Shown here: piece by piece, positions 1 to 64,000 of the stretch
Layout: the number at the start of each line of letters is the position of its first letter
Position numbering within the stretch: the first letter of the stretch is position 1
Source: Phycisphaerae bacterium
GTDB taxonomy: Bacteria > Planctomycetota > Phycisphaerae > UBA1845 > Fen-1342
Length of the DNA stretch: 64,000 nucleotides
Assembly (NCBI GenBank): GCA_963675745.2
Contig: CAXXWX010000001.1
Location: forward strand, 128,001-192,000
Direction of reading: 5' to 3'
The notes under the pieces: generated by a model
Databases searched by the model: none
The model's input: only the letters and a program-made list of their open reading frames with translations
Told to the model about the DNA's origin: nothing
Made by a program: the position numbers and the translations under genes

Positions 1-967
1 CCGGGTCGATCGTCACGCCGCCGCCATTGCTGGAGGCGGTCAGGTCAACACTGTGACCGGCGATGGGGTTACCGGCGGCATTCAGCAGCGTCACGGTGAT
101 GACGTCGGTATCCACGCCATCGGCCACGGCGGTGCCGCTGGTAGCCACTACGGTTGATGTCCCGGCATCGACCTCGTTGGCAACGAACAAAACCGTCGCC
201 GTCGCGGTGATCGCCAGATCAGGGTTGGCGGTGATATCGCGCGCCTCAAACTCGGTGCCGGCGGGATCATGTTCGGCGGTTGATGAAACGCGGAACACCA
301 CCTGCCCGGCACCATCGGAAACATCGGATTCGGTAGCGATCGACACGCCGGTGCCATTTGCGATCGCGGTCAGACTCACGCGGTGCCCGACGACCGGCGC
401 AGCCACGCCGTCCAGCAGCGTTACGGTGATCAGCTCGGTGTCGGCACCGTCGACAATCGCGCTGCCATCGGCGGCAGTGACGGTCGAGTTCGCCGCGTCG
501 GTCTCGTTTTCGTGGAACTGAATCTCCACGCGCGTCGTGATTGTCTCGTCCGGGTTCTCGGTCGTGTCCTCGAACTCGAACTCCGTGGCGCTGGGGTCTT
601 CGTGCGCGGTGTTGGATACCACCTCGAAGATCACATACCCGTTGGCGTCCGATGTCAGGTCGTTTGCAACCGACGAGACACCGCCACCGTTGGCCGTCGC
701 CGTCAGGTGCACGACGTGTCCCGCGACCGGCAGCCCGCCGGCATCGAGCAGGCGCACGACGATGACGCCGCGGTCCGTGCCGTCGGCCAGCACGCTGTCA
801 TCGGCGGCGAAGACCTGTGACACGCTCCCGTCGGTTTGCGCAAAGGCACCGACCGGCAGTGCGGCCATCAGCAGCACGATTGCCAGCAGCTTTCCCGTGC
901 CGACCCCACGCGCTGTCAGAAACGCCCGAAGATTCTGGTTTGGGAGAACGCTCTTCCCGCTCTGCAT
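1..967 (-). CDS. Secreted adhesin with tandem Big-1 (invasin/intimin-type Ig-like) repeats; C-terminal part runs off the left edge
   Basis: Not in the ORF track (no stop in the window). Hand translation from ATG 967 (GGAGG 7 nt upstream): signal peptide ...LLAIVLLMAALPVGAFA-Q, then ~110-aa repeats VLADGTDRGVIVVRLLDAGGLPVAGHVVHL, NSTVTAADGSAIVDGADTELITVTLLDGVAAPVVGHRVSL, AVADGVDTDVITVTLLNAAGNPIAGHSVDL. Confidence 0.85.
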   Translation of the reverse strand, partial: MQSGKSVLPNQNLRAFLTARGVGTGKLLAIVLLMAALPVGAFAQTDGSVSQVFAADDSVLADGTDRGVIVVRLLDAGGLPVAGHVVHLTATANGGGVSSVANDLTSDANGYVIFEVVSNTAHEDPSATEFEFEDTTENPDETITTRVEIQFHENETDAANSTVTAADGSAIVDGADTELITVTLLDGVAAPVVGHRVSLTAIANGTGVSIATESDVSDGAGQVVFRVSSTAEHDPAGTEFEARDITANPDLAITATATVLFVANEVDAGTSTVVATSGTAVADGVDTDVITVTLLNAAGNPIAGHSVDLTASSNGGGVTIDP

Positions 968-1260
968 GACGAAACCTCCGAGTTGGAGCGTGATTTGTAA
1001 GCGACTCATGTCGTTCATACTCCGCACTGGCTGGAAAACCAGCGCGATGAACTACGCGGATACGAAACCACATCACCCGCCGCAATCCATTCACGGGCGC
1101 TACTGCCAGACGTCAGTCATCCATGCGACGCCTTATCTGATTGTCCAGTCGCCTTGTGCGGTCAGCGGCCAGCGGTGCCGCATGATCGCCAAGTGCCCGG
1201 CCCGTCACATTCTAGGCGCGCCACGGCGCCCGTTCGAGTCGTCTTTGCGTGCCGCGCTGA

Positions 1261-2382
1261 TTACGGTGTCGCACCAAGGCCCGCGGGCCCGACGGTGCGC
1301 CGCCCACCCGCTCCGGTTCCCGGGATGGCGAGCTGCTGCAATCCACGAAAGCCCAGACCGCGGCTGCCGGTCTGCTCCAGTACCGCGGCGGCGGCGTTAT
1401 TCAACTGGATCGCAGTGACACCCTCGCCGACGTTGCGAAGATTCTGCACGCTGAGCGAGGCCGGCGAGAGCAGCGGCACCTGGTTAGCGGCGTCAAACGG
1501 CTGGGTTTCCGCCGAGCCACCACGCGTGCTCGACCGCGATGACCGGGAAATCTGCTGCACAGTCTGGCGGATTTCCGGATTGAAGCGGTACTCACGCAAG
1601 CGCGCGACGACGTACTTCGCCCCGGCATACTGGTCCCAGGCGATGATCTTGCGGAACAACTTGGCTTCTATGTCACTGCGCGCGGCCTGAGCCGAGGCTA
1701 CGCCGAGCACGCGTCCGGGCGACTGGTCAAAGCCGGTGTCAGCCGACCACTGGTCGAGTGAACCAAGCGTCTGCTCACCGTCGCGCGAGATGGCCAGCAA
1801 CTTGCCGGATTCGAGTTCGACCGAATCGTCGCCGACCAGGATTTCCGTCGCGGTGCCATCGCTGGTTATGAATCCCAGATCGAGCGTATCCGGACCGCGC
1901 CGCACAAACGTCCGCCCGGGCGGCGCCGCGACTTCCACGATGTTCTCGGTGTCAGGCAAGTCGTCCATGGGGATCAGCAATGTGGTCCCTATTTCAAACT
2001 CGTCGACGCCGGCGGCCTCCAGCATCAGGCTGCCATCACGCAGCTCAATGGCCACGCCACCCGTCAGATCATCGAGCGTTACGGCCAGCTCGGCCGGCCC
2101 GACCAGCACGGCGACCACCCCGGTATCGGCGAACATCATCACACGCTGGCCGGCGCTGACGCGCAGCACACCCGGGAAGACGGTGCTGCCCAGCGAAAGA
2201 AACTGAGCCTCCGCCTCGTCGATCTCCAGCGTGACGGCTTCGCGGTCGGTGGTTGACGTCACGACGAAGAGCTCTTGCGCAAACGCCGGAGCCCCGGCAA
2301 CCGCACATAGCACGACCAACACCAGCGGCCATCGCCCCACCCGAACGCCGCCGACCGCACCTGATTTGCTCTCAGTATTCAT
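1261..2382 (-). CDS. Exported protein, possible FecR-like beta-rich N-terminal domain, low-complexity C-terminus
   Basis: Signal peptide ending APAFA-Q; beta-rich segment ...VAVLVGPAELAV...IELRDGSLML; its ATG overlaps the upstream TGA at 2382. Confidence 0.55.
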   Translation of the reverse strand: MNTESKSGAVGGVRVGRWPLVLVVLCAVAGAPAFAQELFVVTSTTDREAVTLEIDEAEAQFLSLGSTVFPGVLRVSAGQRVMMFADTGVVAVLVGPAELAVTLDDLTGGVAIELRDGSLMLEAAGVDEFEIGTTLLIPMDDLPDTENIVEVAAPPGRTFVRRGPDTLDLGFITSDGTATEILVGDDSVELESGKLLAISRDGEQTLGSLDQWSADTGFDQSPGRVLGVASAQAARSDIEAKLFRKIIAWDQYAGAKYVVARLREYRFNPEIRQTVQQISRSSRSSTRGGSAETQPFDAANQVPLLSPASLSVQNLRNVGEGVTAIQLNNAAAAVLEQTGSRGLGFRGLQQLAIPGTGAGGRRTVGPAGLGATP

Positions 2383-4403
2383 CAGAAGGCCACCTCAAGT
2401 CGCACGCCGTAGATCGCACGGTCGTACTCGTAAATATCTTCGCCCAGGCGGTTCCAGATGTTCGAGTCTTCGAGAATAACCTCGACTCCGGCGCGGAGCT
2501 TCATGGCGAGCGTGCGCCAATCTTCGCGCTCGCCGGCGTCGATAATCGTGTAGGTCAGGCCAAAGTCGTAGCGCTGCCCGAAATTGGAGCGCTCCTTGCG
2601 CTCGTAGTCGAAGATGCTGGCGCTGCTGTGGTCCTCCCAACTGAATTCGCCGTCAACTTCGAAGGCAAGCCGGTAGGGCAACGGAACCTCGACACCCCAC
2701 AGAATCGAGTGGCCGCGCAGGTCGAACTCCGTGCCGCGCGTGCGTTCGTCACGGTAGGCATACCCGATATAGACATTGAGCCACTCGTCGCCGAAGAGCT
2801 CACGTTCTTTTTCGTGCGTGTCGAAGTACGGTTGCATGTAGGGAAGATTCTGGGCCTGCACGATGAAGAACGTGTGCTGAGCACCGACCGCCTGGTACGT
2901 GCCGTCACGCTCCAGCCGAAAATCACTGATGGGCTCGAGGTAGTTGCGGTCGTCAAAGGTGTAGTAAAAGTCGGTGCGCCCCCGGTCGATCGCGACGCGG
3001 CTCTCATCCTCCATCCGCCAACTCCAGGAGATCACCGGCGTCAGTCGGTGGCTGGAGATGAACGGGTCGTGGCCGAGCATGGTGTAGGAATACTCGTACT
3101 GCAAGCCAACGTACAAGTCGCGCATCGGCTGCCAATTGGCATACGCGCGACCGGAATACCGGTTCACGTCGAACTCGGTGATGTTGGGCTGCCATACGTA
3201 TGAAGCGCTGCCGCCAAACCCCAGGGTGAGGCTTTCGCCGGGGATCGGCATTTCATCGCCCGTGAGGTAGCGGCTGATGTTGAAATCGGCCAGCGTATCG
3301 AAGCGGTAGTCTTCGGACTGCTTGATGCCGAGCGGCAACGCCGTGTCGTGGCCGAGCAGGATCACATTGGTGTCAAAGGCGTTGCCGATTTGCAGACGGC
3401 CTTCGAGTTCCCAGGGGCCGAGCGGCGCGGGCACTGGCAGCGTCATGCGGTCCTGCCCGCCTCGCTGCACTTCATCAAGCTTGTTCACGACGGCTTCGGC
3501 ATTGCGCGCCAGCAGTGTCCCTTCAGCGCGCTCGATCACTTCGAGGAACAATTGACGTGCCAACTGATTGTCGCGCTGCAAAATGCTCAACAGCGCGTTG
3601 TAGTAGGTAATGACGGTCTTGAAGTCCTCGAGCTCACCCGGCGTGATGCGGTTGGCCATGCTGTCCTGTTGGGCGAGTTCAGCAGCGCGCTCCAGATCCT
3701 GCACGGCCTGTTCAACGGCGCGGGCCGCTTCGGTGCGCATCCTCAGGCGACCGTATTCGTCGGCCAGGCGATAGTGGGCAACGCCGAGATAGAAGTAGCC
3801 GAAGCGATCTTGAGCACCGTCTTCGGTCTCGCTCACGTAGCGGGTGAGAGTCTCTTCAGCCCGTTGGGCAAGCTGGAAGGGCTCATCGTCCAGCGAGGCC
3901 GGCTGGTCCTTGGCGAGTTGAGCGATGCCGAGCAAAAGCGCGGCGCGCACCATCTCGGCGGTCGGGTCCACCTGCCCAACTACGTTTTCGAAGTGCTGCT
4001 GTGCGATCTCGAATTGTGCGCGCGCGGCGGCGGCCTCATCGAGCTGAGTCGCCAGGGCGGCGGCCTCCGCCGGTTCATCACCGGCGGCTTGCGCGCTTTG
4101 GGCCTCGCCGCCGGCGGCCTGGGCCGCGGTGGCATGATCAAGACCGCGATCAAGCGCGATCAGGCCCAGGTAGTAAGCGCATGCGACGGCCCGGGGGCCC
4201 TGCGGGTCGGACGCGAGCAGGCGGTCGAAGATCTCGGCGGCACTCTCGCGGTCTTCCGCCAGATAGGCGCGGATGGCACGGTTTAGATCGATGAGTTCAG
4301 TGCTGGGGGCCGCCGCGGGCTCCTCTTGTGCGGCCGCCGGCACCGCGACGTACGCCAGGCCCAGAAGCGACCACGCCGCTGCCATGGTGAATAGCGCTTT
4401 CAT
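2382..4403 (-). CDS. TPR-containing outer-membrane beta-barrel protein (Slam/DUF560-like architecture)
   Basis: Start reassigned to ATG 4403 (signal peptide ...VPAAA-Q); TPR helices (AYYLGLIAL, YFYLGVAHY); barrel begins LEGRLQIGNAFDTNV, alternating aromatic strands, C-terminal YGVRLEVAF beta-signal. Confidence 0.75.
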   Translation of the reverse strand: MKALFTMAAAWSLLGLAYVAVPAAAQEEPAAAPSTELIDLNRAIRAYLAEDRESAAEIFDRLLASDPQGPRAVACAYYLGLIALDRGLDHATAAQAAGGEAQSAQAAGDEPAEAAALATQLDEAAAARAQFEIAQQHFENVVGQVDPTAEMVRAALLLGIAQLAKDQPASLDDEPFQLAQRAEETLTRYVSETEDGAQDRFGYFYLGVAHYRLADEYGRLRMRTEAARAVEQAVQDLERAAELAQQDSMANRITPGELEDFKTVITYYNALLSILQRDNQLARQLFLEVIERAEGTLLARNAEAVVNKLDEVQRGGQDRMTLPVPAPLGPWELEGRLQIGNAFDTNVILLGHDTALPLGIKQSEDYRFDTLADFNISRYLTGDEMPIPGESLTLGFGGSASYVWQPNITEFDVNRYSGRAYANWQPMRDLYVGLQYEYSYTMLGHDPFISSHRLTPVISWSWRMEDESRVAIDRGRTDFYYTFDDRNYLEPISDFRLERDGTYQAVGAQHTFFIVQAQNLPYMQPYFDTHEKERELFGDEWLNVYIGYAYRDERTRGTEFDLRGHSILWGVEVPLPYRLAFEVDGEFSWEDHSSASIFDYERKERSNFGQRYDFGLTYTIIDAGEREDWRTLAMKLRAGVEVILEDSNIWNRLGEDIYEYDRAIYGVRLEVAF

Positions 4404-4514
4404 ATGCAACACCCCACGGGGTTGGCATAGGGCGGCACGTCCACCGACGCGCCAGCCCCCTTCCGACTCGCTTGACCCAGACCGCGCCCCACACACCTGA
4501 CGGCGACCGGTCTA

Positions 4515-4688
4515 CTAAGTCGTCGCCTGCGTCACAAGTGAGATGGTTTGACCGAGCATGTCGGCGGTTACGCGCGCAAACTCGGTGCGCAGGAAATCAA
4601 ACAACTGCTGCTGCGAGGCGCACCCCCCCAACGCCAAGCACACACCGCCGGGCACAAACCATCTGCTCATTTTCATGACAATGCGCAT
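4515..4688 (-). CDS. Small (57 aa) lipoprotein-like peptide
   Basis: MRIVMKMSRWFVPGGVCLALGGC + amphipathic helix ending QATT; GGAG RBS upstream of ATG 4688. Confidence 0.6.
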   Translation of the reverse strand: MRIVMKMSRWFVPGGVCLALGGCASQQQLFDFLRTEFARVTADMLGQTISLVTQATT

Positions 4689-4708
4689 ATTGAGCTCCAT
4701 CTCCCGCG

Positions 4709-4909
4709 TCAGGTCGTCATCCGGACCAGCGCGTTGTCCAGCAAAAAGAAGATCGTGTCCGAGATTACCGCGCCAATCTGCGGCAACAGCACCTGCTGCG
4801 CGATCACATTGTTCTGGTCGTTGAGCGCACAGGAGCCAGCCTGCAACAGCGCAGCTCCCCCACACACGCTCACGAGCCACTGCGCAAAACGCATCTTAGC
4901 GGTAGTCAT
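4709..4909 (-). CDS. Small (66 aa) lipoprotein-like peptide
   Basis: MTTAKMRFAQWLVSVCGGAALLQAGSC + helix ending RMTT; GAGGAG RBS. Confidence 0.65.
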   Translation of the reverse strand: MTTAKMRFAQWLVSVCGGAALLQAGSCALNDQNNVIAQQVLLPQIGAVISDTIFFLLDNALVRMTT

Positions 4910-4971
4910 GAGAAATCACTCCTCGGGCTCACCGTTCAGCAGTCCTCGTGTTATACGACAACAACGACGAT

Positions 4972-5026
4972 TTGACTTCGGCACGTAATATCGCGTAACG
5001 CTATTCGAGCGCCTCGGGTAAGTCAA
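4972..5026. promoter_or_regulatory. Candidate bidirectional sigma70-type promoter between the adhesin module and the T6SS
   Basis: Inverted TTGACTT (4972-4978) and AAGTCAA (5020-5026); minus strand TTGACT-N17-TAGCGT; plus strand TTGACT-N18-TAACGC (weak). Confidence 0.35.
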
Positions 5027-5244
5027 GTCCGAGACGCGGGTTAGTTGTCGGCGCGGCGCGCGCGCCGACCCGGCAAGGGGACACACTGTAACGCCGTCAC
5101 TTCGGCGCCATTTTCCGCGCTACCATTGTCGTGAGACACGGAAGCGTATAAGAAGCGCATCTGTCCTGCTTGTGAGTGCAGGCGGATATCCCCTCACGGT
5201 GCCGGGGCTGGCTGGCGCCCGCGAACACCCAGGCGACTTTGGTC

Positions 5245-8200
5245 ATGGCCGCCACGTTTCGACGTCTTTTTCTCAAACCACCGTCCGCGACCCCGGAGCA
5301 GCTCGGTGAGCTGCGCGACGGGCTGCAAGCCGCGGCGCATGCGCAGAATCGCCTGGCGGCCAAGTCACTGCACATCCTGCAATTCCAGGGAGCACTCCAG
5401 GAGGACGAGCACCACTTCTTCATCGAGCACGAGCCGGCTGAGCCACTCGTCCTGGGCGATATATTCGACCCGAAGGGCATGCGCATGGCCGGCGGGCAAC
5501 TCGTGCAGATCCTGGCGGCCCTGGCCGACGCGTTGTCCGCGGCCCACTCCGCCGGCAGCGCTCGTTCGACCGTACACGGCGGGCTGGCCCCCGGCGTGCT
5601 CGTGGCCGGCGAAGACGGAGTGGTCAAGGTCACGGACTTTGGGTTCGCCGTGGAAGCCTGCCGCGCGCTGGGTGTTGAAAGCTACCTCAACCTCGCGGTC
5701 AGCCCCTGCGAGACCTCGACCGGCGAATGGGATGTTGCCGACCCCGGCGCAACGCATCGCGACGACCGCATATGCGCGTTCATCGACCCTGACAAGCACG
5801 GGCAGGGCACGCTGAGCACATTTGAAGCCGGTTCGGACATAATCGCCGCCGGCATGCTGCTGTACGTTCTCGCCGAACATGTTCACCCCTACCTGCACTC
5901 CATACCCGGGGCCCAGCGCATCGTGGACATCTCGCGGATGTCGGCGTATGGGGTCCCACGCCCCGTGCAGCGGGAGGATCTGTGCTCGACGAAGAAGCCG
6001 GCGCTGCGCGCGTGGGTCTCGCTCGTCGAGGGCATGATCACGCGCGAGCCGGCCAAGCGTCCCTCGGCCCGGCAGGTTGCCGAAGAGATAGAGAAGCACG
6101 CCAAGGGTGTCGACAGCGAGAGCATCCAGGTTCAGCGCTGGCTCGCCCAGGTGGAGGCCATGTTCGGCGCGCGCCAGTGGGATGAGCTCGAGGCGCTGCT
6201 GCGAGATCGGCCGGCCCTGGACGACCAACCCGTAGAGGTACATGACCGGCTGACCACAATTGAGGATCAGTCCAAGCGTGAGCGGGCGGCTGATGAGCGC
6301 CGCGCGGCGGTCGAACGCGACCATCGCATGGCCAACTGGTGGTTCAAGAGCCTGGAGGAAGCCGTCAACTCGGATGAGTGGCACACGGCCTACCGACTGC
6401 TGGACGAACGCCCGCCCTTGACGCACTGGCCGGAGAGGATCGAGCAGCAAGTCGCGCCGCTGGCCAAGCGGATCAGACAGGTGCGTGCCGAGCATGAGCT
6501 GCACACCTGGCATGAATCCCTCCAGAACGCGCACGATGCGGAAGACTGGAAGACAGTGGCCACCCTGATCGGTAAGCGCCCGGCGCTGGAGCACTGGCCG
6601 CAGGACATTGCGGAGAACACCGCGCGCATCGAGGAGGCCTTCGAGGCACACCAGGCGGCCATGCGCGCCGAGCGCGAGCGCATTGCGGCCGACCACAAAG
6701 TGGCCCAGGAATGGCTTGGCCAAGCTCAGGCCCTGGCCGCCAAGGAAGAGTGGGTAAGTGCGATTGACAGTCTGGCCGAGCTGCCGCAGATCAAGCACTG
6801 GCCGGACGGCCTGCGCGAGCAGGTCGATGAGCTCGAGGATGAGTACCGCTCGCAGCTTGGCGAATCCGTCGTCGCCAATCTCGACGCCTTTACGGATAGT
6901 GTCGCGCGCCAGGCCGGTGAGATGGCGCGCGAACTCGTGCCGGATAGTTGTGGCGGCCTGCTCGCGCCTGACCGCGTGGAAACCAAGGTCGACTTCGTGA
7001 TGTGGGCGCCACCCGACACCGACGCACACGGGCGCGCGCGGGTGGTCGTGCGACTGACTCCGGAAACAGCCGGCGACAAGGCCGAACCGCTTCAGGGCCA
7101 ACTTGATTTTCGCCTGAAGGCTGTCGAGGTGCTGATCACAGGAGGCGAGGCCGAATTCCGCGCGCAGATCAGCCAGGGGCTGCCCGATCTGTTGTTTAAA
7201 CGCCAGCAGGCGGAGGTGGCGGCCCTGCAGGAGCGCCTGCGCGACAGCGTGTTTCCCAATCTCAGCGTCAGTGCTCAGCTCGACACGCCCGAGGAACAGC
7301 TCCGCGCGAAGATCGGCCTGCTGGGCAGCGACGCATCCACCGGCCAACTCGAGGTTGCCCTGCGCTGGGAGGCGGACAGCCTGACCTGGGTACCGGTCGA
7401 CGCGGCGGGTCTCGTGAGTCATGCGCTGGAAATCGCGCAGACAATCACCACGGCCGCGGTGCGCGAACGGCTCGTCACGAGTTGCGAGCCACTCGGGCCC
7501 TATCGCGACGCGCTGTTGCCGATTCTGGGTGCGGGCGCAGCCGAGAGCGGCGACAAGCTTCCCAAGACGCTGAAGTACACAGCCGAGGTCGTGATCCAGT
7601 CAGGGCCGCGCCGTCTGGCCTTGCCTTTAGCCGTCCTTGCTGTGGAGTGCACGGAGGTGGGTCGGGCGGATGTCAGCATCAACGCCGAGGAGATTTGTCG
7701 GCGGTTGGATGAGCTGCTGCTGGCGGCGCAGGAGAGCTATCGCGCCGGGTTGTTTGAACAGTCGCGGCAGTGGGGACACACCAGTACGGCCCGCGCGCGA
7801 GTTGCGGTCCAGCCCAAACGCATCACGGTCCCAACCGACGAGATCCGCTTTGATTTGCGCCCGCAGGGCGCCGACCCCGCCACAGTCACCGGGAAGTGGG
7901 ACACTGGGCGCTTCGCCTACGTTTTCTCGAACGAGGCCCAGCAGATCCTCACGAAGCTGCTGGGCGAAACGCCGGAGAACTTCGGGGATGTGCCGGTCTC
8001 ACTCGAGGCCGCCCAGAAGCGCGGCAAGAGCCGCGGCGGCTTGTTCGTTGGCGGAGCGGTCCTGGTGTTGGTGGCAGTGAGCGTGGTGGCGTACCTCGGC
8101 GTGTTCCGAACGCCAGCGCCGCCGCCGGCGCCGCCACCAGCACCAGTGGCGCCGCCGGACCCGATGAACTCGACCGTCACCACCGCGGACGGCATGGCGG

Positions 8201-9993
8201 TGGCCAACGGCGTTGATACGGAGAGGGTCACGGTCACGCTGATCGACGCGGATAACAACCCGGTGCCGAATCACAGCGTTTCGCTCGAGGTCATCGCCGG
8301 TGGCGCTGACAACGTTGACATCAGCGCCGCCTCCCGGCGGTCCGACCCCGAGACAGGCGTCGTAACGTTCGACGTCACGTCAACCGAACCCAAGTCTATC
8401 ACGGTCCGGGCCGTCACCACGACCGACAGCCTGACCCTCACCCCCGATGTCAACATTGTCTTCGAGCCCGGTGCCCCCGCCGGGCTCAGATACGTCATAC
8501 AGCCGGTGGACTCCGACATCGGCACACCGCTGGTCGTCGCCATCGAGGTTCTCGACAACGCTGATGCTGACGCCCCCGCCGCGAACCGCGTGGTTGATTT
8601 CAACGGCGCCGTGACCTTGCAACTCCTGAACCCGGAGGGCTGCGCCGGCACGCTTGCCGCAACCACGACGGTCAATGCGGTGAACGGCCTCGCCGAGTGG
8701 ACCGACGCCGAAGACCTGACCATCGATACGGTGTGCAGCGGCTATCGGCTGCGCGCCGCGGCGCTGACCTTCACGCGCGATTCGCAGCCGTTCAGCATCA
8801 CCGCCACCACGACCGACCCGGGAGCGCCGCGCGCGGCGGCCGATCTGGTTCGAGAGCTCCGAGAGCACATGGAGGCGCAGTTTGACCTGACTGGCGTCCC
8901 GAGCGCTCAGTTGGCCGACCTGCTCCGGGTGTTCATCCCCGAAGATGCGCGGGCCACGGGCGAGAAGCTGATCGCCACGCTGGTGCCGCTGGCCCAGGAC
9001 GGCACGACATTCGCCGACTACCGGGCGGCCAGCGATGGCGTGGTCGAGGTGGACATCCGCGTGCCGCTCATCGCCGGCGCGGTAGCCGAGCAACGTGGCT
9101 TCGTCATGAAACTAGAGGACGACTCGTGGCAGCCCGTGTACGGCAACGTCGATCTCGTGGGCAAGCTGACCAACAGCGCCAAACGGGCGCTGCTCGACCG
9201 CGTCGCCGAGGCGCGCGAAGAAATCGAGACACACCGCGCAAACGGTGAGCTGGCAGCGGCTTACGCTCGCTTTGCCGCGAGCGCTGCGGAGCGCGCGGCA
9301 CTGCCGGACGAGGAATCCGTCCAGGCGCTGGAGTCCCTGATGGAAGCGCTTCCGCCACGCTGGGAGGTGCTTGAAGGGCAACTGGCGGACTATCAGGCTG
9401 CGGGGGCGACTGACCCTGACACCGGATATCCGACCCAGCTTCAGAAGACGGGCGAAGATGTTCCGATGTTGCTCGTGTCGGTCCCGCCGGCCGCTCCGGT
9501 TTGGGACGAGTTGGCCCAACTTAGTGTGCCGATAGTGTCCGACCAGCCGCTTGGCACGTATGTGAATTCCACCGCCGGTGAGCGTGAATGGCTGATCTAC
9601 TACATCGACGCGCGTGAGTTGGGCGCGCTGGAGAGCTTTGGCGAGGCCCAGACGCGGGCCGCGGCGCTGGGGCGCGTGCTGCCCACGCGCAGCGAGTGGC
9701 TGCTTGCCGCACTGGTCACACGTGGTCGCCCTGAAATGGCCGAGATCGCCGGCGGACTGTACGAGTGGTGCGCCGATGACCCCGTGGCCGGCGAGCGCTG
9801 GGTGTGTGGCGGCGCCACGCTCAGTATCCAGGGTGAACAGCGTATCTATCCGCAGGCGCCCGCGGCGGCGGCCGACACGGAAACCTGGTGGACCTGGCTG
9901 ACGAACCCGCTCGTCATGCAGACGCGCGCACAGGGTGACGGCCTGACCACTGCGCGTACTGCTCTGCGCCTGTATCCGCCGTCGACACCGTGA
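5245..9993 (+). CDS. T6SS-linked membrane receptor pseudokinase: degenerate Ser/Thr kinase, helical repeats, TM, Pro linker, Big-1/Ig domains, C-terminal FGE-sulfatase-like domain
   Basis: HGGLAPGVLV in place of HRDLKPxNIL; VKVTDFG, SDIIAAG and REPAKRPSA retained; TM ~8041-8103; PAPPPAPPPAP; Big-1 at ~8161-8470; VLPTRSEWLLAA and EIAGGLYEWC echo the FGE motifs RLPTEAEWEYAA and DMAGNVWEW. Alternative start GTG 5176. Confidence 0.75.
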   Translation: MAATFRRLFLKPPSATPEQLGELRDGLQAAAHAQNRLAAKSLHILQFQGALQEDEHHFFIEHEPAEPLVLGDIFDPKGMRMAGGQLVQILAALADALSAAHSAGSARSTVHGGLAPGVLVAGEDGVVKVTDFGFAVEACRALGVESYLNLAVSPCETSTGEWDVADPGATHRDDRICAFIDPDKHGQGTLSTFEAGSDIIAAGMLLYVLAEHVHPYLHSIPGAQRIVDISRMSAYGVPRPVQREDLCSTKKPALRAWVSLVEGMITREPAKRPSARQVAEEIEKHAKGVDSESIQVQRWLAQVEAMFGARQWDELEALLRDRPALDDQPVEVHDRLTTIEDQSKRERAADERRAAVERDHRMANWWFKSLEEAVNSDEWHTAYRLLDERPPLTHWPERIEQQVAPLAKRIRQVRAEHELHTWHESLQNAHDAEDWKTVATLIGKRPALEHWPQDIAENTARIEEAFEAHQAAMRAERERIAADHKVAQEWLGQAQALAAKEEWVSAIDSLAELPQIKHWPDGLREQVDELEDEYRSQLGESVVANLDAFTDSVARQAGEMARELVPDSCGGLLAPDRVETKVDFVMWAPPDTDAHGRARVVVRLTPETAGDKAEPLQGQLDFRLKAVEVLITGGEAEFRAQISQGLPDLLFKRQQAEVAALQERLRDSVFPNLSVSAQLDTPEEQLRAKIGLLGSDASTGQLEVALRWEADSLTWVPVDAAGLVSHALEIAQTITTAAVRERLVTSCEPLGPYRDALLPILGAGAAESGDKLPKTLKYTAEVVIQSGPRRLALPLAVLAVECTEVGRADVSINAEEICRRLDELLLAAQESYRAGLFEQSRQWGHTSTARARVAVQPKRITVPTDEIRFDLRPQGADPATVTGKWDTGRFAYVFSNEAQQILTKLLGETPENFGDVPVSLEAAQKRGKSRGGLFVGGAVLVLVAVSVVAYLGVFRTPAPPPAPPPAPVAPPDPMNSTVTTADGMAVANGVDTERVTVTLIDADNNPVPNHSVSLEVIAGGADNVDISAASRRSDPETGVVTFDVTSTEPKSITVRAVTTTDSLTLTPDVNIVFEPGAPAGLRYVIQPVDSDIGTPLVVAIEVLDNADADAPAANRVVDFNGAVTLQLLNPEGCAGTLAATTTVNAVNGLAEWTDAEDLTIDTVCSGYRLRAAALTFTRDSQPFSITATTTDPGAPRAAADLVRELREHMEAQFDLTGVPSAQLADLLRVFIPEDARATGEKLIATLVPLAQDGTTFADYRAASDGVVEVDIRVPLIAGAVAEQRGFVMKLEDDSWQPVYGNVDLVGKLTNSAKRALLDRVAEAREEIETHRANGELAAAYARFAASAAERAALPDEESVQALESLMEALPPRWEVLEGQLADYQAAGATDPDTGYPTQLQKTGEDVPMLLVSVPPAAPVWDELAQLSVPIVSDQPLGTYVNSTAGEREWLIYYIDARELGALESFGEAQTRAAALGRVLPTRSEWLLAALVTRGRPEMAEIAGGLYEWCADDPVAGERWVCGGATLSIQGEQRIYPQAPAAAADTETWWTWLTNPLVMQTRAQGDGLTTARTALRLYPPSTP

Positions 9994-10295
9994 CGCCTCG
10001 CACCGCGCGGCAGAGTCTGCTTGTCGCGGTGCCGCCCGGACCGACTGACCGGTTCTCGTCGAGTGGTTGCCGACCTTGCGCAGCGCGCCTAGCATATCAT
10101 GTGCTCGCGGAAACACTTGCCGGGTTCGGGTCGGCGGTATATTGTGCGTGGCATGGCCGTGTGGCGCTGCGCAGTGCGGGCAGTGCCTGTTAACCTGTCT
10201 TGCGGGGCAATGCCCCGCAGTGCGGCATCGACTGCTGTTCGGGCGTCGATGTCGGTCGGTCCGATCTAGGCCCCGGTGAGTGCAGGGCGTCGGCG

Positions 10296-11477
10296 ATGGC
10301 TAATAGCGAATCAGAAAACGCGCTGCGGGACGCCGCGGGCAATGCCTTCGAGTCGTTTCGCGTTGCGTTGGCCAAGGCTCCCGAGCCGGATCGCTATCGT
10401 CTGCTGGCGACATTCTTCGAGGACCTGGCAAACCACCAGCAGTCGCAAAGCGGCGTTTCAAACGCCGCCGAACGGGAACACGTTGAACTGCTGGGCAAGA
10501 AACTGCAACGCATTAATGAAGAGCGCGCGCAGCTTGCGGATGACCTGGCGGCCAGCCGTGCTGATGTGGAACATCGCCGCAAACAGCTCGAAGCGGAACT
10601 GGAACGCAGCAGCGAGCTGGAGCGAATCAGCAACGAGCAGCGGGAGCGACTTAAATCGACGCAGCAGCAATTCGCCGAGCTCGAAGAGCAGGTTATTGCC
10701 AAGAATGCGGCGTTGCACGAGGCCGAAAACCAGGTTGAAACGCTCACGCTGCGGCTTCAGCGGGCTGATCTGGCAGCCGGCGACACATCGCGTGTGGATG
10801 CCATTGAGGACGACCGGCGGGAGCTGCGCCGTCAGTTAGAGGAGCTTAGCAACGCGCGGGAGCAACTGCGTATGGACAAAGACGCCGAGATCGAACGACT
10901 CAAGACCGAATTGGCGGAAGTGCGTGCGGCCGCCGCGCGCAGCGGTGACGAGACGCTGGCGGCATTGTGGGAACGTCTGGCCCATGCCAAGCCCCACCTG
11001 GCCCCGGGCGGGGTCCAGCCCACACCGCAGGCCGCCGAGCGGCTATTCGACGCATTCATCGAGTTGGCGCTGTTCACGCATGACTTCGATCAGAGCATGC
11101 GGCCGTTTCTGGGCAGCCTGGCGCGCTACAGCGGCTCGCTGGGGCGCCCGTGGGATGCGTATGCGAAGTCACCGGGAATCGACGACCTGGTCCGCGACAT
11201 TATTGACGTGCAGGCCGGCAAGCCGGCGGCGGTGCTGAAAGCCCGCCTGGTGGCGCTGAAGCGTTGGGTGATCGCGACAATCATGGGCAGTGATACCGCC
11301 GTCGAATCGATCGCGCACGAGCTTGAAGAGCAGTTGCGCGGCGACGTCGGGATGGGAAACGATCCGAATCGCAAGGTAAAGGACTACGTTCGCGACGACG
11401 GACACCAGTTGTTCCTGGAGCATATTCGCGAGCTGCGGAGTCAGAAATTGGCCGACATCTACGCACACGGGGTATGA
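10296..11477 (+). CDS. Coiled-coil protein in the fha/tagH position; C-terminus possibly TagH-C-like, no FHA domain
   Basis: Long E/Q/R/L heptad region followed by a helical globular C-terminus; stop overlaps the start of the tssJ-like gene. Confidence 0.6.
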   Translation: MANSESENALRDAAGNAFESFRVALAKAPEPDRYRLLATFFEDLANHQQSQSGVSNAAEREHVELLGKKLQRINEERAQLADDLAASRADVEHRRKQLEAELERSSELERISNEQRERLKSTQQQFAELEEQVIAKNAALHEAENQVETLTLRLQRADLAAGDTSRVDAIEDDRRELRRQLEELSNAREQLRMDKDAEIERLKTELAEVRAAAARSGDETLAALWERLAHAKPHLAPGGVQPTPQAAERLFDAFIELALFTHDFDQSMRPFLGSLARYSGSLGRPWDAYAKSPGIDDLVRDIIDVQAGKPAAVLKARLVALKRWVIATIMGSDTAVESIAHELEEQLRGDVGMGNDPNRKVKDYVRDDGHQLFLEHIRELRSQKLADIYAHGV

Positions 11478-12148
11478 AAACCATGGCGAATACCGCACCA
11501 CGACCGAATTCTGTGATCGGCGCCATTCGGCGCTACGGGCTGCTTGGGGGCTGTCTGCTGGTCATGGCCATGCAGGCCGGCTGCGCGGCCCGGACCATCT
11601 CTATTTACCAGGATCCGTATATCAACACCGCGGCCCAGGCCAATCGCGCGCCGGCGGACCGCACCGGCGAACCGCTCGAGCTCGCCATCGTCTGCGTCTA
11701 TCCGGACGATCTCAAGAATCCGCAGAACGAGCTGCTGCGGCCGACGTCGTCGATCACCTCCCGCGACTGGTTCGAACGCCGACCGCAACTCGGTATGGAG
11801 AACCAGTCGGCATTCGATCTGCCCAAGGATCGCGTATACGTGATGACGATCGCCGACGACGTCTATGGACGCAAAATCGGCAGCGCGCTGCGCGGCGCCA
11901 AGCTCGACGGCGAGGCCCCCATCCAGAAAAAGGCGATCGAGTTCGATTCCTTCAAACTGCGCGACAGCGATTCGGTGATCTACGTGTTTGGCAAGTTCCT
12001 GGATTCGGCGGGCAACTACTTACCGGTGCCACCGGCCAAGTACAACCCGCCGGGCGCGTACATCCACAAGCTGAGTGTGAAAATCGGTGTCGACGCGGAT
12101 CGTCCGCTGGAAGAAGCTCAGTACATCCGCGTGCTGAACGATCGCTAG
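11474..12148 (+). CDS. Lipoprotein, probable divergent TssJ
   Basis: Lipobox MQAGC; YINTAA...GEPLELAIVCVY resembles TssJ LNP..G.P.PV.VRVY; lies directly upstream of tssK-L-M. Confidence 0.6.
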   Translation: MKTMANTAPRPNSVIGAIRRYGLLGGCLLVMAMQAGCAARTISIYQDPYINTAAQANRAPADRTGEPLELAIVCVYPDDLKNPQNELLRPTSSITSRDWFERRPQLGMENQSAFDLPKDRVYVMTIADDVYGRKIGSALRGAKLDGEAPIQKKAIEFDSFKLRDSDSVIYVFGKFLDSAGNYLPVPPAKYNPPGAYIHKLSVKIGVDADRPLEEAQYIRVLNDR

Positions 12149-12238
12149 CCAAGCGGCGCGGACGCGCAGGCGCCCGCGGGCCGCGGGGAGTCACCTATCG
12201 GGGCGTCAGTCGCGGGCGCCGGCCGGAGAACAGGGCGA

Positions 12239-13660
12239 ATGACGTTTTGGACGGAGATACACTGGTACGAGGGCGTCTTCCTGCGGCCCCACCACTTGCA
12301 GGCCGCCCAGCGCCGCTCAGAGACGCTGGTACGCTCATCATTGGATGCAACGCGGTCATTCGCGTGGGGCGCGGTGGAACTGGAGATCGCCCCCGAGCCG
12401 ATGGAGAACTTCACGCTGCGCGTTGACCGCTGCGAGTTGCGTCTCAAGGACGGCACCTGGGTGCGCATCCCGGACAACACCGAGGTCCCCCCGCTTAGCT
12501 TTGAGGATGCGCTCGAAGCCGGCGGCGGCAAGGTGGATATCTACTTCGGCGTGCCGCAGATGCAGGAGGTGCGGGCCAACGCGGTCTCGCTGGAAGCGCC
12601 GGAGAAAGTCAGCGGAATCCCACGCTTTGAGCCACACCCGATCACACGCCGTGATGAAAACACGGGCGAGAATCCGCAGACGCTCTACGTACGCCGCATG
12701 CGCGGCAAGCTCTTCGTGGCCGGCGACGACATGACCGGCTATGAGGTGGTGCGCCTTTGCCGGGTGAAGCGCACCGACCGCCCCGGCGCCGTGCCCGAGT
12801 TGGATGAGAAGGGCGCGGGGCCGTTGTTGGCGATCCAGGCCGACGCCGGTCTCAGCTCGATGATCTCGTCGCTCGCGGACCAGGTGGAAGCCAAGGACGA
12901 GGTGCTGTCACGCGAGGCCCATGAACACCGCATGATGTTCACGGACGGCGTTCCGGCCAACGTGGAGCATCTGCTCCGGTTGAACGCACTGAACGGCGCG
13001 CGCACGCAGCTTCGCGCGCTGCTGCAAAGCGCGCTGCTGCATCCCTACGACATGTTTGTGGCATTATCGCGGCTGATCGGCGAGATCTCCGTCTTCCATG
13101 AAGACCTGGTGGCCCAGCCGATTCCCGCCTACGATCACGACAACCCCGGCGAGACCTTTGATCAGCTGTACCGGCGCTTGCTGGTGCTGCTGGATGCGCT
13201 GCGGCCGATGGCGTACGTCGAGCGTCCGTTCGCGCGCAAGAAGGATGAGCGCGGGCGCGACGGACTCGAGGTGGAGCTCGACCGCAGTTGGATCGACGAC
13301 AACCTGGATATGTATGTGGGCCTGCATTCAGATGAGCACGATGTCAACGAGCTCCAGCAGCACATCTACGGCACACTGGATATGAAGCTGGCCTCGCCAC
13401 GCCGCTCACCGCGGATTCACAACATCGCGGTGCGCGGCTTGCGTCTACAGATCAAGGCGGTGCCGGCGGGCACCCTCCCCCGGCGTGCCGCGCTGCACTA
13501 CTACCGCGTGGACAAGACAATCGGTCCGGACCGGACCGACTATTGGCGCGAATGCGAGCAGGAGCGGGGTATCCGCATGAGCATTCGCGAGGGTCAAATG
13601 GCGGCGATGGAGAAGTTCAAGCCGGCCCTGTACGTTTGCCTGAAGGCGCCAGCGCGATGA
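12239..13660 (+). CDS. tssK: T6SS baseplate subunit TssK
   Basis: IHWYEGVFLRPHHLQ N-terminal motif, FAWG, LHPYDMF, PAYDHDNPGETF. Confidence 0.93.
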   Translation: MTFWTEIHWYEGVFLRPHHLQAAQRRSETLVRSSLDATRSFAWGAVELEIAPEPMENFTLRVDRCELRLKDGTWVRIPDNTEVPPLSFEDALEAGGGKVDIYFGVPQMQEVRANAVSLEAPEKVSGIPRFEPHPITRRDENTGENPQTLYVRRMRGKLFVAGDDMTGYEVVRLCRVKRTDRPGAVPELDEKGAGPLLAIQADAGLSSMISSLADQVEAKDEVLSREAHEHRMMFTDGVPANVEHLLRLNALNGARTQLRALLQSALLHPYDMFVALSRLIGEISVFHEDLVAQPIPAYDHDNPGETFDQLYRRLLVLLDALRPMAYVERPFARKKDERGRDGLEVELDRSWIDDNLDMYVGLHSDEHDVNELQQHIYGTLDMKLASPRRSPRIHNIAVRGLRLQIKAVPAGTLPRRAALHYYRVDKTIGPDRTDYWRECEQERGIRMSIREGQMAAMEKFKPALYVCLKAPAR

Positions 13661-14463
13661 GCGATTATCACGACAACGTCCCGACTGTCAGACTGACGGA
13701 AGTCTGCTGGCCGGTTTTCGATTTCCTCATCAACTTTGCGCGGCAGATCAAATACAACGCCGCCCCCCCACCGGACCAGGTGCGCTTCGAAGCCCTCTCG
13801 GCCGTGCGCGACGCCGAAGATCTGGCGCGACGTGATCCGATCTCCGAGCGTCTGTGGGAAGACCGCGTCAAGGCGATGATGGTCTACCTGATAGACTACA
13901 AGATGCTCAATTGCGAGTGGGAAGGCCGCGACTTCTGGTTTGACGGGCGCTTCGAAACCGACCCCGATGTGCTCAACAACATCGAGGCGCTGGGCGGCGA
14001 GAAGTTCTTTGAGGACTGCGACGAGATTCAACGCGAGTACGAACTGGCCGAACGCCGGGACCGGCGGGACAAGCACGAGCTGGCCGAGCAACTCGCGCTG
14101 TATTTCATCTGCCTGCGGCTGGGCTTCAAGGGACAATTCCATGATCGTCCCCAGGAGTTGGCGGACTACACGCGCCGGTTGTTCACGCGCTTGCCGGCGT
14201 ATTCGTCGACGCGCGGTAAGGAAATGTTCCCTGAAACCTACCGGCACAACCAGGAACTCAGGGTGGATTACAAGCTGGGTCGCAGCTTGACGGTCGTGCT
14301 GATCGGCCTGCTGGCGGTCATCGCGATATCTCTGGTGACATTCCGTATTGCCTGGAGCCGGGCGGTAAGAGACATCCACACGGTGGCCACGGAATGGGTG
14401 TCGAGTGACAGCCAACCGGCCACGACCGGCGATGATGCGGCCGAAGATGGTGAGCAATCATAG
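13657..14463 (+). CDS. tssL: T6SS membrane subunit TssL (DotU family), no OmpA-type domain
   Basis: ATGA overlap with tssK; LGGEKFF, YFICLRLGFKGQF; single C-terminal TM. Confidence 0.9.
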   Translation: MSDYHDNVPTVRLTEVCWPVFDFLINFARQIKYNAAPPPDQVRFEALSAVRDAEDLARRDPISERLWEDRVKAMMVYLIDYKMLNCEWEGRDFWFDGRFETDPDVLNNIEALGGEKFFEDCDEIQREYELAERRDRRDKHELAEQLALYFICLRLGFKGQFHDRPQELADYTRRLFTRLPAYSSTRGKEMFPETYRHNQELRVDYKLGRSLTVVLIGLLAVIAISLVTFRIAWSRAVRDIHTVATEWVSSDSQPATTGDDAAEDGEQS

Positions 14464-14511
14464 ATTTCATAACCCGCCGCCCGACGGCGTGAGCGACTCA
14501 CGAGGTTTGCG

Positions 14512-17500
14512 ATGAAAAAGCTCATGGGAATGTTCAAGGGCATGCCGCCCGAGTTGCGGATGTTCGTGGCCATGGCGGGCCTCGGCACACCGCTGGGCGC
14601 CATATACCTGCTCCAGCGCTTTGTATTCAAAGGCGTGCCGCTGTTCTTCATCATCATCGGCGTGGCGGTCGTCGTGGGCGCCCTGCTGCTGGTCGGCTTC
14701 CTGGTTAACAGGCTGTGGGGCCGCTCAGCCCGCAAACGCCAGAAGAAAATGGAAGGCGAACTGGCCAGCGGAGCCGAGGCGGGTCCGGTCTCGATGGATC
14801 TGCGCGCCGCGGTCAAATCCAACAACGAGAAGTTCTTTGGCGCCATCAAGGACATGCGCAAGCTGGGGATCAGCGTCTACGACCTGCCCTGGTACATAGT
14901 CATCGGCGACTCGGGCTGCGGAAAGACGAAGCTCGTCAATGAGGGCGGATTGACTTTCTCGACCGGCAAGCCGGAGGGTTACCAGCTCGGCACGTTGAAC
15001 TACAACTGGTGGTTCACCGAAGATGCCATTTTCGTTGATATGGCCGGCCGGCTCTGCAACCCGCAGGATGACGCCGACCATCGTGAATGGCAGTCTTTCC
15101 TGAAGACGGTCGGCGCCGGCCGCAAGGGTTACCCCATCAACGGCGCCATCTGCTGCGTATCCGCCGAACACCTGCTCCAGGATTCGCCCGAGAACCTGGA
15201 GCAAGACGCCAATACGATGCTCGAACGCTTGCGCGACCTGCAAAGCAAGCTGGGCGTCACCTTCGCGACTTATCTGGTCATCACCAAGTGCGACAAAATC
15301 GTGGGGTTCATGCAGTTCTTCGACCGGGCCGAGCGCGACATCACCATCAAAAACCAGATGTTCGGCTGGTCCAAGCCAACCGGTTTTGACGAACTCTACG
15401 ATCCGGAGCGCTTCAGCGAGGATTTCGACGGCGTATATGCGCGGTTAAACGAGTTGCGCCTCAGGCGCCTCAACGATGACGTGGACGAGCTCGAACTGGG
15501 AATGGCGTATGGTTTTCCCGAGGAGTTCGCGCAGCTTCGCGAACCGTTGCAGATTTACGTCCGCGCTCTGTTCCCCATGATCAAGAACCCGCGCGCCGTC
15601 AAGAACCTGATATTCCGCGGTTTGTACTTCACGAGTGCCACGCAGCAGGGTTCGCTGATCCTGCGGCACCTGACCGACCGCCTCGGCACCGACGCCGCGG
15701 GCCAGTTTCCGCCGCTGGAGAGCCTCTATCCCCGACCGCGGCCGCACTTTGTCAAGGACATGCTGATTCGCAAGGTCTTTCCGGAACACGGCCTGGTGTT
15801 CCGCAACGAACAGGAAGTGGTGCGGAATCGCAAGCTGTCCCGGCTGTTGACGATCGCGTCGGCCGCTGTGAGTGTGGTGCTCATATTGTTGCTGGTCATC
15901 AGCGCGGTCAAGTTCGGCAGCCTGATCAGCGAGCCAAGTGTGCGCGCCAATCAATCGCCGCAACTGGCTGCGAAGCCGGTCGAAGCGCTTGAACATGTCG
16001 GCAAGCTCGCCGCCGACGTGGACACGCTGAAAGGCAGCATGTGGCCGACAATCCTCTCGCTGGGCATCGGTGCCAGCCAGCCGGTCAAGGACCTCACCAA
16101 GATTCAGTTGCTGCTGTTCGAAGAGAGTGGTCTGCGCAGCCGCCTCGAGGGCGTCGATGACGGATTGCGGACCGCTGAAATAGTGTCCGACGAGCAGCCG
16201 GGCCAGGGCGGCGTGCCGCTCACGGCCTATCTCGAATCGTTGAACGAGTACATCGCCTGGTACGGCTGCGCCGACGGCGAATCACTGCCCGAGCATCTGG
16301 ATCATGCCAGCTTTGAGCGCCTGGGCGCCATCACCAGGGCCGCCGGCCTGCCCGATGCCCAGGGCAAGCGCGCGGAGATGATCAGCGAGCAGGCCCCCAG
16401 GTATTTCACCGAGATTCACACGCGCGACTGGCACAACCCGGCGCGCATACTGACCGAACCCGGCCTTGACGGTCGCACGCTTGACCCGCCTGGAACGATC
16501 CAGGCCGCGATCTTCCGGCTGCACGACTACATGCGTCGCTATGCGGTGCTGAACGAAACTCACCCCAACGATGTTGTGCGCGAATGGGCGCGAATCCGCG
16601 ATGCCTGCGCGCGCATCGAGGAGTCTTACGCACAGATGCTCGGCGCCGTGTCGGGTCAACTGACCACGCGCCAGCAGCTTGAGGATCTCGCCACGACGTT
16701 CAGCGAGAATTTCAAGATCTTCAACGACTCGGTCGCCGAGCTCGAATGGCGCCTCAAGCCTGCCAGCGGCTTTTTGCGAATCGCCATGATACGCGACGCG
16801 CTGCTGGTCGAGCGTGAGCGCTGGCTTGCGCAACAGAGCGCAATGCGGGAGGCGTATGCGACGTGCAACGAGGCCGCCGGCGACAATCCGAACGACCCGG
16901 TGCTCGTCGCGATTGATGCTCTGTCAACCGGCATGGACACGCAGCTCCGCGGACTCGACCGCATGCTCGCCGACAGCATCCAGGCCGCCGGTCTGGCCGA
17001 TCGCGGATACTTCGAGGGCTATTTTGACGATGCGTTTCACCAGCTCGTCAAAGAGGTGGATGCCGCCTACGGGCACATCTTCACGATCGTTCGCGCCGGG
17101 GATGCTCCGGACGACGACGCGCTGGAGCTGACCGTTCAGTTGACCGGCACGGTACACCCCACGCTGAAGCAGGTCGCCGCCCGGCTGGGCAAGCTCGGCG
17201 CGGGCAGCCTGGGAGCCGATACACCCGCCGATTGGATCGCCGAGATAAAGGATCTGCTCTACGGCGAAGAGGATGAGGGCCCGACAACCATCGATGCGAG
17301 TCGCTTCGGCGAGTTGCACGCCCGCTGGCGCCCGCAGCAGCTTGCGAATCTGAGCACCGCCTACGAGGAGTTACTGCTGAAGGGTCGCGGCACACTGTTG
17401 CTGCGCTCGATCGAGAGCAGTCTGGCAGATGTCGGCCCGTGGGGCATTGGTGAGTTGCAGCCCGAGTGGCGCGACATGCGGCGTTCGGCATACTACATCG

Positions 17501-19311
17501 CCCCGCCCGTGACGGCGCGGCCGCAGCCTGAACCGGTCCGGCCACCCGACGAGGACGGCGAGCCCGAGGAATCCACGTCGTCGCGCCGGCCGGGTGGACC
17601 GCCACCCTTGACCGGTCGCACCAGGCCGCCTGATCCGACGGCGGTCAAGCCGCCACCGGAAGAGGAAACAGCCGAGCCTGCGCCGGAAGTCGCGGTGTCG
17701 GGCGCGATCCAGATTCCGCAGTGTGCCTCGCCCGAGTTTCTGAATGCCCGCGCGGGAGAGTGCGTGCAGTTGATGCGTTTCCTGGCCGATTTCGGCAGCG
17801 AGTTCTATCTCGCCGAGGCCAGCGATACCACGCCGTTCAATGACCGCTGCGCCCGGATGATCGAGCAGGCGTGGCAGGACTACACGCAGGCCTATGTGCG
17901 GGCGTGGAGCGATGCCTACGGCGCGAAGAGGCTGGAGGAGCTGGACAAGGTCGGCTTGTGGAACGGCGGCTGGGAGTCATTTGCGGCACAATTCCACGTG
18001 GCCGCCGGCGCGCGCTCCAGCGCCCGCAACTCGGTTCGCGACGAGATCGAGCCGGCGTTGTCCGAGATTCTGCACAGCCTGCGCTGGGCTACTTACATGC
18101 CCGACAGCGGCTGGTGGCTCGAAGAACCCGACGACTTCTATGGCCGACAGAAGCGCATCGTGGCCGAAGCCTATTCAGCGGCGCTGCAAAGCAACTGGTC
18201 GCACGGCGATTTCGCCCGCCAGGCCAACGCGGGCCGCGGCCTCGCCCAGAACGTGATGCCCTGGGACGCGCTCGCGGCGCAAGTCGCCACGCGCTGGGAA
18301 AACTGGGCCAACGCCATCGGGCGCGCGGCGGTGCTGCCGCGCGAGTTTGATCGCGACGCCGGTGCCGGCGGCGCACTGAAGATTCCCTGGGGTGAGATGG
18401 CGGCCTTGCGCGATGAAGCCGGGCTGCGTGACGAGGCGCTTTCCCAGCAGTTCGTCGAGTTCGAGCGGCAGGCTCAGAACCTGCTGGATCGAGAGTTGAC
18501 CAACATCTACCACGGCATCCAGGGGCGGTTTCTGGCCAACGAGAATCCGTACGACGGCTGGCCGTATGTGAATGCCAGTGGCGTCGGACTCACGGCGTTG
18601 GAGACGGTTAACTTCGACCAATTTGTGAGCTTCCTCGCCGCGGTCCAACGCGCCGACGCGGCACTCGGTCAGCTTGATAACGGGCTGCCGGATACACCGA
18701 CGCGCCAGCGACGGCGGGCGTTCGTCAGCGCCTGTGCGGATTGGCAGAAGTTCATCGGCAACCCGACGCCGCTGGATGTGGAAGTGTGGAATGACGACCC
18801 GCTGGTTGAACCCAAGGGCCAGAAACGCGTCGATGACCGCGCGCAGTTCTACTACCAGAAGGTGCGTCTGTCGCTGGGGCTGCGGCTGCAACAGGCCGGC
18901 GCCACGGCGCTGGAGTTCCGTACGATGGAGCGCGGCGCGGCGCGGGCGGTACAGACCGTTTGGGAATGGCGACGACCGCAGCTCCAGGAGCTTACGTTCG
19001 AGGCGGTCGATGGGATCCAGCCGGAGGGACGTGATTTCCGCTATCCGCGCGTAAGCCCTGACACGCTCGGCGCGCCGTCGCCACTGGCGCTGTGTGCCTA
19101 CCTGCACCGATACGGCCATTATGCCGACGGCAACTGGGTCGTGTCGCACGGCATCAACCTGACCGAGAAATTCAGGGAAGCCGGTCAGGAGCGGCTGTTG
19201 ACAAACGTACCGACCGACAAGCGCGTGGTTGGCGAGAAGTTCATCTTTCGATTGCCGCCTGGTCGCGGGCTGCCGGCGCCGATTCAGCGCCTGAGCCCTG
19301 CCGGCGGTTGA
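14512..19311 (+). CDS. tssM: T6SS membrane subunit TssM (IcmF), 1,599 aa
   Basis: Two N-terminal TMs, LPWYIVIGDSGCGKT, NWWFTEDAIFVDMAGR, PINGAI, ITKCDKIVGF, FRGLYFTSATQQG, third TM near aa 445-465. Confidence 0.9.
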   Translation: MKKLMGMFKGMPPELRMFVAMAGLGTPLGAIYLLQRFVFKGVPLFFIIIGVAVVVGALLLVGFLVNRLWGRSARKRQKKMEGELASGAEAGPVSMDLRAAVKSNNEKFFGAIKDMRKLGISVYDLPWYIVIGDSGCGKTKLVNEGGLTFSTGKPEGYQLGTLNYNWWFTEDAIFVDMAGRLCNPQDDADHREWQSFLKTVGAGRKGYPINGAICCVSAEHLLQDSPENLEQDANTMLERLRDLQSKLGVTFATYLVITKCDKIVGFMQFFDRAERDITIKNQMFGWSKPTGFDELYDPERFSEDFDGVYARLNELRLRRLNDDVDELELGMAYGFPEEFAQLREPLQIYVRALFPMIKNPRAVKNLIFRGLYFTSATQQGSLILRHLTDRLGTDAAGQFPPLESLYPRPRPHFVKDMLIRKVFPEHGLVFRNEQEVVRNRKLSRLLTIASAAVSVVLILLLVISAVKFGSLISEPSVRANQSPQLAAKPVEALEHVGKLAADVDTLKGSMWPTILSLGIGASQPVKDLTKIQLLLFEESGLRSRLEGVDDGLRTAEIVSDEQPGQGGVPLTAYLESLNEYIAWYGCADGESLPEHLDHASFERLGAITRAAGLPDAQGKRAEMISEQAPRYFTEIHTRDWHNPARILTEPGLDGRTLDPPGTIQAAIFRLHDYMRRYAVLNETHPNDVVREWARIRDACARIEESYAQMLGAVSGQLTTRQQLEDLATTFSENFKIFNDSVAELEWRLKPASGFLRIAMIRDALLVERERWLAQQSAMREAYATCNEAAGDNPNDPVLVAIDALSTGMDTQLRGLDRMLADSIQAAGLADRGYFEGYFDDAFHQLVKEVDAAYGHIFTIVRAGDAPDDDALELTVQLTGTVHPTLKQVAARLGKLGAGSLGADTPADWIAEIKDLLYGEEDEGPTTIDASRFGELHARWRPQQLANLSTAYEELLLKGRGTLLLRSIESSLADVGPWGIGELQPEWRDMRRSAYYIAPPVTARPQPEPVRPPDEDGEPEESTSSRRPGGPPPLTGRTRPPDPTAVKPPPEEETAEPAPEVAVSGAIQIPQCASPEFLNARAGECVQLMRFLADFGSEFYLAEASDTTPFNDRCARMIEQAWQDYTQAYVRAWSDAYGAKRLEELDKVGLWNGGWESFAAQFHVAAGARSSARNSVRDEIEPALSEILHSLRWATYMPDSGWWLEEPDDFYGRQKRIVAEAYSAALQSNWSHGDFARQANAGRGLAQNVMPWDALAAQVATRWENWANAIGRAAVLPREFDRDAGAGGALKIPWGEMAALRDEAGLRDEALSQQFVEFERQAQNLLDRELTNIYHGIQGRFLANENPYDGWPYVNASGVGLTALETVNFDQFVSFLAAVQRADAALGQLDNGLPDTPTRQRRRAFVSACADWQKFIGNPTPLDVEVWNDDPLVEPKGQKRVDDRAQFYYQKVRLSLGLRLQQAGATALEFRTMERGAARAVQTVWEWRRPQLQELTFEAVDGIQPEGRDFRYPRVSPDTLGAPSPLALCAYLHRYGHYADGNWVVSHGINLTEKFREAGQERLLTNVPTDKRVVGEKFIFRLPPGRGLPAPIQRLSPAGG

Positions 19312-19374
19312 GGACTCCAGCGGAACGGTAAGCGCCGCCCACCACGGGCCGCGCACCCTTTTGGCGTGGGTCAT

Positions 19375-20379
19375 ATGAGCTGGAAAGACCTATTCAGATC
19401 GAAGGCGGCAAAAGCCCGGCGTCAGGCTGATTCGCGCGTGCGCTGGTTCGGCAAGCTGCCGACGTACGCCGACTACTACAGCTCCCCCACCGATGAAGAT
19501 TGGGCGGTCGAGTTCAATGACTGGATTCTGACGGGCTACGAGCTGTATCACGCACGCCAGCGGGATGCCAACGGCACCGTACACGTTTCGCCCGGCACCT
19601 GCATTCTACGCCTGCCCAAGTCGCAGATGACAGTGTTCGCCTCAATCCAGGACTTCGGCGGGGACATGCGCGGCCGGCCTTTCCCATTGTGCTTCTACGT
19701 CGGGATCCCCAGCGAATTCTGCCCGGGGCCGACGTGCGACGACGCACCGGCCCTGCTCAAGCCGCTGGAACGCCTGACGGAGTTTCGCGAGCGGGTGGTG
19801 CGTTTCATCAATTCGCCGGGGCGTTTTGAGCAGGTTTTCGGCGATCTGGAGCTGGAACCGGCCACGACGGACACGACGTCGGGCGAAGCTGCCTGGAGGC
19901 AGGGGGCGCGCAAGCTCACGATGGCACAGTGGATCGAAGCCAGCCGGCCCTGCCTGAAAGCCGATGATGCCGAGGTCTGGCTTGCCCGGGTGGCTGCGTG
20001 GGGCGTGAATATCAGTGCGCTGGACTCCGCGGATTTTGAGCCGACGTTTCGGTTTCCGCTGGCGCTTTCGCTGCCGCTCGATGTTCAGGTTGCGGGCTGG
20101 TTGAACTGGCTTGGACAGAGGATGGATTTAACGCGACATCTCTTGTCGCTTGTGCTGTCCAGTGACGCGGACGGCGCAACCGGGTGGCTCAGTGTCGTGG
20201 CGCGCGAACCGATTCGTGAAGATTTTCTGTTGTGGACCCCGCTGGGCGGAGCGTTGTCGTATGTCGACGACTTGTGCGCCGCCGCCAGCGATGGGAAGCA
20301 GCAGGCGCCGACGGAATCACCGTCGACCGGCATGCCCGAGCAGTGGGCTGACTTCATTGAATCGGCGCCGGCGACTTGA
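19375..20379 (+). CDS. tagF: T6SS post-translational repressor TagF
   Basis: WFGKLPTYADY and D..GRPFPL motifs; directly after tssM. Confidence 0.8.
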   Translation: MSWKDLFRSKAAKARRQADSRVRWFGKLPTYADYYSSPTDEDWAVEFNDWILTGYELYHARQRDANGTVHVSPGTCILRLPKSQMTVFASIQDFGGDMRGRPFPLCFYVGIPSEFCPGPTCDDAPALLKPLERLTEFRERVVRFINSPGRFEQVFGDLELEPATTDTTSGEAAWRQGARKLTMAQWIEASRPCLKADDAEVWLARVAAWGVNISALDSADFEPTFRFPLALSLPLDVQVAGWLNWLGQRMDLTRHLLSLVLSSDADGATGWLSVVAREPIREDFLLWTPLGGALSYVDDLCAAASDGKQQAPTESPSTGMPEQWADFIESAPAT

Positions 20380-20473
20380 CTAATGGATGGCGCAGAGCAA
20401 CACTCTGTGTCGATTCGATGACAACCGTCTAAGGTAGTTCACGCGTGAAATTCGACCCGGACGGGGTAAACCC

Positions 20474-20503
20474 TTGTCTCTGTTCAAATTGCCGTGCTAT
20501 AAT
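20474..20503 (+). promoter_or_regulatory. Sigma70-type promoter for the tssA-tssB-tssC-hcp block
   Basis: TTGTCT (20474-20479)-N18-TATAAT (20498-20503), with extended -10 TG at 20495-20496. Confidence 0.65.
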
Positions 20504-20642
20504 GCGGCATCGGGCTGAACCTCACGCAACCACGAATCGTCGTTCGTCGGGCCGGCGACGAGTGCTGAATGGAATCAGACGCTACGGGCCAGGGTCTGGC
20601 GCGTAGTGCTTCGACATCGCGGATTGCCGCGGGGCATTAGCC

Positions 20643-22208
20643 ATGGCTGGCTTCGATGAAGCTCCAATTCTAGAGCTCGGGACAAACCCGATCTCACCAG
20701 ACGCGCCGGGTGGCGAGGACGTTGCCGACGACGAGGAGTATCTGCTCGTCGACGCGGAGACCGCCAAACTTGACCGCATCGATCTGGGAGACCCGGATTG
20801 GTTTGCGATTGAGCAGGCCAGCCAGAACATCCTGCGTTCAAAGTCCAAAGACCTCGAAATGGCCATCGCGCTGGGTATGGCCCTGTTCAAGAAACAGACC
20901 TATGCGGGCCTGGCCGCCACTCTGGGCCTGTTCCGCGACCTCACCAAAAACTTCTGGGACAACATGTTTCCCGTGCGGCCGCGACGCCGTAAGAACGGCA
21001 TCGAAGGCTACACGGAGAAGCTGGTCGATGGTGGTTGGCTGCGTGACGCCCCGCCGAAACCCGACGATTTCGACGCCATCGATCTCTGTCTCGAACGCAC
21101 CAAGGAGCTCGAGGAAGCCCTCACCGAGAAGATGCCGGACGACGCGCCGTCGTTCGGCAAGTTCCTGCGCAAGGTCAAAGAGCTCGCCTCGCAACGGCCG
21201 AAGGAAGCCGCGCCGGCACCCGCGGCGCCGGCCGATGGTGCCGGGGCAGCCGCGGCGCCCGCGGGCGGAGGGGCCACTTTTGCCGCCGGGGATGTCCAGG
21301 ATGTTTCGGGCGCGGTCAACGCGATTCTCGGCGCTGCCACGTTTATCCGCAAAGCGGACGCAACCGATCCACTGCCCTACGCGGTCGTGCGCCTGATCAA
21401 GTGGGCCAAGGTCGAGCTGCCCACATCGGATGCGGCGGCGACCCAGATCGAGCCACCCGAAAAGACCGTGATCGAGGCGCTGGAGCACCAGTTCAACAAC
21501 GGCGTGTGGGAGCACTTGCTCAAGAACGCGGAGTCGGCGTTTCGCTCATGCGATCCGCTGTGGCTGGATTTGCAGCGCTACACGTGTGCCGCGTTGCAGG
21601 GCTTGGGGGCACCGTACGAAAAGGCGCGCAACGCGGTGATCGCCGTGACCGGTGGTCTCGTGCGCCGTCTCGGCAGTGGCCTCTACGACCTGACGTTTCG
21701 TGGTGGCACGCCCCTGTGTGGCGGTGAGACAAAGATGTGGCTCGAATCGGAGGTGATCACGGGCGATGGTGGCGGCGGCGGCGGCGGCTCGGCGGGCAAC
21801 GGCAAACTGGCCGAGGCCTCGGATGAAGCCCGCAAGCTGGCCGGCACCGGCAAGCTCAAGGAGGCCGTCCAGACATTGCAGGCGGGCCTGTCGACGTGCA
21901 ATCAGCGACGCGACCGGTTTCTCTGGCGCGCCCAGATTGCCAAGCTGTGTTTTGACGCCAAGAAGCTCAAGCTCGCCGCCCCGCTGTTGGAAGAATGCTA
22001 CCAGGAGATACAGCGCTACCACATCGAAGACTGGGAGCCAACGTTGGCCGTCGAGGTAGCGCAGACGTTATATCGGTGCCGCAAGGCCCTCACCGCGGTG
22101 GACAAGAACCCCCCGCCCGAGGCGCTGGCGGGCGTGCGCGAGTCATTCGCGTGGTTGTGTCAATTGGACCCCCTGGCGGCCCTGGCGGCCGACCCGGCGG
22201 GCAAGTAA
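20643..22208 (+). CDS. tssA: T6SS TssA (ImpA_N + VasJ-type C-terminus)
   Basis: PISPDAPGGED, SKDL, FWDNMFP, PLWLDLQR, DWEPTLA, LCQLDPLAAL. Confidence 0.92.
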   Translation: MAGFDEAPILELGTNPISPDAPGGEDVADDEEYLLVDAETAKLDRIDLGDPDWFAIEQASQNILRSKSKDLEMAIALGMALFKKQTYAGLAATLGLFRDLTKNFWDNMFPVRPRRRKNGIEGYTEKLVDGGWLRDAPPKPDDFDAIDLCLERTKELEEALTEKMPDDAPSFGKFLRKVKELASQRPKEAAPAPAAPADGAGAAAAPAGGGATFAAGDVQDVSGAVNAILGAATFIRKADATDPLPYAVVRLIKWAKVELPTSDAAATQIEPPEKTVIEALEHQFNNGVWEHLLKNAESAFRSCDPLWLDLQRYTCAALQGLGAPYEKARNAVIAVTGGLVRRLGSGLYDLTFRGGTPLCGGETKMWLESEVITGDGGGGGGGSAGNGKLAEASDEARKLAGTGKLKEAVQTLQAGLSTCNQRRDRFLWRAQIAKLCFDAKKLKLAAPLLEECYQEIQRYHIEDWEPTLAVEVAQTLYRCRKALTAVDKNPPPEALAGVRESFAWLCQLDPLAALAADPAGK

Positions 22209-22242
22209 CACGTGATGATGCCAGCAGAAAGGGAAGCACAAT

Positions 22243-22773
22243 ATGGCTAAGGGACCGTCAAAAGCTCGGGAATCACGGGTAAACATCGTCATTTCGGACG
22301 CGCTGCGCGGCGGGGCCGAACCGGAGTTGCCCTTCCGCATGCTGGTGATGGGCGATTTCTCGACAACCGATGACAAACGCCCAATGGAGGACCGGCAACC
22401 GATCGACGTAAACAAGTCCAATTTCGACTCGGTCATGCAGAGCTACAACCTGTCGATGGACACGTCGGTTAATGACCGCCTCACCGGCACGGGCGAGATG
22501 CCGATCTCGCTCAAATTCGGCACACTGAAGGACTTCCGTCCGGAGTCTATCGCGCGGCAGGTGCCCCAGCTCAAGAGTCTGCTGGAGTTCCGCGACGCGC
22601 TCAAGGCGCTGCGGCCGAAGATGGGCGACAAAGCCGCCCAGAAGAAGCTGCTCGACGCCATCAAGGACCCCGAGACGCGCGAAAAGATCCTCGCCATGAT
22701 CACTACCGCCGAAGGTGGCGGCGAAGGCGGTGGCGAGGAGTCAGGCGATTCAGGTGAGTCGAGTGACGCGTAG
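22243..22773 (+). CDS. tssB: T6SS sheath small subunit TssB
   Basis: SRVNI, ELPFRMLVMGDFS, NFDSVM, LKDFRPESIARQVPQL. Confidence 0.95.
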   Translation: MAKGPSKARESRVNIVISDALRGGAEPELPFRMLVMGDFSTTDDKRPMEDRQPIDVNKSNFDSVMQSYNLSMDTSVNDRLTGTGEMPISLKFGTLKDFRPESIARQVPQLKSLLEFRDALKALRPKMGDKAAQKKLLDAIKDPETREKILAMITTAEGGGEGGGEESGDSGESSDA

Positions 22774-22843
22774 GTGAGACCAGGTCAACGTTTGGTACCC
22801 GCAGCGCGACTGCACTGCGGCACATGAATGGAGATAGAAAAAG

Positions 22844-24325
22844 ATGGCAGAACAACCGGAAGCCGCTTCCGCCGCCGGAGCCCAGGAAACCGAGGCTGTC
22901 GATGCCCTGATCGATTCGCTCGACCTGGATCACGAGTACATGGACCTGTACCGCAAGGGAATTGCGGGACTGGTTCAAAAAGCCGCCGGCCTGGATCTGA
23001 ACAAGGTCGTGATCGACAAACAGGTCGTCGACGACTTCATCAGCGAGATTGACCAGCAGCTCAGCGCGCAGGTCAACGAAATCCTGCACAACGAACAATT
23101 CCAGAAGCTCGAATCGGCCTGGCGCGGCCTGTGGTACTTGATCGACAACACCGAATTCCGCCAGAACATCCGCATCGAGGTGCTGAACACCTCCAAGGAG
23201 GACCTGCTCGAGGACTTCCAGGACTGCAAGGACTGGCAGAAATCGGGATTGTTCAAGACCGTTTACCGCGACCAGTACAACACGTTCGGCGGCAATCCGT
23301 ACGGGATGATGGTCGCCAACTTCGCGCTCGACTATCGCAATCCCGATGTCGAGCTGATGAGCGAGATCGCGCGAGTTTCCGCGGTGGCCAAGTGCCCGCT
23401 GATCGCCGGCGCCAGCCCCAAGATGTTCGACAAGAACATGGACTCGTTCGAGCACCTGCCGAAGCTCGCCGAGATGTACGAGATCTTCGAGCAGCCCATG
23501 TACACCAAGTGGAACTCGTTCCGCGAGTCGGACGACTCACGATATGTCGCGCTGGCCATGCCGCGCTTCCTGTTGCGCAGCCCCTACACGGTCGCGAACC
23601 AGGACGTCAAGGACTTCGTGTTCGAAGAGGACGTCCGCACCGAGAACCACGATCGCTACCTGTGGGGCAATGCCGCATTTGCCATGGCCGGCCGCATGAC
23701 CGAGAGCTTTGCGAAGTACGGCTGGTACAACGCAATCGTCGGGCCGACAAGTGGCGGCACGGTGCCGGATCTCCCGCTGCACCAGTACGAGGCCACCGGT
23801 CAGTACCACACGAAGATCCCCACCGAGACGCTGATCTCCGAGGACATGGACGTCGACCTGTGCAACTTCGGCTTTGTGCCGCTCGTGATGCGCAAGGGCA
23901 GCGACAACGCGGCGTTCTTTGACGCTCCCTCGTGCAAGAAGGTCGGCAAGTTCCCCGACACCGCCGAGGGCAAGGAAGACGAGACGCGCGCCCGTTTGGG
24001 CATGTCGTTGCCATACCTGATGATCCAGTGCCGCCTGGCGCACTATCTGAAGGTCATCTGGCGTGAGAACATGGGCCGCGTGATGGACGCCGAGAAGATG
24101 GTCGGCGAAATCAACAAGTGGCTGAAGCAGTATTGCCGCCAGGGCACTCTCGATGACGTGTTGGCCGCGAAGTACCCGCTGAAGGAAGTCCAGGTCACCG
24201 CGACACCGGTGCCGGGCAAGCCGGGCATGTTCAAGTCCGAGATCCAGATGATTCCGCACTTCCGACTGAAAGGCGTGGAAGTGCAGCTTTCGATGGTGGG
24301 TCAATTCGACCCGCCGCCGCAGTAA
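22844..24325 (+). CDS. tssC: T6SS sheath large subunit TssC
   Basis: EIDQQLSAQVNEILHNEQFQKLESAWRGL, PRFLLRSPY, YLWGNAAF, LPYLMIQCRLAHYLK. Confidence 0.96.
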   Translation: MAEQPEAASAAGAQETEAVDALIDSLDLDHEYMDLYRKGIAGLVQKAAGLDLNKVVIDKQVVDDFISEIDQQLSAQVNEILHNEQFQKLESAWRGLWYLIDNTEFRQNIRIEVLNTSKEDLLEDFQDCKDWQKSGLFKTVYRDQYNTFGGNPYGMMVANFALDYRNPDVELMSEIARVSAVAKCPLIAGASPKMFDKNMDSFEHLPKLAEMYEIFEQPMYTKWNSFRESDDSRYVALAMPRFLLRSPYTVANQDVKDFVFEEDVRTENHDRYLWGNAAFAMAGRMTESFAKYGWYNAIVGPTSGGTVPDLPLHQYEATGQYHTKIPTETLISEDMDVDLCNFGFVPLVMRKGSDNAAFFDAPSCKKVGKFPDTAEGKEDETRARLGMSLPYLMIQCRLAHYLKVIWRENMGRVMDAEKMVGEINKWLKQYCRQGTLDDVLAAKYPLKEVQVTATPVPGKPGMFKSEIQMIPHFRLKGVEVQLSMVGQFDPPPQ

Positions 24326-24443
24326 ACCGGCCCTTGGGCCGAATGGGAGCATTTGCGGAGTTCTGTTTCGCCGGGCACAGCTTGTTTTTGGGAACTGTGT
24401 GTTCGCGTAGGAACGAAGGGCATTCAAACAAGGAGATGTTGTC

Positions 24444-24920
24444 ATGCCTACCCCCTGTAATCTGAAGATCGCCGAGTACCCGGGTTCGTCTGAGAAGGAA
24501 GCTCGGGAAGATACTTCCGATGTCTTCGAGATTGAGCATCACATTCACCAGCCGGTTGATATGACGACCGGCGAGGCGACCGGCGTGCGCGTGCACAGCC
24601 CGATGCGCATCGTGAAGGTCCTCGACAAGGCCAGCCCGGGCCTGCAGAAGGCACTGTGCACCGGCCAGAACCTGAAGGAAGTCATCCTGGACTTCTATCG
24701 CATCGATCCGGCCACGCGCTCGGAGTCGAAGTACTACACGATCACGTTGCGCAACGCCCGCGTGGTTGACGCGCGTCCGTACATGCCGATGAGCTTCGTG
24801 CCGGCCAACGAGTCGTATCGGCACATGGAGCAGGTCAGCTTCGTGTACGAGGAGATCGAGTGGAACTGGCTGCCGGACAGCGTCGTTGAAATGGACAAGT
24901 GGCGTTCGCCGGGCGGCTAA
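24444..24920 (+). CDS. hcp: T6SS tube protein Hcp (TssD)
   Basis: TGVRVHSPMRIVKVLDKASPGL, YYTITLRNA, HMEQVSFVYEEIEW; AAGGAG RBS. Confidence 0.95.
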   Translation: MPTPCNLKIAEYPGSSEKEAREDTSDVFEIEHHIHQPVDMTTGEATGVRVHSPMRIVKVLDKASPGLQKALCTGQNLKEVILDFYRIDPATRSESKYYTITLRNARVVDARPYMPMSFVPANESYRHMEQVSFVYEEIEWNWLPDSVVEMDKWRSPGG

Positions 24921-24940
24921 GCGTCAATCTCGCGACGTAT

Positions 24941-24989
24941 TGGGGCGGGTGTGCGTCCGACAGGTATGACCGGTTGGACACCTGCCCCA
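24941..24989. repeat. REP-like inverted repeat downstream of hcp
   Basis: TGGGGCGGGTGT (24941-24952) pairs with ACACCTGCCCCA (24978-24989), 11/12 matches. Confidence 0.5.
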
Positions 24990-25256
24990 TTGTCGGGTTC
25001 CCAGTGCAGGCACGGCCGGGAGCGTCAAACACTCCCGCTCGCGCCTGTGGTGTATCGTTGCCCGTGGCTGCGTGTCACGCGCTCGGTGACACATGGGGGC
25101 CGGCGCCTGTCGATCAGTGGCCTGCTCTCCGACCTGGGCCGGATCAACACAATGGTTCGGACGCCCCATTGGAGCGCATTGTCCGGTCACGATGGGCGCG
25201 AGGCGGCGTCGCTGACAGGTGCAGACGGCTGATTCCAGCTTCGTAGAGGGTCGATT

Positions 25257-25688
25257 GTGGGCCGCGAGAAGATGTTGCTGGACCGCATCGCCAGCCTCCA
25301 GGACGACGGCGATCGCGGCCGATACGACGCGACCGTCACCGAAGACCTGGAGTCGCTGATGGAATCGGTGCGGCGGAACCTGACGCGTCTGTTGAACGCG
25401 CGCCAGGGCATGGCCGAGGGGCTGTCTGACTACGGCCTGCCGGCGATGTCAGACGTTCTCTCGGGCAGCGACAAGTATATCCGTCGGGTGCAGGACGCGG
25501 TCCGTACGACGATCGAGCGGTATGAGCCACGGTTGCGAAACGTGCGCGTGACGCACCAAACCGCCGAGGGCACGTTGCAGACGCTCGTGTTCCGCGTGGA
25601 CGCCGTGATCGTATCAGAGAGCGGCCAGCACCGCGTCTGGTACGAGACTTCGTTCGCCCCGAATGGCCGCTTTGATGTAGTAGGCTAG
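25257..25688 (+). CDS. tssE: T6SS baseplate subunit TssE (gp25-like)
   Basis: SVRRNLTRLLNARQG, DYGLP, IERYEPRLRNVRV. Confidence 0.93.
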   Translation: MGREKMLLDRIASLQDDGDRGRYDATVTEDLESLMESVRRNLTRLLNARQGMAEGLSDYGLPAMSDVLSGSDKYIRRVQDAVRTTIERYEPRLRNVRVTHQTAEGTLQTLVFRVDAVIVSESGQHRVWYETSFAPNGRFDVVG

Positions 25689-25833
25689 CCGTCCGCGGTG
25701 AGGATCGTCGCGGTTCGGATCCAATAATGGTCGAGCCTCCGGCATCTGGGAATGCCTGGCAACGCCGGTTCCCCGGGCCAGACGAGCCCGACGTCTTCAG
25801 GCCGCACCAGCGGTCGAGTCAGCGAGTTGCGCT

Positions 25834-27639
25834 GTGGATAACACGTATTACCAGGACGAGTTGCGATACTTGCGCGAGGTGGGGCCGGAGTTCGCGCGTT
25901 CGAATCCGGAGATGGCGCGCTACCTGGCTGACGCCGGCTCAGACCCAGATGTCGAACGTCTCCTGGAGGGTGTTGCGTTTCTCTGCGGTCGCATCCGCCA
26001 GAAGCTTGATGATGAGCTTCCCGAGTTCACCGCGAGTCTCATGTCGCTGCTGTGGCCGCACTATCTGCGTCCCATTCCGTCGATGACGATTCTTGAATTG
26101 CTGCCTGAAGTTGAAGGCATGCAGGCGCCGATGGCCGTCAACGCCGGCGCCGAATTCGCCAGCCGGCCAATCGACGGAACGCGCTGTCGCTATCGTTCAA
26201 CCTGGCCGGTGACACTGCGCCCCTGGGTACTGGGTAACGCGGAACTGGAGACGCTTCCGGCCGAACCCGCCCGCCTGAAACTGACCTTCCGGGCCGCCGC
26301 GAAATCGAAGCTCGAAGATCTCGAGCTCGGCTCCGTACGGCTGCACCTGGCGGGTGATCCACCAACGGCGTTCGCGCTGTACCTGCTGCTTGCCGCGCAC
26401 GTGGCATCGGTAACCATCAGCGACGGATCAAGCCGTGCCAAGCGACCCGAAGTACATTTGCCCGCGACGGCGGTAAAGGCCGCGGGGCTCGACCGCGAGG
26501 CCCCCCTGCTGCCATATCCGCCCTACGTGTTTCCCGGCTACTACCTGATCCAGGAATACTTCACGCTGAACGAGCGTTTTCTGTTCATCGACGTCGATGG
26601 GCTGGACCGCGCTGTCGATCAATTGGAGTTGAGCGACACGGTCGAGGTGACCTTCACGTTCAATCGCCGGCTCGAGTCGTATCCGCTCGTGTCACCCGAG
26701 AACATTCGGCTGCACTGCGTACCGGTCATCAATCTCTTCCCGCACAACGCGGAGCCGATTCGGCTGGACCATGAGCGCGTGCGGTATATGGTCCAGCCCG
26801 CGCGGGCTGGCATCGCCGACCGGCGACACGCGGAGGTCTATTCGGTTGATCGGGTGCTGGGCCTGGTGCGCTCTCAAGGTCTGGAATCGCACGAATTCCA
26901 GCCGTTTTATTCGTTCTCGCACGTCGGCTCGGCTGATCCGCGCGACGCCACGTACTATCAGTGCCACATCACGCCGAGCGTGATCGGCAAGGACGCGCGC
27001 TGGGGCACCGACACGTTTCTCTCGTTTGTGGTGGGAGATGAGCCGGGGGCGCTGCCCGCGGAAGAGACGATCTCGGTCGAGCTCACGTGTACGAATCGTG
27101 ACCTACCGCGTGAGTTGCGCGCCGGCGACATTTGCGAGCCGACCGACCGCTCGCCGGCCGGCGCCCGCTTTCGCAACCTGCTCAAGCCCACCCCGACGGT
27201 CAGCCCGCCGCTGGGACAGGGGCTGCACTGGCGACTGATTTCACACATGTCGCTCAACTATGTATCACTGAGCAACATCAAACACTTCAAGGAACTGCTG
27301 CGCGTTTACGATTTTGAAGCGGCACTTGATGCCCAACGCGCCGTGGCCCACCAACGCAGGCTCGATGGGATCCGCGCGTTGGACGCGGTCTATCGCGAGC
27401 GCATGGTGCGCGGCGCGCCGGTGCGCGGGCTGCTGGTCAACCTGGAATTGGACGAGGACCACTACGCCGGCGAAGGCGACGCTTTTCTGTTCGCGGCGAT
27501 TCTGGATCGTTTCATCGCGGCTTACGTAACGATCAATGCGTTTACGCAATTGGAGGTGCGTTTCACCCAGACCGGACAGATACACACGTTTCCGCCTCGC
27601 TGGGGCGAGCAATTCACGCCGATGGATGAGCGCCCATGA
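25834..27639 (+). CDS. tssF: T6SS baseplate subunit TssF
   Basis: YYQDELRYLRE, DPDVERLLEGVAFL, WPHYLRPIPSM, LHCVPVINLF, WRLISHMSLNY. Confidence 0.96.
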   Translation: MDNTYYQDELRYLREVGPEFARSNPEMARYLADAGSDPDVERLLEGVAFLCGRIRQKLDDELPEFTASLMSLLWPHYLRPIPSMTILELLPEVEGMQAPMAVNAGAEFASRPIDGTRCRYRSTWPVTLRPWVLGNAELETLPAEPARLKLTFRAAAKSKLEDLELGSVRLHLAGDPPTAFALYLLLAAHVASVTISDGSSRAKRPEVHLPATAVKAAGLDREAPLLPYPPYVFPGYYLIQEYFTLNERFLFIDVDGLDRAVDQLELSDTVEVTFTFNRRLESYPLVSPENIRLHCVPVINLFPHNAEPIRLDHERVRYMVQPARAGIADRRHAEVYSVDRVLGLVRSQGLESHEFQPFYSFSHVGSADPRDATYYQCHITPSVIGKDARWGTDTFLSFVVGDEPGALPAEETISVELTCTNRDLPRELRAGDICEPTDRSPAGARFRNLLKPTPTVSPPLGQGLHWRLISHMSLNYVSLSNIKHFKELLRVYDFEAALDAQRAVAHQRRLDGIRALDAVYRERMVRGAPVRGLLVNLELDEDHYAGEGDAFLFAAILDRFIAAYVTINAFTQLEVRFTQTGQIHTFPPRWGEQFTPMDERP

Positions 27640-28814
27640 CCGCCGCCGACACAGCCCCTACGCATCAAACCGCCGAGCACGCGCGCCGGCCGGATTTGCT
27701 TGAGCGGCTGCTAAGCACGGCGTACCGGTTCGATTTCTTCCAGGCCGTCTGGCTGCTGGAACGCTATCGTCCGGGCAGCGTGCCTGTCGGTCGCCGCGGG
27801 CCGGTCGCCGCGGAACGGCTGCGCTTCCGCCCGGGGCTGTCGATGGGTTTCCCGCCGACCGATGTCGGCAGCCTGACGGAGTTCCAGGATCCTTCGCGCC
27901 GCGATCCAAACTACCTCATCGAAGTGCTCTTCATGGGCCTGTACGGGGTTTCCACGCCGCTGCCGCTGCACTACGCCACCGACTTTCTGCGGTCCGTCGA
28001 ACGCGGCGTGCCTTCGGCGGCGGATACCGCGGACGAAGGTGGGCCGGCGCAGCGTCACGAGCGGCCGCCAAACGGCAGCCCGACGCGCGACTTCGTCGAC
28101 GTCTTTCATCATCGCGTTGTCTCACTCTTCTACCGGAGTTGGCTGAAGTATCGCTATGAGCGGATGTTCGGCCAGCCGGACCGCGATGTGATTACCAGCT
28201 ACCTGTTGAGCCTGATTGGCTGCCCGGCGGCATATGACGCGCCGACCCTGGGAGTTAATCCGATCTACCTGCTGCGCTACGCAGGCGTGTTGACGCAAAA
28301 ACCCCGCTCGGCGATCACACTCCAGGGCGTGTTGCACGACTATCTCGACCTCACGCCGGTCAAGGTCCGGCAATTCGTCGGCCAATGGGTCACGCTGTCG
28401 GAGTCGGATCTCAACCGCATTGGAGAGGCCAACTGTGTGCTCGGCGGCAACTTGACCGTCGGCGAACAGGTTTACGATCTCGGCGGCGCGTTCTGTATCA
28501 CGATTGGTCCGGTCAATTGGCAGACCTACGTGGGATTCGTGCCCGGCGGCCGGCTGTTTTCGCAAATCCGGGCGCTTACCAAGCTCTACTGCTGTGATCC
28601 ACTCACATTCAATATTGAGGTACGTTTGCTACCGAACGAGGTGCCGGAAACGCAGCTCACCTCGGACGCCACGTCCGGGCGCCTGGGCCTGACGAGTTGG
28701 GTGCGGACCGGACCTATGGGTGAGACGGCTGAGACATTCGACGCACGCGCGGACGCATCAGCGGCACCAGGGGTGTTTGTCGCCCCACCCGCAACCGCCA
28801 AGGCCGTCGCATAA
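27636..28814 (+). CDS. tssG: T6SS baseplate subunit TssG
   Basis: FDFFQAVWLLE, FMGLYGVSTPLPLHY, DVFHHRVVSLFYRSWLKY, RLGLTSW; ATGA overlap with tssF. Confidence 0.95.
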   Translation: MTAADTAPTHQTAEHARRPDLLERLLSTAYRFDFFQAVWLLERYRPGSVPVGRRGPVAAERLRFRPGLSMGFPPTDVGSLTEFQDPSRRDPNYLIEVLFMGLYGVSTPLPLHYATDFLRSVERGVPSAADTADEGGPAQRHERPPNGSPTRDFVDVFHHRVVSLFYRSWLKYRYERMFGQPDRDVITSYLLSLIGCPAAYDAPTLGVNPIYLLRYAGVLTQKPRSAITLQGVLHDYLDLTPVKVRQFVGQWVTLSESDLNRIGEANCVLGGNLTVGEQVYDLGGAFCITIGPVNWQTYVGFVPGGRLFSQIRALTKLYCCDPLTFNIEVRLLPNEVPETQLTSDATSGRLGLTSWVRTGPMGETAETFDARADASAAPGVFVAPPATAKAVA

Positions 28815-28874
28815 AGTAATGGTCGTTGAGCAATCACAGAGGGCCGCCACCGGCGGCGAAACCAAAGCGAGCGA

Positions 28875-31646
28875 GTGAAAGACATGAACGACAGCACGAC
28901 CGGCTCCACCAGCGAGAGTTTGCGCGAGTTGCTGAGGCGCTGCGACAACGCCTGCATCCAGGCGTTTCAGGGCGCCGCCAGCGTCTGCCAGACGCGCGCT
29001 CACTACGAGGTAACCCCCGACCATCTCATGCTGCGCCTGTTGGACGAGACGGTCGGCGATGTCACCGCGATCTTCAACACATTCAAGGTGGACCGCACAA
29101 GGTTGCGCCGCGCCGTGCAGCGGGCACTGGAAGTGCTGCCGACCGGCCATCGCGGGAGACCCGCGCTTTCGCCCAAACTCGTCGAGCTTTTCCAGTCGGC
29201 GGGCGTTATGTCGGACGAGTTCGGCTTTGACCAGATCCGCAGCGGGGCTCTCATACTCGCGTTTGCCCTCAATCCTGAGCATCTGGCGGCTGCGGAGCAC
29301 ACGCCCGAGCTCGAGCGCATTGACGTCGATCAGTTGCGCGATCACTTTCACGAGATTCTGACGGGAGCGCCGGCCGAGGCGCCCGGCCCCGAAGGCCGTC
29401 CGCGCGGCGCCGGAATGGGTGCCGGCGACGGCGCGCTCGCCCAGTTCACGGTCGATCTGACGGCCCGCGCCGCCGCCGGTGAGATCGACCCGGTGTTCGG
29501 CCGTGACCAGGAAATCCGCCAGATGATCGACATTCTCGGGCGCCGGCGGAAGAACAACCCGATTATCGTCGGCGAGCCCGGCACCGGAAAGACCGCGATC
29601 GTCGAGGGGCTGGCCCTGCGCATGCACCAGGGCGACGTGCCCCCCTTCCTGAAGGGCGTGCGGCTGATCTGCCTCGACCTCGGACTGCTGCAAGCCGGGG
29701 CCGGCGTCAAGGGCGAGTTTGAAAACCGCCTGAAGAACGTCATCCGCGAAATCAAAGAGAGCGAGCAGCCCATCGTCACGTTCATCGATGAAGCCCACAT
29801 GATGATCGGCGCCGGCGGGGGCGGCGGCGGTGACGCGTCAAACCTGCTCAAGCCGGCGCTGGCACGCGGCGAGCTGCGCACCATCGCGGCCACAACGTGG
29901 GCCGAGTACAAGAAATACTTCGAGAAGGATGCCGCCCTCGAACGCCGTTTCCAACTCGTACGCTGCAACGAGCCGACGATCGAAAACTCCATCGTCATGC
30001 TCCGCGGGCTGAAAGACAAGTACGAGAAACACCACAAGACCATCCTGCTGGACGAGGCGGTCACCGCGGCCGTTGCGCTTGCCAAACGCTACATCAGCGG
30101 GCGGTTCCTGCCGGATAAGGCGGTTGACCTGCTGGACACGGCGGCGGCCCGCGTCTCGGTGGGCCTGAGCACGACGCCGGCAGCGCTCGAGGACGTCGGG
30201 CGCCGGCTTCACAGCCTGGCCACCGCCATCGCCGCGCTCAATCGCGACGAGGCGGCCGGCGTCGAGATCGACAAGGACACACTCCAGGAGATGGAGACCG
30301 AGCGCACCAATCTCCTCGCCGAAAGCGAGCGGCTCGACGCCCAGTGGAGAGCCGAGCTGGAGCTGGTCAACGAAATCCGCGATCTGCGCAACAAGCTCAT
30401 GGCAAAGACCGGCGTAGGAATCGCCGGGGACGAAGAGGCCAAGGCTGAAGAGCCGGCCGAGAAACCCGCGGAAGCCGGCGAGACCGAAGCCGCCGAGGCC
30501 CCCGCACCAGCGGAGGCCGAGGCCGAGGCCGAGCCCGAAGATGCGCTCGACGAGGGCGAGTTGCGCCGCAAGATCGACGAGGGTATGGCCAAGCTCCAGG
30601 AGTTGCAGGGCGAAGATCCACTCCTGTACGCCCAGGTCGACGAGGGGGCGGTTGCGGCCGTGCTCGCCGATTGGACCGGCGTACCGGTGGGCAAGCTGGT
30701 TCGCGATGAGATTGCCGCCACGCTCGAAATGGAGGAACGTCTGCGCAGCAGAGTCGTCGGACAGGATCACGCGTTGAAGGTCGTGGCCGAAAAGCTGCGG
30801 GCCGCCAAGGCCAGCATCGGCAACCCCGAGCAACCCATGGGCGTATTCCTGCTGGTCGGGCCCAGCGGTACCGGCAAGACCGAATTGGCCCTGGCCGTGG
30901 CCGATCTGCTGTTCGGCGGCGAGCGTTTTCTCACCAGCATCAACATGTCGGAGTTCATGGAGAAACACACCGTATCGCAACTGAAGGGCTCACCGCCGGG
31001 CTATGTCGGCTATGGCGAGGGTGGCGTGCTGACCGAAGCGGTACGTCAGAGCCCCTACTCGGTCGTGCTGCTCGACGAGGTCGAGAAAGCCCACCCCGAT
31101 GTCATGAACCTTTTCTACCAGGTCTTCGACAAGGGACAGCTCGCCGACGGCGAGGGCCGTGTGATCGACTTCAAGAACACCGTCATCTTCCTGACGAGCA
31201 ATCTCGGCACCGATGTCATCCAGCAGATGTGTGAGTCCGGCGAAGACATCGATATTGCCGAGCTGAAGGAATCGGTTTACCCCCACCTGCGCGAGCACTT
31301 CAAACCCGCGCTGGTGGCGCGCATGACGGTCATTCCGTATTTGACGCTGCCGGCCGAGATCCTCGAGATGATCGCCAAGATCAAGCTGCGCAAGGTCGGC
31401 AAACGCCTGGCCGAGGCGCACGGGATAAGTTTCAACGTGGATGACGCGGTCTATACAACCATGGCCGGTCGCTGTGGTCAGGTTGATCTCGGTGCGCGGC
31501 AGATCGACCACCAGATTGACGGCGCCGTGCTGCCGGTGTTGTCACGCCGGCTGCTGGAGCAGATGGCGACCGAAGAAATGCCCACAAAGCTGACGATGGG
31601 TGTGGGTGAGGACGGCGAGTACGTGTACACGTTCGCGCAGGCGTAG
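28875..31646 (+). CDS. tssH: T6SS AAA+ ATPase ClpV (TssH)
   Basis: RAHYEVTPDH N-domain, Walker A motifs GEPGTGKT and GPSGTGKT, LLQAGAGVKGEFENRLK, LKGSPPGYVGYGEGGVLTEAVR. Confidence 0.96.
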   Translation: MKDMNDSTTGSTSESLRELLRRCDNACIQAFQGAASVCQTRAHYEVTPDHLMLRLLDETVGDVTAIFNTFKVDRTRLRRAVQRALEVLPTGHRGRPALSPKLVELFQSAGVMSDEFGFDQIRSGALILAFALNPEHLAAAEHTPELERIDVDQLRDHFHEILTGAPAEAPGPEGRPRGAGMGAGDGALAQFTVDLTARAAAGEIDPVFGRDQEIRQMIDILGRRRKNNPIIVGEPGTGKTAIVEGLALRMHQGDVPPFLKGVRLICLDLGLLQAGAGVKGEFENRLKNVIREIKESEQPIVTFIDEAHMMIGAGGGGGGDASNLLKPALARGELRTIAATTWAEYKKYFEKDAALERRFQLVRCNEPTIENSIVMLRGLKDKYEKHHKTILLDEAVTAAVALAKRYISGRFLPDKAVDLLDTAAARVSVGLSTTPAALEDVGRRLHSLATAIAALNRDEAAGVEIDKDTLQEMETERTNLLAESERLDAQWRAELELVNEIRDLRNKLMAKTGVGIAGDEEAKAEEPAEKPAEAGETEAAEAPAPAEAEAEAEPEDALDEGELRRKIDEGMAKLQELQGEDPLLYAQVDEGAVAAVLADWTGVPVGKLVRDEIAATLEMEERLRSRVVGQDHALKVVAEKLRAAKASIGNPEQPMGVFLLVGPSGTGKTELALAVADLLFGGERFLTSINMSEFMEKHTVSQLKGSPPGYVGYGEGGVLTEAVRQSPYSVVLLDEVEKAHPDVMNLFYQVFDKGQLADGEGRVIDFKNTVIFLTSNLGTDVIQQMCESGEDIDIAELKESVYPHLREHFKPALVARMTVIPYLTLPAEILEMIAKIKLRKVGKRLAEAHGISFNVDDAVYTTMAGRCGQVDLGARQIDHQIDGAVLPVLSRRLLEQMATEEMPTKLTMGVGEDGEYVYTFAQA

Positions 31647-31708
31647 GAAAAGGGTGTTAATCAGTTGGCCGGGCGCGTTGCGAGAAGGTTTTCGAAAGGA
31701 GTCACGAC

Positions 31709-31999
31709 ATGAATTCGATCGTCGAAGAAGAACTGCGGATGTACCTGGTGAATCGCCTGCACTACGACCCCTATCAGTGCGGGACGATCCTCGAGGTTAT
31801 GCGCGCGCTGGCGCGGATGGCTGGTCATGATTTTGACCACCGCTTTCGGCACGCCGGACTCGGCGCCGGCCCGGAGGCGCGCGTCGCCGCCGGACTGGTT
31901 GACTTGGCTATGGGCGGCGGTGGCTGCGAGACGTCGCCGTACACGATTCGCAAGCACATTGACGACTGGCTGCTCAAGAACCCGGCCAAGGGCCGCTAG
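31709..31999 (+). CDS. Small hypothetical protein inside the T6SS operon
   Basis: Strong AAAGGAG RBS; 96 aa; co-oriented between clpV and the sheath fusion gene. Confidence 0.7.
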   Translation: MNSIVEEELRMYLVNRLHYDPYQCGTILEVMRALARMAGHDFDHRFRHAGLGAGPEARVAAGLVDLAMGGGGCETSPYTIRKHIDDWLLKNPAKGR

Positions 32000-32155
32000 G
32001 GCGGTTTTCGGCGCGTGCAGCCCATCGCGGTTTGCGCCTCTCTCTGGTTCGTTCGTGCTTTCGAACGAACCATGCGGCGTGGGCGTGCCCGCGTGTAGCT
32101 TGGCCGGTATCGCGAACCGCACCGCAAGCAGGCTCTGCCTGGCTGCGGTGCAAGA

Positions 32156-33976
32156 ATGGAGAACAGCATGACTGATCAACCGAATCCGCCGGATCTGGAA
32201 GTCAACCTGCCATCGCCGGACAGTCTGAAGGTGACAACTGAGCGTCCGTACCGCATCCTGCTGGTGAGCAATCTGGCGGGTTCGGAGAGCGGCGCGTTGA
32301 CCGGACCGCTGAACGAGGCGGTTGTCGAGGTCAACGCCGAGAACTTCGACGAAGTGCTATCCGCGGCCAGCCCGACCGTAAACTTCAAGACGACCGACCC
32401 GCTGGCCAGCGGCAACGTGATGGTCGAGGTTGAGCTCAATTTCACGTCGTTGAAGGACTTCAATCCCGAACCGCTGGTGCAACAGATACCGCCGGCCAAG
32501 ACGCTGATGGGAATCCGCGACCTGGTCGTGCAGCGCATGCGCGGCAAGCAATCCGCCGAGCAGTTGGACAGCGCGGTCAAGCAGGCGGTGGCGGCCGACA
32601 GCAACCTCGCCTGGTTGCCGGAGACGCTGAAATGGGCGCCGACGGCCGAACCGGTATCAGAAGGCGCGGTGGATGACCTCCTGGGTCAGCTCGACCTGGG
32701 TGATGGCGCCGGCGACGAATCGCCGCCGCCCAAAACCCCCATTGGCAAGATGGTCGCAGCCGCGGCGGGTGGCGGCTCGGCGATTCCGGCTGGCGAGGGT
32801 TCGTCGCTGCGCCGCACGCTGGCCGAGATTGATCGGCGTATCAGTACGTGGCTTACGACGGTGCTGCACGCCGCGCCTGTGCGGCAGCTTGAAGCCGCCT
32901 GGCGCAGTCTGGCACATATGGTCTCGCGTTTCGAGTTTCGCAAGGGCGTCAGACTCGCCGTGCTCCACTCGTCGCGTGAGCAGTTGACCGAGCGGTTCTC
33001 GTCGCTGGTGATCGACCCCGTGTTTGATGAAGGCGCCGAGGCACCCGGCACCATCCTGGTTGACGATCTGTTCACCAACGCCGCCCCCGACGTGGAAATC
33101 CTCGACGAACTCGCGCAACACGCCGCCAGTCTGCCGGCTGTCGTGCTGTCGGGCGTCTCACACGAGTTCTTCGGCGTGAAGCACGCATGGCAGGTTCCGA
33201 CGCTGCCCGCATTCGTCAACATGTTTGACCAGTGGCAGTTCGCCAAATGGAAGACGCTGCGCCAACAGCCCTACTCGCGGGCCCTCGGCGTGATCTTCGG
33301 ACGCGGCCTGCTGCGGGCGCCCCACGGCGGCGAGAAAAAGCAGGACACCGATTTCGTCTACCGCGAGGAATGCGTCGGGGAGAAGGACTTCTTGTGGGCC
33401 GGCGGTGTAATCGCCGCCGGATGCACGATTGCGCGCAGCTTCGCCACGATTGGCTGGCCGACCGAAATGGTGGGCCGGCTGGAGGGCTTCGCGATCGGAC
33501 AGGGTGGCAAGAAGGGTGACAAGCAGTTTGGCCCCGCTGACACCACGCTCTCGATGGACAAGGCCCAGGAGATGGCCATCGCCGGGTTAAATGCCGTCAT
33601 CACCGAAAAGGGCCACGACAGCGTCATTGTCTGCAACGGCTTCAGCACAGCCGCCCCGACGCGTGCCGAGGGCTTTGGCCTGCTGGAGGTGAGCCTGCCG
33701 TATCAGCTCTTCGCCGCCCGGCTTTCGTACCTGCTATTCGAGCTCAAGCCGCACCTGGCCGGCATGGGCCCCGACAAGCTGGTGCCGTTCGTGCTCGGGC
33801 ATGTACGCTCGTGGCTGACCATCGATGAGATGCCGCCCGACGAGCAGCAGGTTTCAGTTCAGGCCAGGCCGGTCGAGGACGCCCCCGGCGTGCTCCAGCT
33901 TGCGGTAACGGTAACCGCCCCGCAGCGCATCCTGCCCGGCGGCATCCCGATCGTGCTGGGCTACCGCCTGACGTAG
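32156..33976 (+). CDS. TssB-TssC fusion protein (second, single-chain sheath-like subunit)
   Basis: N-terminal TssB motifs RPYRILLVSNL, VNAENFDEVL, FTSLKDFNPEPLVQQIP; then TssC motifs EIDRRISTWLTTVLHAAPVRQLEAAWRSL, LLRAPHG, FLWAGG, SLPYQLFAARL. Start may be ATG 32168. Confidence 0.85.
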   Translation: MENSMTDQPNPPDLEVNLPSPDSLKVTTERPYRILLVSNLAGSESGALTGPLNEAVVEVNAENFDEVLSAASPTVNFKTTDPLASGNVMVEVELNFTSLKDFNPEPLVQQIPPAKTLMGIRDLVVQRMRGKQSAEQLDSAVKQAVAADSNLAWLPETLKWAPTAEPVSEGAVDDLLGQLDLGDGAGDESPPPKTPIGKMVAAAAGGGSAIPAGEGSSLRRTLAEIDRRISTWLTTVLHAAPVRQLEAAWRSLAHMVSRFEFRKGVRLAVLHSSREQLTERFSSLVIDPVFDEGAEAPGTILVDDLFTNAAPDVEILDELAQHAASLPAVVLSGVSHEFFGVKHAWQVPTLPAFVNMFDQWQFAKWKTLRQQPYSRALGVIFGRGLLRAPHGGEKKQDTDFVYREECVGEKDFLWAGGVIAAGCTIARSFATIGWPTEMVGRLEGFAIGQGGKKGDKQFGPADTTLSMDKAQEMAIAGLNAVITEKGHDSVIVCNGFSTAAPTRAEGFGLLEVSLPYQLFAARLSYLLFELKPHLAGMGPDKLVPFVLGHVRSWLTIDEMPPDEQQVSVQARPVEDAPGVLQLAVTVTAPQRILPGGIPIVLGYRLT

Positions 33977-34011
33977 CGCCGAGCCGACGAAATAGAAAAC
34001 CGACACTCAAT

Positions 34012-34054
34012 CCGAAGCACGCGCGCTCAACAAGTCCGCGTGCTTCGGCTTTTT
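34012..34054 (+). terminator. Rho-independent terminator closing the T6SS operon
   Basis: Perfect 12-bp stem CCGAAGCACGCG/CGCGTGCTTCGG, 13-nt loop, followed by CTTTTT. Confidence 0.8.
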
Positions 34055-34109
34055 GTAGTGTAGTGGGCTTTCAAACGACGGCCGCCCACAGCGGCGTGGC
34101 CTGAGGGCT

Positions 34110-34529
34110 TCAGGTTTCCTCGACGATGATGATGTTGTCGGGCAGGAATTCGAGGGCGGGCTTGAGTTCGTCCCAGGTCAGCCCGTCGGGTGAGCAGCCC
34201 GGGCGCGGCAGGAGGGTCTGCGCGTCGCCGACGAGCTCGAGCAACTCGCGGGCGCTGCGTTCGATGATCTGCACGGTGGGTTTTGACCACTGGAATTGCT
34301 TGACCGGAAAGGCGAGCAGGTCCGGACGTACCTGGTGAACGTGCGTGCCGCGTGCGGTTAGCATGCGTCCGAGGTCGGCAGCCAGACCGGCGAAGCGTTT
34401 AGCCGCCTCCGTCGCCGAGCGCGTTTCCAGAATCGCCTCTCCGTCACCCGATACGGCACCGCTGGTTATGATGCAGCGTTGCGCCGCGCGCTCGAGCCAC
34501 AGGTTGCACTTCTTTTCGACCATGGTCAT
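34110..34529 (-). CDS. Macrodomain protein (DarG/TARG1-like), divergent
   Basis: NLW...CIITSG.V, EAAKRF..L, LLAFPVK..W, LLPRPGCSPDGLTWDELKP match the macro pattern FP(T/V)K..W and P..GCG.GGL.W. Confidence 0.65.
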   Translation of the reverse strand: MTMVEKKCNLWLERAAQRCIITSGAVSGDGEAILETRSATEAAKRFAGLAADLGRMLTARGTHVHQVRPDLLAFPVKQFQWSKPTVQIIERSARELLELVGDAQTLLPRPGCSPDGLTWDELKPALEFLPDNIIIVEET

Positions 34530-34922
34530 GCCTGCACCTAAAGAGCGCCGCCACCAGACCGCCAGGGGCGCCGCACTTTATCAGACGAATCTTACGGAAA
34601 GACCGCCGGAACTTAAAGACCTCACGGAGCAAAACTTGCGCGGTTCGACGCCGCGCACGACAGTCCCGCAAGACTGCCCTGCTATCACTTGAATCGGCAG
34701 GCGAGGGTGACGGGCTTGAGCCCCGCCGCCGCCGTTCGGCGTGAGCAGCGCGCCTTCCGCCGCAGTACCATCGGGCCCATGAGACGGGCGGCGGGTCTTG
34801 ACATGGGCTCGTGGCCGGGTTCAATCACATCGCAAAGCCAGCGGACCGCGCGTCGGTCAGGCGGCAGGTGGCCCCGCACCGCCGCGCTGTGCCCGCCACG
34901 CTTTGCGGGAAGGCAACTCGTC

Positions 34923-36434
34923 ATGCCGGCAAAGTCATTGACCGTGACCAGAATGTCAGAGCATCTGCTGTCTGACGATCGGCGCGTGATCACACGGCTG
35001 TTTGTCCCGGGGGGCGGTGAGCGAATTCGGGCGGTTGTCGAGCGCGTCGGCGGCCTGAGCGACAAAGACGTGGATGCGCTGCTGGCCCGCGTGATGCGGG
35101 ATTTTGCGGGGCGTCACCGGGACATCAAATCCAGTTTCGACGAGAACTTCGCCGAGGCCGCCCCGCACCTGGAGATGCCCAATCGGCTGTCCCAGGCGCG
35201 CCGACAGCTCATCGGCGCATACTTCACCATGGAATACGCGATCGAGGCCGCCGCGTTATTCAATCCGTCGATCGTCGTGCATCCCGACCAAAGCGACCTG
35301 CCGGCCGGCGCGCTACGCTTCATCATGAGCCTGCGCGCCACCGGCGAGGGGCATGTTTCGTCAATCGTGTTCCGAACGGGCGTCATCACGGCCGAGAACA
35401 AGGTCCGGCTCCATCGCGTAAACCGATTCGTTCATGCGGCGCGCAAGGTGAAGGACCGCACCTATGACAAGCACACCTTCTTCCTGAAACTCATCGAGAT
35501 GGGCGCGTATAACGATGTGACCGAGGCCGTTCTCGATCAACTCGGCGACAGCTTCGTATTCGATGAGCTCACCACGGCGCTCGAAAACATACAGCAGTCG
35601 GCCTTCGACGCCGACACCCTGCGCCAGACCTGCGAGCGAATCCGCTGGCTGGCCCGCTCCAACTATCATCTGACCTTCCCCGAAGACTGCGACGTCAGCG
35701 AGGTCGTCATCTTCCCGGTCAGTGAGAACGAAAGCCGGGGCATCGAGGATGCGCGTTTCGTGCGTTTCATTGATGATGACGGAACGGCGATTTATTACGC
35801 CACCTATACGGCGTATAACGGGTACGACATCCTGCCGCAGTTGATCGCCACGAAAAACTTCTACCACTTCCGGATCACCACGCTCAACGGGCGTTTCGCG
35901 CAGAACAAAGGCGCGGCGTTGTTTCCGCGTCGCGTGAACGGCTGGTATGTCATGCTGTCGCGCGTGGATGGTGAGAATCTGTACATCATGCGCTCCGACA
36001 ACATCCGGTTCTGGAACGAGGCCGAACAGCTCCAGACGCCGCGGTATCCGTGGGAGTTCGTGCAGATTGGCAATTGCGGTTCGCCACTGGAAACCTCGGC
36101 GGGCTGGCTGCTGCTGACACACGGGGTCGGCCCGATGCGGCAGTATTGCATCGGCGCGAGCCTGCTCGACCTCGACGATCCGCGGAAGGTGATCGCCCAG
36201 ACGCGTGAGCCGCTATTGGTACCCAACGAGACCGAGCGCGAAGGTTATGTGCCGAACGTCGTGTACACGTGCGGCGCGCTGATCCACAACGACGTGCTGT
36301 TTATTCCGTACGCCATGTCGGACTCGGCAACATCGATCGCGTCGGTCCCATTACCCGACTTGCTCGAGCACATGGTCGGCCGGAAGAAGAAGACGACGCG
36401 TGCCCCGCGCAAGCGAAAACAGCCGAAGAAATAA
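34923..36434 (+). CDS. Glycoside hydrolase family 130 protein
   Basis: EYAIEAAALFNPSIV, SLRATGEGHVSSI, GIEDARFV, YATYTAYNG, NKGAALFPR, EREGYVPNVVYTCG; start reassigned to ATG 34923. Confidence 0.9.
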   Translation: MPAKSLTVTRMSEHLLSDDRRVITRLFVPGGGERIRAVVERVGGLSDKDVDALLARVMRDFAGRHRDIKSSFDENFAEAAPHLEMPNRLSQARRQLIGAYFTMEYAIEAAALFNPSIVVHPDQSDLPAGALRFIMSLRATGEGHVSSIVFRTGVITAENKVRLHRVNRFVHAARKVKDRTYDKHTFFLKLIEMGAYNDVTEAVLDQLGDSFVFDELTTALENIQQSAFDADTLRQTCERIRWLARSNYHLTFPEDCDVSEVVIFPVSENESRGIEDARFVRFIDDDGTAIYYATYTAYNGYDILPQLIATKNFYHFRITTLNGRFAQNKGAALFPRRVNGWYVMLSRVDGENLYIMRSDNIRFWNEAEQLQTPRYPWEFVQIGNCGSPLETSAGWLLLTHGVGPMRQYCIGASLLDLDDPRKVIAQTREPLLVPNETEREGYVPNVVYTCGALIHNDVLFIPYAMSDSATSIASVPLPDLLEHMVGRKKKTTRAPRKRKQPKK

Positions 36435-36506
36435 GGGGCTGAGAGCGCGGCGCCGGCGATGGGCCGCGCGTGATCTCCGGCAAGCCTCACACACTTGGTA
36501 GCTAGC

Positions 36507-37427
36507 ATGCGATCAGCGCACGTTGATGTCACCGTTGATTTGGACCGGGTACGGCTCGCCGCGGAACAGATCCGCGCGGCCACCGGCGTCAGCTTGATCG
36601 CCGTAGTCAAAGCTGATGCATACGGGCTGGGCGCGGCGCGTGTCGCTGACGCGCTGGCCGGCGTGGCCGACGAGTTCGCGTATTTCTCACTCGACGAGGC
36701 GCGCCAGGTCGGGCGCGCTGGTATCGTGCTGGGCCCGCCCGATGGACAGCCGGGCGACTACCGCGAACTCCACTTGCGACCAGCCGTCGGCAGCCTGGAC
36801 GAGGCGCGACGGCTATCCACCACACGACCGTTGCTCAACGTGGACAGTGGAATGCAGCGCTTCGGCTGCCGCGCGGACGAGGTTAACCGCGTACTGGCGC
36901 ACCAGAGCTTCGACGAGGCGTTTACCCACGCCGAGACGCAGGGCGCGGTGGCAGTGCTCGTTGATCTGTGCCGTGGGCGCGTGGGCCGGCTGCACGCGGC
37001 GAACACCGCCCTGCTCAACTGCCCCAGTGCGGTACTCGATGCGGTGCGTCCGGGAGTCGGGCTGTATACCGGGGCCGTGCGGGTCAGCGCGCGGCTCAAG
37101 GCTGTCCACGAGTCGTCCGGCAAGATCGGCTACACGGGCTTTCAGGCTCCCCGCGTGGGCATAATCCTGGCCGGCTACAGCAACCGCCTGCGACCGGCAC
37201 CCATTCTGATCAACGGGCGGCGTCAGCGCGTGCTCGAGGTCGGCATGAATACGTCGTTTGTCAGCGTTGCCGATGATGACCGCGTGGGTGACGAGGTTGT
37301 GCTGTTGGGCGATGGCCTGACCGAAAACGACCTGGGCAAGCAGTTGGGCGTTAGGCCACATGAAATACTGTGTACGTACACCTCACTGGGACCCCGGCGT
37401 TACCTTCCGTCTGATGCCGCATCGTAG
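36507..37427 (+). CDS. alr: Alanine racemase family protein (compact, ~306 aa)
   Basis: PLP lysine motif AVVKADAYGLGA, VDSGMQRFG, VRPGVGLY, IGY, HEILC. Confidence 0.8.
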   Translation: MRSAHVDVTVDLDRVRLAAEQIRAATGVSLIAVVKADAYGLGAARVADALAGVADEFAYFSLDEARQVGRAGIVLGPPDGQPGDYRELHLRPAVGSLDEARRLSTTRPLLNVDSGMQRFGCRADEVNRVLAHQSFDEAFTHAETQGAVAVLVDLCRGRVGRLHAANTALLNCPSAVLDAVRPGVGLYTGAVRVSARLKAVHESSGKIGYTGFQAPRVGIILAGYSNRLRPAPILINGRRQRVLEVGMNTSFVSVADDDRVGDEVVLLGDGLTENDLGKQLGVRPHEILCTYTSLGPRRYLPSDAAS

Positions 37428-37857
37428 GCGGGCTCAACAACGGATTCCGCCCTGCTAACACCGCCCCTTTGTCAACCTGGCTGGGCTCGTGTCTTGTATT
37501 ACGACTCGGCACGGCGCGTAACGGCCGGCGCCTCGCCGGCCGCCGGACATTAGAGACACAGTTTCACATCGACGGCCTACGAGGCACAGGCCGTTACAAC
37601 GCTGTCTGCGCGAAGCGGCGGGACTGAGAGCGTCTTCAATGCCCTGCGGGCTTCGTTTCTCAAGACAACTACCGACAAGCCACGACAACAGGCGACATGC
37701 GCACCTTGGGCAAAAGGGTATCCTGCACGGTGAATCAGTGGCCGACACTACCCACAACGCAATCGATTATGGATTTCAACGGCCCTTCTAATCGCCAGCG
37801 GGCCGCTAAACGCTTACAACGAGGGTGTTTTGACCCTCAAGATAAGGAGCGAACCCC

Positions 37858-40152
37858 ATGAACATGCATCGAGATTCTGTGACCCGCGGTGTGATTGCCG
37901 CCCTGCTGTGCGCGGGCCTCGTCACCGTCGCACACGCAGAACCACCAGAGTTCACGCTGGCGAATGCCGTACCGAACGATGTGTTCCTGCTCGTCAACGC
38001 GCGCCACAATCCTGAGCGCGAGTTCCTCGACACCTATTGGAAAGATGTGCTCGACACCGCGATGGAAAGCGGCGTCTGCGATGATCTATGGGCGCTGCTG
38101 GGCACGTTGCTGGAAGAGGGGCAGATGGAGGAAGTGACGCGCCTCCGCCAGCGCGCCACCGAGCTAATGGAGAATCTGGACTGCACCGCCCTGGTCTCCA
38201 ATGAGATGGCGTTCGCGGAACGGCTAAACCCGCCCATAACGCAGGGGGAGAAGATCGTATTCGTGGGCCCGCCGGATATGGTCTGGCTTCTCCGCGGGGC
38301 CCCTGGGAGCGCGGAAAAGAACTACGAAGCCTTGCGGGCGATGTTGGAAGCTCTGGTTGAGGAAATCAACCACTTTGCCGGCAACGAGGGACAGGGGCTC
38401 ATGGTGGAGCAGCGTGAGCAAGGCGGCACGAAGCTGGCTCGGGTCAACCTGCTGGCCATGGTGACGCCGGTGCCGACGCTTTCAATTGCGGTAGCCCAGC
38501 ATGAGGACGTGGTCTTCATGACGCTTGGCGACCAGATGCTCGAGGACGTCATCGGCTTGCTGAATGGCGACGGGGCCAAACCGGCGCTGGCCGCCGAAAA
38601 GCGCTTCAAGGCCGCGTTTGCCGACCTGCCCCCGGCCGAAGACAGCCGCGTCTTCTTCGATTTGCCGGCGATGATGAAGCCGATTCACAAACTCATCGAC
38701 ATAGCGCTAGCGAAGGTCGATGCGCCAGCCGGTGAGCATGCCGCTCCGGTTTTGCCCGACGGAGCCCGCTCGCTGGTCATCAAGGCCGCCGAGGCCTACG
38801 AGCGCGAAGACTTCGCGCAGGCTCTGGAATTGACCAAGCAGGCTCACGAGAAGGCCCCGCACAACCCGTTGGTGCTCTATAACCTGGCATGCTTCAGCGC
38901 TCTGACTGATCAGCCACAGGAAGCCGTGACGTACCTCGAGCAGGCGGTGGAAGCCGGCTTCGATGAGCCCGACAAGATCGTCAGCGACAGTGACCTCGAC
39001 AGCCTGCGTGAGAATCCGCGTTACGCGGCGGCGTTGGCGGTGGCAAAGGAGAAGGCGGCTGTGGCCGGCGGCTCTGATCAGGCCAAGTGGGCGCTGGCGG
39101 TAAAGCGCATCGCCGAGCGGCTGATGGACACGATTGGCGTGCTGGATTACACCGCGGCCGTCGAGTTTACCGACGGTTACGACGTGCGCATGGAGTCGGT
39201 CGCGGTACTGAAGGACGGCGCGCGGGAGCAGCCGATCTACGCCGTTTTCGGCAGCCGCAAGCCGCTGGAGAATTTCGACAAGTACCTGCCCAAGGAGACC
39301 GTGTCGTTCTCGGTATCGGGCGGGTTCGACCTCGGCCAGCTCTACAAGTTCATCGAAGACTCGATCCGCACCACCGGGCCCATCGGTGAGCAGATGCTGC
39401 ACGAGTGGGCGATGTTCCAGGAAAATGTCGACTTCAGTGTCGAAGAGGACGTGCTCGCCTGGTTCGATGGCGACAGCGTATCGGTCACGTTGGAGGGTGA
39501 CCTCGGGTCGGTGAGTCTGATCAAGGTCACCGACGAGGCCATTGCCCGTGAGAAGATTGACGCCGCCGTCAAATGGGCATCGAACATGATGACGGAGGTC
39601 GGTGCCGCCAACCCCATGCTGATGATGATGGCGTTTCAGACTTCGCCGACGGCGGATGAGCGCCTGGCCGGATTCCAGAATCTGCACCTGACCATGCTGC
39701 CGCAGCCGATGGTGTTCGGCGTCGCGGATGGCTATTTGATCTTCGGCTCGTCAGCCGAAGGCGTGGCGCTGTGCCTGGAGACGGCGAAGGGGAACCACCC
39801 CGGGATCCGTGAAAACGCGCGCGTGATGCAGGAGGCGCTCGTCCCGCCCGGACCGTTCGTGGCGGTCAGCCTGACCGATCAGCGCCGCATGGGCCAGCAG
39901 CTCGCCGAGGGCATCGGCATGGTATCGATGGGCGCCGGCATGCTGGCGGCGTTCATTCCCGAACCCGAGGTGCGCCCGGTGATCATGAAACTCGCCGGCA
40001 TTCTGTCGAAGCTGACTCCGGCCGCCAAGAAGATCGACTTCTACAAGTCGACCGCGGCGTATACGACGTTTGACGGTGACACGTGGCACACACACAGTGT
40101 CACGCACTACGTGTCGCCGGACGAGAGGACCGTAAGCGCCCTACGGCCCTGA
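37858..40152 (+). CDS. Exported protein with inserted TPR module
   Basis: Signal peptide ...VAHA-E; YNLACFSAL...LEQAVEAGF...SDSDLDSLRENPRY TPR; AAGGAG RBS. Confidence 0.7.
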   Translation: MNMHRDSVTRGVIAALLCAGLVTVAHAEPPEFTLANAVPNDVFLLVNARHNPEREFLDTYWKDVLDTAMESGVCDDLWALLGTLLEEGQMEEVTRLRQRATELMENLDCTALVSNEMAFAERLNPPITQGEKIVFVGPPDMVWLLRGAPGSAEKNYEALRAMLEALVEEINHFAGNEGQGLMVEQREQGGTKLARVNLLAMVTPVPTLSIAVAQHEDVVFMTLGDQMLEDVIGLLNGDGAKPALAAEKRFKAAFADLPPAEDSRVFFDLPAMMKPIHKLIDIALAKVDAPAGEHAAPVLPDGARSLVIKAAEAYEREDFAQALELTKQAHEKAPHNPLVLYNLACFSALTDQPQEAVTYLEQAVEAGFDEPDKIVSDSDLDSLRENPRYAAALAVAKEKAAVAGGSDQAKWALAVKRIAERLMDTIGVLDYTAAVEFTDGYDVRMESVAVLKDGAREQPIYAVFGSRKPLENFDKYLPKETVSFSVSGGFDLGQLYKFIEDSIRTTGPIGEQMLHEWAMFQENVDFSVEEDVLAWFDGDSVSVTLEGDLGSVSLIKVTDEAIAREKIDAAVKWASNMMTEVGAANPMLMMMAFQTSPTADERLAGFQNLHLTMLPQPMVFGVADGYLIFGSSAEGVALCLETAKGNHPGIRENARVMQEALVPPGPFVAVSLTDQRRMGQQLAEGIGMVSMGAGMLAAFIPEPEVRPVIMKLAGILSKLTPAAKKIDFYKSTAAYTTFDGDTWHTHSVTHYVSPDERTVSALRP

Positions 40153-40273
40153 TAGTAGCCCAGGTCTCCGCGCCGAACGTCGCGACATGCGTACACGTGT
40201 TGCCGATGCGCGGCGGACGGCGCGGAGATCGTTGCTGGGCCCGGCAGATTGTGCGGCCCCCAGGGCGCACTCG

Positions 40274-42643
40274 TCACAAGAGGTCCAGCGCATCCACATC
40301 CACGGTGACCCGGCGCACCTTCGGGCGCAACAGTGACGCTGCGGCCGCCTCGCGCAACAGACGCTGGATGCTGCCATCGCGCGGGCCGCGCACAATCACC
40401 TGATAGCGCCGCATATCACGCAGACGCGGGATTGTGCATGACTCAGCATCATCGACGCGGATCTGCGGGTGCACGCGTTCGGCCAGACTGCGCAGATCGA
40501 GCGCAAGTCTATCCGCCGCGCTTCGTGCGGCCGCCGGACGCGGGTCAAGCAGCACAACCCGGACCAGGCGGGCGTACGGCGGATAGTACAGCGACTCGCG
40601 GTCACGCAATTCCGCCTCAGCGAAGGCCGCGTAGTTCATGCGTAAGGCCTCGTGGATCGCCGGCGCATCACTGCTGCCGCACTGAACCAGCGCCAGTGAA
40701 TCGCCGGTCTTCCGCCCGGCGCGGCCGACGACCTGCATCAACAGTTGAAAAACCCGCTCACCCGCGCGAAAATCCGGCAGCCACAGGGCCGCATCGGCGT
40801 CGATCACACCCACCAGCCCGACCGCGGGAAAGTCCAGCCCCTTCGCAACCATTTGCGTGCCGACCAGCAGATCAACCTCGCGGGCCTCAAATCGTGCCAG
40901 CGCGGAAGCGTAGTCGTCGCGGTGCTTCATGGTGTCGCTGTCAAGACGCTGAATCCGAGCGCCGGGCAACAGGTGCGACAGGGCCTCCTCCAACTGCTGA
41001 ATCGCCGTCCCCGTCGGCGCCATGCGCCCGTGGCAACTACTGTCCGGACAATTGCGCGGCGGATCGGCACGGTAGCCGCAGTGGTGGCACTGCACCCGTG
41101 AGTCGCGCGACCCCGTGTCCGTCCGTGGCTGATGAAGAACCAGGCGCGCATCGCAACGTGGGCAGCGCAAGATCAGCCCGCAACGCTCACAGCGCAAGAA
41201 CAGCGCATAGCCACGACGATTGTGCAGCAGAATCGCCTGTTGTCCACCGGCCAACGTCGCGCGCAGCTCGTGGGCCAGCTCGTCCGAGATCAACGGCGAC
41301 GTGGGCTCGGTGCGCACCAGTCGCGTGCGCGGCAGCCGCGCCCCGGGAACGCGCTCCGCCAGATGCACAAGGTGGTAGTGAGGCATATGGTGGGCGTTGT
41401 ACCAGGTCTCCAGCGCAGGGGTGGCAGTCCCCAACACGACCGGCACGACTTCAAACTGCGCGCGTTTGATCGCCACGTCACGCGCGTGGAAGAACGGCGC
41501 GGCGAGGTTCTTCAGACTGGTTTCCTGTTCTTCATCGATGACGATCAACCCCAGCTTCCGGCACGGGGCGAAAACCGCCGTGCGTGTGCCGATTACGACA
41601 TCTACCCGCCCGGCGGCGATCGCCCGCAACGTGTCGGCGCGCCGGCGATCGGTCAATTGGCTGTGCAGCACGGCCACGCGGTCGAACCTGCGCGCCAACC
41701 GTTCCACAACCTGCGTGGCCAGCGCTATCTCCGGCACGATCAGGATCGCCTGCCGGCCGGCGGCGACAACATCGCGGATCGCCCGTACATATACTTCGGT
41801 TTTTCCACTACCGGGCACGCCGAAGACCAGGTGCACGCCAAACGCCCCCCGCGGCAGAGCGGCTTTGAGAATCGCGTCGAGAGCCCCCTGCTGCCCGGCC
41901 GTCAGGTGCAAGTCGTCTTCATCGGCGTGTTCGGCGGCCCCGCGCCCGCACACGCCGTCGAGCCGCAGCTCGGGCACCAGCGGCTCGTGGCGCGTAACCA
42001 GCTCCACAATCCCGGCGTCGCAAAGCGCCTTCAAAACGCCCGAGCCGACACCGGCGGCGGCAAGCAGCTCAGAGCGCGGAACAAGCGCATCCTCGGGCGC
42101 GTCGCGCAATGCGTCGCATAGCGCTTGTCGCTTTGGCGTGAGATCGTCAGGCACCGGGCCGGCGAGTCGCGCGTAGACGACGCGCCGCAGCCGTGGTTTC
42201 CGCGTCGCGGATGGGAACATCGCGTTGAGCGCCAGTCCGGGCGGGCACGCGTAATACTCGCTGATCCACAACCCGAGTTCGACAAGACGCTCGTCCAGCA
42301 ATGGCTGTCCCGGCACAACCTCGCTGATCGGGCGGCGTGTGTGATTCCATTCGCGCTCGGCTACTCGAACACAGATTCCGTCCACCAGGCGCTCGGAACG
42401 CCCATAAGGCACGCGCACACTGACGCCCGCGCCAACCTGGTCGCGCAGGTTGTCGGGAATCGAATAGGTGTATAGCCGGCTCGTGCGCAGTGCGATTGCG
42501 ACATCGGCGACGATGTGGGTGCCGGGCGTGCCCTCGCGAGGGATGAGCCAGAGCTGTCCGCGCGGCTGCGCGGTCTCCGCCCCGGCGGGCCTGTCAGCCT
42601 CGTCGTCAGGATGAGGTGTCGCCACGTCGCGCCCTACCATCAA
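40274..42643 (-). CDS. priA: Primosomal protein N' (replication restart helicase)
   Basis: GVPGSGKTEVY, IDEEQE, LGTATPALE, NRRGY, four CxxC pairs, GTQMVAKGLDFP, QVVGRAGR. Confidence 0.96.
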   Translation of the reverse strand: MMVGRDVATPHPDDEADRPAGAETAQPRGQLWLIPREGTPGTHIVADVAIALRTSRLYTYSIPDNLRDQVGAGVSVRVPYGRSERLVDGICVRVAEREWNHTRRPISEVVPGQPLLDERLVELGLWISEYYACPPGLALNAMFPSATRKPRLRRVVYARLAGPVPDDLTPKRQALCDALRDAPEDALVPRSELLAAAGVGSGVLKALCDAGIVELVTRHEPLVPELRLDGVCGRGAAEHADEDDLHLTAGQQGALDAILKAALPRGAFGVHLVFGVPGSGKTEVYVRAIRDVVAAGRQAILIVPEIALATQVVERLARRFDRVAVLHSQLTDRRRADTLRAIAAGRVDVVIGTRTAVFAPCRKLGLIVIDEEQETSLKNLAAPFFHARDVAIKRAQFEVVPVVLGTATPALETWYNAHHMPHYHLVHLAERVPGARLPRTRLVRTEPTSPLISDELAHELRATLAGGQQAILLHNRRGYALFLRCERCGLILRCPRCDARLVLHQPRTDTGSRDSRVQCHHCGYRADPPRNCPDSSCHGRMAPTGTAIQQLEEALSHLLPGARIQRLDSDTMKHRDDYASALARFEAREVDLLVGTQMVAKGLDFPAVGLVGVIDADAALWLPDFRAGERVFQLLMQVVGRAGRKTGDSLALVQCGSSDAPAIHEALRMNYAAFAEAELRDRESLYYPPYARLVRVVLLDPRPAAARSAADRLALDLRSLAERVHPQIRVDDAESCTIPRLRDMRRYQVIVRGPRDGSIQRLLREAAAASLLRPKVRRVTVDVDALDLL

Positions 42644-42894
42644 GCTGCGGTTGGTCTACCCTGAACCTATACAAAACCCGCGCGGTTTTCCGGCTGTTGA
42701 CGCCGGCGGGCCACTGACAATTCTGGCGCGTGTGAGCGTTCTTGTCACCCGCCCCGCTAGAAGCTGGGATAGATTATCGGCCTCACGCCGGCACGCGGAA
42801 CCTGGAAAGATTGCGGGTCCAGCAAACGAGCATTGGCGTCGATATTCACCGGTGGAGCACGGGTTCGGAGACCGACAGGGAGAAGCAAACGACA

Positions 42895-43938
42895 ATGGAC
42901 GAAATCGATAGCGGCATGCCTGGAAGCTGTACCCTACACAGTCACATCATCGTTGCCGAAGACGACCAGGCGACACTGAAGCTGTTCGTGCGACAACTCA
43001 AGGAGGCGGGCTATGAAGTTACGCCGTGTATAAACGGCCGCGAGGCGTTGGAGGCTATTCAGGAGCGTGGTAAAGGGATCATCATCGCCGACTGGGGCAT
43101 GCCCGAAATGGGCGGGCTCGAGCTGTGCCAGGCGGTGCGGGAACTCCAGTCATTCCGCGCCATTCAGAGCGTACACATCATTCTCGTAACCGCCAGCGCC
43201 GACAAAGACCGGCTGGTGCAGGGACTCGAAGCGGGGGCCGACGACTATCTCACCAAGCCCTATCACGCGCAAGAGCTATTGGCGCGCTTGCACGCCGCCG
43301 AGCGCACGCTACGCCTGCTGGACGAGTTGTTCCAGCAGCGGATGGAAGTACAGAAGGCCAATGCGACGCTCCAGGTGTTCAACGACAAACTCGAGAAACT
43401 GGCCAGCACCGACATGCTCACGGGGCTGCACAACCGCCGCGTACTGTTCGAGCGGTTCGGTGAGCTCTGGGCAATGTCGGAACGCACCGACGCCGATCTC
43501 GCGTTCATCATGCTCGATATCGACCACTTCAAAAGCGTGAACGACACCTACGGCCACCACGTGGGAGACCTGGTGCTTACCGAGGTGTCGCGGCGTATGC
43601 GCGGCGCGCTGCGGCCGTACGACGTCTGCGCGCGTTTCGGCGGTGAAGAATTCGCGGTGGTTTGTCCCAACTCCGATAGCGCGGCCACGACGCAAATCGC
43701 CGAGCGCATCCGTCAGGCCGTCGCAGCCAAGCCGGTCAAGGCTGAAGACCAGGTTATCCCGGTCACGGTAAGCGTCGGAGCCGCCACGCGGCGTGAGGAT
43801 CATGCGAGCGTGGACGTGCTGATCGGCGAGGCCGACGAGATGCTGTACCGCGCCAAAGAGAACGGTCGCAATCAGGTGTGGTACTACGACGCCGCAGGCC
43901 AGCCGACGCCCTACCCGCAGGCCGTGACCGCTACGTAG
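42895..43938 (+). CDS. Response regulator diguanylate cyclase (REC-GGDEF)
   Basis: REC (AEDD, DWGMP, GADDYLTKP), TDMLTGLHNRR, DIDHFKSVNDTYGH, I-site RPYD, active site GGEEF. Confidence 0.93.
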   Translation: MDEIDSGMPGSCTLHSHIIVAEDDQATLKLFVRQLKEAGYEVTPCINGREALEAIQERGKGIIIADWGMPEMGGLELCQAVRELQSFRAIQSVHIILVTASADKDRLVQGLEAGADDYLTKPYHAQELLARLHAAERTLRLLDELFQQRMEVQKANATLQVFNDKLEKLASTDMLTGLHNRRVLFERFGELWAMSERTDADLAFIMLDIDHFKSVNDTYGHHVGDLVLTEVSRRMRGALRPYDVCARFGGEEFAVVCPNSDSAATTQIAERIRQAVAAKPVKAEDQVIPVTVSVGAATRREDHASVDVLIGEADEMLYRAKENGRNQVWYYDAAGQPTPYPQAVTAT

Positions 43939-44204
43939 CCGCGGCACGCATCAGTTCAGCCGGCGAATCAACCCCGGAGCGGTCCGCACAACGCGGAGCG
44001 CTCCGCTGTTTAGTGTGCTCGCTATCGCGGGACTGGAGCTGGGCGAGCCGTGCCGCCTGGGGCAGTCACGACCGTCACTGCGCGATCCGCCCGGTCGTCC
44101 GGCGGGTATTCGCGGGGCGGGATGGCGATTATCATGCCGTCTCGATCAGGTACTGACGTATCCCCACGGCCGCCCGCGCTTGGCGTGGGCGCAGGAGCAC
44201 TCCG

Positions 44205-45572
44205 ATGGTAAATATCGCCGCCACCCCACCGCTCACGACCGCCGACCTGAAGCCAGCGCACCTGGCCCGTCTGCGCGATCATTTTCTGAGCAATCCCGCG
44301 TACCGTCTGGCCCAGAACGCCGTCACGCAGGTGAGTGTCGATGATGTGGCCCTCAATCGTGAGGTGATCACCAGCGTTGACCACACGTTCTCGCACAAGC
44401 TGGACGATTGGGAGGTCACCAATCAGAAAAAGTCCGGGCGCTGCTGGATGTTCGCCGGCCTGAACCTCTTGCGCGTCGGCATGATGAAACAGATGAACCT
44501 CAAGGAGTTCGAACTCAGCCAGAATTACCCGCTGTTCTGGGACAAGCTCGAACGCGCCAACTACTTCCTCGAGGCGATCATCGAAACGTCCGGCGACCCC
44601 ATCGATGATCGCACGGTCGCCTGGCTGCTCGATCACCCGCTCGATGACGGCGGCCAGTGGAACATGTTCGTCAACATCGTTCGCAAGTACGGCGTCGTGC
44701 CCAAGGCTTTCATGCCCGAAAGCGAAAGCTCGTCGGATACCAACAAGATGAATGCGCGGCTGCTGACCAAGCTGCGCGAGGGCGCCCGGCAGTTGCGTGA
44801 TCAGCGCGCAGGCGGTGCGCCGCGCGAGGTGCTGCGGTCGACCAAGCACGACATTCTGATGGTCGTGCATCGGATCCTCTGCATTCATCTCGGCACTCCC
44901 CCGGAGCGTTTTGACTGGCAGTGGAACGACAAGGACAAGAAGTTTCACCGCGACGGCGATATCACGCCGCGCGAGTTTGCCGAGAAGTACATCGACATCC
45001 CGCTCGATGAATATGTGTGCCTGGTGAATGACCCGCGCGAAACGAGCCCGATGGGACGCACTTTTACGGTCAAGCATCTCGGCAACGTGGTCGGCGGCGA
45101 GATTGTCACCTACCTGAACGTCGGGATTGACCTGATGAAGACGATTGCGGCACAGGCGATTGCGGGCGGCGAGCCGGTCTGGTTCGGCTGTGATGTTGTG
45201 CCGCAGATGCGCCGTGATCTGGGATTGTGGGACGCGGCGCTGTACGACTATGGCCGCGTCTACGACACTGAATTCAAGCTCGACAAGGTCGGCCGCCTGC
45301 TTTACCACGAAACGTACATGACACACGCCATGTTGTTCACGGGTGTTGACCAGGTGGACGCCAGGCCCAGACGTTGGCGCGTTGAGAATAGCTGGGGTGA
45401 TGAGAACAGCGGCAAGAAGGGCTTCTACTTGATGCAGGATTCGTGGTTCAACGAGTATATGTTCGAAATCGCCGCTCGCAGAAGCGCGCTGTCGGATGAG
45501 CTGCAGGCGGCCCTCAAGGAACCTCCAATCGTGCTGCCACCCTGGGACCCGATGGGCGCCCTGGCGCGATAA
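44205..45572 (+). CDS. pepC: Aminopeptidase C / bleomycin hydrolase (peptidase C1B)
   Basis: NQKKSGRCWMFA (Cys), MTHAM (His), VENSWG (Asn), PPWDPMGALA C-terminus. Confidence 0.95.
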   Translation: MVNIAATPPLTTADLKPAHLARLRDHFLSNPAYRLAQNAVTQVSVDDVALNREVITSVDHTFSHKLDDWEVTNQKKSGRCWMFAGLNLLRVGMMKQMNLKEFELSQNYPLFWDKLERANYFLEAIIETSGDPIDDRTVAWLLDHPLDDGGQWNMFVNIVRKYGVVPKAFMPESESSSDTNKMNARLLTKLREGARQLRDQRAGGAPREVLRSTKHDILMVVHRILCIHLGTPPERFDWQWNDKDKKFHRDGDITPREFAEKYIDIPLDEYVCLVNDPRETSPMGRTFTVKHLGNVVGGEIVTYLNVGIDLMKTIAAQAIAGGEPVWFGCDVVPQMRRDLGLWDAALYDYGRVYDTEFKLDKVGRLLYHETYMTHAMLFTGVDQVDARPRRWRVENSWGDENSGKKGFYLMQDSWFNEYMFEIAARRSALSDELQAALKEPPIVLPPWDPMGALAR

Positions 45573-45736
45573 ACGCGCCCGGCACGCCTGGCGGAACCGC
45601 GCCGACTCCAGTGGGCGGCACGTCTCGCGCAGCGCAACCTAACCTACGGCGTTGACTGCGTGGCGCGACTGCCAAGTAACGGCCTGCGCCCCGCAGGCCG
45701 CCGGCGCGAAACGTGTGGCTTTGCGCGCGGCCGATT

Positions 45737-46573
45737 TTACACTTCGGACAAGTGAATGCTGCCGGCCGGGTCATCACCGTACGCTACACGGAGGCGTGAG
45801 GGATCGTCGCCCAGGCCGTTGTAGGTGATCACGGGCGTATCGCCGCGGTAATCACCGCTGTACAGGCCGCAGAGGATTTCCGTGTCCGGCCCCGGGCGGT
45901 TCAGCGTAACGCCGGCGGCAATCAGGTATATGGTCGGGCTGTGAGTCCGATGGCGGTGGATGTCGAGCTCGACGCGCCTGACTTGAAGCCGTGCGTGGAC
46001 GACGGCCACCAGCAGGCTGCGAAATCGCCGATCAACACTGCTCTCGTCATGAAGCTGCGCGAGCCGGTCCACGCCACCCGAGTTGAACGCCTCGCGCAAG
46101 TCGTCCAGGAACGGTCGCTGCGTCTTGCCGGCCAGCAGCGCGTGCAGCGCGCCACAAGCCGCCGACTCGCAATCATACCGCTCCATGCCGCCGAAGGTCT
46201 GCGACTCGCGCGCTCCGACGGCGGCAACGTGTGCGTTTACTTTGATCATCAGCACCTTGAACGCCGACGACGATTCGGGCGTGGCGTAATGATGTTCGGC
46301 GACCGGAATGGCCCCCCACTCATAGCGCCCGCCCAGGTTGGACAGGCGGAACGGCGCCGGCTTGCCCAGCTTCAGCTCGGGCAGCAGTTTGTGGACGAAC
46401 ATGCGCTGGAAGGAGTCGACGCACTCCCACTCTGATTCGTCCGCGCAGGTGACGTGCATGGCGCCGACCGCCGCCGGTCCGAGCCCGCGCACATAATGGC
46501 AAAGCCCCCGGTTGACCTCGTCAAGCCCGTGCTCCACTCCGATCATGCTGACAAGCTGTTCGTGTTCCATCAT
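45737..46573 (-). CDS. LCIB/theta-carbonic-anhydrase-like putative zinc protein
   Basis: VTCADE...FRLSNLGG...AEHHY...NAHVA...G...R...SAACGAL follows the LCIB-family Cys-x-Asp / His / Cys-Gly-Ala layout; start reassigned to ATG 46573. Confidence 0.55.
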   Translation of the reverse strand: MMEHEQLVSMIGVEHGLDEVNRGLCHYVRGLGPAAVGAMHVTCADESEWECVDSFQRMFVHKLLPELKLGKPAPFRLSNLGGRYEWGAIPVAEHHYATPESSSAFKVLMIKVNAHVAAVGARESQTFGGMERYDCESAACGALHALLAGKTQRPFLDDLREAFNSGGVDRLAQLHDESSVDRRFRSLLVAVVHARLQVRRVELDIHRHRTHSPTIYLIAAGVTLNRPGPDTEILCGLYSGDYRGDTPVITYNGLGDDPSRLRVAYGDDPAGSIHLSEV

Positions 46574-46734
46574 GTACCGTCCATAGTCGATCCAGGATTG
46601 GCCGCGGTTCGCGTATATCCGATCGCCACCGCCACGGTCAAGGCGCCCGGACGCCGAGATAATGCGGGGATGGGGCGGTGCCGAGATTCGCTCCTCTGGC
46701 ACGCGCCTCTGGTTGCCGTTAGGATTAGCGCTTG

Positions 46735-46853
46735 CCCCGAGGTTGACGGTCGGGCCGGTGCAGTGCGTCGGTCGGACAACGGGTCAGGACGGGAACGTAG
46801 CAGCCCACCCGGCTCGATCCACGTGCTCCGTCAACCCGGCCTGATCCTCGGGG
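46735..46853 (+). ncRNA. ffs: Signal recognition particle RNA (4.5S)
   Basis: Domain IV GGGTCAGG-ACG-GGAA-CGT-AGCAGCCC (46781-46806), long flanking stem closed by CCCCGAGG/CCTCGGGG, then a T-run; upstream of dnaX-ybaB-recR, a common context. Ends approximate. Confidence 0.85.
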
Positions 46854-46869
46854 TTTTTTGTGAGTATCG

Positions 46870-46938
46870 AGGGTTTGGGGTTCAGGGTTTGGCATTGTGC
46901 TCACCCGCCCCCCTAAACCCTAGACCCTAAACCCTGAC
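46870..46938. repeat. Inverted heptamer tandem repeats
   Basis: AGGGTTT GGGGTTC AGGGTTT (46870-46890) and CCCTAAA CCCTAGA CCCTAAA CCCTGAC (46911-46938). Confidence 0.7.
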
Positions 46939-46945
46939 AACCTCC

Positions 46946-48400
46946 ATGGCCTACACAGTTCTTGCCCGCAAATATCGCAGCCGGACGTTTGACGAGGTCG
47001 TCGGCCAGGAGCCGATCGCCACGACGTTGGTCAATGCCATCAAGGCCGGCCGCGTTCATCACGGCTACCTGTTTACCGGCACGCGCGGCGTGGGCAAGAC
47101 CAGCATGGCGCGAATCCTCGCCAAGGCGCTGAACTGTCTCAAGACCAAGCAACCGACCGTCAAGCCGTGTTTGAAGTGCGACGCCTGTACCAAGATCGCC
47201 GAGGGCGAAGATATCGACGTGGTCGAAATCGACGCGGCGAGCAACACCGGCGTCGACAACATCCGCGAGCTACGTGGTAACACCGCTTATCGCCCGGCGC
47301 GATCGCGATTCAAGATCTACATTATCGATGAGGTACACATGCTCTCGATCGGGGCCTTCAACGCCCTGCTGAAGACCCTTGAGGAGCCACCCGACCATGT
47401 GAAGTTCATCCTCGCGACGACCGAGACACAGAAAGTGCCGCCCACGGTCCAGAGCAGGTGCCAGCGTTTCAACTTCCGCAACATAGGACCGGACGCCATC
47501 GCCCAGCGCCTCACCGAGATCGCCAAGGACGAAGGCGCGACCGCTGAGACGGCCGTGGTGCAGCGCGTTGCTCGGCTGGCAAACGGCTCGATGCGCGATG
47601 CGCTGAGCATCCTCGATCAACTGCTGTCGGTTTCGCCAAAGAAGCTCACGGCGGACGTGCTCGACGAAATACTCCCGCCCGCGCTCGATGAACAGGTTTT
47701 CAAGCTCATGCGCCACGCGGCGGACGGTGAAATTGCGCAGGTGTTGGCTGTCACCGATGAGATCCTTGGCCAGGGCCGCGGTCCTGAGCTACTGTGCGCC
47801 GATACCATCGAGGCGATGCGAAGTCTGATGCTGCTGAGGGCCTGTGGACCGGACGCGCCGATGGTGGACGTTCCCGCCGCGGAGCGTGAGGCATATGTCA
47901 AGCTCAGCGGCGAATTTGAGCTTTCGCAGTACGTTCAGATGATCGCGATGTTCGAGGAACTGCGCCGCGGTGTGCGCTTCAGCGCGGCGGGCCGCGCGCT
48001 GCTGGATGCGGCGATGGTGCGATTGGCGCACACCAAGCGCTGGACCCCAATCGAGACCCTGCTGGACCAGCTCGGCGACGACAACGCCGGTGGCGTTCAA
48101 AAAAAAAAGCGCGCGCCCACGGTAGCCCCCTCGCCGGCGCCCGCTGACCAGCGCCCCGACGCTCCTCCGGTCCAACACGATCAATCGCCGCCACATGTTG
48201 ACAGTGCCTCGCGGCAGCAGGCCTCCAGTGGCGTAACGGCGGTCTCACAGGCCCCCGCCGCCTCCGTGACCATGTCACAGGAAGACCAGCAGCGCATCCG
48301 GCAGGATCCGCTGGTGCAACAGGTACTTACGATGTTCGATGGTATGATCGTCAATGCGGGTTGGCGGTCTCAAGGGGCCGTTCAAGACGATGTGGAGTGA
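46946..48400 (+). CDS. dnaX: DNA polymerase III subunit gamma/tau
   Basis: LARKYR, GTRGVGKT, EIDAASNTGVD, IIDEVHML, NALLKTLEEPP, SRC, GSMRDALS. Confidence 0.97.
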   Translation: MAYTVLARKYRSRTFDEVVGQEPIATTLVNAIKAGRVHHGYLFTGTRGVGKTSMARILAKALNCLKTKQPTVKPCLKCDACTKIAEGEDIDVVEIDAASNTGVDNIRELRGNTAYRPARSRFKIYIIDEVHMLSIGAFNALLKTLEEPPDHVKFILATTETQKVPPTVQSRCQRFNFRNIGPDAIAQRLTEIAKDEGATAETAVVQRVARLANGSMRDALSILDQLLSVSPKKLTADVLDEILPPALDEQVFKLMRHAADGEIAQVLAVTDEILGQGRGPELLCADTIEAMRSLMLLRACGPDAPMVDVPAAEREAYVKLSGEFELSQYVQMIAMFEELRRGVRFSAAGRALLDAAMVRLAHTKRWTPIETLLDQLGDDNAGGVQKKKRAPTVAPSPAPADQRPDAPPVQHDQSPPHVDSASRQQASSGVTAVSQAPAASVTMSQEDQQRIRQDPLVQQVLTMFDGMIVNAGWRSQGAVQDDVE

Positions 48401-48403
48401 CGT

Positions 48404-48751
48404 ATGTTCGGCAATATGGCACAACTGATGCAACTGCTCAGAGAAGCACCGCGGATCAAGCAGCATGTGAGCGAGATCCAGCAGCGCCTCGCCGAAGCAC
48501 GCTATACCGGCGAAGCCGGCGGCGGCCAGGTTCGCATTGTGGTGGACGGCAAGGGCGAGCCGCAGGAAATCACGCTGGAGCCGGAGCTGATCAAGAGTGG
48601 TGATGCCGAACTGATCGAGGAACTCGTGCTCGCCGCCATCCGCGACAGCATGCAGCAGACCCGAGACGCCGCCCAGCGCGAAATGCAGAGTCTGACCGGC
48701 GGGGTTGATTTGGGACCGCTCATGAACATGTTCGGCGGGTCGCAACCGTGA
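48404..48751 (+). CDS. ybaB: YbaB/EbfC nucleoid-associated protein
   Basis: GEAGGGQVRIVVDGKG, ELIEELVLAAIRD; dnaX-ybaB-recR synteny. Confidence 0.92.
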   Translation: MFGNMAQLMQLLREAPRIKQHVSEIQQRLAEARYTGEAGGGQVRIVVDGKGEPQEITLEPELIKSGDAELIEELVLAAIRDSMQQTRDAAQREMQSLTGGVDLGPLMNMFGGSQP

Positions 48752-49359
48752 ACGAAAGGCCCCTGACCGGCCCGCTGCAACGTCTGATCGAGGAGCTCAC
48801 CAGGCTCCCCGGAATCGGGGCGCGCTCGGCCGAGCGAATCGCGTTCCACATCCTGAAGGCGGATCGCGACGAGGCCATGGCACTGGCTCGCGCTATCGCG
48901 GACACAAAGGAGAAAATCCGGCCGTGCCGAGAGTGCTTCAATCTGGCGGATGCTGAACTCTGCCACATCTGTCAGGACCATCGGCGTGACGCCGGCCAGG
49001 TGGTCGTCGTCGAACAACCCAAGGATCTGCTGGCCCTGGAGGCCACCGGGCTGATCCGCGGGCGATATCACGTGCTGATGGGGCACATCGCACCGCTGGA
49101 GGGTATCGAGCCGGCCCATCTGACAATTGATGCGCTGGTGAAACGGGTCAAGGATGGCGGCGTAAAGGAAGTGATCCTGGCGACCAACCCGACGCTCGAG
49201 GGTGACGCGACCGCCCTGCACATCATCAGCCTGCTCGCCGATCTCGACGTGCGCGTCACGCGCCTGGCCCGCGGGATCGCACCAGGGGCGCAGCTCGAAT
49301 ACGCGAACCGCGCCATGCTGGAAGAGGCCTTCCGCGGCCGGCAAGACGCCGGGCAATAG
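48748..49359 (+). CDS. recR: Recombination mediator RecR
   Basis: LPGIGARSAERIAFH, C4 zinc finger, EVILATNPTLEGDATA, TRLARG. Confidence 0.97.
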   Translation: MNERPLTGPLQRLIEELTRLPGIGARSAERIAFHILKADRDEAMALARAIADTKEKIRPCRECFNLADAELCHICQDHRRDAGQVVVVEQPKDLLALEATGLIRGRYHVLMGHIAPLEGIEPAHLTIDALVKRVKDGGVKEVILATNPTLEGDATALHIISLLADLDVRVTRLARGIAPGAQLEYANRAMLEEAFRGRQDAGQ

Positions 49360-49623
49360 CGCCGTCGCGGCGAGCCCCCATACACATACGACTCGTGCGA
49401 CAGCGACCGCGGCTGTGTGCTCGCGCGGCACATACTGCCAACACGATGTTGCGGCGCAGCCGCAACGAGAAACTGTCAACTGCCAACATCCGCGAACACA
49501 ACAAACCAAGCGATTGCCTGGTCCACTGCTGCGAATCCGCCGCGCACTCGTAGCCGCACTTTGAGCAGAGTTGACATTCTTGTCGCTGCCAGCGACGGTC
49601 GCACCAGCGACGGTCCCGCGGGG

Positions 49624-49650
49624 GTAGGTGCGAGATGGGAATCTCGCACC
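49624..49650 (+). repeat. GTAG-type REP-like palindrome
   Basis: GTAG leading into perfect stem GGTGCGAGAT-GGGA-ATCTCGCACC. Confidence 0.55.
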
Positions 49651-49721
49651 AGCGATCTCATCTGGCGCCAGCGACAGCAATCGCGCACGAGCCGTGAACG
49701 TCCGCCTCGGGAAAGTGAACG

Positions 49722-50615
49722 CTACGGGCCAAACAGACCCGGCTCGAGCGGCGGAAGCGCGATGCGCTCCAGTCGCGGGTAGGCGTCTAATAGTGATTCC
49801 GGCACCGAGACCTTGCCTTCCTCGAGAATCGACTTGATCTCAAGGCCATTCACCACCGCCTGGCCGCGATAGTGGTTATTCGTAAATACGTACACGTCGT
49901 CCGCGGCGGTGGCCATATCACGAATTCGATCAATCCACGCGCGGATTTCGTCGTCGGCGTACAGGTAGTTGTAACGCTCGTAAGCCGGCACATTGTCCGC
50001 AAACCAGTTCTGCGCGTTGCGGCCGTGCAGACGCGTGTACGCCGTTGCGCCAAACACGTGCGAAGTCGGCTCGACGCAGTCGCGCAAACGCGGCTGGTCG
50101 ATGTTGCAGTACGCCCCCACTTCGCGCAGCACGCTCAAAGCCTGCGGCGCGGCCCACGAGGCGTGGCGAACCTCGACCACGCGATCGTATTCCGCAAACT
50201 GGTCGCGCAGGCGCTTGAGCCAATCCACGGCCGCCGCGTCAAACCGAAACGACCAGGGGAATTGCATGAGCAGCGGCCCCAGCACACCCCGCTCGCGCAA
50301 CGGCGAGAGCGCATCCTTGAACGCGCGCGCGTCGGCGGCCGCTGGAAACTCGTGTCGTTGGTGCGTAAAGCTCTGGGTCAGTTTGATGGCGAAGCGGAAC
50401 CGGTCGGGCACCAGCGCCGGCCACGCCGACGTCATTTTCTGCGTGGGAATCCGATAGAAGCTCGTGTTCACCTCGACCGCGTTAAACAGCCGACCGATGG
50501 CTGCCAGCGGCTTGAACCCGCGCCCGCGATGCTTCGGATACACCACGCCGTTCCAGTCGTCGTAGCTCCACCCGGAGGGGCCGATCCAGAGATTATGTTG
50601 CGGCGCGGCAGCCAT
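49722..50615 (-). CDS. DUF72 (YecE family) protein
   Basis: IGPSGWSYDDW, VEVNTSFYRIP, LMQFPWSF, VEVRHASW, YTRLHGRN, FTNNH; start reassigned to ATG 50615. Confidence 0.92.
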   Translation of the reverse strand: MAAAPQHNLWIGPSGWSYDDWNGVVYPKHRGRGFKPLAAIGRLFNAVEVNTSFYRIPTQKMTSAWPALVPDRFRFAIKLTQSFTHQRHEFPAAADARAFKDALSPLRERGVLGPLLMQFPWSFRFDAAAVDWLKRLRDQFAEYDRVVEVRHASWAAPQALSVLREVGAYCNIDQPRLRDCVEPTSHVFGATAYTRLHGRNAQNWFADNVPAYERYNYLYADDEIRAWIDRIRDMATAADDVYVFTNNHYRGQAVVNGLEIKSILEEGKVSVPESLLDAYPRLERIALPPLEPGLFGP

Positions 50616-50804
50616 ACTTACGTGGTAGCGAGTTCGGGCGGAGCTGGCAAGCTTTACGTGCGCGCCGGGCCCGCTAGGAAGCCGTACCCGACCAGGAGCG
50701 ATGTGCCGGTGAATGCACCCACGCCGATGTTCCATGAGCTCCAGGCTTGGGATACGATCTTGCCGCAATAGCGTTTGGCGGTTTGAGACCGACGCCGGTG
50801 GCGA

Positions 50805-51335
50805 TTGAACCAGGAGTCTGCCACGTTTTCCCGTTATGTGATGGATGCTCGGGGGCGCCGGGTCGCCATCCTGGACCCGGTTAGCCTGCACCTGTGGCGG
50901 CCGGTGACGGCGCGGCTGATGAACCGGCCAGATGTGATCGCCGCGGCGCCGTTAAAGGCGATCGCGGTCGAGCTCGACCCCACCTGGGCAAAACGCGGCT
51001 ACCTGGTCCTGCTCGTGTACGTCGTGGGCCTGCTGTTGTGCTTTGGCGGCAGCCTCCACTACCGGGCATACATCAGCGTCAATCCAACCTGGGATATCGT
51101 GGGAGTGATGTTCTGGGTGGTGCAGTTCGCCGCGTTGTTCGGGGCCTTCGCCGCTTCATGGTGGATTGGCGCGCGCGTGCGTCGGCCGCGCATATGCGCG
51201 GTGATGCTCAAGCATGGTCGATGCCCGCATTGCGGGTACGACCTGCACGGCTCGGTCGCCGACCCGGCGGACTCGGCGACGGTGTGCCCGGAGTGCGGGT
51301 GCGCGTGGATCGTCGCAGACGCGCATACGCCATAG
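50805..51335 (+). CDS. Two-TM membrane protein with C-terminal zinc ribbon
   Basis: Two hydrophobic segments, then CPHCGYDL...CPECG; start uncertain (TTG 50805 or ATG 50841). Confidence 0.75.
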   Translation: MNQESATFSRYVMDARGRRVAILDPVSLHLWRPVTARLMNRPDVIAAAPLKAIAVELDPTWAKRGYLVLLVYVVGLLLCFGGSLHYRAYISVNPTWDIVGVMFWVVQFAALFGAFAASWWIGARVRRPRICAVMLKHGRCPHCGYDLHGSVADPADSATVCPECGCAWIVADAHTP

Positions 51336-51452
51336 ATTCGGGGCGTAGCTTGAATTCCGGCAATGTGACGCCAAAACGCAGGGTCTGAAACACGGCTCTG
51401 CGGAGTCAACGTCGACCTTTATGTGGGTATGCTCGCCTGATACAATGGTAAA

Positions 51453-52418
51453 ATGCGTGTTGCTTTCGAATTCAGATTGGCCAGACTGCCCCAATTGCGG
51501 CGAGCCTGCGGCGCGTTCACACTCGTTGAGCTGCTGGTCGTGGTTGCGATCATCGGACTTTTGGTCAGCATCCTGTTGCCGGCGCTGTCCTCAGCGCGCC
51601 AGCAGGGCAAGTCGATCAAGTGCCTGGCCAACCTGCGCACCTTAGGCCAGGGGATGGCCATCTATCTCAACGACAACAACGACGTGCTCGTCCCCGGACG
51701 CCTGCCCAAGGTGGACGATTGCAACACGTACGCCGACATCTTCGGCAGCATCAAGTATCGCCCCACCTTTCTGGCGATGATGGCGCCGGCGGTTGGCCTG
51801 CCGCCGTTCGACGACCCCCAGGCCTGCAAGACCGATGTTGACCGTTACGGCGAGGATGGTGATCGCCAGGACTACGCCTACGATTCGTACGTGTGTCCAA
51901 GCGTGTCAGACTGGCGCGACGAGCGCAACGGCTCATACGGCTACAACTACCAGTTCCTCGGCAACTCGCGCCTCTCTGACAAGGGCGACCAACGATCATA
52001 CAAGAACTGGCCGGTCTCGATCACCAGGGTGCGCTCCGCGGGCCGCACCGTCATGATCGGCGACTGCATGGGAACCGCCGCTTCATGGCAGCCCAGCGAA
52101 CGCCAGGGTTACGTCAACAATTCGCGCGACGCCGAACGATTCGGCAACGAGGGGTTTAATCTCGACCCCCCGCTGGTTGATCCGGTCAACGGCGAGATGG
52201 CCAACTTCGACAAGTCGCCCCAGTCGCGCACGGCCGTGGATCCGCGACACCGGCAAAAGGGCAACGTTGTGTGGCTGGACGGCCACGGCAGCAGCATTGG
52301 ACTCGAGGAACTCGGGTACGAAGTGCTGGACAACGGCGTGATCGGCTTCGACGGCGATAACAGCCTGTGGAGCACCAACGGACGCGACGAGGCCTGGACG
52401 CCGGAGTATCGGCCGTAG
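51453..52418 (+). CDS. Prepilin-type N-terminal cleavage/methylation protein with H-X9-DG motif (DUF1559-like)
   Basis: GAFTLVELLVVVAIIGLLVSILLPALSSARQQGK...C.ANLR; RHRQKGNVVWLDGH. Confidence 0.9.
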   Translation: MRVAFEFRLARLPQLRRACGAFTLVELLVVVAIIGLLVSILLPALSSARQQGKSIKCLANLRTLGQGMAIYLNDNNDVLVPGRLPKVDDCNTYADIFGSIKYRPTFLAMMAPAVGLPPFDDPQACKTDVDRYGEDGDRQDYAYDSYVCPSVSDWRDERNGSYGYNYQFLGNSRLSDKGDQRSYKNWPVSITRVRSAGRTVMIGDCMGTAASWQPSERQGYVNNSRDAERFGNEGFNLDPPLVDPVNGEMANFDKSPQSRTAVDPRHRQKGNVVWLDGHGSSIGLEELGYEVLDNGVIGFDGDNSLWSTNGRDEAWTPEYRP

Positions 52419-52438
52419 GCTATAGCGCAGACCGGTCG

Positions 52439-54826
52439 TCACTCACTGGTGCCCAACCGCCAGCGGGCCAGGTGGTACTCGTACATTGGGTCCAGCCTGA
52501 ATGGATACGGCTCCAGTGCCAGATTCGTGTCGGCGCACTTGCGAAACCATGCTTCGGCCTCTTCAGCGCGCCGGGCAAGCCGGCAAGCCTCGCCAGCGTA
52601 GTAGTAGGCCTCGCACCGACGTTCCAGATTCGGCGGGTCCACCGCTTCGGCGGCGCTCACCAGCGCCTGGGGTTCGATTTTGCCCGTCAGGCAATCGAAG
52701 ATCTGCCTCAACCAGTCATCAGTGTCGCCCGCCGCGCACACCGCCGCCTGAAGCGCCCACGCCTCGGCACGGGTCTGTGCGGCGGCTCCGTCGCGATTGG
52801 CCACCTCCAGCAGACGAGCCTGGTCGTGCAGCACAAGGAACAGGCGAACGTCGCTGAAGGCGGCGTGGCCGAGCAGGCGACGAACTTCCCGATAGTCATC
52901 AGCCGCCTCGTCCAGCCTGCCGGTGAGCCAGTAGGCCAGGGCTCGCTTGTGACGCTCCCAGATGCCTTGGCGGCCCGTCAGATCGACGGCCGTCGAGTAA
53001 TCTGCCAGCGCCCTTGGATAGTCGCCCATGCAGATGTGCGCCGTGCCGCGATTGCGGTAGATTGAGACCGCGTCGCCGGACATAGCCAGGGCCTCGGTAT
53101 AGCTGTCCACGGCGTCCGCCCAGTGACTCTGCCGCATGCGGGCGCCGCCCTCGAAAAACAGCCACCCCGCGCGCGACGCGCGGTCAATGGCCATGAGCTT
53201 GCGCGCTGCGGTGCAGGCCTCCTCGTAGTCGCCCAACAGCAGCGCCAGTTGCGCGCGGCGCACCCAGAACAGCACGCGGGACGGCTCGCGCGTAATGGCC
53301 TGTCTCACACAATCCGCCGCCCGAAGCGGATCGAAGGTGGCAAAAGACCGGAGGTACCACGCTTCCGCCGTGTCCGGCGCTTCCGCGCGCGCCCGCGCCG
53401 TGAGCACGTCCGCCTCGTCGTGCTCCCCGATCAGGTTGTGCATCTCGCCGAGCAGAGCCCGCTGCGCCCACGCTCTCTGGTCGTTGGCGAGGTCACTCTC
53501 CAGGTCATCCATGGCCGCCAACATCATGTCCCGCCGGTTTAGATCCTGTCCCATCCGAAAGTGGACCTGCGCGTACAGCAGGTGCGCCTCCGTTAGGTCG
53601 GGGTACTGCGCCAGGGCGACCTCCACAAGCCTCAGGGCCTCCTCCAGAAGGCCCTCTTCCATCTTGTGCTGGCCCCCTGCAACGTCACGGCGGGCAGCGG
53701 CCAGACCCTGAGCGTGTTGGCGCTGGAGCGCGCGGTCACGCCACCAGGTTCCGCACCACAAACCACACAGGCCCAGCGCCACGGCCAGCGCGGCGACGGA
53801 TATCCGCGCGCGCTGCCTGAACAGCTTGCGGCGCAGGACATAGAGGCTGCTGGCCGGGCGCGCGATGATCGGTTCATTGGCCAAGTAGCGCTCGATGTCG
53901 GCGCCGAGCTCCTCGATCGATGCGTACCGCCGCCGCTTCTCCTTCTCAAGCGCTTTGAGAACAATGGTCTGTAGCTCGCGGTCTACCCGGTGCGACAGCG
54001 ACGCCGGCGGCTCGGGCTGTTGCTCGCGGATACGTTGGATGGTGTCGCTTGGGCTGCGGGCGGCATCGGTGGGCAGCCTGCCGGTAAGCGCCTCATAGAG
54101 CATCACGCCGACGGCATACACATCGGTTTGAGCGTCGATCTCGGATGAGTTGCCATCCGTCTGTTCGGGAGCTAGATAGCGCAGGGTTCCGACGACCTGT
54201 CCAGGCATCGACACGGACAGGCTCGGCTGGGAATTCGCGCCATCCGGGACCATCGCTTTCGATAACCCAAAGTCAAGGACGTGCGGTTTCGCTTCGGTAT
54301 CAACCAGCACGTTCGCTGGCTTGAGATCGCGGTGGATTACACCGTGTTCATGGGCATGGGCGACCGCCCGGCAAATGTCGGCAAAAACACGTAGCAACGC
54401 GGGCACGTCCACACGCTTGCTACGCACCCACTCGTCCAGGCGCACCGCCTCCACGTGGTCCATAGCGTAATAGGGCTGCCCGGTGGCGGTGAGACCACTC
54501 TCGAGCACTCTCACAATGCCGGGGTGTCGAAACCGAGCGGTCAGCTCCACTTCGCGCTGAAAACGCTGCCGGGCCGACCGCGAGGCAAACGCGCCCGCGA
54601 GCATGACTTTCAGCGCTACCACGCGCTTTGTCGACAACTGAAGCGCCCGGTAGACGACGCCCATGCCGCCGCGACCGATTTCATCCGTGATCTCAAAACC
54701 GGGGATCGCATCCCGTGGCGTGGAGAGCCCACCGGCGCCGCTCAGCGCCCGCGCCTCGCACTGCGCCGCCCTGATCAGGTCGAGCTCATGGTCAACCTGA
54801 GTGCCATCTTCCGCAGGAGAGTTCAC
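52439..54826 (-). CDS. Ser/Thr protein kinase with TM and TPR repeats
   Basis: Intact IGRGGMGVVY, VALK, HRDLKPAN, DFG, GTLRYLAPE, DVYAVG; TM; TPR-rich C-terminus. Confidence 0.93.
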   Translation of the reverse strand: MNSPAEDGTQVDHELDLIRAAQCEARALSGAGGLSTPRDAIPGFEITDEIGRGGMGVVYRALQLSTKRVVALKVMLAGAFASRSARQRFQREVELTARFRHPGIVRVLESGLTATGQPYYAMDHVEAVRLDEWVRSKRVDVPALLRVFADICRAVAHAHEHGVIHRDLKPANVLVDTEAKPHVLDFGLSKAMVPDGANSQPSLSVSMPGQVVGTLRYLAPEQTDGNSSEIDAQTDVYAVGVMLYEALTGRLPTDAARSPSDTIQRIREQQPEPPASLSHRVDRELQTIVLKALEKEKRRRYASIEELGADIERYLANEPIIARPASSLYVLRRKLFRQRARISVAALAVALGLCGLWCGTWWRDRALQRQHAQGLAAARRDVAGGQHKMEEGLLEEALRLVEVALAQYPDLTEAHLLYAQVHFRMGQDLNRRDMMLAAMDDLESDLANDQRAWAQRALLGEMHNLIGEHDEADVLTARARAEAPDTAEAWYLRSFATFDPLRAADCVRQAITREPSRVLFWVRRAQLALLLGDYEEACTAARKLMAIDRASRAGWLFFEGGARMRQSHWADAVDSYTEALAMSGDAVSIYRNRGTAHICMGDYPRALADYSTAVDLTGRQGIWERHKRALAYWLTGRLDEAADDYREVRRLLGHAAFSDVRLFLVLHDQARLLEVANRDGAAAQTRAEAWALQAAVCAAGDTDDWLRQIFDCLTGKIEPQALVSAAEAVDPPNLERRCEAYYYAGEACRLARRAEEAEAWFRKCADTNLALEPYPFRLDPMYEYHLARWRLGTSE

Positions 54827-54864
54827 CCACTATCCCCTGACCATAGTCCGGCGTGGCGATCGGA

Positions 54865-55488
54865 CTATCTGCCTGCGCTCAAATAACCGGACGCGCTGCC
54901 CAGCATCACACCCAGGCGCCGGTGGGCGCGTGCCCGCATCATATAGACCGCGCCGGTGCTGCGCTTCAAGGCGGCGGCTATCTCGTCAATCGGCCGACCT
55001 TCCAAATCGTACATGCGCACCGTCAGGCCGTAATCCTCGGGAAGTTGTTCAATTGCCCGCGCCAGCGCGGCACGGGCCTCCGCCCGAGCGGCGTGACGGC
55101 TGGGTGTGCTCTGCGTGGCCGCCAGCAACTCGTAGAGCGCCATCATGGAATCATGGTGATCGCTGGATTCCACTCGACAGTGCCCCTTGCCCCGTTTGTG
55201 AGCATCGAGCATTTTCAGGGCATCGGCGAGATTGCACTTTGCAAGCGACGTGAGCCACGCGGGGAACGACCCGCCGCTGTCAGGCTTGAATCGATGCAGG
55301 TCAAGAAACGCGTCGATATACGTCTGCTGCATCACGTCATCAGCGGTGAGCATGGACCGCCAGCGCTTCGGGATATTCCGCGCCACAACCCGACGCACGG
55401 CCGGACCGTGCTGGCTCAACAACGCGGTCAGGGCGTGCTCGTCGCCACGGTTGGCCTGTTCCAGCAGGTTGGCGTCCGAACTTCCCAC
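54865..55488 (-). CDS. ECF sigma-70 factor paired with the Ser/Thr kinase
   Basis: GDEHALTALL, ADDVMQQTY, FPAWL, STPSRHA, region 4 EIAAALKRSTGAV; start reassigned to GTG 55488 after a GGGAG RBS. Confidence 0.9.
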   Translation of the reverse strand: MGSSDANLLEQANRGDEHALTALLSQHGPAVRRVVARNIPKRWRSMLTADDVMQQTYIDAFLDLHRFKPDSGGSFPAWLTSLAKCNLADALKMLDAHKRGKGHCRVESSDHHDSMMALYELLAATQSTPSRHAARAEARAALARAIEQLPEDYGLTVRMYDLEGRPIDEIAAALKRSTGAVYMMRARAHRRLGVMLGSASGYLSAGR

Positions 55489-56136
55489 TAGCGCTCCCCA
55501 AACAGCGCAAGCCCTCGCCGCCGGCCCTCGCGCGCCGGCTGAGCAGTGCGAGCGATACCACAAACCGCGGCATCCTCTACCGATCCTGGACCTTGCGCGC
55601 CAATCGCGGCCTTCGGCCAGGTCGGCAGCTTAGTCGATTCTAACGACCTGTCCCCAACTGCCGCAACAACGTCCTCGCGGCGTCGGAGGCCGCTGTTGCG
55701 CATAGGCGTGCAGAAAAACAGGAAATTGGGCGTGAGGTTGGCCGCTGTTTGTCGGTACCTATCTAGCGAGGTCGATCGCGCGGACTGGCTGGGCAGGCCC
55801 GGGGCGCCAGTCCGGCGTCGACCGACGAGTGCCGCCACCGCAGGCATCGCCACCGTCGCGCGGTCCGGGGCGCGATGCTGGCGCGTGGCAGCAGTTGGAT
55901 CAATCCGCCATTTCCCGCTTTGGTCGCGTATTCTCCCACATCGAAACGCCGCAGATTCGTCTTGGACGCGTGGTGCATACGGGTGGGTCGCATGCGTAAC
56001 ATATTCTGCTGAAACCACTTAAGCAGCGTGCGCCTCATGCACGCCGTGACCTTGCGTCTGGCACACATCTTGCTTTACAGTTATCTTTCGAGGTTTGGCG
56101 CGAGGCAGCTTGCTCACTCTGCGAGATGGTTCTGTT

Positions 56137-56481
56137 GTGAAACTGCTGGAGCGATTCTGGTTCGGCTGTGGTCACTGCACGGGCGAAGAATCTTGCCCGT
56201 TGTTGCAGGACGCGGCCAAGACGTATGAGATGCACCGCTGGTTTCGCGGGCCGACGCTCGTCGGGGTTGCGCTTGTGATTTTCATCGTGCCGCTGGCGAG
56301 TGCGATTGGCGGTGCGTTTCTGGCAGAGCGACTCTGGGCGGACGGCACGCCGGAGGCAACGCAACGATGGCAGATTATCGGGCTTTTTGCCGGCCTGATC
56401 GTCGGTGTCGCGCTCGCCAAGCTGCTGGTCCACCTGTCGCGCATTTCACGCCATGTGTGCAACGATGGAGGTATTGAATGA
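56137..56481 (+). CDS. RseC/MucC-like membrane protein preceding rnf
   Basis: CGHCTGEESC Cys cluster plus two TMs; stop overlaps the rnfC start. Confidence 0.65.
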   Translation: MKLLERFWFGCGHCTGEESCPLLQDAAKTYEMHRWFRGPTLVGVALVIFIVPLASAIGGAFLAERLWADGTPEATQRWQIIGLFAGLIVGVALAKLLVHLSRISRHVCNDGGIE

Positions 56482-57942
56482 TCGCTGCACTGAGGGAACG
56501 TCTCAGCGGCCTGAAGGGATTCTCACGCGGCATTCACCCTCCGCACCGCAAGCGTACCGAATCCAACCCGATCGAGATCTTCATCCCCAAGCAGAATGTG
56601 CTGCTGCCGCTGGTACAGCACATCGGGGCGGCCTGCGAGCCAAGCGTCAAGCCGAAGACGGCGGTGAAGCTGGGCGACAAGATTGCGGACGCCACCGCCT
56701 TCGTAACCGCCCCTATTCACGCGTCGATCAACGGGCAAGTGGTCATGTCGTCGATCACGCCCATCCCCGGCGGGCGGCGCGTGCCGGCGATACCGATCAA
56801 GCCCGACGCGGAAGGCGGCGTGCTGCCCGAGAATTTCAAGGACGACTTTCTGAGTCGCAATTGGGATGACGTCGAGCCGACCAGCTTTGATCCGGCGCAG
56901 ATTTGCGACGCGATCCGCGAGGGTGGAATCGTCGGGCTCGGCGGTGCCACCTTCCCCACACACATAAAGCTGCGTCGCAACAAAGAGCGCCCGATCGACA
57001 CACTGATCCTCAATGGCTGTGAGTGTGAACCATACCTCACCGCCGACCACCGCATGATGGTCGAGTGCCCCGAGGCGATCGTGGTGGGTATGCAGATCGC
57101 GGCACACGCGGCAGGCGTCAGCCGTTGCATCATAGCCATTGAAGCCAACAAGCCCGATGCCGTTGAAGAGATGCGCAAGGCCGCACGGGGGCGACCCAAC
57201 ATCGAGATCGCGGTCTGTGCGACCAAGTACCCGATGGGTGGCGAACGCCAGCTTATCGCGGCGGTTACGGGGCGCGAGGTGCCCAGCGCCCCCAAGGGCC
57301 TGCCGCTGGACGTCGGCTGCGTCGTGGTAAATGTCGCCACCGCACACAGCATCGCCCGGGCCGTGGCCCGGAATCAGCCGCTGACACATCGGGTCATCAC
57401 GATCACCGGCCACGGCGTTGAGAAACCGGGCAATTACCTGGCGCCAATCGGGACCATGCTCAGCGAGTTGATCGAGGGCGCCGCCGGTGGAGTACGGCCC
57501 ACAGCCCTGAAAGTGCTCGCCGGCGGACCGATGATGGCCCCCACGCTGCCGCACCTGGAAATGCCGGTCGTCAAAGGGCACCGGCGGCCTGACTGTGATG
57601 ACCGAGGAAGAGACCGCTCACTGGCAAGAAACGCCCTGCATCCGCTGCGGTCGCTGTATCGACAACTGCCCGCTCTTCCTCTCGCCGACCAAAATCGCCC
57701 ACGCGGTCAAGCATCGCGATTACGAGTATGCCGGCACGTTCGACATGATGGCGTGCATCGAGTGTGGGTGTTGTTCGTTCGTCTGTCCGGCGAAGATTCC
57801 CTTGACGCAGTACATCCGCGCCGGCAAGGGACAAATGCGTGTCATCGCCGCCCAGCAAAAGGCCAAAGAGGCCGAGCAAGCCAAAGCCAAGGAAGCAGAG
57901 CAGACGTGCGCGGCGAAAGAGGGATCAGAACCCGGGGCGTAA
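56478..57942 (+). CDS. rnfC: Rnf complex subunit C (one +1 frameshift near 57576-57578)
   Basis: QHIGA, GIVGLGGATFPTH, NGCECEPYLTAD, YPMGGE, GGPMM; removing one G restores VVKGTGGLTVM and joins CIRCGRCIDNCP and CIECGCCSFVCP. Confidence 0.92.
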
Positions 57943-57960
57943 GCGCCGGGCCGCGGCTTT

Positions 57961-58050
57961 CACCGGTTGAAAACCGGTGCCACAGTGAAACCGGTGCCAC
58001 AGTGAAACCGGTGCCACAGAGAGACCGGTGCCACAGATAGACCGGTGCCA
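57961..58050. repeat. GTGG-type REP-like hairpin amplified into five tandem 17-bp units
   Basis: CACCGGTT-GAA-AACCGGTG hairpin overlapping the first of AAACCGGTGCCACAGTG x2, AAACCGGTGCCACAGAG, AGACCGGTGCCACAGAT, AGACCGGTGCCA. Confidence 0.85.
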
Positions 58051-58091
58051 TCGCAGTCTGGAACAGCCTGTAGTCAGGAGCCCGCGACACG

Positions 58092-59247
58092 ATGAGTGAC
58101 GCAGTCAACCCTCCCGCCAAGAAGTCGCTGCCGGTGAAGGCGGCCGATGCGCCGGCGTTTCTGGTGAGTTCATCGCCACACCTGGCGGCCGGCGCCACCA
58201 CTCGGCAGATTATGTTCGAGGTTGTGGCCGCCATGGCGCCGCTATTCGTGGTTGCGGTCATCATGTTTCGCCAGTACGCCTTTTTCATCACGATTCCGTG
58301 TGTGCTCGGCTGCCTGGCCGCCGAGGCATTCGCCAATCGGCTGCGCGGACGCAGCATGTCCTCACTGGCGGACGGCTCGGCGATTGTCACCGGCATGATT
58401 CTGGCATTCTCACTTCCGCCGGCGTTGAATCCGTACATGGCGTTTATCGGGTGGGGTCGTCGCCATTCTGCTGGCCAAGGCCGTCTTTGGCGGGCTTGGT
58501 CAGAACCTGTTCAATCCGGCGATGGTCGGACGCGCGTTTCTGATGATCTGTTTTCCGGCGGCGATGGGCATGTGGACCGTACCGACAACGCTGGACCGTG
58601 TCGGTGATCCCGACGTTGACGGCGTCACCATGGCCACACCGCTGGGCGTGGCCACGGAAATCACCCAGGCCGACAAGGCCATGTCCACCACCAAGAGCCA
58701 GATCGACGCCGCTGAGACGCCCGAATCACGCGCCCGAGCGGAGTCAACGTACGGCGAGGCACTGGGAACTCATGCGGCCGCCATGCGGCGCATTCCCGCA
58801 TATCGCGACCTGTTCGTTGGCAATGTTGCCGGCTCGCTGGGCGAAACGAGTGTGCTCGCGGCCCTGGTTGGCGGGCTCTGGCTGTTAGTGCGTCGGATTG
58901 CGGACTGGCGTCAGCCGTTTGCGCTGCTCCTGACGGTTGCGATCGTCGCGACACTCGCGCACTGGATCGCGCCGAGCCGCTTCCAGGACCCGCTATTCCA
59001 TCTGACGAGCGGGGCCATGATCTTCGGCGCGTTTTTCATCGCGACTGACTATGTCGGCGCGCCGGTGAATCCGACCGGACGGCTGATTTTCGGCGCGGGC
59101 GTCGGCTTGCTGGTGATGATTATCCGCCTGTTCGGGGCATACCCCGAGGGCATGATGTTTGCCGTGCTGATCATGAACGCGTTGACGCCGGTCATCGAGC
59201 GGATGACGACGCCGACGCCATTCGGCGGCCACGTGGCCGATGCGTGA
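58092..59247 (+). CDS. rnfD: Rnf complex subunit D (one +1 frameshift near 58449-58456)
   Basis: SSSPHL, DGSAIVTG; removing one G restores KAVFGGLGQNLFNPAMVGRAFL; FMN site DGVTMATPL; GSLGETS; GAFFIATD; YPEG. Confidence 0.92.
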
Positions 59248-59270
59248 TGTGTCATAGGGCGCATCAGTCC

Positions 59271-59295
59271 CCCACCCCAAGGGATGGGGCACCCA
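59271..59295. repeat. REP-like palindrome between rnfD and rnfG
   Basis: CCCACCCC-AA-GGGATGGG imperfect hairpin followed by GCACCC. Confidence 0.4.
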
Positions 59296-59351
59296 TGCCC
59301 CCGCGCGTGGCACACTGTCGAACGCAGCACACAATCTGAAACGGTGATGAT

Positions 59352-59912
59352 GTGAGCAAGTTCATCGAGGAATCGTGGCTGGTGATAACGCTGGGCGTCG
59401 TGTTTGCGTGCCTGCTGGCGGCAACGCAGACGTCGCTACGCCCCATCATCGACGCCAACAAGGTCAAGGCGCTCAATGCGGCCATCGCCGAAGTCGTGCC
59501 CGATGTCGAGCACAGCGAAGCCCTCGAGATCGACGACAACGCGGTGTTCAAATGCACCGACGCCGACGGCACACTTGTCGGCTGGGCCATTCAGGCGAGC
59601 GGCGGCGGTTTCATCGACAAGATCACGCTGGTCGTCGGCCTGAATGCCGCGGCCGATACGATCGTCGGCATCAAGGTCATTGAGCACCTGGAGACTCCGG
59701 GGCTGGGCAACAAGATCGAGGCGGGCCACCCGTTCCCCGCGCAGTTCGCCGGCAAGTCGGCCACCGCGGAGTTGCGCGTTGAGAAACGGCCGCCCCAGGC
59801 CCCCACCGAGATCCAGGCGATTACCGGGGCGACGTGGTCGAGCCGCTACACGACGGACATCGTCAACACCGTAATCACGCGCATCAGGCCCAAACTCGAT
59901 GAGTATCGCTGA
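59352..59912 (+). CDS. rnfG: Rnf complex subunit G
   Basis: N-terminal TM, ETPGLGNKI, FMN site ITGATWSS. Confidence 0.92.
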   Translation: MSKFIEESWLVITLGVVFACLLAATQTSLRPIIDANKVKALNAAIAEVVPDVEHSEALEIDDNAVFKCTDADGTLVGWAIQASGGGFIDKITLVVGLNAAADTIVGIKVIEHLETPGLGNKIEAGHPFPAQFAGKSATAELRVEKRPPQAPTEIQAITGATWSSRYTTDIVNTVITRIRPKLDEYR

Positions 59913-59953
59913 CACCCGCAACTCCGAATCCTCGCTCACGTGAGAGCTGACTG

Positions 59954-60580
59954 ATGGCAAAGCAAGACGAATCAAACCTCCAGGTATTCAAGGCCGGCAT
60001 TCTGGACAACAACCCGGTGCTCGTGCAACTCCTGGGCATGTGTCCGACGCTGGCGGTCACGAACTCGTTGGAGAACGCGCTGGTGATGGGCGCCGCGGCG
60101 ACGTTTGTGGTCGTCATGTCCAACCTGATCACCAGCCTCCTGCGAAACCTGATCAAGCCGCACGTCCGCATCCTGATCTTCACGCTCACGATTGCGACAT
60201 TCGTGACCATCGCCGATCTGTTCCTAAAGGCGTACATGTACGACGTCAGCCAGAAACTCGGCGCGTTTATCCCGCTGATTATCGTGAACTGCATGATTAT
60301 CTGCCGGGCCGAGGTCGTGGCGATCAAGAGCGGCGTGGCCAAGTCGCTGGCCGACGCGTTCGGCATCGGGATCGGGTTTACGTTTGCGTTGGCGATACTG
60401 GGCGTTGTGCGCGAGCTGCTCGGCTCCGGCACGGTGCTCAAAATGCAGATCATGCCCCAGGCGTTCATCGACGGGCACACCTGGGTGCTGATGATCCTGC
60501 CGCCGGGCGCTTTTCTGACGCTGGGAGTGGTGGTGGGCGTGGTCAACCAGATACGGTCGGGCAGCAAGGGAGGCGCGTGA
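59954..60580 (+). CDS. rnfE: Rnf complex subunit E
   Basis: NPVLVQLLGMCPTLAVT, FIPLIIVNCMI, RELLGSG, LPPGAF. Confidence 0.94.
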   Translation: MAKQDESNLQVFKAGILDNNPVLVQLLGMCPTLAVTNSLENALVMGAAATFVVVMSNLITSLLRNLIKPHVRILIFTLTIATFVTIADLFLKAYMYDVSQKLGAFIPLIIVNCMIICRAEVVAIKSGVAKSLADAFGIGIGFTFALAILGVVRELLGSGTVLKMQIMPQAFIDGHTWVLMILPPGAFLTLGVVVGVVNQIRSGSKGGA

Positions 60581-61197
60581 TGGAACTGGGCACGCTGATC
60601 GGCATATTCCTGTCGGTTGTTTTGGTCAACAACCTGGTGCTCTCAGGCTTTCTGGGCATCTGTCCCTTCCTGGGTGTGTCGCGCAAGATCGATATGGCCT
60701 TCGGGATGGGCTGCGCCGTCACCTTCGTGATAACCATGTCGGGCATCGTAACCTGGTGCATCATGCACCTGCTTTTCCACACGATCGGCGCCCGGGTGTT
60801 CAATGACGCGTTGGCCCTGAACTTCCTGCAATACGTCGCGTTCATCATGGTCATCGCGAGCATGGTGCAGCTTGTCGAGATGTACCTCAAGAAGTTCTTT
60901 CCGCCGCTTTACACGGCCCTCGGCGTATTCCTGCCGCTGATCACGACCAACTGCGCGATCCTGGGCGCGTGCCTCTATATCTACATGAAGCCCGAGACCC
61001 AGAGCCTGCTGAACGCAACGGTGTATGCCTTTGGCGGCGGGCTGGGCTTCACGATGGCGATCACGATCATGGCGGGCATTCGCGAACACATCCGTTTCAG
61101 CGATGTGCCCAAGGCTTTCCAGGGCGCCGGCGTCACCCTGCTGGTGGCGGGTATTCTGGCACTGGCGTTTACAGGCTTCACCGGGATTGGGAAATGA
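60580..61197 (+). CDS. rnfA: Rnf complex subunit A
   Basis: True start ATG 60580 (TGATG overlap); VNNLVLSGFLGICPFLGVS, FLPLITTNCAILG, AGIRE. Confidence 0.94.
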   Translation: MELGTLIGIFLSVVLVNNLVLSGFLGICPFLGVSRKIDMAFGMGCAVTFVITMSGIVTWCIMHLLFHTIGARVFNDALALNFLQYVAFIMVIASMVQLVEMYLKKFFPPLYTALGVFLPLITTNCAILGACLYIYMKPETQSLLNATVYAFGGGLGFTMAITIMAGIREHIRFSDVPKAFQGAGVTLLVAGILALAFTGFTGIGK

Positions 61198-61201
61198 GGC
61201 G

Positions 61202-61302
61202 GCTATCAGCGATCAGCGGTCAGCCACAACAACGAACCGACCGCAGACCGATGCCTCTGTTTCTGTAGCTGACCGCTGACCGCTGAACGCTGAACGCTGA
61301 AC
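61202..61302. repeat. Inverted heptamer tandem repeats between rnfA and rnfB
   Basis: GCTATCA GCGATCA GCGGTCA (61202-61222) facing GCTGACC x2 and GCTGAAC x3 (61268-61302). Confidence 0.75.
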
Positions 61303-61329
61303 GCTCCATCAAGCGACGGAGAATCACCA

Positions 61330-62355
61330 ATGCAGTTCATCCTCGCAATTGCCGAGACACAACCGGCCGCCGGCGGGAGCGGAGTCATCACCGCCCTGCT
61401 GGTGGCGGCGATTGTGCTCTTTGCTCTCACGTTGATCTTCGCCACGCTGCTCGGCGTCGCAAAGGAAAAGCTGCGTGTCGATGAGGATCCGCGCATCGAG
61501 CAGGTAAACGAGGCGCTGCCCGCGGCCAACTGCGGCGGCTGCGGCTTTGCCGGCTGTGCCGATTTCGCCAAGGCCGTCGTTGAAGAGCGGGCTCCGTGCG
61601 ACGGTTGTCCGGTCGGCGGCGCTGATGTCGCCGCCGCCGTCGCGGCCATCCTCGGTATCGAAGTCGTCAAGACCTATCCATACCGCCCCGTTATACACTG
61701 TGGCGCCAAACGCGAAGACAAGCTCGGCCGAGTCACCTACGAGGGTGTCCAGTCATGCCTCGAAGCTCACACCGTCGGCACCACGCAAGCCTGCACTTAC
61801 GGCTGCCTGGGCTTTGGAGAGTGCGCCGCGGCGTGTAACTTTGACGCGCTGCACATGGTCGACGACAAACCGGTCATCGACTATGAGAAGTGCACCGGCT
61901 GCGGGGCGTGCGTGACGGCCTGCCCGCGCAATATCATCGAGCAGATCCCGTTCAAGCAGGAGCAGATGCTGGTCATCGCCTGCTCGAACAAGGAGCCCAT
62001 CAAGGCCGTCAAGCAGGTCTGCACCGTCGGATGTCTCGGCTGCAAACTCTGTCAGCGGATGTACTCCGACATCTTCGAGGTCAAAGACAACCAGGCGTTC
62101 ATCAATTACGTTAATTACACCGGTACCGAAGATCTCAGCGACGTGATCAAGAAGTGTCCGGCGGATGCGATGGTCTACCTGGGCAAGCCCAAACCACACT
62201 ACGCCGCACAATTGGCCGCGGGCACCGGCGATGACTCGGCACATGAAGACGTTGTCAAGGCACGCGGTGAGGCGGCCAAGGTTGCCGAACTCGACGACGC
62301 TGGCAAGAAAAAGGCCTTCGGTGACGACGAACCCCCGCGCGAGCCAATCCAGTAA
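61330..62355 (+). CDS. rnfB: Rnf complex subunit B (polyferredoxin)
   Basis: TM, LPAANCGGCGFAGC, CPVGG, GCLGFGECAAAC, CTGCGACVTACP, GCLGCKLC. Confidence 0.94.
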   Translation: MQFILAIAETQPAAGGSGVITALLVAAIVLFALTLIFATLLGVAKEKLRVDEDPRIEQVNEALPAANCGGCGFAGCADFAKAVVEERAPCDGCPVGGADVAAAVAAILGIEVVKTYPYRPVIHCGAKREDKLGRVTYEGVQSCLEAHTVGTTQACTYGCLGFGECAAACNFDALHMVDDKPVIDYEKCTGCGACVTACPRNIIEQIPFKQEQMLVIACSNKEPIKAVKQVCTVGCLGCKLCQRMYSDIFEVKDNQAFINYVNYTGTEDLSDVIKKCPADAMVYLGKPKPHYAAQLAAGTGDDSAHEDVVKARGEAAKVAELDDAGKKKAFGDDEPPREPIQ

Positions 62356-62442
62356 GCCGGCATAACCACCCCCGGAGCAGCCGCCCCCCGTGGCGGCCGT
62401 TGTATTCGAACGATCACGGCCTTTGGCCGCGGCGTTCGATGG

Positions 62443-63114
62443 TCAGCCGCTCAAAACACTCCAGACCATGCGCGCCACAACCACGTACGCATTCCCCCAC
62501 GACTCGGCGCGGAAGAACTGTACCGGGCTGCCGGGATCGCCGACGAATGGCCGCAGCACCCACCCCATCTGAATACCGACAAACGCATAAATCAGCAGCC
62601 ACGTGCGGAACATCAGCCGGTGACGCGGATTGCGCGCGATCAGCGGCGTGTAGTAGCCTCGCAAGACGTACTGCGCCGCCAGGCTCGCGATGAGAAACAT
62701 CAGCGCATTGAAGAGCACCGCCACCTGGTACCCGGCAAACGAGACATACCAGAACGCCGTGTACGGCGCGAGCGAGACGAGAATAACCGTGAGGGCCGCC
62801 TGCGCCGCCAGCAGAGCGCGAAGCACGGCGGCAAAATCGGCGCGCAGCCCGAAGAGCGTGTTGAGCACAAAAAAGCTCGGCAGACTGAGCGCAAACGTCG
62901 CGATCAGCAGCAGCGGCACCTTGGTGGCTGAGTAAAACACCTGCGCCAGGCGCTCGCCGGCCACTCCGCCAAACGACCCCATCACGCCGCCGTATATCAT
63001 CCCGGCGGTGACGGTGCAGGCCAGCAGGAGGCCGAGTGTGCGCTGCACCGGCTGGTGCTCTGGTGTCGCGCGGCCGCGGAGGATTGCGTCAGCTTGGCTG
63101 ATCCAGGCAGTCAT
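62443..63114 (-). CDS. Multi-pass membrane protein, paralog 1 (QMGWVLRPFVG motif)
   Basis: About five TMs; KVPLLL...LPSFFVLNTLFG; WVLRPFVG. Confidence 0.75.
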   Translation of the reverse strand: MTAWISQADAILRGRATPEHQPVQRTLGLLLACTVTAGMIYGGVMGSFGGVAGERLAQVFYSATKVPLLLIATFALSLPSFFVLNTLFGLRADFAAVLRALLAAQAALTVILVSLAPYTAFWYVSFAGYQVAVLFNALMFLIASLAAQYVLRGYYTPLIARNPRHRLMFRTWLLIYAFVGIQMGWVLRPFVGDPGSPVQFFRAESWGNAYVVVARMVWSVLSG

Positions 63115-63121
63115 ATCGTGG

Positions 63122-63955
63122 CTATGTGAACAGCGATCTGATGGTGCCGATCAGTGCTTCGAAGAAACTGGAGCAGCGCGGCCGGAACCACTGGAACTCC
63201 AGCGCCGGGTGGCCGATGAAGGGACGCAGTATCCACGACATCTGCGCGCCGACCAGTGCGAATATCACGAGCCAGCAGCGAAACACGGATTTCACATGCC
63301 GGCCGAGCACGTGTCCCTCAATCTGGTCGAGCGCGCCCAGGGGCGCTGGCGGTGCCTCGGACTCGCGGTCAGCGTTTGGCTGGTCGGGCGCGGTCTCGCC
63401 CGGAACCGGCGGGGTCGCGGACCGTGGCGCGTCCGGCGTGGCGGGAGGCTCCTGGCCGATGGTCAGCCGGTGCAGCGTTTGCAGCAAAAAAGCCAGACCC
63501 AGCGTACCCGCGACGGCAAACAGCACCACATTCAGCAGCACCATGAACGCGTAGTTTTCGGTGCTCAGCGAGAAGAACGCGGTGATCGGACCAAATGAAC
63601 CCAGCACGGCCATGGTCACTGTCAACCCCGCGATCAGCAACCTGAATACCGCGGCGATTGAAAGGCGCGATCCAACCAGCGCGTTGAACACATACAGCGA
63701 CGGAAAAGTGACGATGAGCGTCAGGAAAAACAATGCCGGCACCTTCAGTGTGGTGGCCAGCAGTTGCCGGTACTCGGGAACCTCGCGGTTGATCAGCGCA
63801 AACCACCCCATGAAAAACCCGTAGACCAACCCCAGTATGATCGTGACTACAATCACGCCGAACGTCGGGATACGGATGGTACCGTCGCGCAGATCGGCAA
63901 CACGCGTCGCCTCTCCGCGCAGGATGCGGTCCACAGCTTGCAGCCATTTCCACAT
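63122..63955 (-). CDS. Multi-pass membrane protein, paralog 2 (QMSWILRPFIG motif)
   Basis: KVPALF...FPSLYVFNALVG; WILRPFIG; same layout as its neighbour plus a Pro-rich loop. Confidence 0.75.
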   Translation of the reverse strand: MWKWLQAVDRILRGEATRVADLRDGTIRIPTFGVIVVTIILGLVYGFFMGWFALINREVPEYRQLLATTLKVPALFFLTLIVTFPSLYVFNALVGSRLSIAAVFRLLIAGLTVTMAVLGSFGPITAFFSLSTENYAFMVLLNVVLFAVAGTLGLAFLLQTLHRLTIGQEPPATPDAPRSATPPVPGETAPDQPNADRESEAPPAPLGALDQIEGHVLGRHVKSVFRCWLVIFALVGAQMSWILRPFIGHPALEFQWFRPRCSSFFEALIGTIRSLFT

Positions 63956-64000
63956 GTGAGCACCCTCGCGTGATTTGCAAAGTGCGGCGGCGACTGACGC

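Follow-up and report, generated by a model that had tools for sequence, protein, structure and literature searches.

A type VI secretion locus in a Phycisphaerae bacterium with a co-inherited envelope module: a candidate contact relay built on a pseudokinase

The window, that is, the whole stretch of DNA analysed here, comprises 64,000 nucleotides of a Phycisphaerae genome (G000, 91% complete). The lineage proposed in the initial annotation fits the organism names attached to homologues. A near-complete type VI secretion system (T6SS) on the plus strand lies back-to-back with an operon for envelope proteins on the minus strand, and the genes named in the initial annotation were found at their places, the T6SS core with Pfam and NCBIfam profiles. 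The features are as follows.

1..967, minus strand, continuing to G000:C1:122764 beyond the window: 5′ end of the gene for a 2,087-aa adhesin (domain matches)
1261..2382, minus: FecR-fold protein, periplasmic or secreted (signal peptide; conserved low-complexity C-terminal tail)
2382..4403 (ORF opens at 4496), minus: TPR region and predicted outer-membrane barrel of about 14 strands (structure model)
4515..4688, minus: mini-lipoprotein 2, 57 aa, a lipobox followed by one amphipathic helix
4709..4909, minus: mini-lipoprotein 1, 66 aa (lipobox)
5245..9993, plus: membrane pseudokinase, 1,605 aa (profiles, alignment)
5245-6180, plus: its dead kinase domain, followed by a long cytoplasmic region
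about 8032-8100, plus: its transmembrane (TM) segment
8173-8811, plus: its Big-1/Ig insert, derived from the adhesin
within 9001-9990, plus: its TagR-like (FGE-sulfatase) domain, close to the C-terminus
10296..11477, plus: CC, a coiled coil with a conserved helical C-terminal domain, in the position of fha
11474..12148, plus: TssJ-like lipoprotein (position and lipobox)
12239..13660, plus: tssK (Pfam, NCBIfam, as for the tss genes, tagF, hcp and the fusion below)
13657..14463, plus: tssL (DotU)
14512..19311, plus: tssM (IcmF), 1,599 aa, with a Walker A motif
19366..20379, plus: tagF, without a PppA domain
20643..22208, plus: tssA (ImpA_N and VasJ; TIGR03362)
22243..24920, plus: tssB, tssC and hcp
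25257..31646, plus: tssE, tssF, tssG and clpV
31709..31999, plus: 96-aa ORF directly 5′ of the B-C fusion, kept in three relatives at 50-65% identity
32156..33976, plus: divergent TssB-TssC fusion

Profile matches in the window cover tssK, L, M, A, B, C, hcp, E, F, G and the TssB-TssC fusion, and clpV was recognised as a ClpB/ClpV-type AAA+ ATPase by its AAA+ and Clp_N domains and its position. The tagF match is weak (PF09867, E = 0.003; TIGR03373, E = 0.002), and homologues reach 3e-9. The J-like gene lies immediately 5′ of tssK and gave no Pfam, PDB or hhalign match to TssJ; its lipobox cysteine is kept in 20 of 20 aligned homologues. One vgrG with an adjoining PAAR gene is found on contig C19, outside the window contig. 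In relatives clpV is followed by vgrG, and the B-C fusion lies 3′ of effector genes where the locus extends so far; most T6SS-positive genomes of the window's family have a second, weaker VipB match. The apparatus resembles T6SS subtype i in having TssA, B, C, D (Hcp), E, F, G, H, K, L, M, TssI (VgrG) and PAAR, with a vgrG-PAAR-effector cassette in the genome and TssJ assigned by position only, and it differs from this subtype in the extra B-C fusion, the divergent J and an order-specific accessory module. Ranked by score against eight solved sheath sequences, TssC is nearer to the Myxococcus sheath 5URW (461 bits) and Vibrio VipB (449 bits) than to 5N8N (338 bits), and a descent from the H1-T6SS of P. 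aeruginosa is not supported; among the plasmid records listed, no TssC is more than 46.6% identical to it. A promoter and terminator scan gave counts not above chance. An ABC/FtsX pair lies 3′ of the locus in G000 only.

The first gene on the T6SS side encodes a pseudokinase. The window protein reads HGGLAPG where HRD is expected, and the catalytic Asp is absent in all 44 aligned homologues, the catalytic loop being HGG, HGA or HGC; the kinase-dead state initially suggested is thus borne out at the level of the alignment. The FGE-sulfatase profile matched 5 of 17 members of the family (best 4.6e-4, the window copy being below threshold), and the domain appears in the precomputed annotation of 3 of 38 homologues. 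Residues 127-359 of TagR are FGE-sulfatase-like (PMC13713981), and the presence of such a TagR-like domain on the pseudokinase strengthens the reading of a remodelled regulator. For PpkA of Agrobacterium, neither a sulfatase domain nor DUF323 is mentioned in PMC3953482. As initially noted, the pseudokinase carries a Big-1 repeat of the adhesin's kind: its one Big_1 match falls inside a 213-aa segment 60% identical to the adhesin of its own genome. The insert is nevertheless specific to the lineage, found in G000 only among 26 pseudokinases tested, most of which have a Pro-rich linker, so that the shared repeat does not hold as a design feature. Three further pseudokinases of the 26 have Cys-rich repeats, spotted by eye. 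A Big-1 lock-and-key code between kinase and adhesin was rejected, since BLAST linked just three of the 26, those of G000, G018 and G066, to an adhesin.

In the threonine-phosphorylation pathway of the P. aeruginosa H1 system (TagQRST, PpkA, Fha1, PppA and TagF), a membrane protein of kinase fold, a TagR-type FGE domain and TagF are shared with the window, and in both a gene precedes tssJKLM where fha is expected. The window differs in that its kinase appears catalytically dead from its sequence and is fused to the FGE domain, and in the lack of an FHA domain and a PP2C; the H1 system has TagQ, in place of which the window has an outer-membrane barrel, a FecR fold and an adhesin, and the sheath is not H1-like. 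The absence of a canonical Fha/PppA pair extends to the whole of the 91% complete genome, where PF20232 (Fha-C) and PF13672 (PP2C/PppA) gave no match and none of the seven FHA proteins, which differ in their partner domains, is of the T6SS type. CC was considered as an Fha-C homologue lacking FHA. Comparison by hhalign was negative with the window-type CC (0.1-0.4%) and weak with three divergent CC proteins (11% probability, score 26 against 19 for the best control), so that CC is at most a candidate for this assignment. CC found one unnamed match at 0.78 in the Atlas, and one locus when used as query in a related-locus search. TagF represses via Fha independently of phosphorylation (PMC5995506).

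On the opposite strand, the barrel was modelled with 13 strands, the final 31 aa being missing from the model, and its predicted fold is closest to CymA (Z = 18.8) and OmpG (Z = 17.5). A Foldseek search with the whole model returned mainly TPR proteins and no Slam entry, and PF04575 gave no direct match to the window barrel; among 27 distant profile hits scanned, two (P0134 and P0126; 6e-5 and 0.005) matched SlipAM. We therefore regard the barrel as distantly Slam/DUF560-like. It shares with Slam/type 11 secretion (PF04575) an N-terminal TPR region, a 14-strand barrel and lipoprotein genes alongside, the gene of mini-lipoprotein 2 being directly 5′ of the barrel gene in relatives where it was detected; it differs in its long TPR region and the missing direct Pfam match. 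Slam has TbpB-like cargo as neighbour, whereas the window barrel is flanked by genes for helical mini-lipoproteins and for a protein with a FecR fold. For the latter, Foldseek gave 4M0N (E = 3.5e-5) and PupR 6OVK (E = 4e-4), and the Pfam FecR family matches two homologues from the family f91 and lies above cut-off in a homologue. The fold is common to FecR/PupR signalling, but here a signal peptide alone precedes it, with no cytoplasmic anti-sigma domain, and the operon has no gene for an ECF sigma factor or a TonB-dependent receptor. Complex prediction with the barrel TPR, the FecR-like protein and the FGE region returned no answer (score 0.00).

The adhesin consists of a signal peptide, ten Big_1 repeats, more Ig-like domains, TSP3 calcium-binding repeats and a C-terminal Cys-TM-Arg sorting tail, and its N-terminal half is highly variable among relatives. 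With an invariant Cys, a TM helix and an Arg-rich end, the tail resembles Cys sorting signals of the MYXO-CTERM group and its relatives; none of the CTERM models in NCBIfam recognised it, and the main text of the Cys-sorting-signal paper has no mention of Planctomyc or Phycisphaer. Such signals are also on many surface proteins of G000, and at least seven other proteins of this genome carry the same tail type, so the idea of an adhesin export module is not supported. In a second module type, the gene 3′ of the FecR-like one encodes a large protein of Ig/PKD domains that has a lipobox-like motif at its N-terminus.

The distribution of the module was surveyed in 161 genomes of the order, which are assemblies, probably of uncultured planctomycetes. 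The pseudokinase was found in 49 of the 50 tssF-positive genomes, with four genomes having it without tssF (among them G001 and G510) and 107 having neither; for the barrel, 45 genomes have both, five tssF only, nine the barrel only and 102 neither, all these counts overstating the association because related genomes are not independent. The wide barrel profile gave no match in G002, G029 and G051 (93-96% complete) despite tssF and the pseudokinase. Module and T6SS are physically linked in five families, in several gene orders, and together with the co-occurrence this upholds the coupling that had been proposed. The link is broken in many relatives, among them G067, G068, G042 and G044, and it is broken at every one of the 22 tssK loci fetched for the second TssK clade, whose T6SS is scattered and has no CC gene before tssJ; most such genomes still have both. 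In part, then, the unlinking that the initial annotation named as a ground for rejection is observed. Where neighbours can be named, the pseudokinase gene adjoins CC in G420 and G458 and the barrel operon in G067, G068, G066, G027 and G576, and in many genomes it is flanked by both, a placement that fits what is expected of a bridge. Two candidates for module or membrane genes on their own were discarded: supposedly needle-less systems of the second TssK clade, within the window's family, have TssC and TssF elsewhere in the genomes (47 of 72 each), and in G013, taken at first for a module without T6SS, the pseudokinase overruns the contig end and tssF opens another contig.

No needle genes were found in f91, where tssM is present in 4 of 4 genomes and the barrel module is kept, while TssC, VgrG, Hcp, TssK and TssG were found in 0 of 4 and TssF in 0 of 5. 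In two of these genomes the order is pseudokinase-CC-tssL-tssM-tagF. Since tssM and the barrel module persist here although no sheath, Hcp, VgrG or TssK/F/G was found, the partner of the module is probably the T6SS membrane complex, and the kit with a membrane anchor points to an undescribed cell-contact device. A parallel is offered by the Dot/Icm T4BSS of Legionella, which retains the TssL/TssM homologues DotU/IcmF without a T6SS needle and in which DotU/IcmF positions the system (10.1101/315721); f91 differs in adding TagF, the pseudokinase and CC, and in having a single barrel operon as partner. The f91 loci thus suggest a membrane complex with a function of its own, as DotU/IcmF has in Legionella.

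The sequences show which genes are present, their folds, a kinase that has lost catalysis, joint inheritance, and a module kept beside tssL-tssM-tagF where contractile parts were not found; each physical step of the following reading is inferred. We favour, at a probability of roughly one half, a contact relay that works without phosphorylation to put TssLM in place, and that would serve the membrane complex of the T6SS as an accessory throughout the order. In such a relay, the adhesin with its variable tip would grip a neighbouring cell; the barrel, the two mini-lipoproteins and the FecR-fold protein would mark or report the contact at the outer membrane; and the pseudokinase, through its TagR-like FGE domain on a Pro-rich or Ig stalk, would sense the report in the periplasm. 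The dead kinase may be a scaffold for clustering: with CC taking the place of Fha and TagF as the brake, it would nucleate TssJLM where the cells touch, without phosphorylation. The relay would aim an antibacterial T6SS in G000 and serve a needle-less membrane complex in f91. Speaking against it are the unlinked loci of the second TssK clade, incongruent TssK and barrel trees, the genomes with tssF but no barrel match or with the pseudokinase but no tssF, and the low probability of the CC to Fha-C comparison. Compared with the remodelled, adhesin-coupled sensing circuit of the initial annotation, the coupling, the dead kinase and the lack of Fha/PppA are kept, and the shared Big-1 design, the export module and H1 descent find no support; kin sensing as its specific role has no direct evidence. 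A broader version is only tentative: TssL-TssM-TagF, the TagR-fused pseudokinase, CC, the Slam-like barrel, the mini-lipoproteins and the FecR-fold protein could form a self-standing trans-envelope contact machine, for adhesion, signalling or export, which aims the T6SS in most genomes and is needle-less in f91.

A structural co-option, which we consider unlikely, would have TssL-TssM-TagF, CC and the pseudokinase scaffold or position a barrel complex exporting or displaying the Ig protein, so that several clients would share one hub in the envelope, the needle among them. The f91 loci, with tssL/M/tagF and the barrel operon retained and needle genes undetected, agree with this, as do the distant SlipAM link and the DotU/IcmF precedent, and the Ig/PKD protein with its lipobox-like motif would be a natural Slam cargo. 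Against it, the tail of the window-type adhesin is common to other proteins, and Cys-CTERM tags of Myxococcus follow a sortase plus T2SS route (PMC11980579). Moreover, the genes 3′ of the FecR-like one in G518, G509 and G345 have no match to the adhesin C-terminal profile, and known T11SS lipoprotein cargo has a C-terminal 8-stranded barrel (PMC8406197), a domain not seen among the Pfam matches of the barrel's neighbours.

It is less likely still that the adhesin is a mere tether, co-regulated with the T6SS and boosting contact with no inward signal, and that the pseudokinase has a separate, structural part in T6SS assembly. The large surface adhesin TasL, linked to T6SS2 of Vibrio fischeri, raises cell-cell contact for T6SS hits (PMC9040878), and the pseudokinase follows tssF more closely (49/50) than the barrel does (45/50). 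Left unexplained by a tether are the FecR-fold protein and the adjacency of pseudokinase and barrel operon in genomes whose T6SS lies elsewhere (G067, G068, G066 and G027). In role, the window can also be compared with TslA/TagM1 (Acinetobacter, Burkholderia), a periplasmic factor by which the membrane complex is put at contacts during target recognition; unlike it and TasL, the window has a multi-gene, envelope-spanning set including a pseudokinase.

Kin recognition of the TraA/TraB type, in which homotypic binding by the variable tip gates firing or mini-lipoprotein exchange, appears improbable. The Cys-CTERM tail, the TSP3 repeats and the partner barrel do resemble TraA/B, TraB being the barrel partner of TraA, and in two of four same-genus pairs in the window's family the adhesin N-terminus is strongly divergent and the remainder 74-86% identical. 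The other two pairs hold 86-89% N-terminal identity, annotation of the genome by profiles gave no TraA or TraB family match, and tip variation would suit prey or surface specificity equally well. Least probable of all is hitch-hiking, with unrelated envelope genes acquired and lost as a set from one ancestral island and no functional coupling among them, for despite frequent unlinking, incongruent TssK and barrel trees (f89 combines window-type TssK with the other barrel type; the barrel tree is a quick version) and barrels without T6SS in G011 and G581, co-occurrence survives scattering of all parts over one chromosome (G023, G071 and G015), and adjacency is rebuilt in several orders, the layout being kept in G538 even with a T6SS about 25-44% identical to the window's.

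What is understood of target sensing by T6SS comes from a small number of proteobacterial models. Our literature search, which covered a minority of subscription papers, listed none on a planctomycete T6SS mechanism, a T6SS pseudokinase or the barrel-adhesin module. Extracellular antennae of about 60 nm, not yet identified, have been seen at the T6SS of M. xanthus (10.1101/108233); the adhesin may be a candidate type for them. If the favoured relay is true, a whole order would have an alternative for T6SS target sensing, with a dead kinase, a TagR-like fusion and a co-inherited surface adhesin kit at its core and with every part named and testable.

The window (G000:C1:128001-192000) holds tssK, L, M, tagF, A, B, C, hcp, E, F, G, clpV and a TssB-TssC fusion, so that the near-complete T6SS of the initial annotation stands. 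The operon it had described, of lipobox peptides, a TPR barrel, a FecR-like protein and an adhesin, is encoded divergently and comprises two mini-lipoproteins, a TPR/barrel protein, a protein confirmed to have a FecR fold, and a 2,087-aa adhesin that extends beyond the window. On the T6SS side the first gene encodes a membrane pseudokinase, and a coiled-coil gene (CC) precedes the J-like gene and tssK. Features of the source genome, G000 (C, contig; L, fetched locus):

window 5245-9993, + strand: membrane pseudokinase
window 31709-31999: 96-aa ORF just before the TssB-TssC fusion, kept in three relatives
window 32156-33976: TssB-TssC fusion
G000:C1:117024-120579 (L002:7025-10580): ABC ATPase and FtsX/MacB permease, downstream of the module
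G000:C1:120700-122697 (L002:10701-12698): 665-aa secreted protein without family match, directly after the adhesin
G000:C19:328888-335864 (L003/L004): vgrG cassette (vgrG, peptidoglycan-binding protein, acidic 274-aa ORF, basic 715-aa ORF, PAAR)

Within the window's family, tssK was found in 45/72 genomes, the barrel in 41/72 and both in 39/72. Among 161 genomes of the order, in counts that treat kin as separate although related genomes are not independent, tssF is present in 50; the pseudokinase profile matches in 53 (49 of them tssF-positive), the barrel is found in 54 (45 tssF-positive, at E < 1e-60, the weaker matches of 23 genomes being dropped), and CC is strong in 32 (31 tssF-positive, with two weak matches dropped). 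The homologues' source names are Phycisphaerae. A class sample outside the order, for which the search had a stricter first look, contains T6SSs without the barrel.

Within the family, 44 relatives carry tssK, and its flank was sampled in 40 of them. The window layout recurs in G043, G022, G021, G048, G049, G037, G018, G041 (whose locus ends at the contig end) and L005, and also in family f88 (G373 and G596). Pseudokinase-led barrel operons, the form seen in families f89 and f107, are divergent from CC in G387, G318, G580 and G583 and converge on the T6SS in G513. In G069 and G052 the adhesin precedes CC and the barrel follows tagF; G023 and G024 retain, of the module genes, the adhesin alone before CC, and in G420 and G458 the pseudokinase adjoins CC with the barrel elsewhere. 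Module and pseudokinase adjoin a T6SS ~25-44% identical to that of the window in G538. The proposed linkage of adhesin module and T6SS thus recurs in the family, f88, f89, f107 and G538, but is absent at G067, G068, G042 and G044, where unrelated genes precede CC, and at 22/22 loci of the second TssK clade (the other tssK branch in the family), whose fetched flanks hold no module genes. The TssK and barrel trees are not in agreement. The profile search detected no CC in most genomes of this second clade, and nothing T6SS-like follows tagF in the five loci followed downstream. Its T6SS is split into separate loci around the chromosome (L024-L045, L128-L137), and a MarR-type regulator and a phosphoribosyltransferase are often divergent from tssJ. 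A 752-aa gene without family match lies between pseudokinase and CC in G538 (L147:427-2685).

CymA and OmpG barrels have 14 strands; these two are the top structural matches of the barrel protein model, which comprises a TPR half plus 13 strands and lacks the final 31 residues. Because SlipAM is matched by just 2 of the 27 distant hits of the barrel profile that were scanned, the protein appears Slam-like rather than a demonstrated Slam. Structure comparison confirms the FecR fold, as does a Pfam match in a homologue, and the anti-sigma part is absent from the protein. In the adhesin, 10 stretches match Big_1; it also has TSP3 repeats and ends in a Cys-TM-Arg tail. Big_1 is found in one of nine relatives' adhesins scanned, the other eight carrying different Ig-type domains. 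A pattern search of G000 gave eight such tails, the adhesin counted in, and the tag occurs genome-wide (C4, C5, C6, C7, C16, C17, C19, C26). No NCBIfam model matches it in the adhesin, and it may be a Phycisphaerae sorting signal; sorting tags are treated in PMC11980579 and 10.1101/2023.06.07.544157, and the T11SS in PMC8406197. Ten fetched relatives conserve the 665-aa protein, its gene coming right after that of the adhesin, and genes of similar size come after the FecR-like gene in family f91. The ABC ATPase and permease are of the family type of TagT/TagS, and the pair is absent from the corresponding place in G048 and G049. A second module type (L064-L073, L103, L105, L109, L112) has, in place of the single adhesin, two proteins: one large, of Ig/PKD type and beginning with a lipobox-like motif, the other of ~500 aa and TSP3/Cys-CTERM type. 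PEP-CTERM-like arrays follow several of these loci.

The kinase-dead sensor proposed earlier is borne out as far as sequence can tell, the HRD position being replaced in 44/44 aligned homologues (39 HGG, 4 HGA, 1 HGC). FGE-sulfatase, which is the fold of TagR (PMC13713981), is matched by the C-terminal domain of the pseudokinase in 5 of 17 members. Between the TM and this domain most pseudokinases have a Pro-rich linker. The Big-1 repeat reported on this gene is present in G000 but is not general: among 26 pseudokinases tested, the segment is Big-1 in G000 only, another Ig type in G018 and G066, and Cys-rich repeats in G023, G024 and G069, with similar repeats in the G023 and G024 adhesins. 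We read it as a putative exchangeable stalk.

A canonical fha/pppA set elsewhere would speak against such a remodelled circuit; G000 (91% complete) has no PP2C and no T6SS_FHA_C, a domain present in 12/201 phylum genomes, and its seven FHA proteins are either unassigned or fusions of ABC, GAF or phosphatase type. Other kinases may phosphorylate in trans, since ordinary Ser/Thr kinases are numerous in G000. Several T6SS clusters have fha at the position held here by CC; compared with Fha-C, window-type CC copies are at background and three divergent copies reach 11% probability. A T6SS of another family (L118, G377) has a possible Fha-C gene and a >3,000-aa ORF downstream of tssM.

The sole vgrG of G000 is on contig C19, with a PAAR gene close by. 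Since the vgrG cassette stands between clpV and the TssB-TssC fusion in relatives (G373, G043, G037, G067, G513), that of G000 has moved. Its basic 715-aa ORF, without family match, is a candidate effector, and homologues of this and the 274-aa ORF are absent from the fetched loci. Another PAAR-domain gene, stand-alone, lies at G000:C3:4720-5361 with no T6SS neighbours. The fusion is kept in most T6SS-positive family members, even scattered away from tssB/C, and the literature searched held nothing relevant on natural TssB-TssC fusions. TssC is closest by rank to the Myxococcus sheath; the Myxococcus T6SS has unidentified antennae of ~60 nm (10.1101/108233), and 10-15 Ig domains in a row would, by our estimate, reach a length of the same order.

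The outer-membrane operon, the pseudokinase and CC are retained jointly with TagF and the membrane complex. The simplest interpretation, to which we give about an even chance (roughly 0.5), is a relay in which surface contact would be passed to TssLM assembly through clustering instead of phosphate. TagF represses via Fha without need of phosphorylation (PMC5995506), and TslA (PMC13584744) and TasL (PMC9040878) are known contact-site factors. In the main rival, the barrel complex may have co-opted TssL/M as its scaffold, for which DotU/IcmF, to which TssL/M of family f91 is likened, offers a precedent (10.1101/315721). In f91, the barrel occurs without tssF in four genomes, each from a different genus and 93-94% complete; tssM is present in 4/4, and TssC, VgrG, Hcp, TssK and TssG in 0/4 each, in searches with E. 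coli, plus G538 for TssG, as positive controls. Gene order around tssM comes from two loci:

G518:C21 (L160:14064-19901, L158:1-11406): pseudokinase, CC domain, J-like gene, tssL, tssM (seemingly split over two frames) and tagF, converging on a peptide-barrel-FecR operon
G509:C49 (L162, L167, L157): pseudokinase, CC domain, tssL, tssM and tagF; barrel ~25 kb away

Sheath, tube, spike and baseplate genes were not found at these loci, and the short CC that they encode shows homology with the CC domain of the window (hhalign 72%, score 37 vs 16 for the best control). G514 has a pseudokinase-type fragment, and the top pseudokinase-search match in G345 is an ordinary HRD kinase. This gene content is consistent with f91 being a possible needle-less T6SS offshoot. 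Kin recognition, the other function the initial annotation had offered, is possible, though little points to it. That the f91 absences are assembly gaps is conceivable but hard to credit, with six separate genes missing from four genomes.

T6SS genes of Planctomycetota have been noted at survey level (10.64898/2026.06.16.732483), and T6SS subtypes are defined in PMC4793230; nothing on this module was found in the literature searched, and supplements, outside that search, may list such genes. The T6SS-linked module is real and conserved across an order, and it is a candidate for a new regulatory module of the T6SS.
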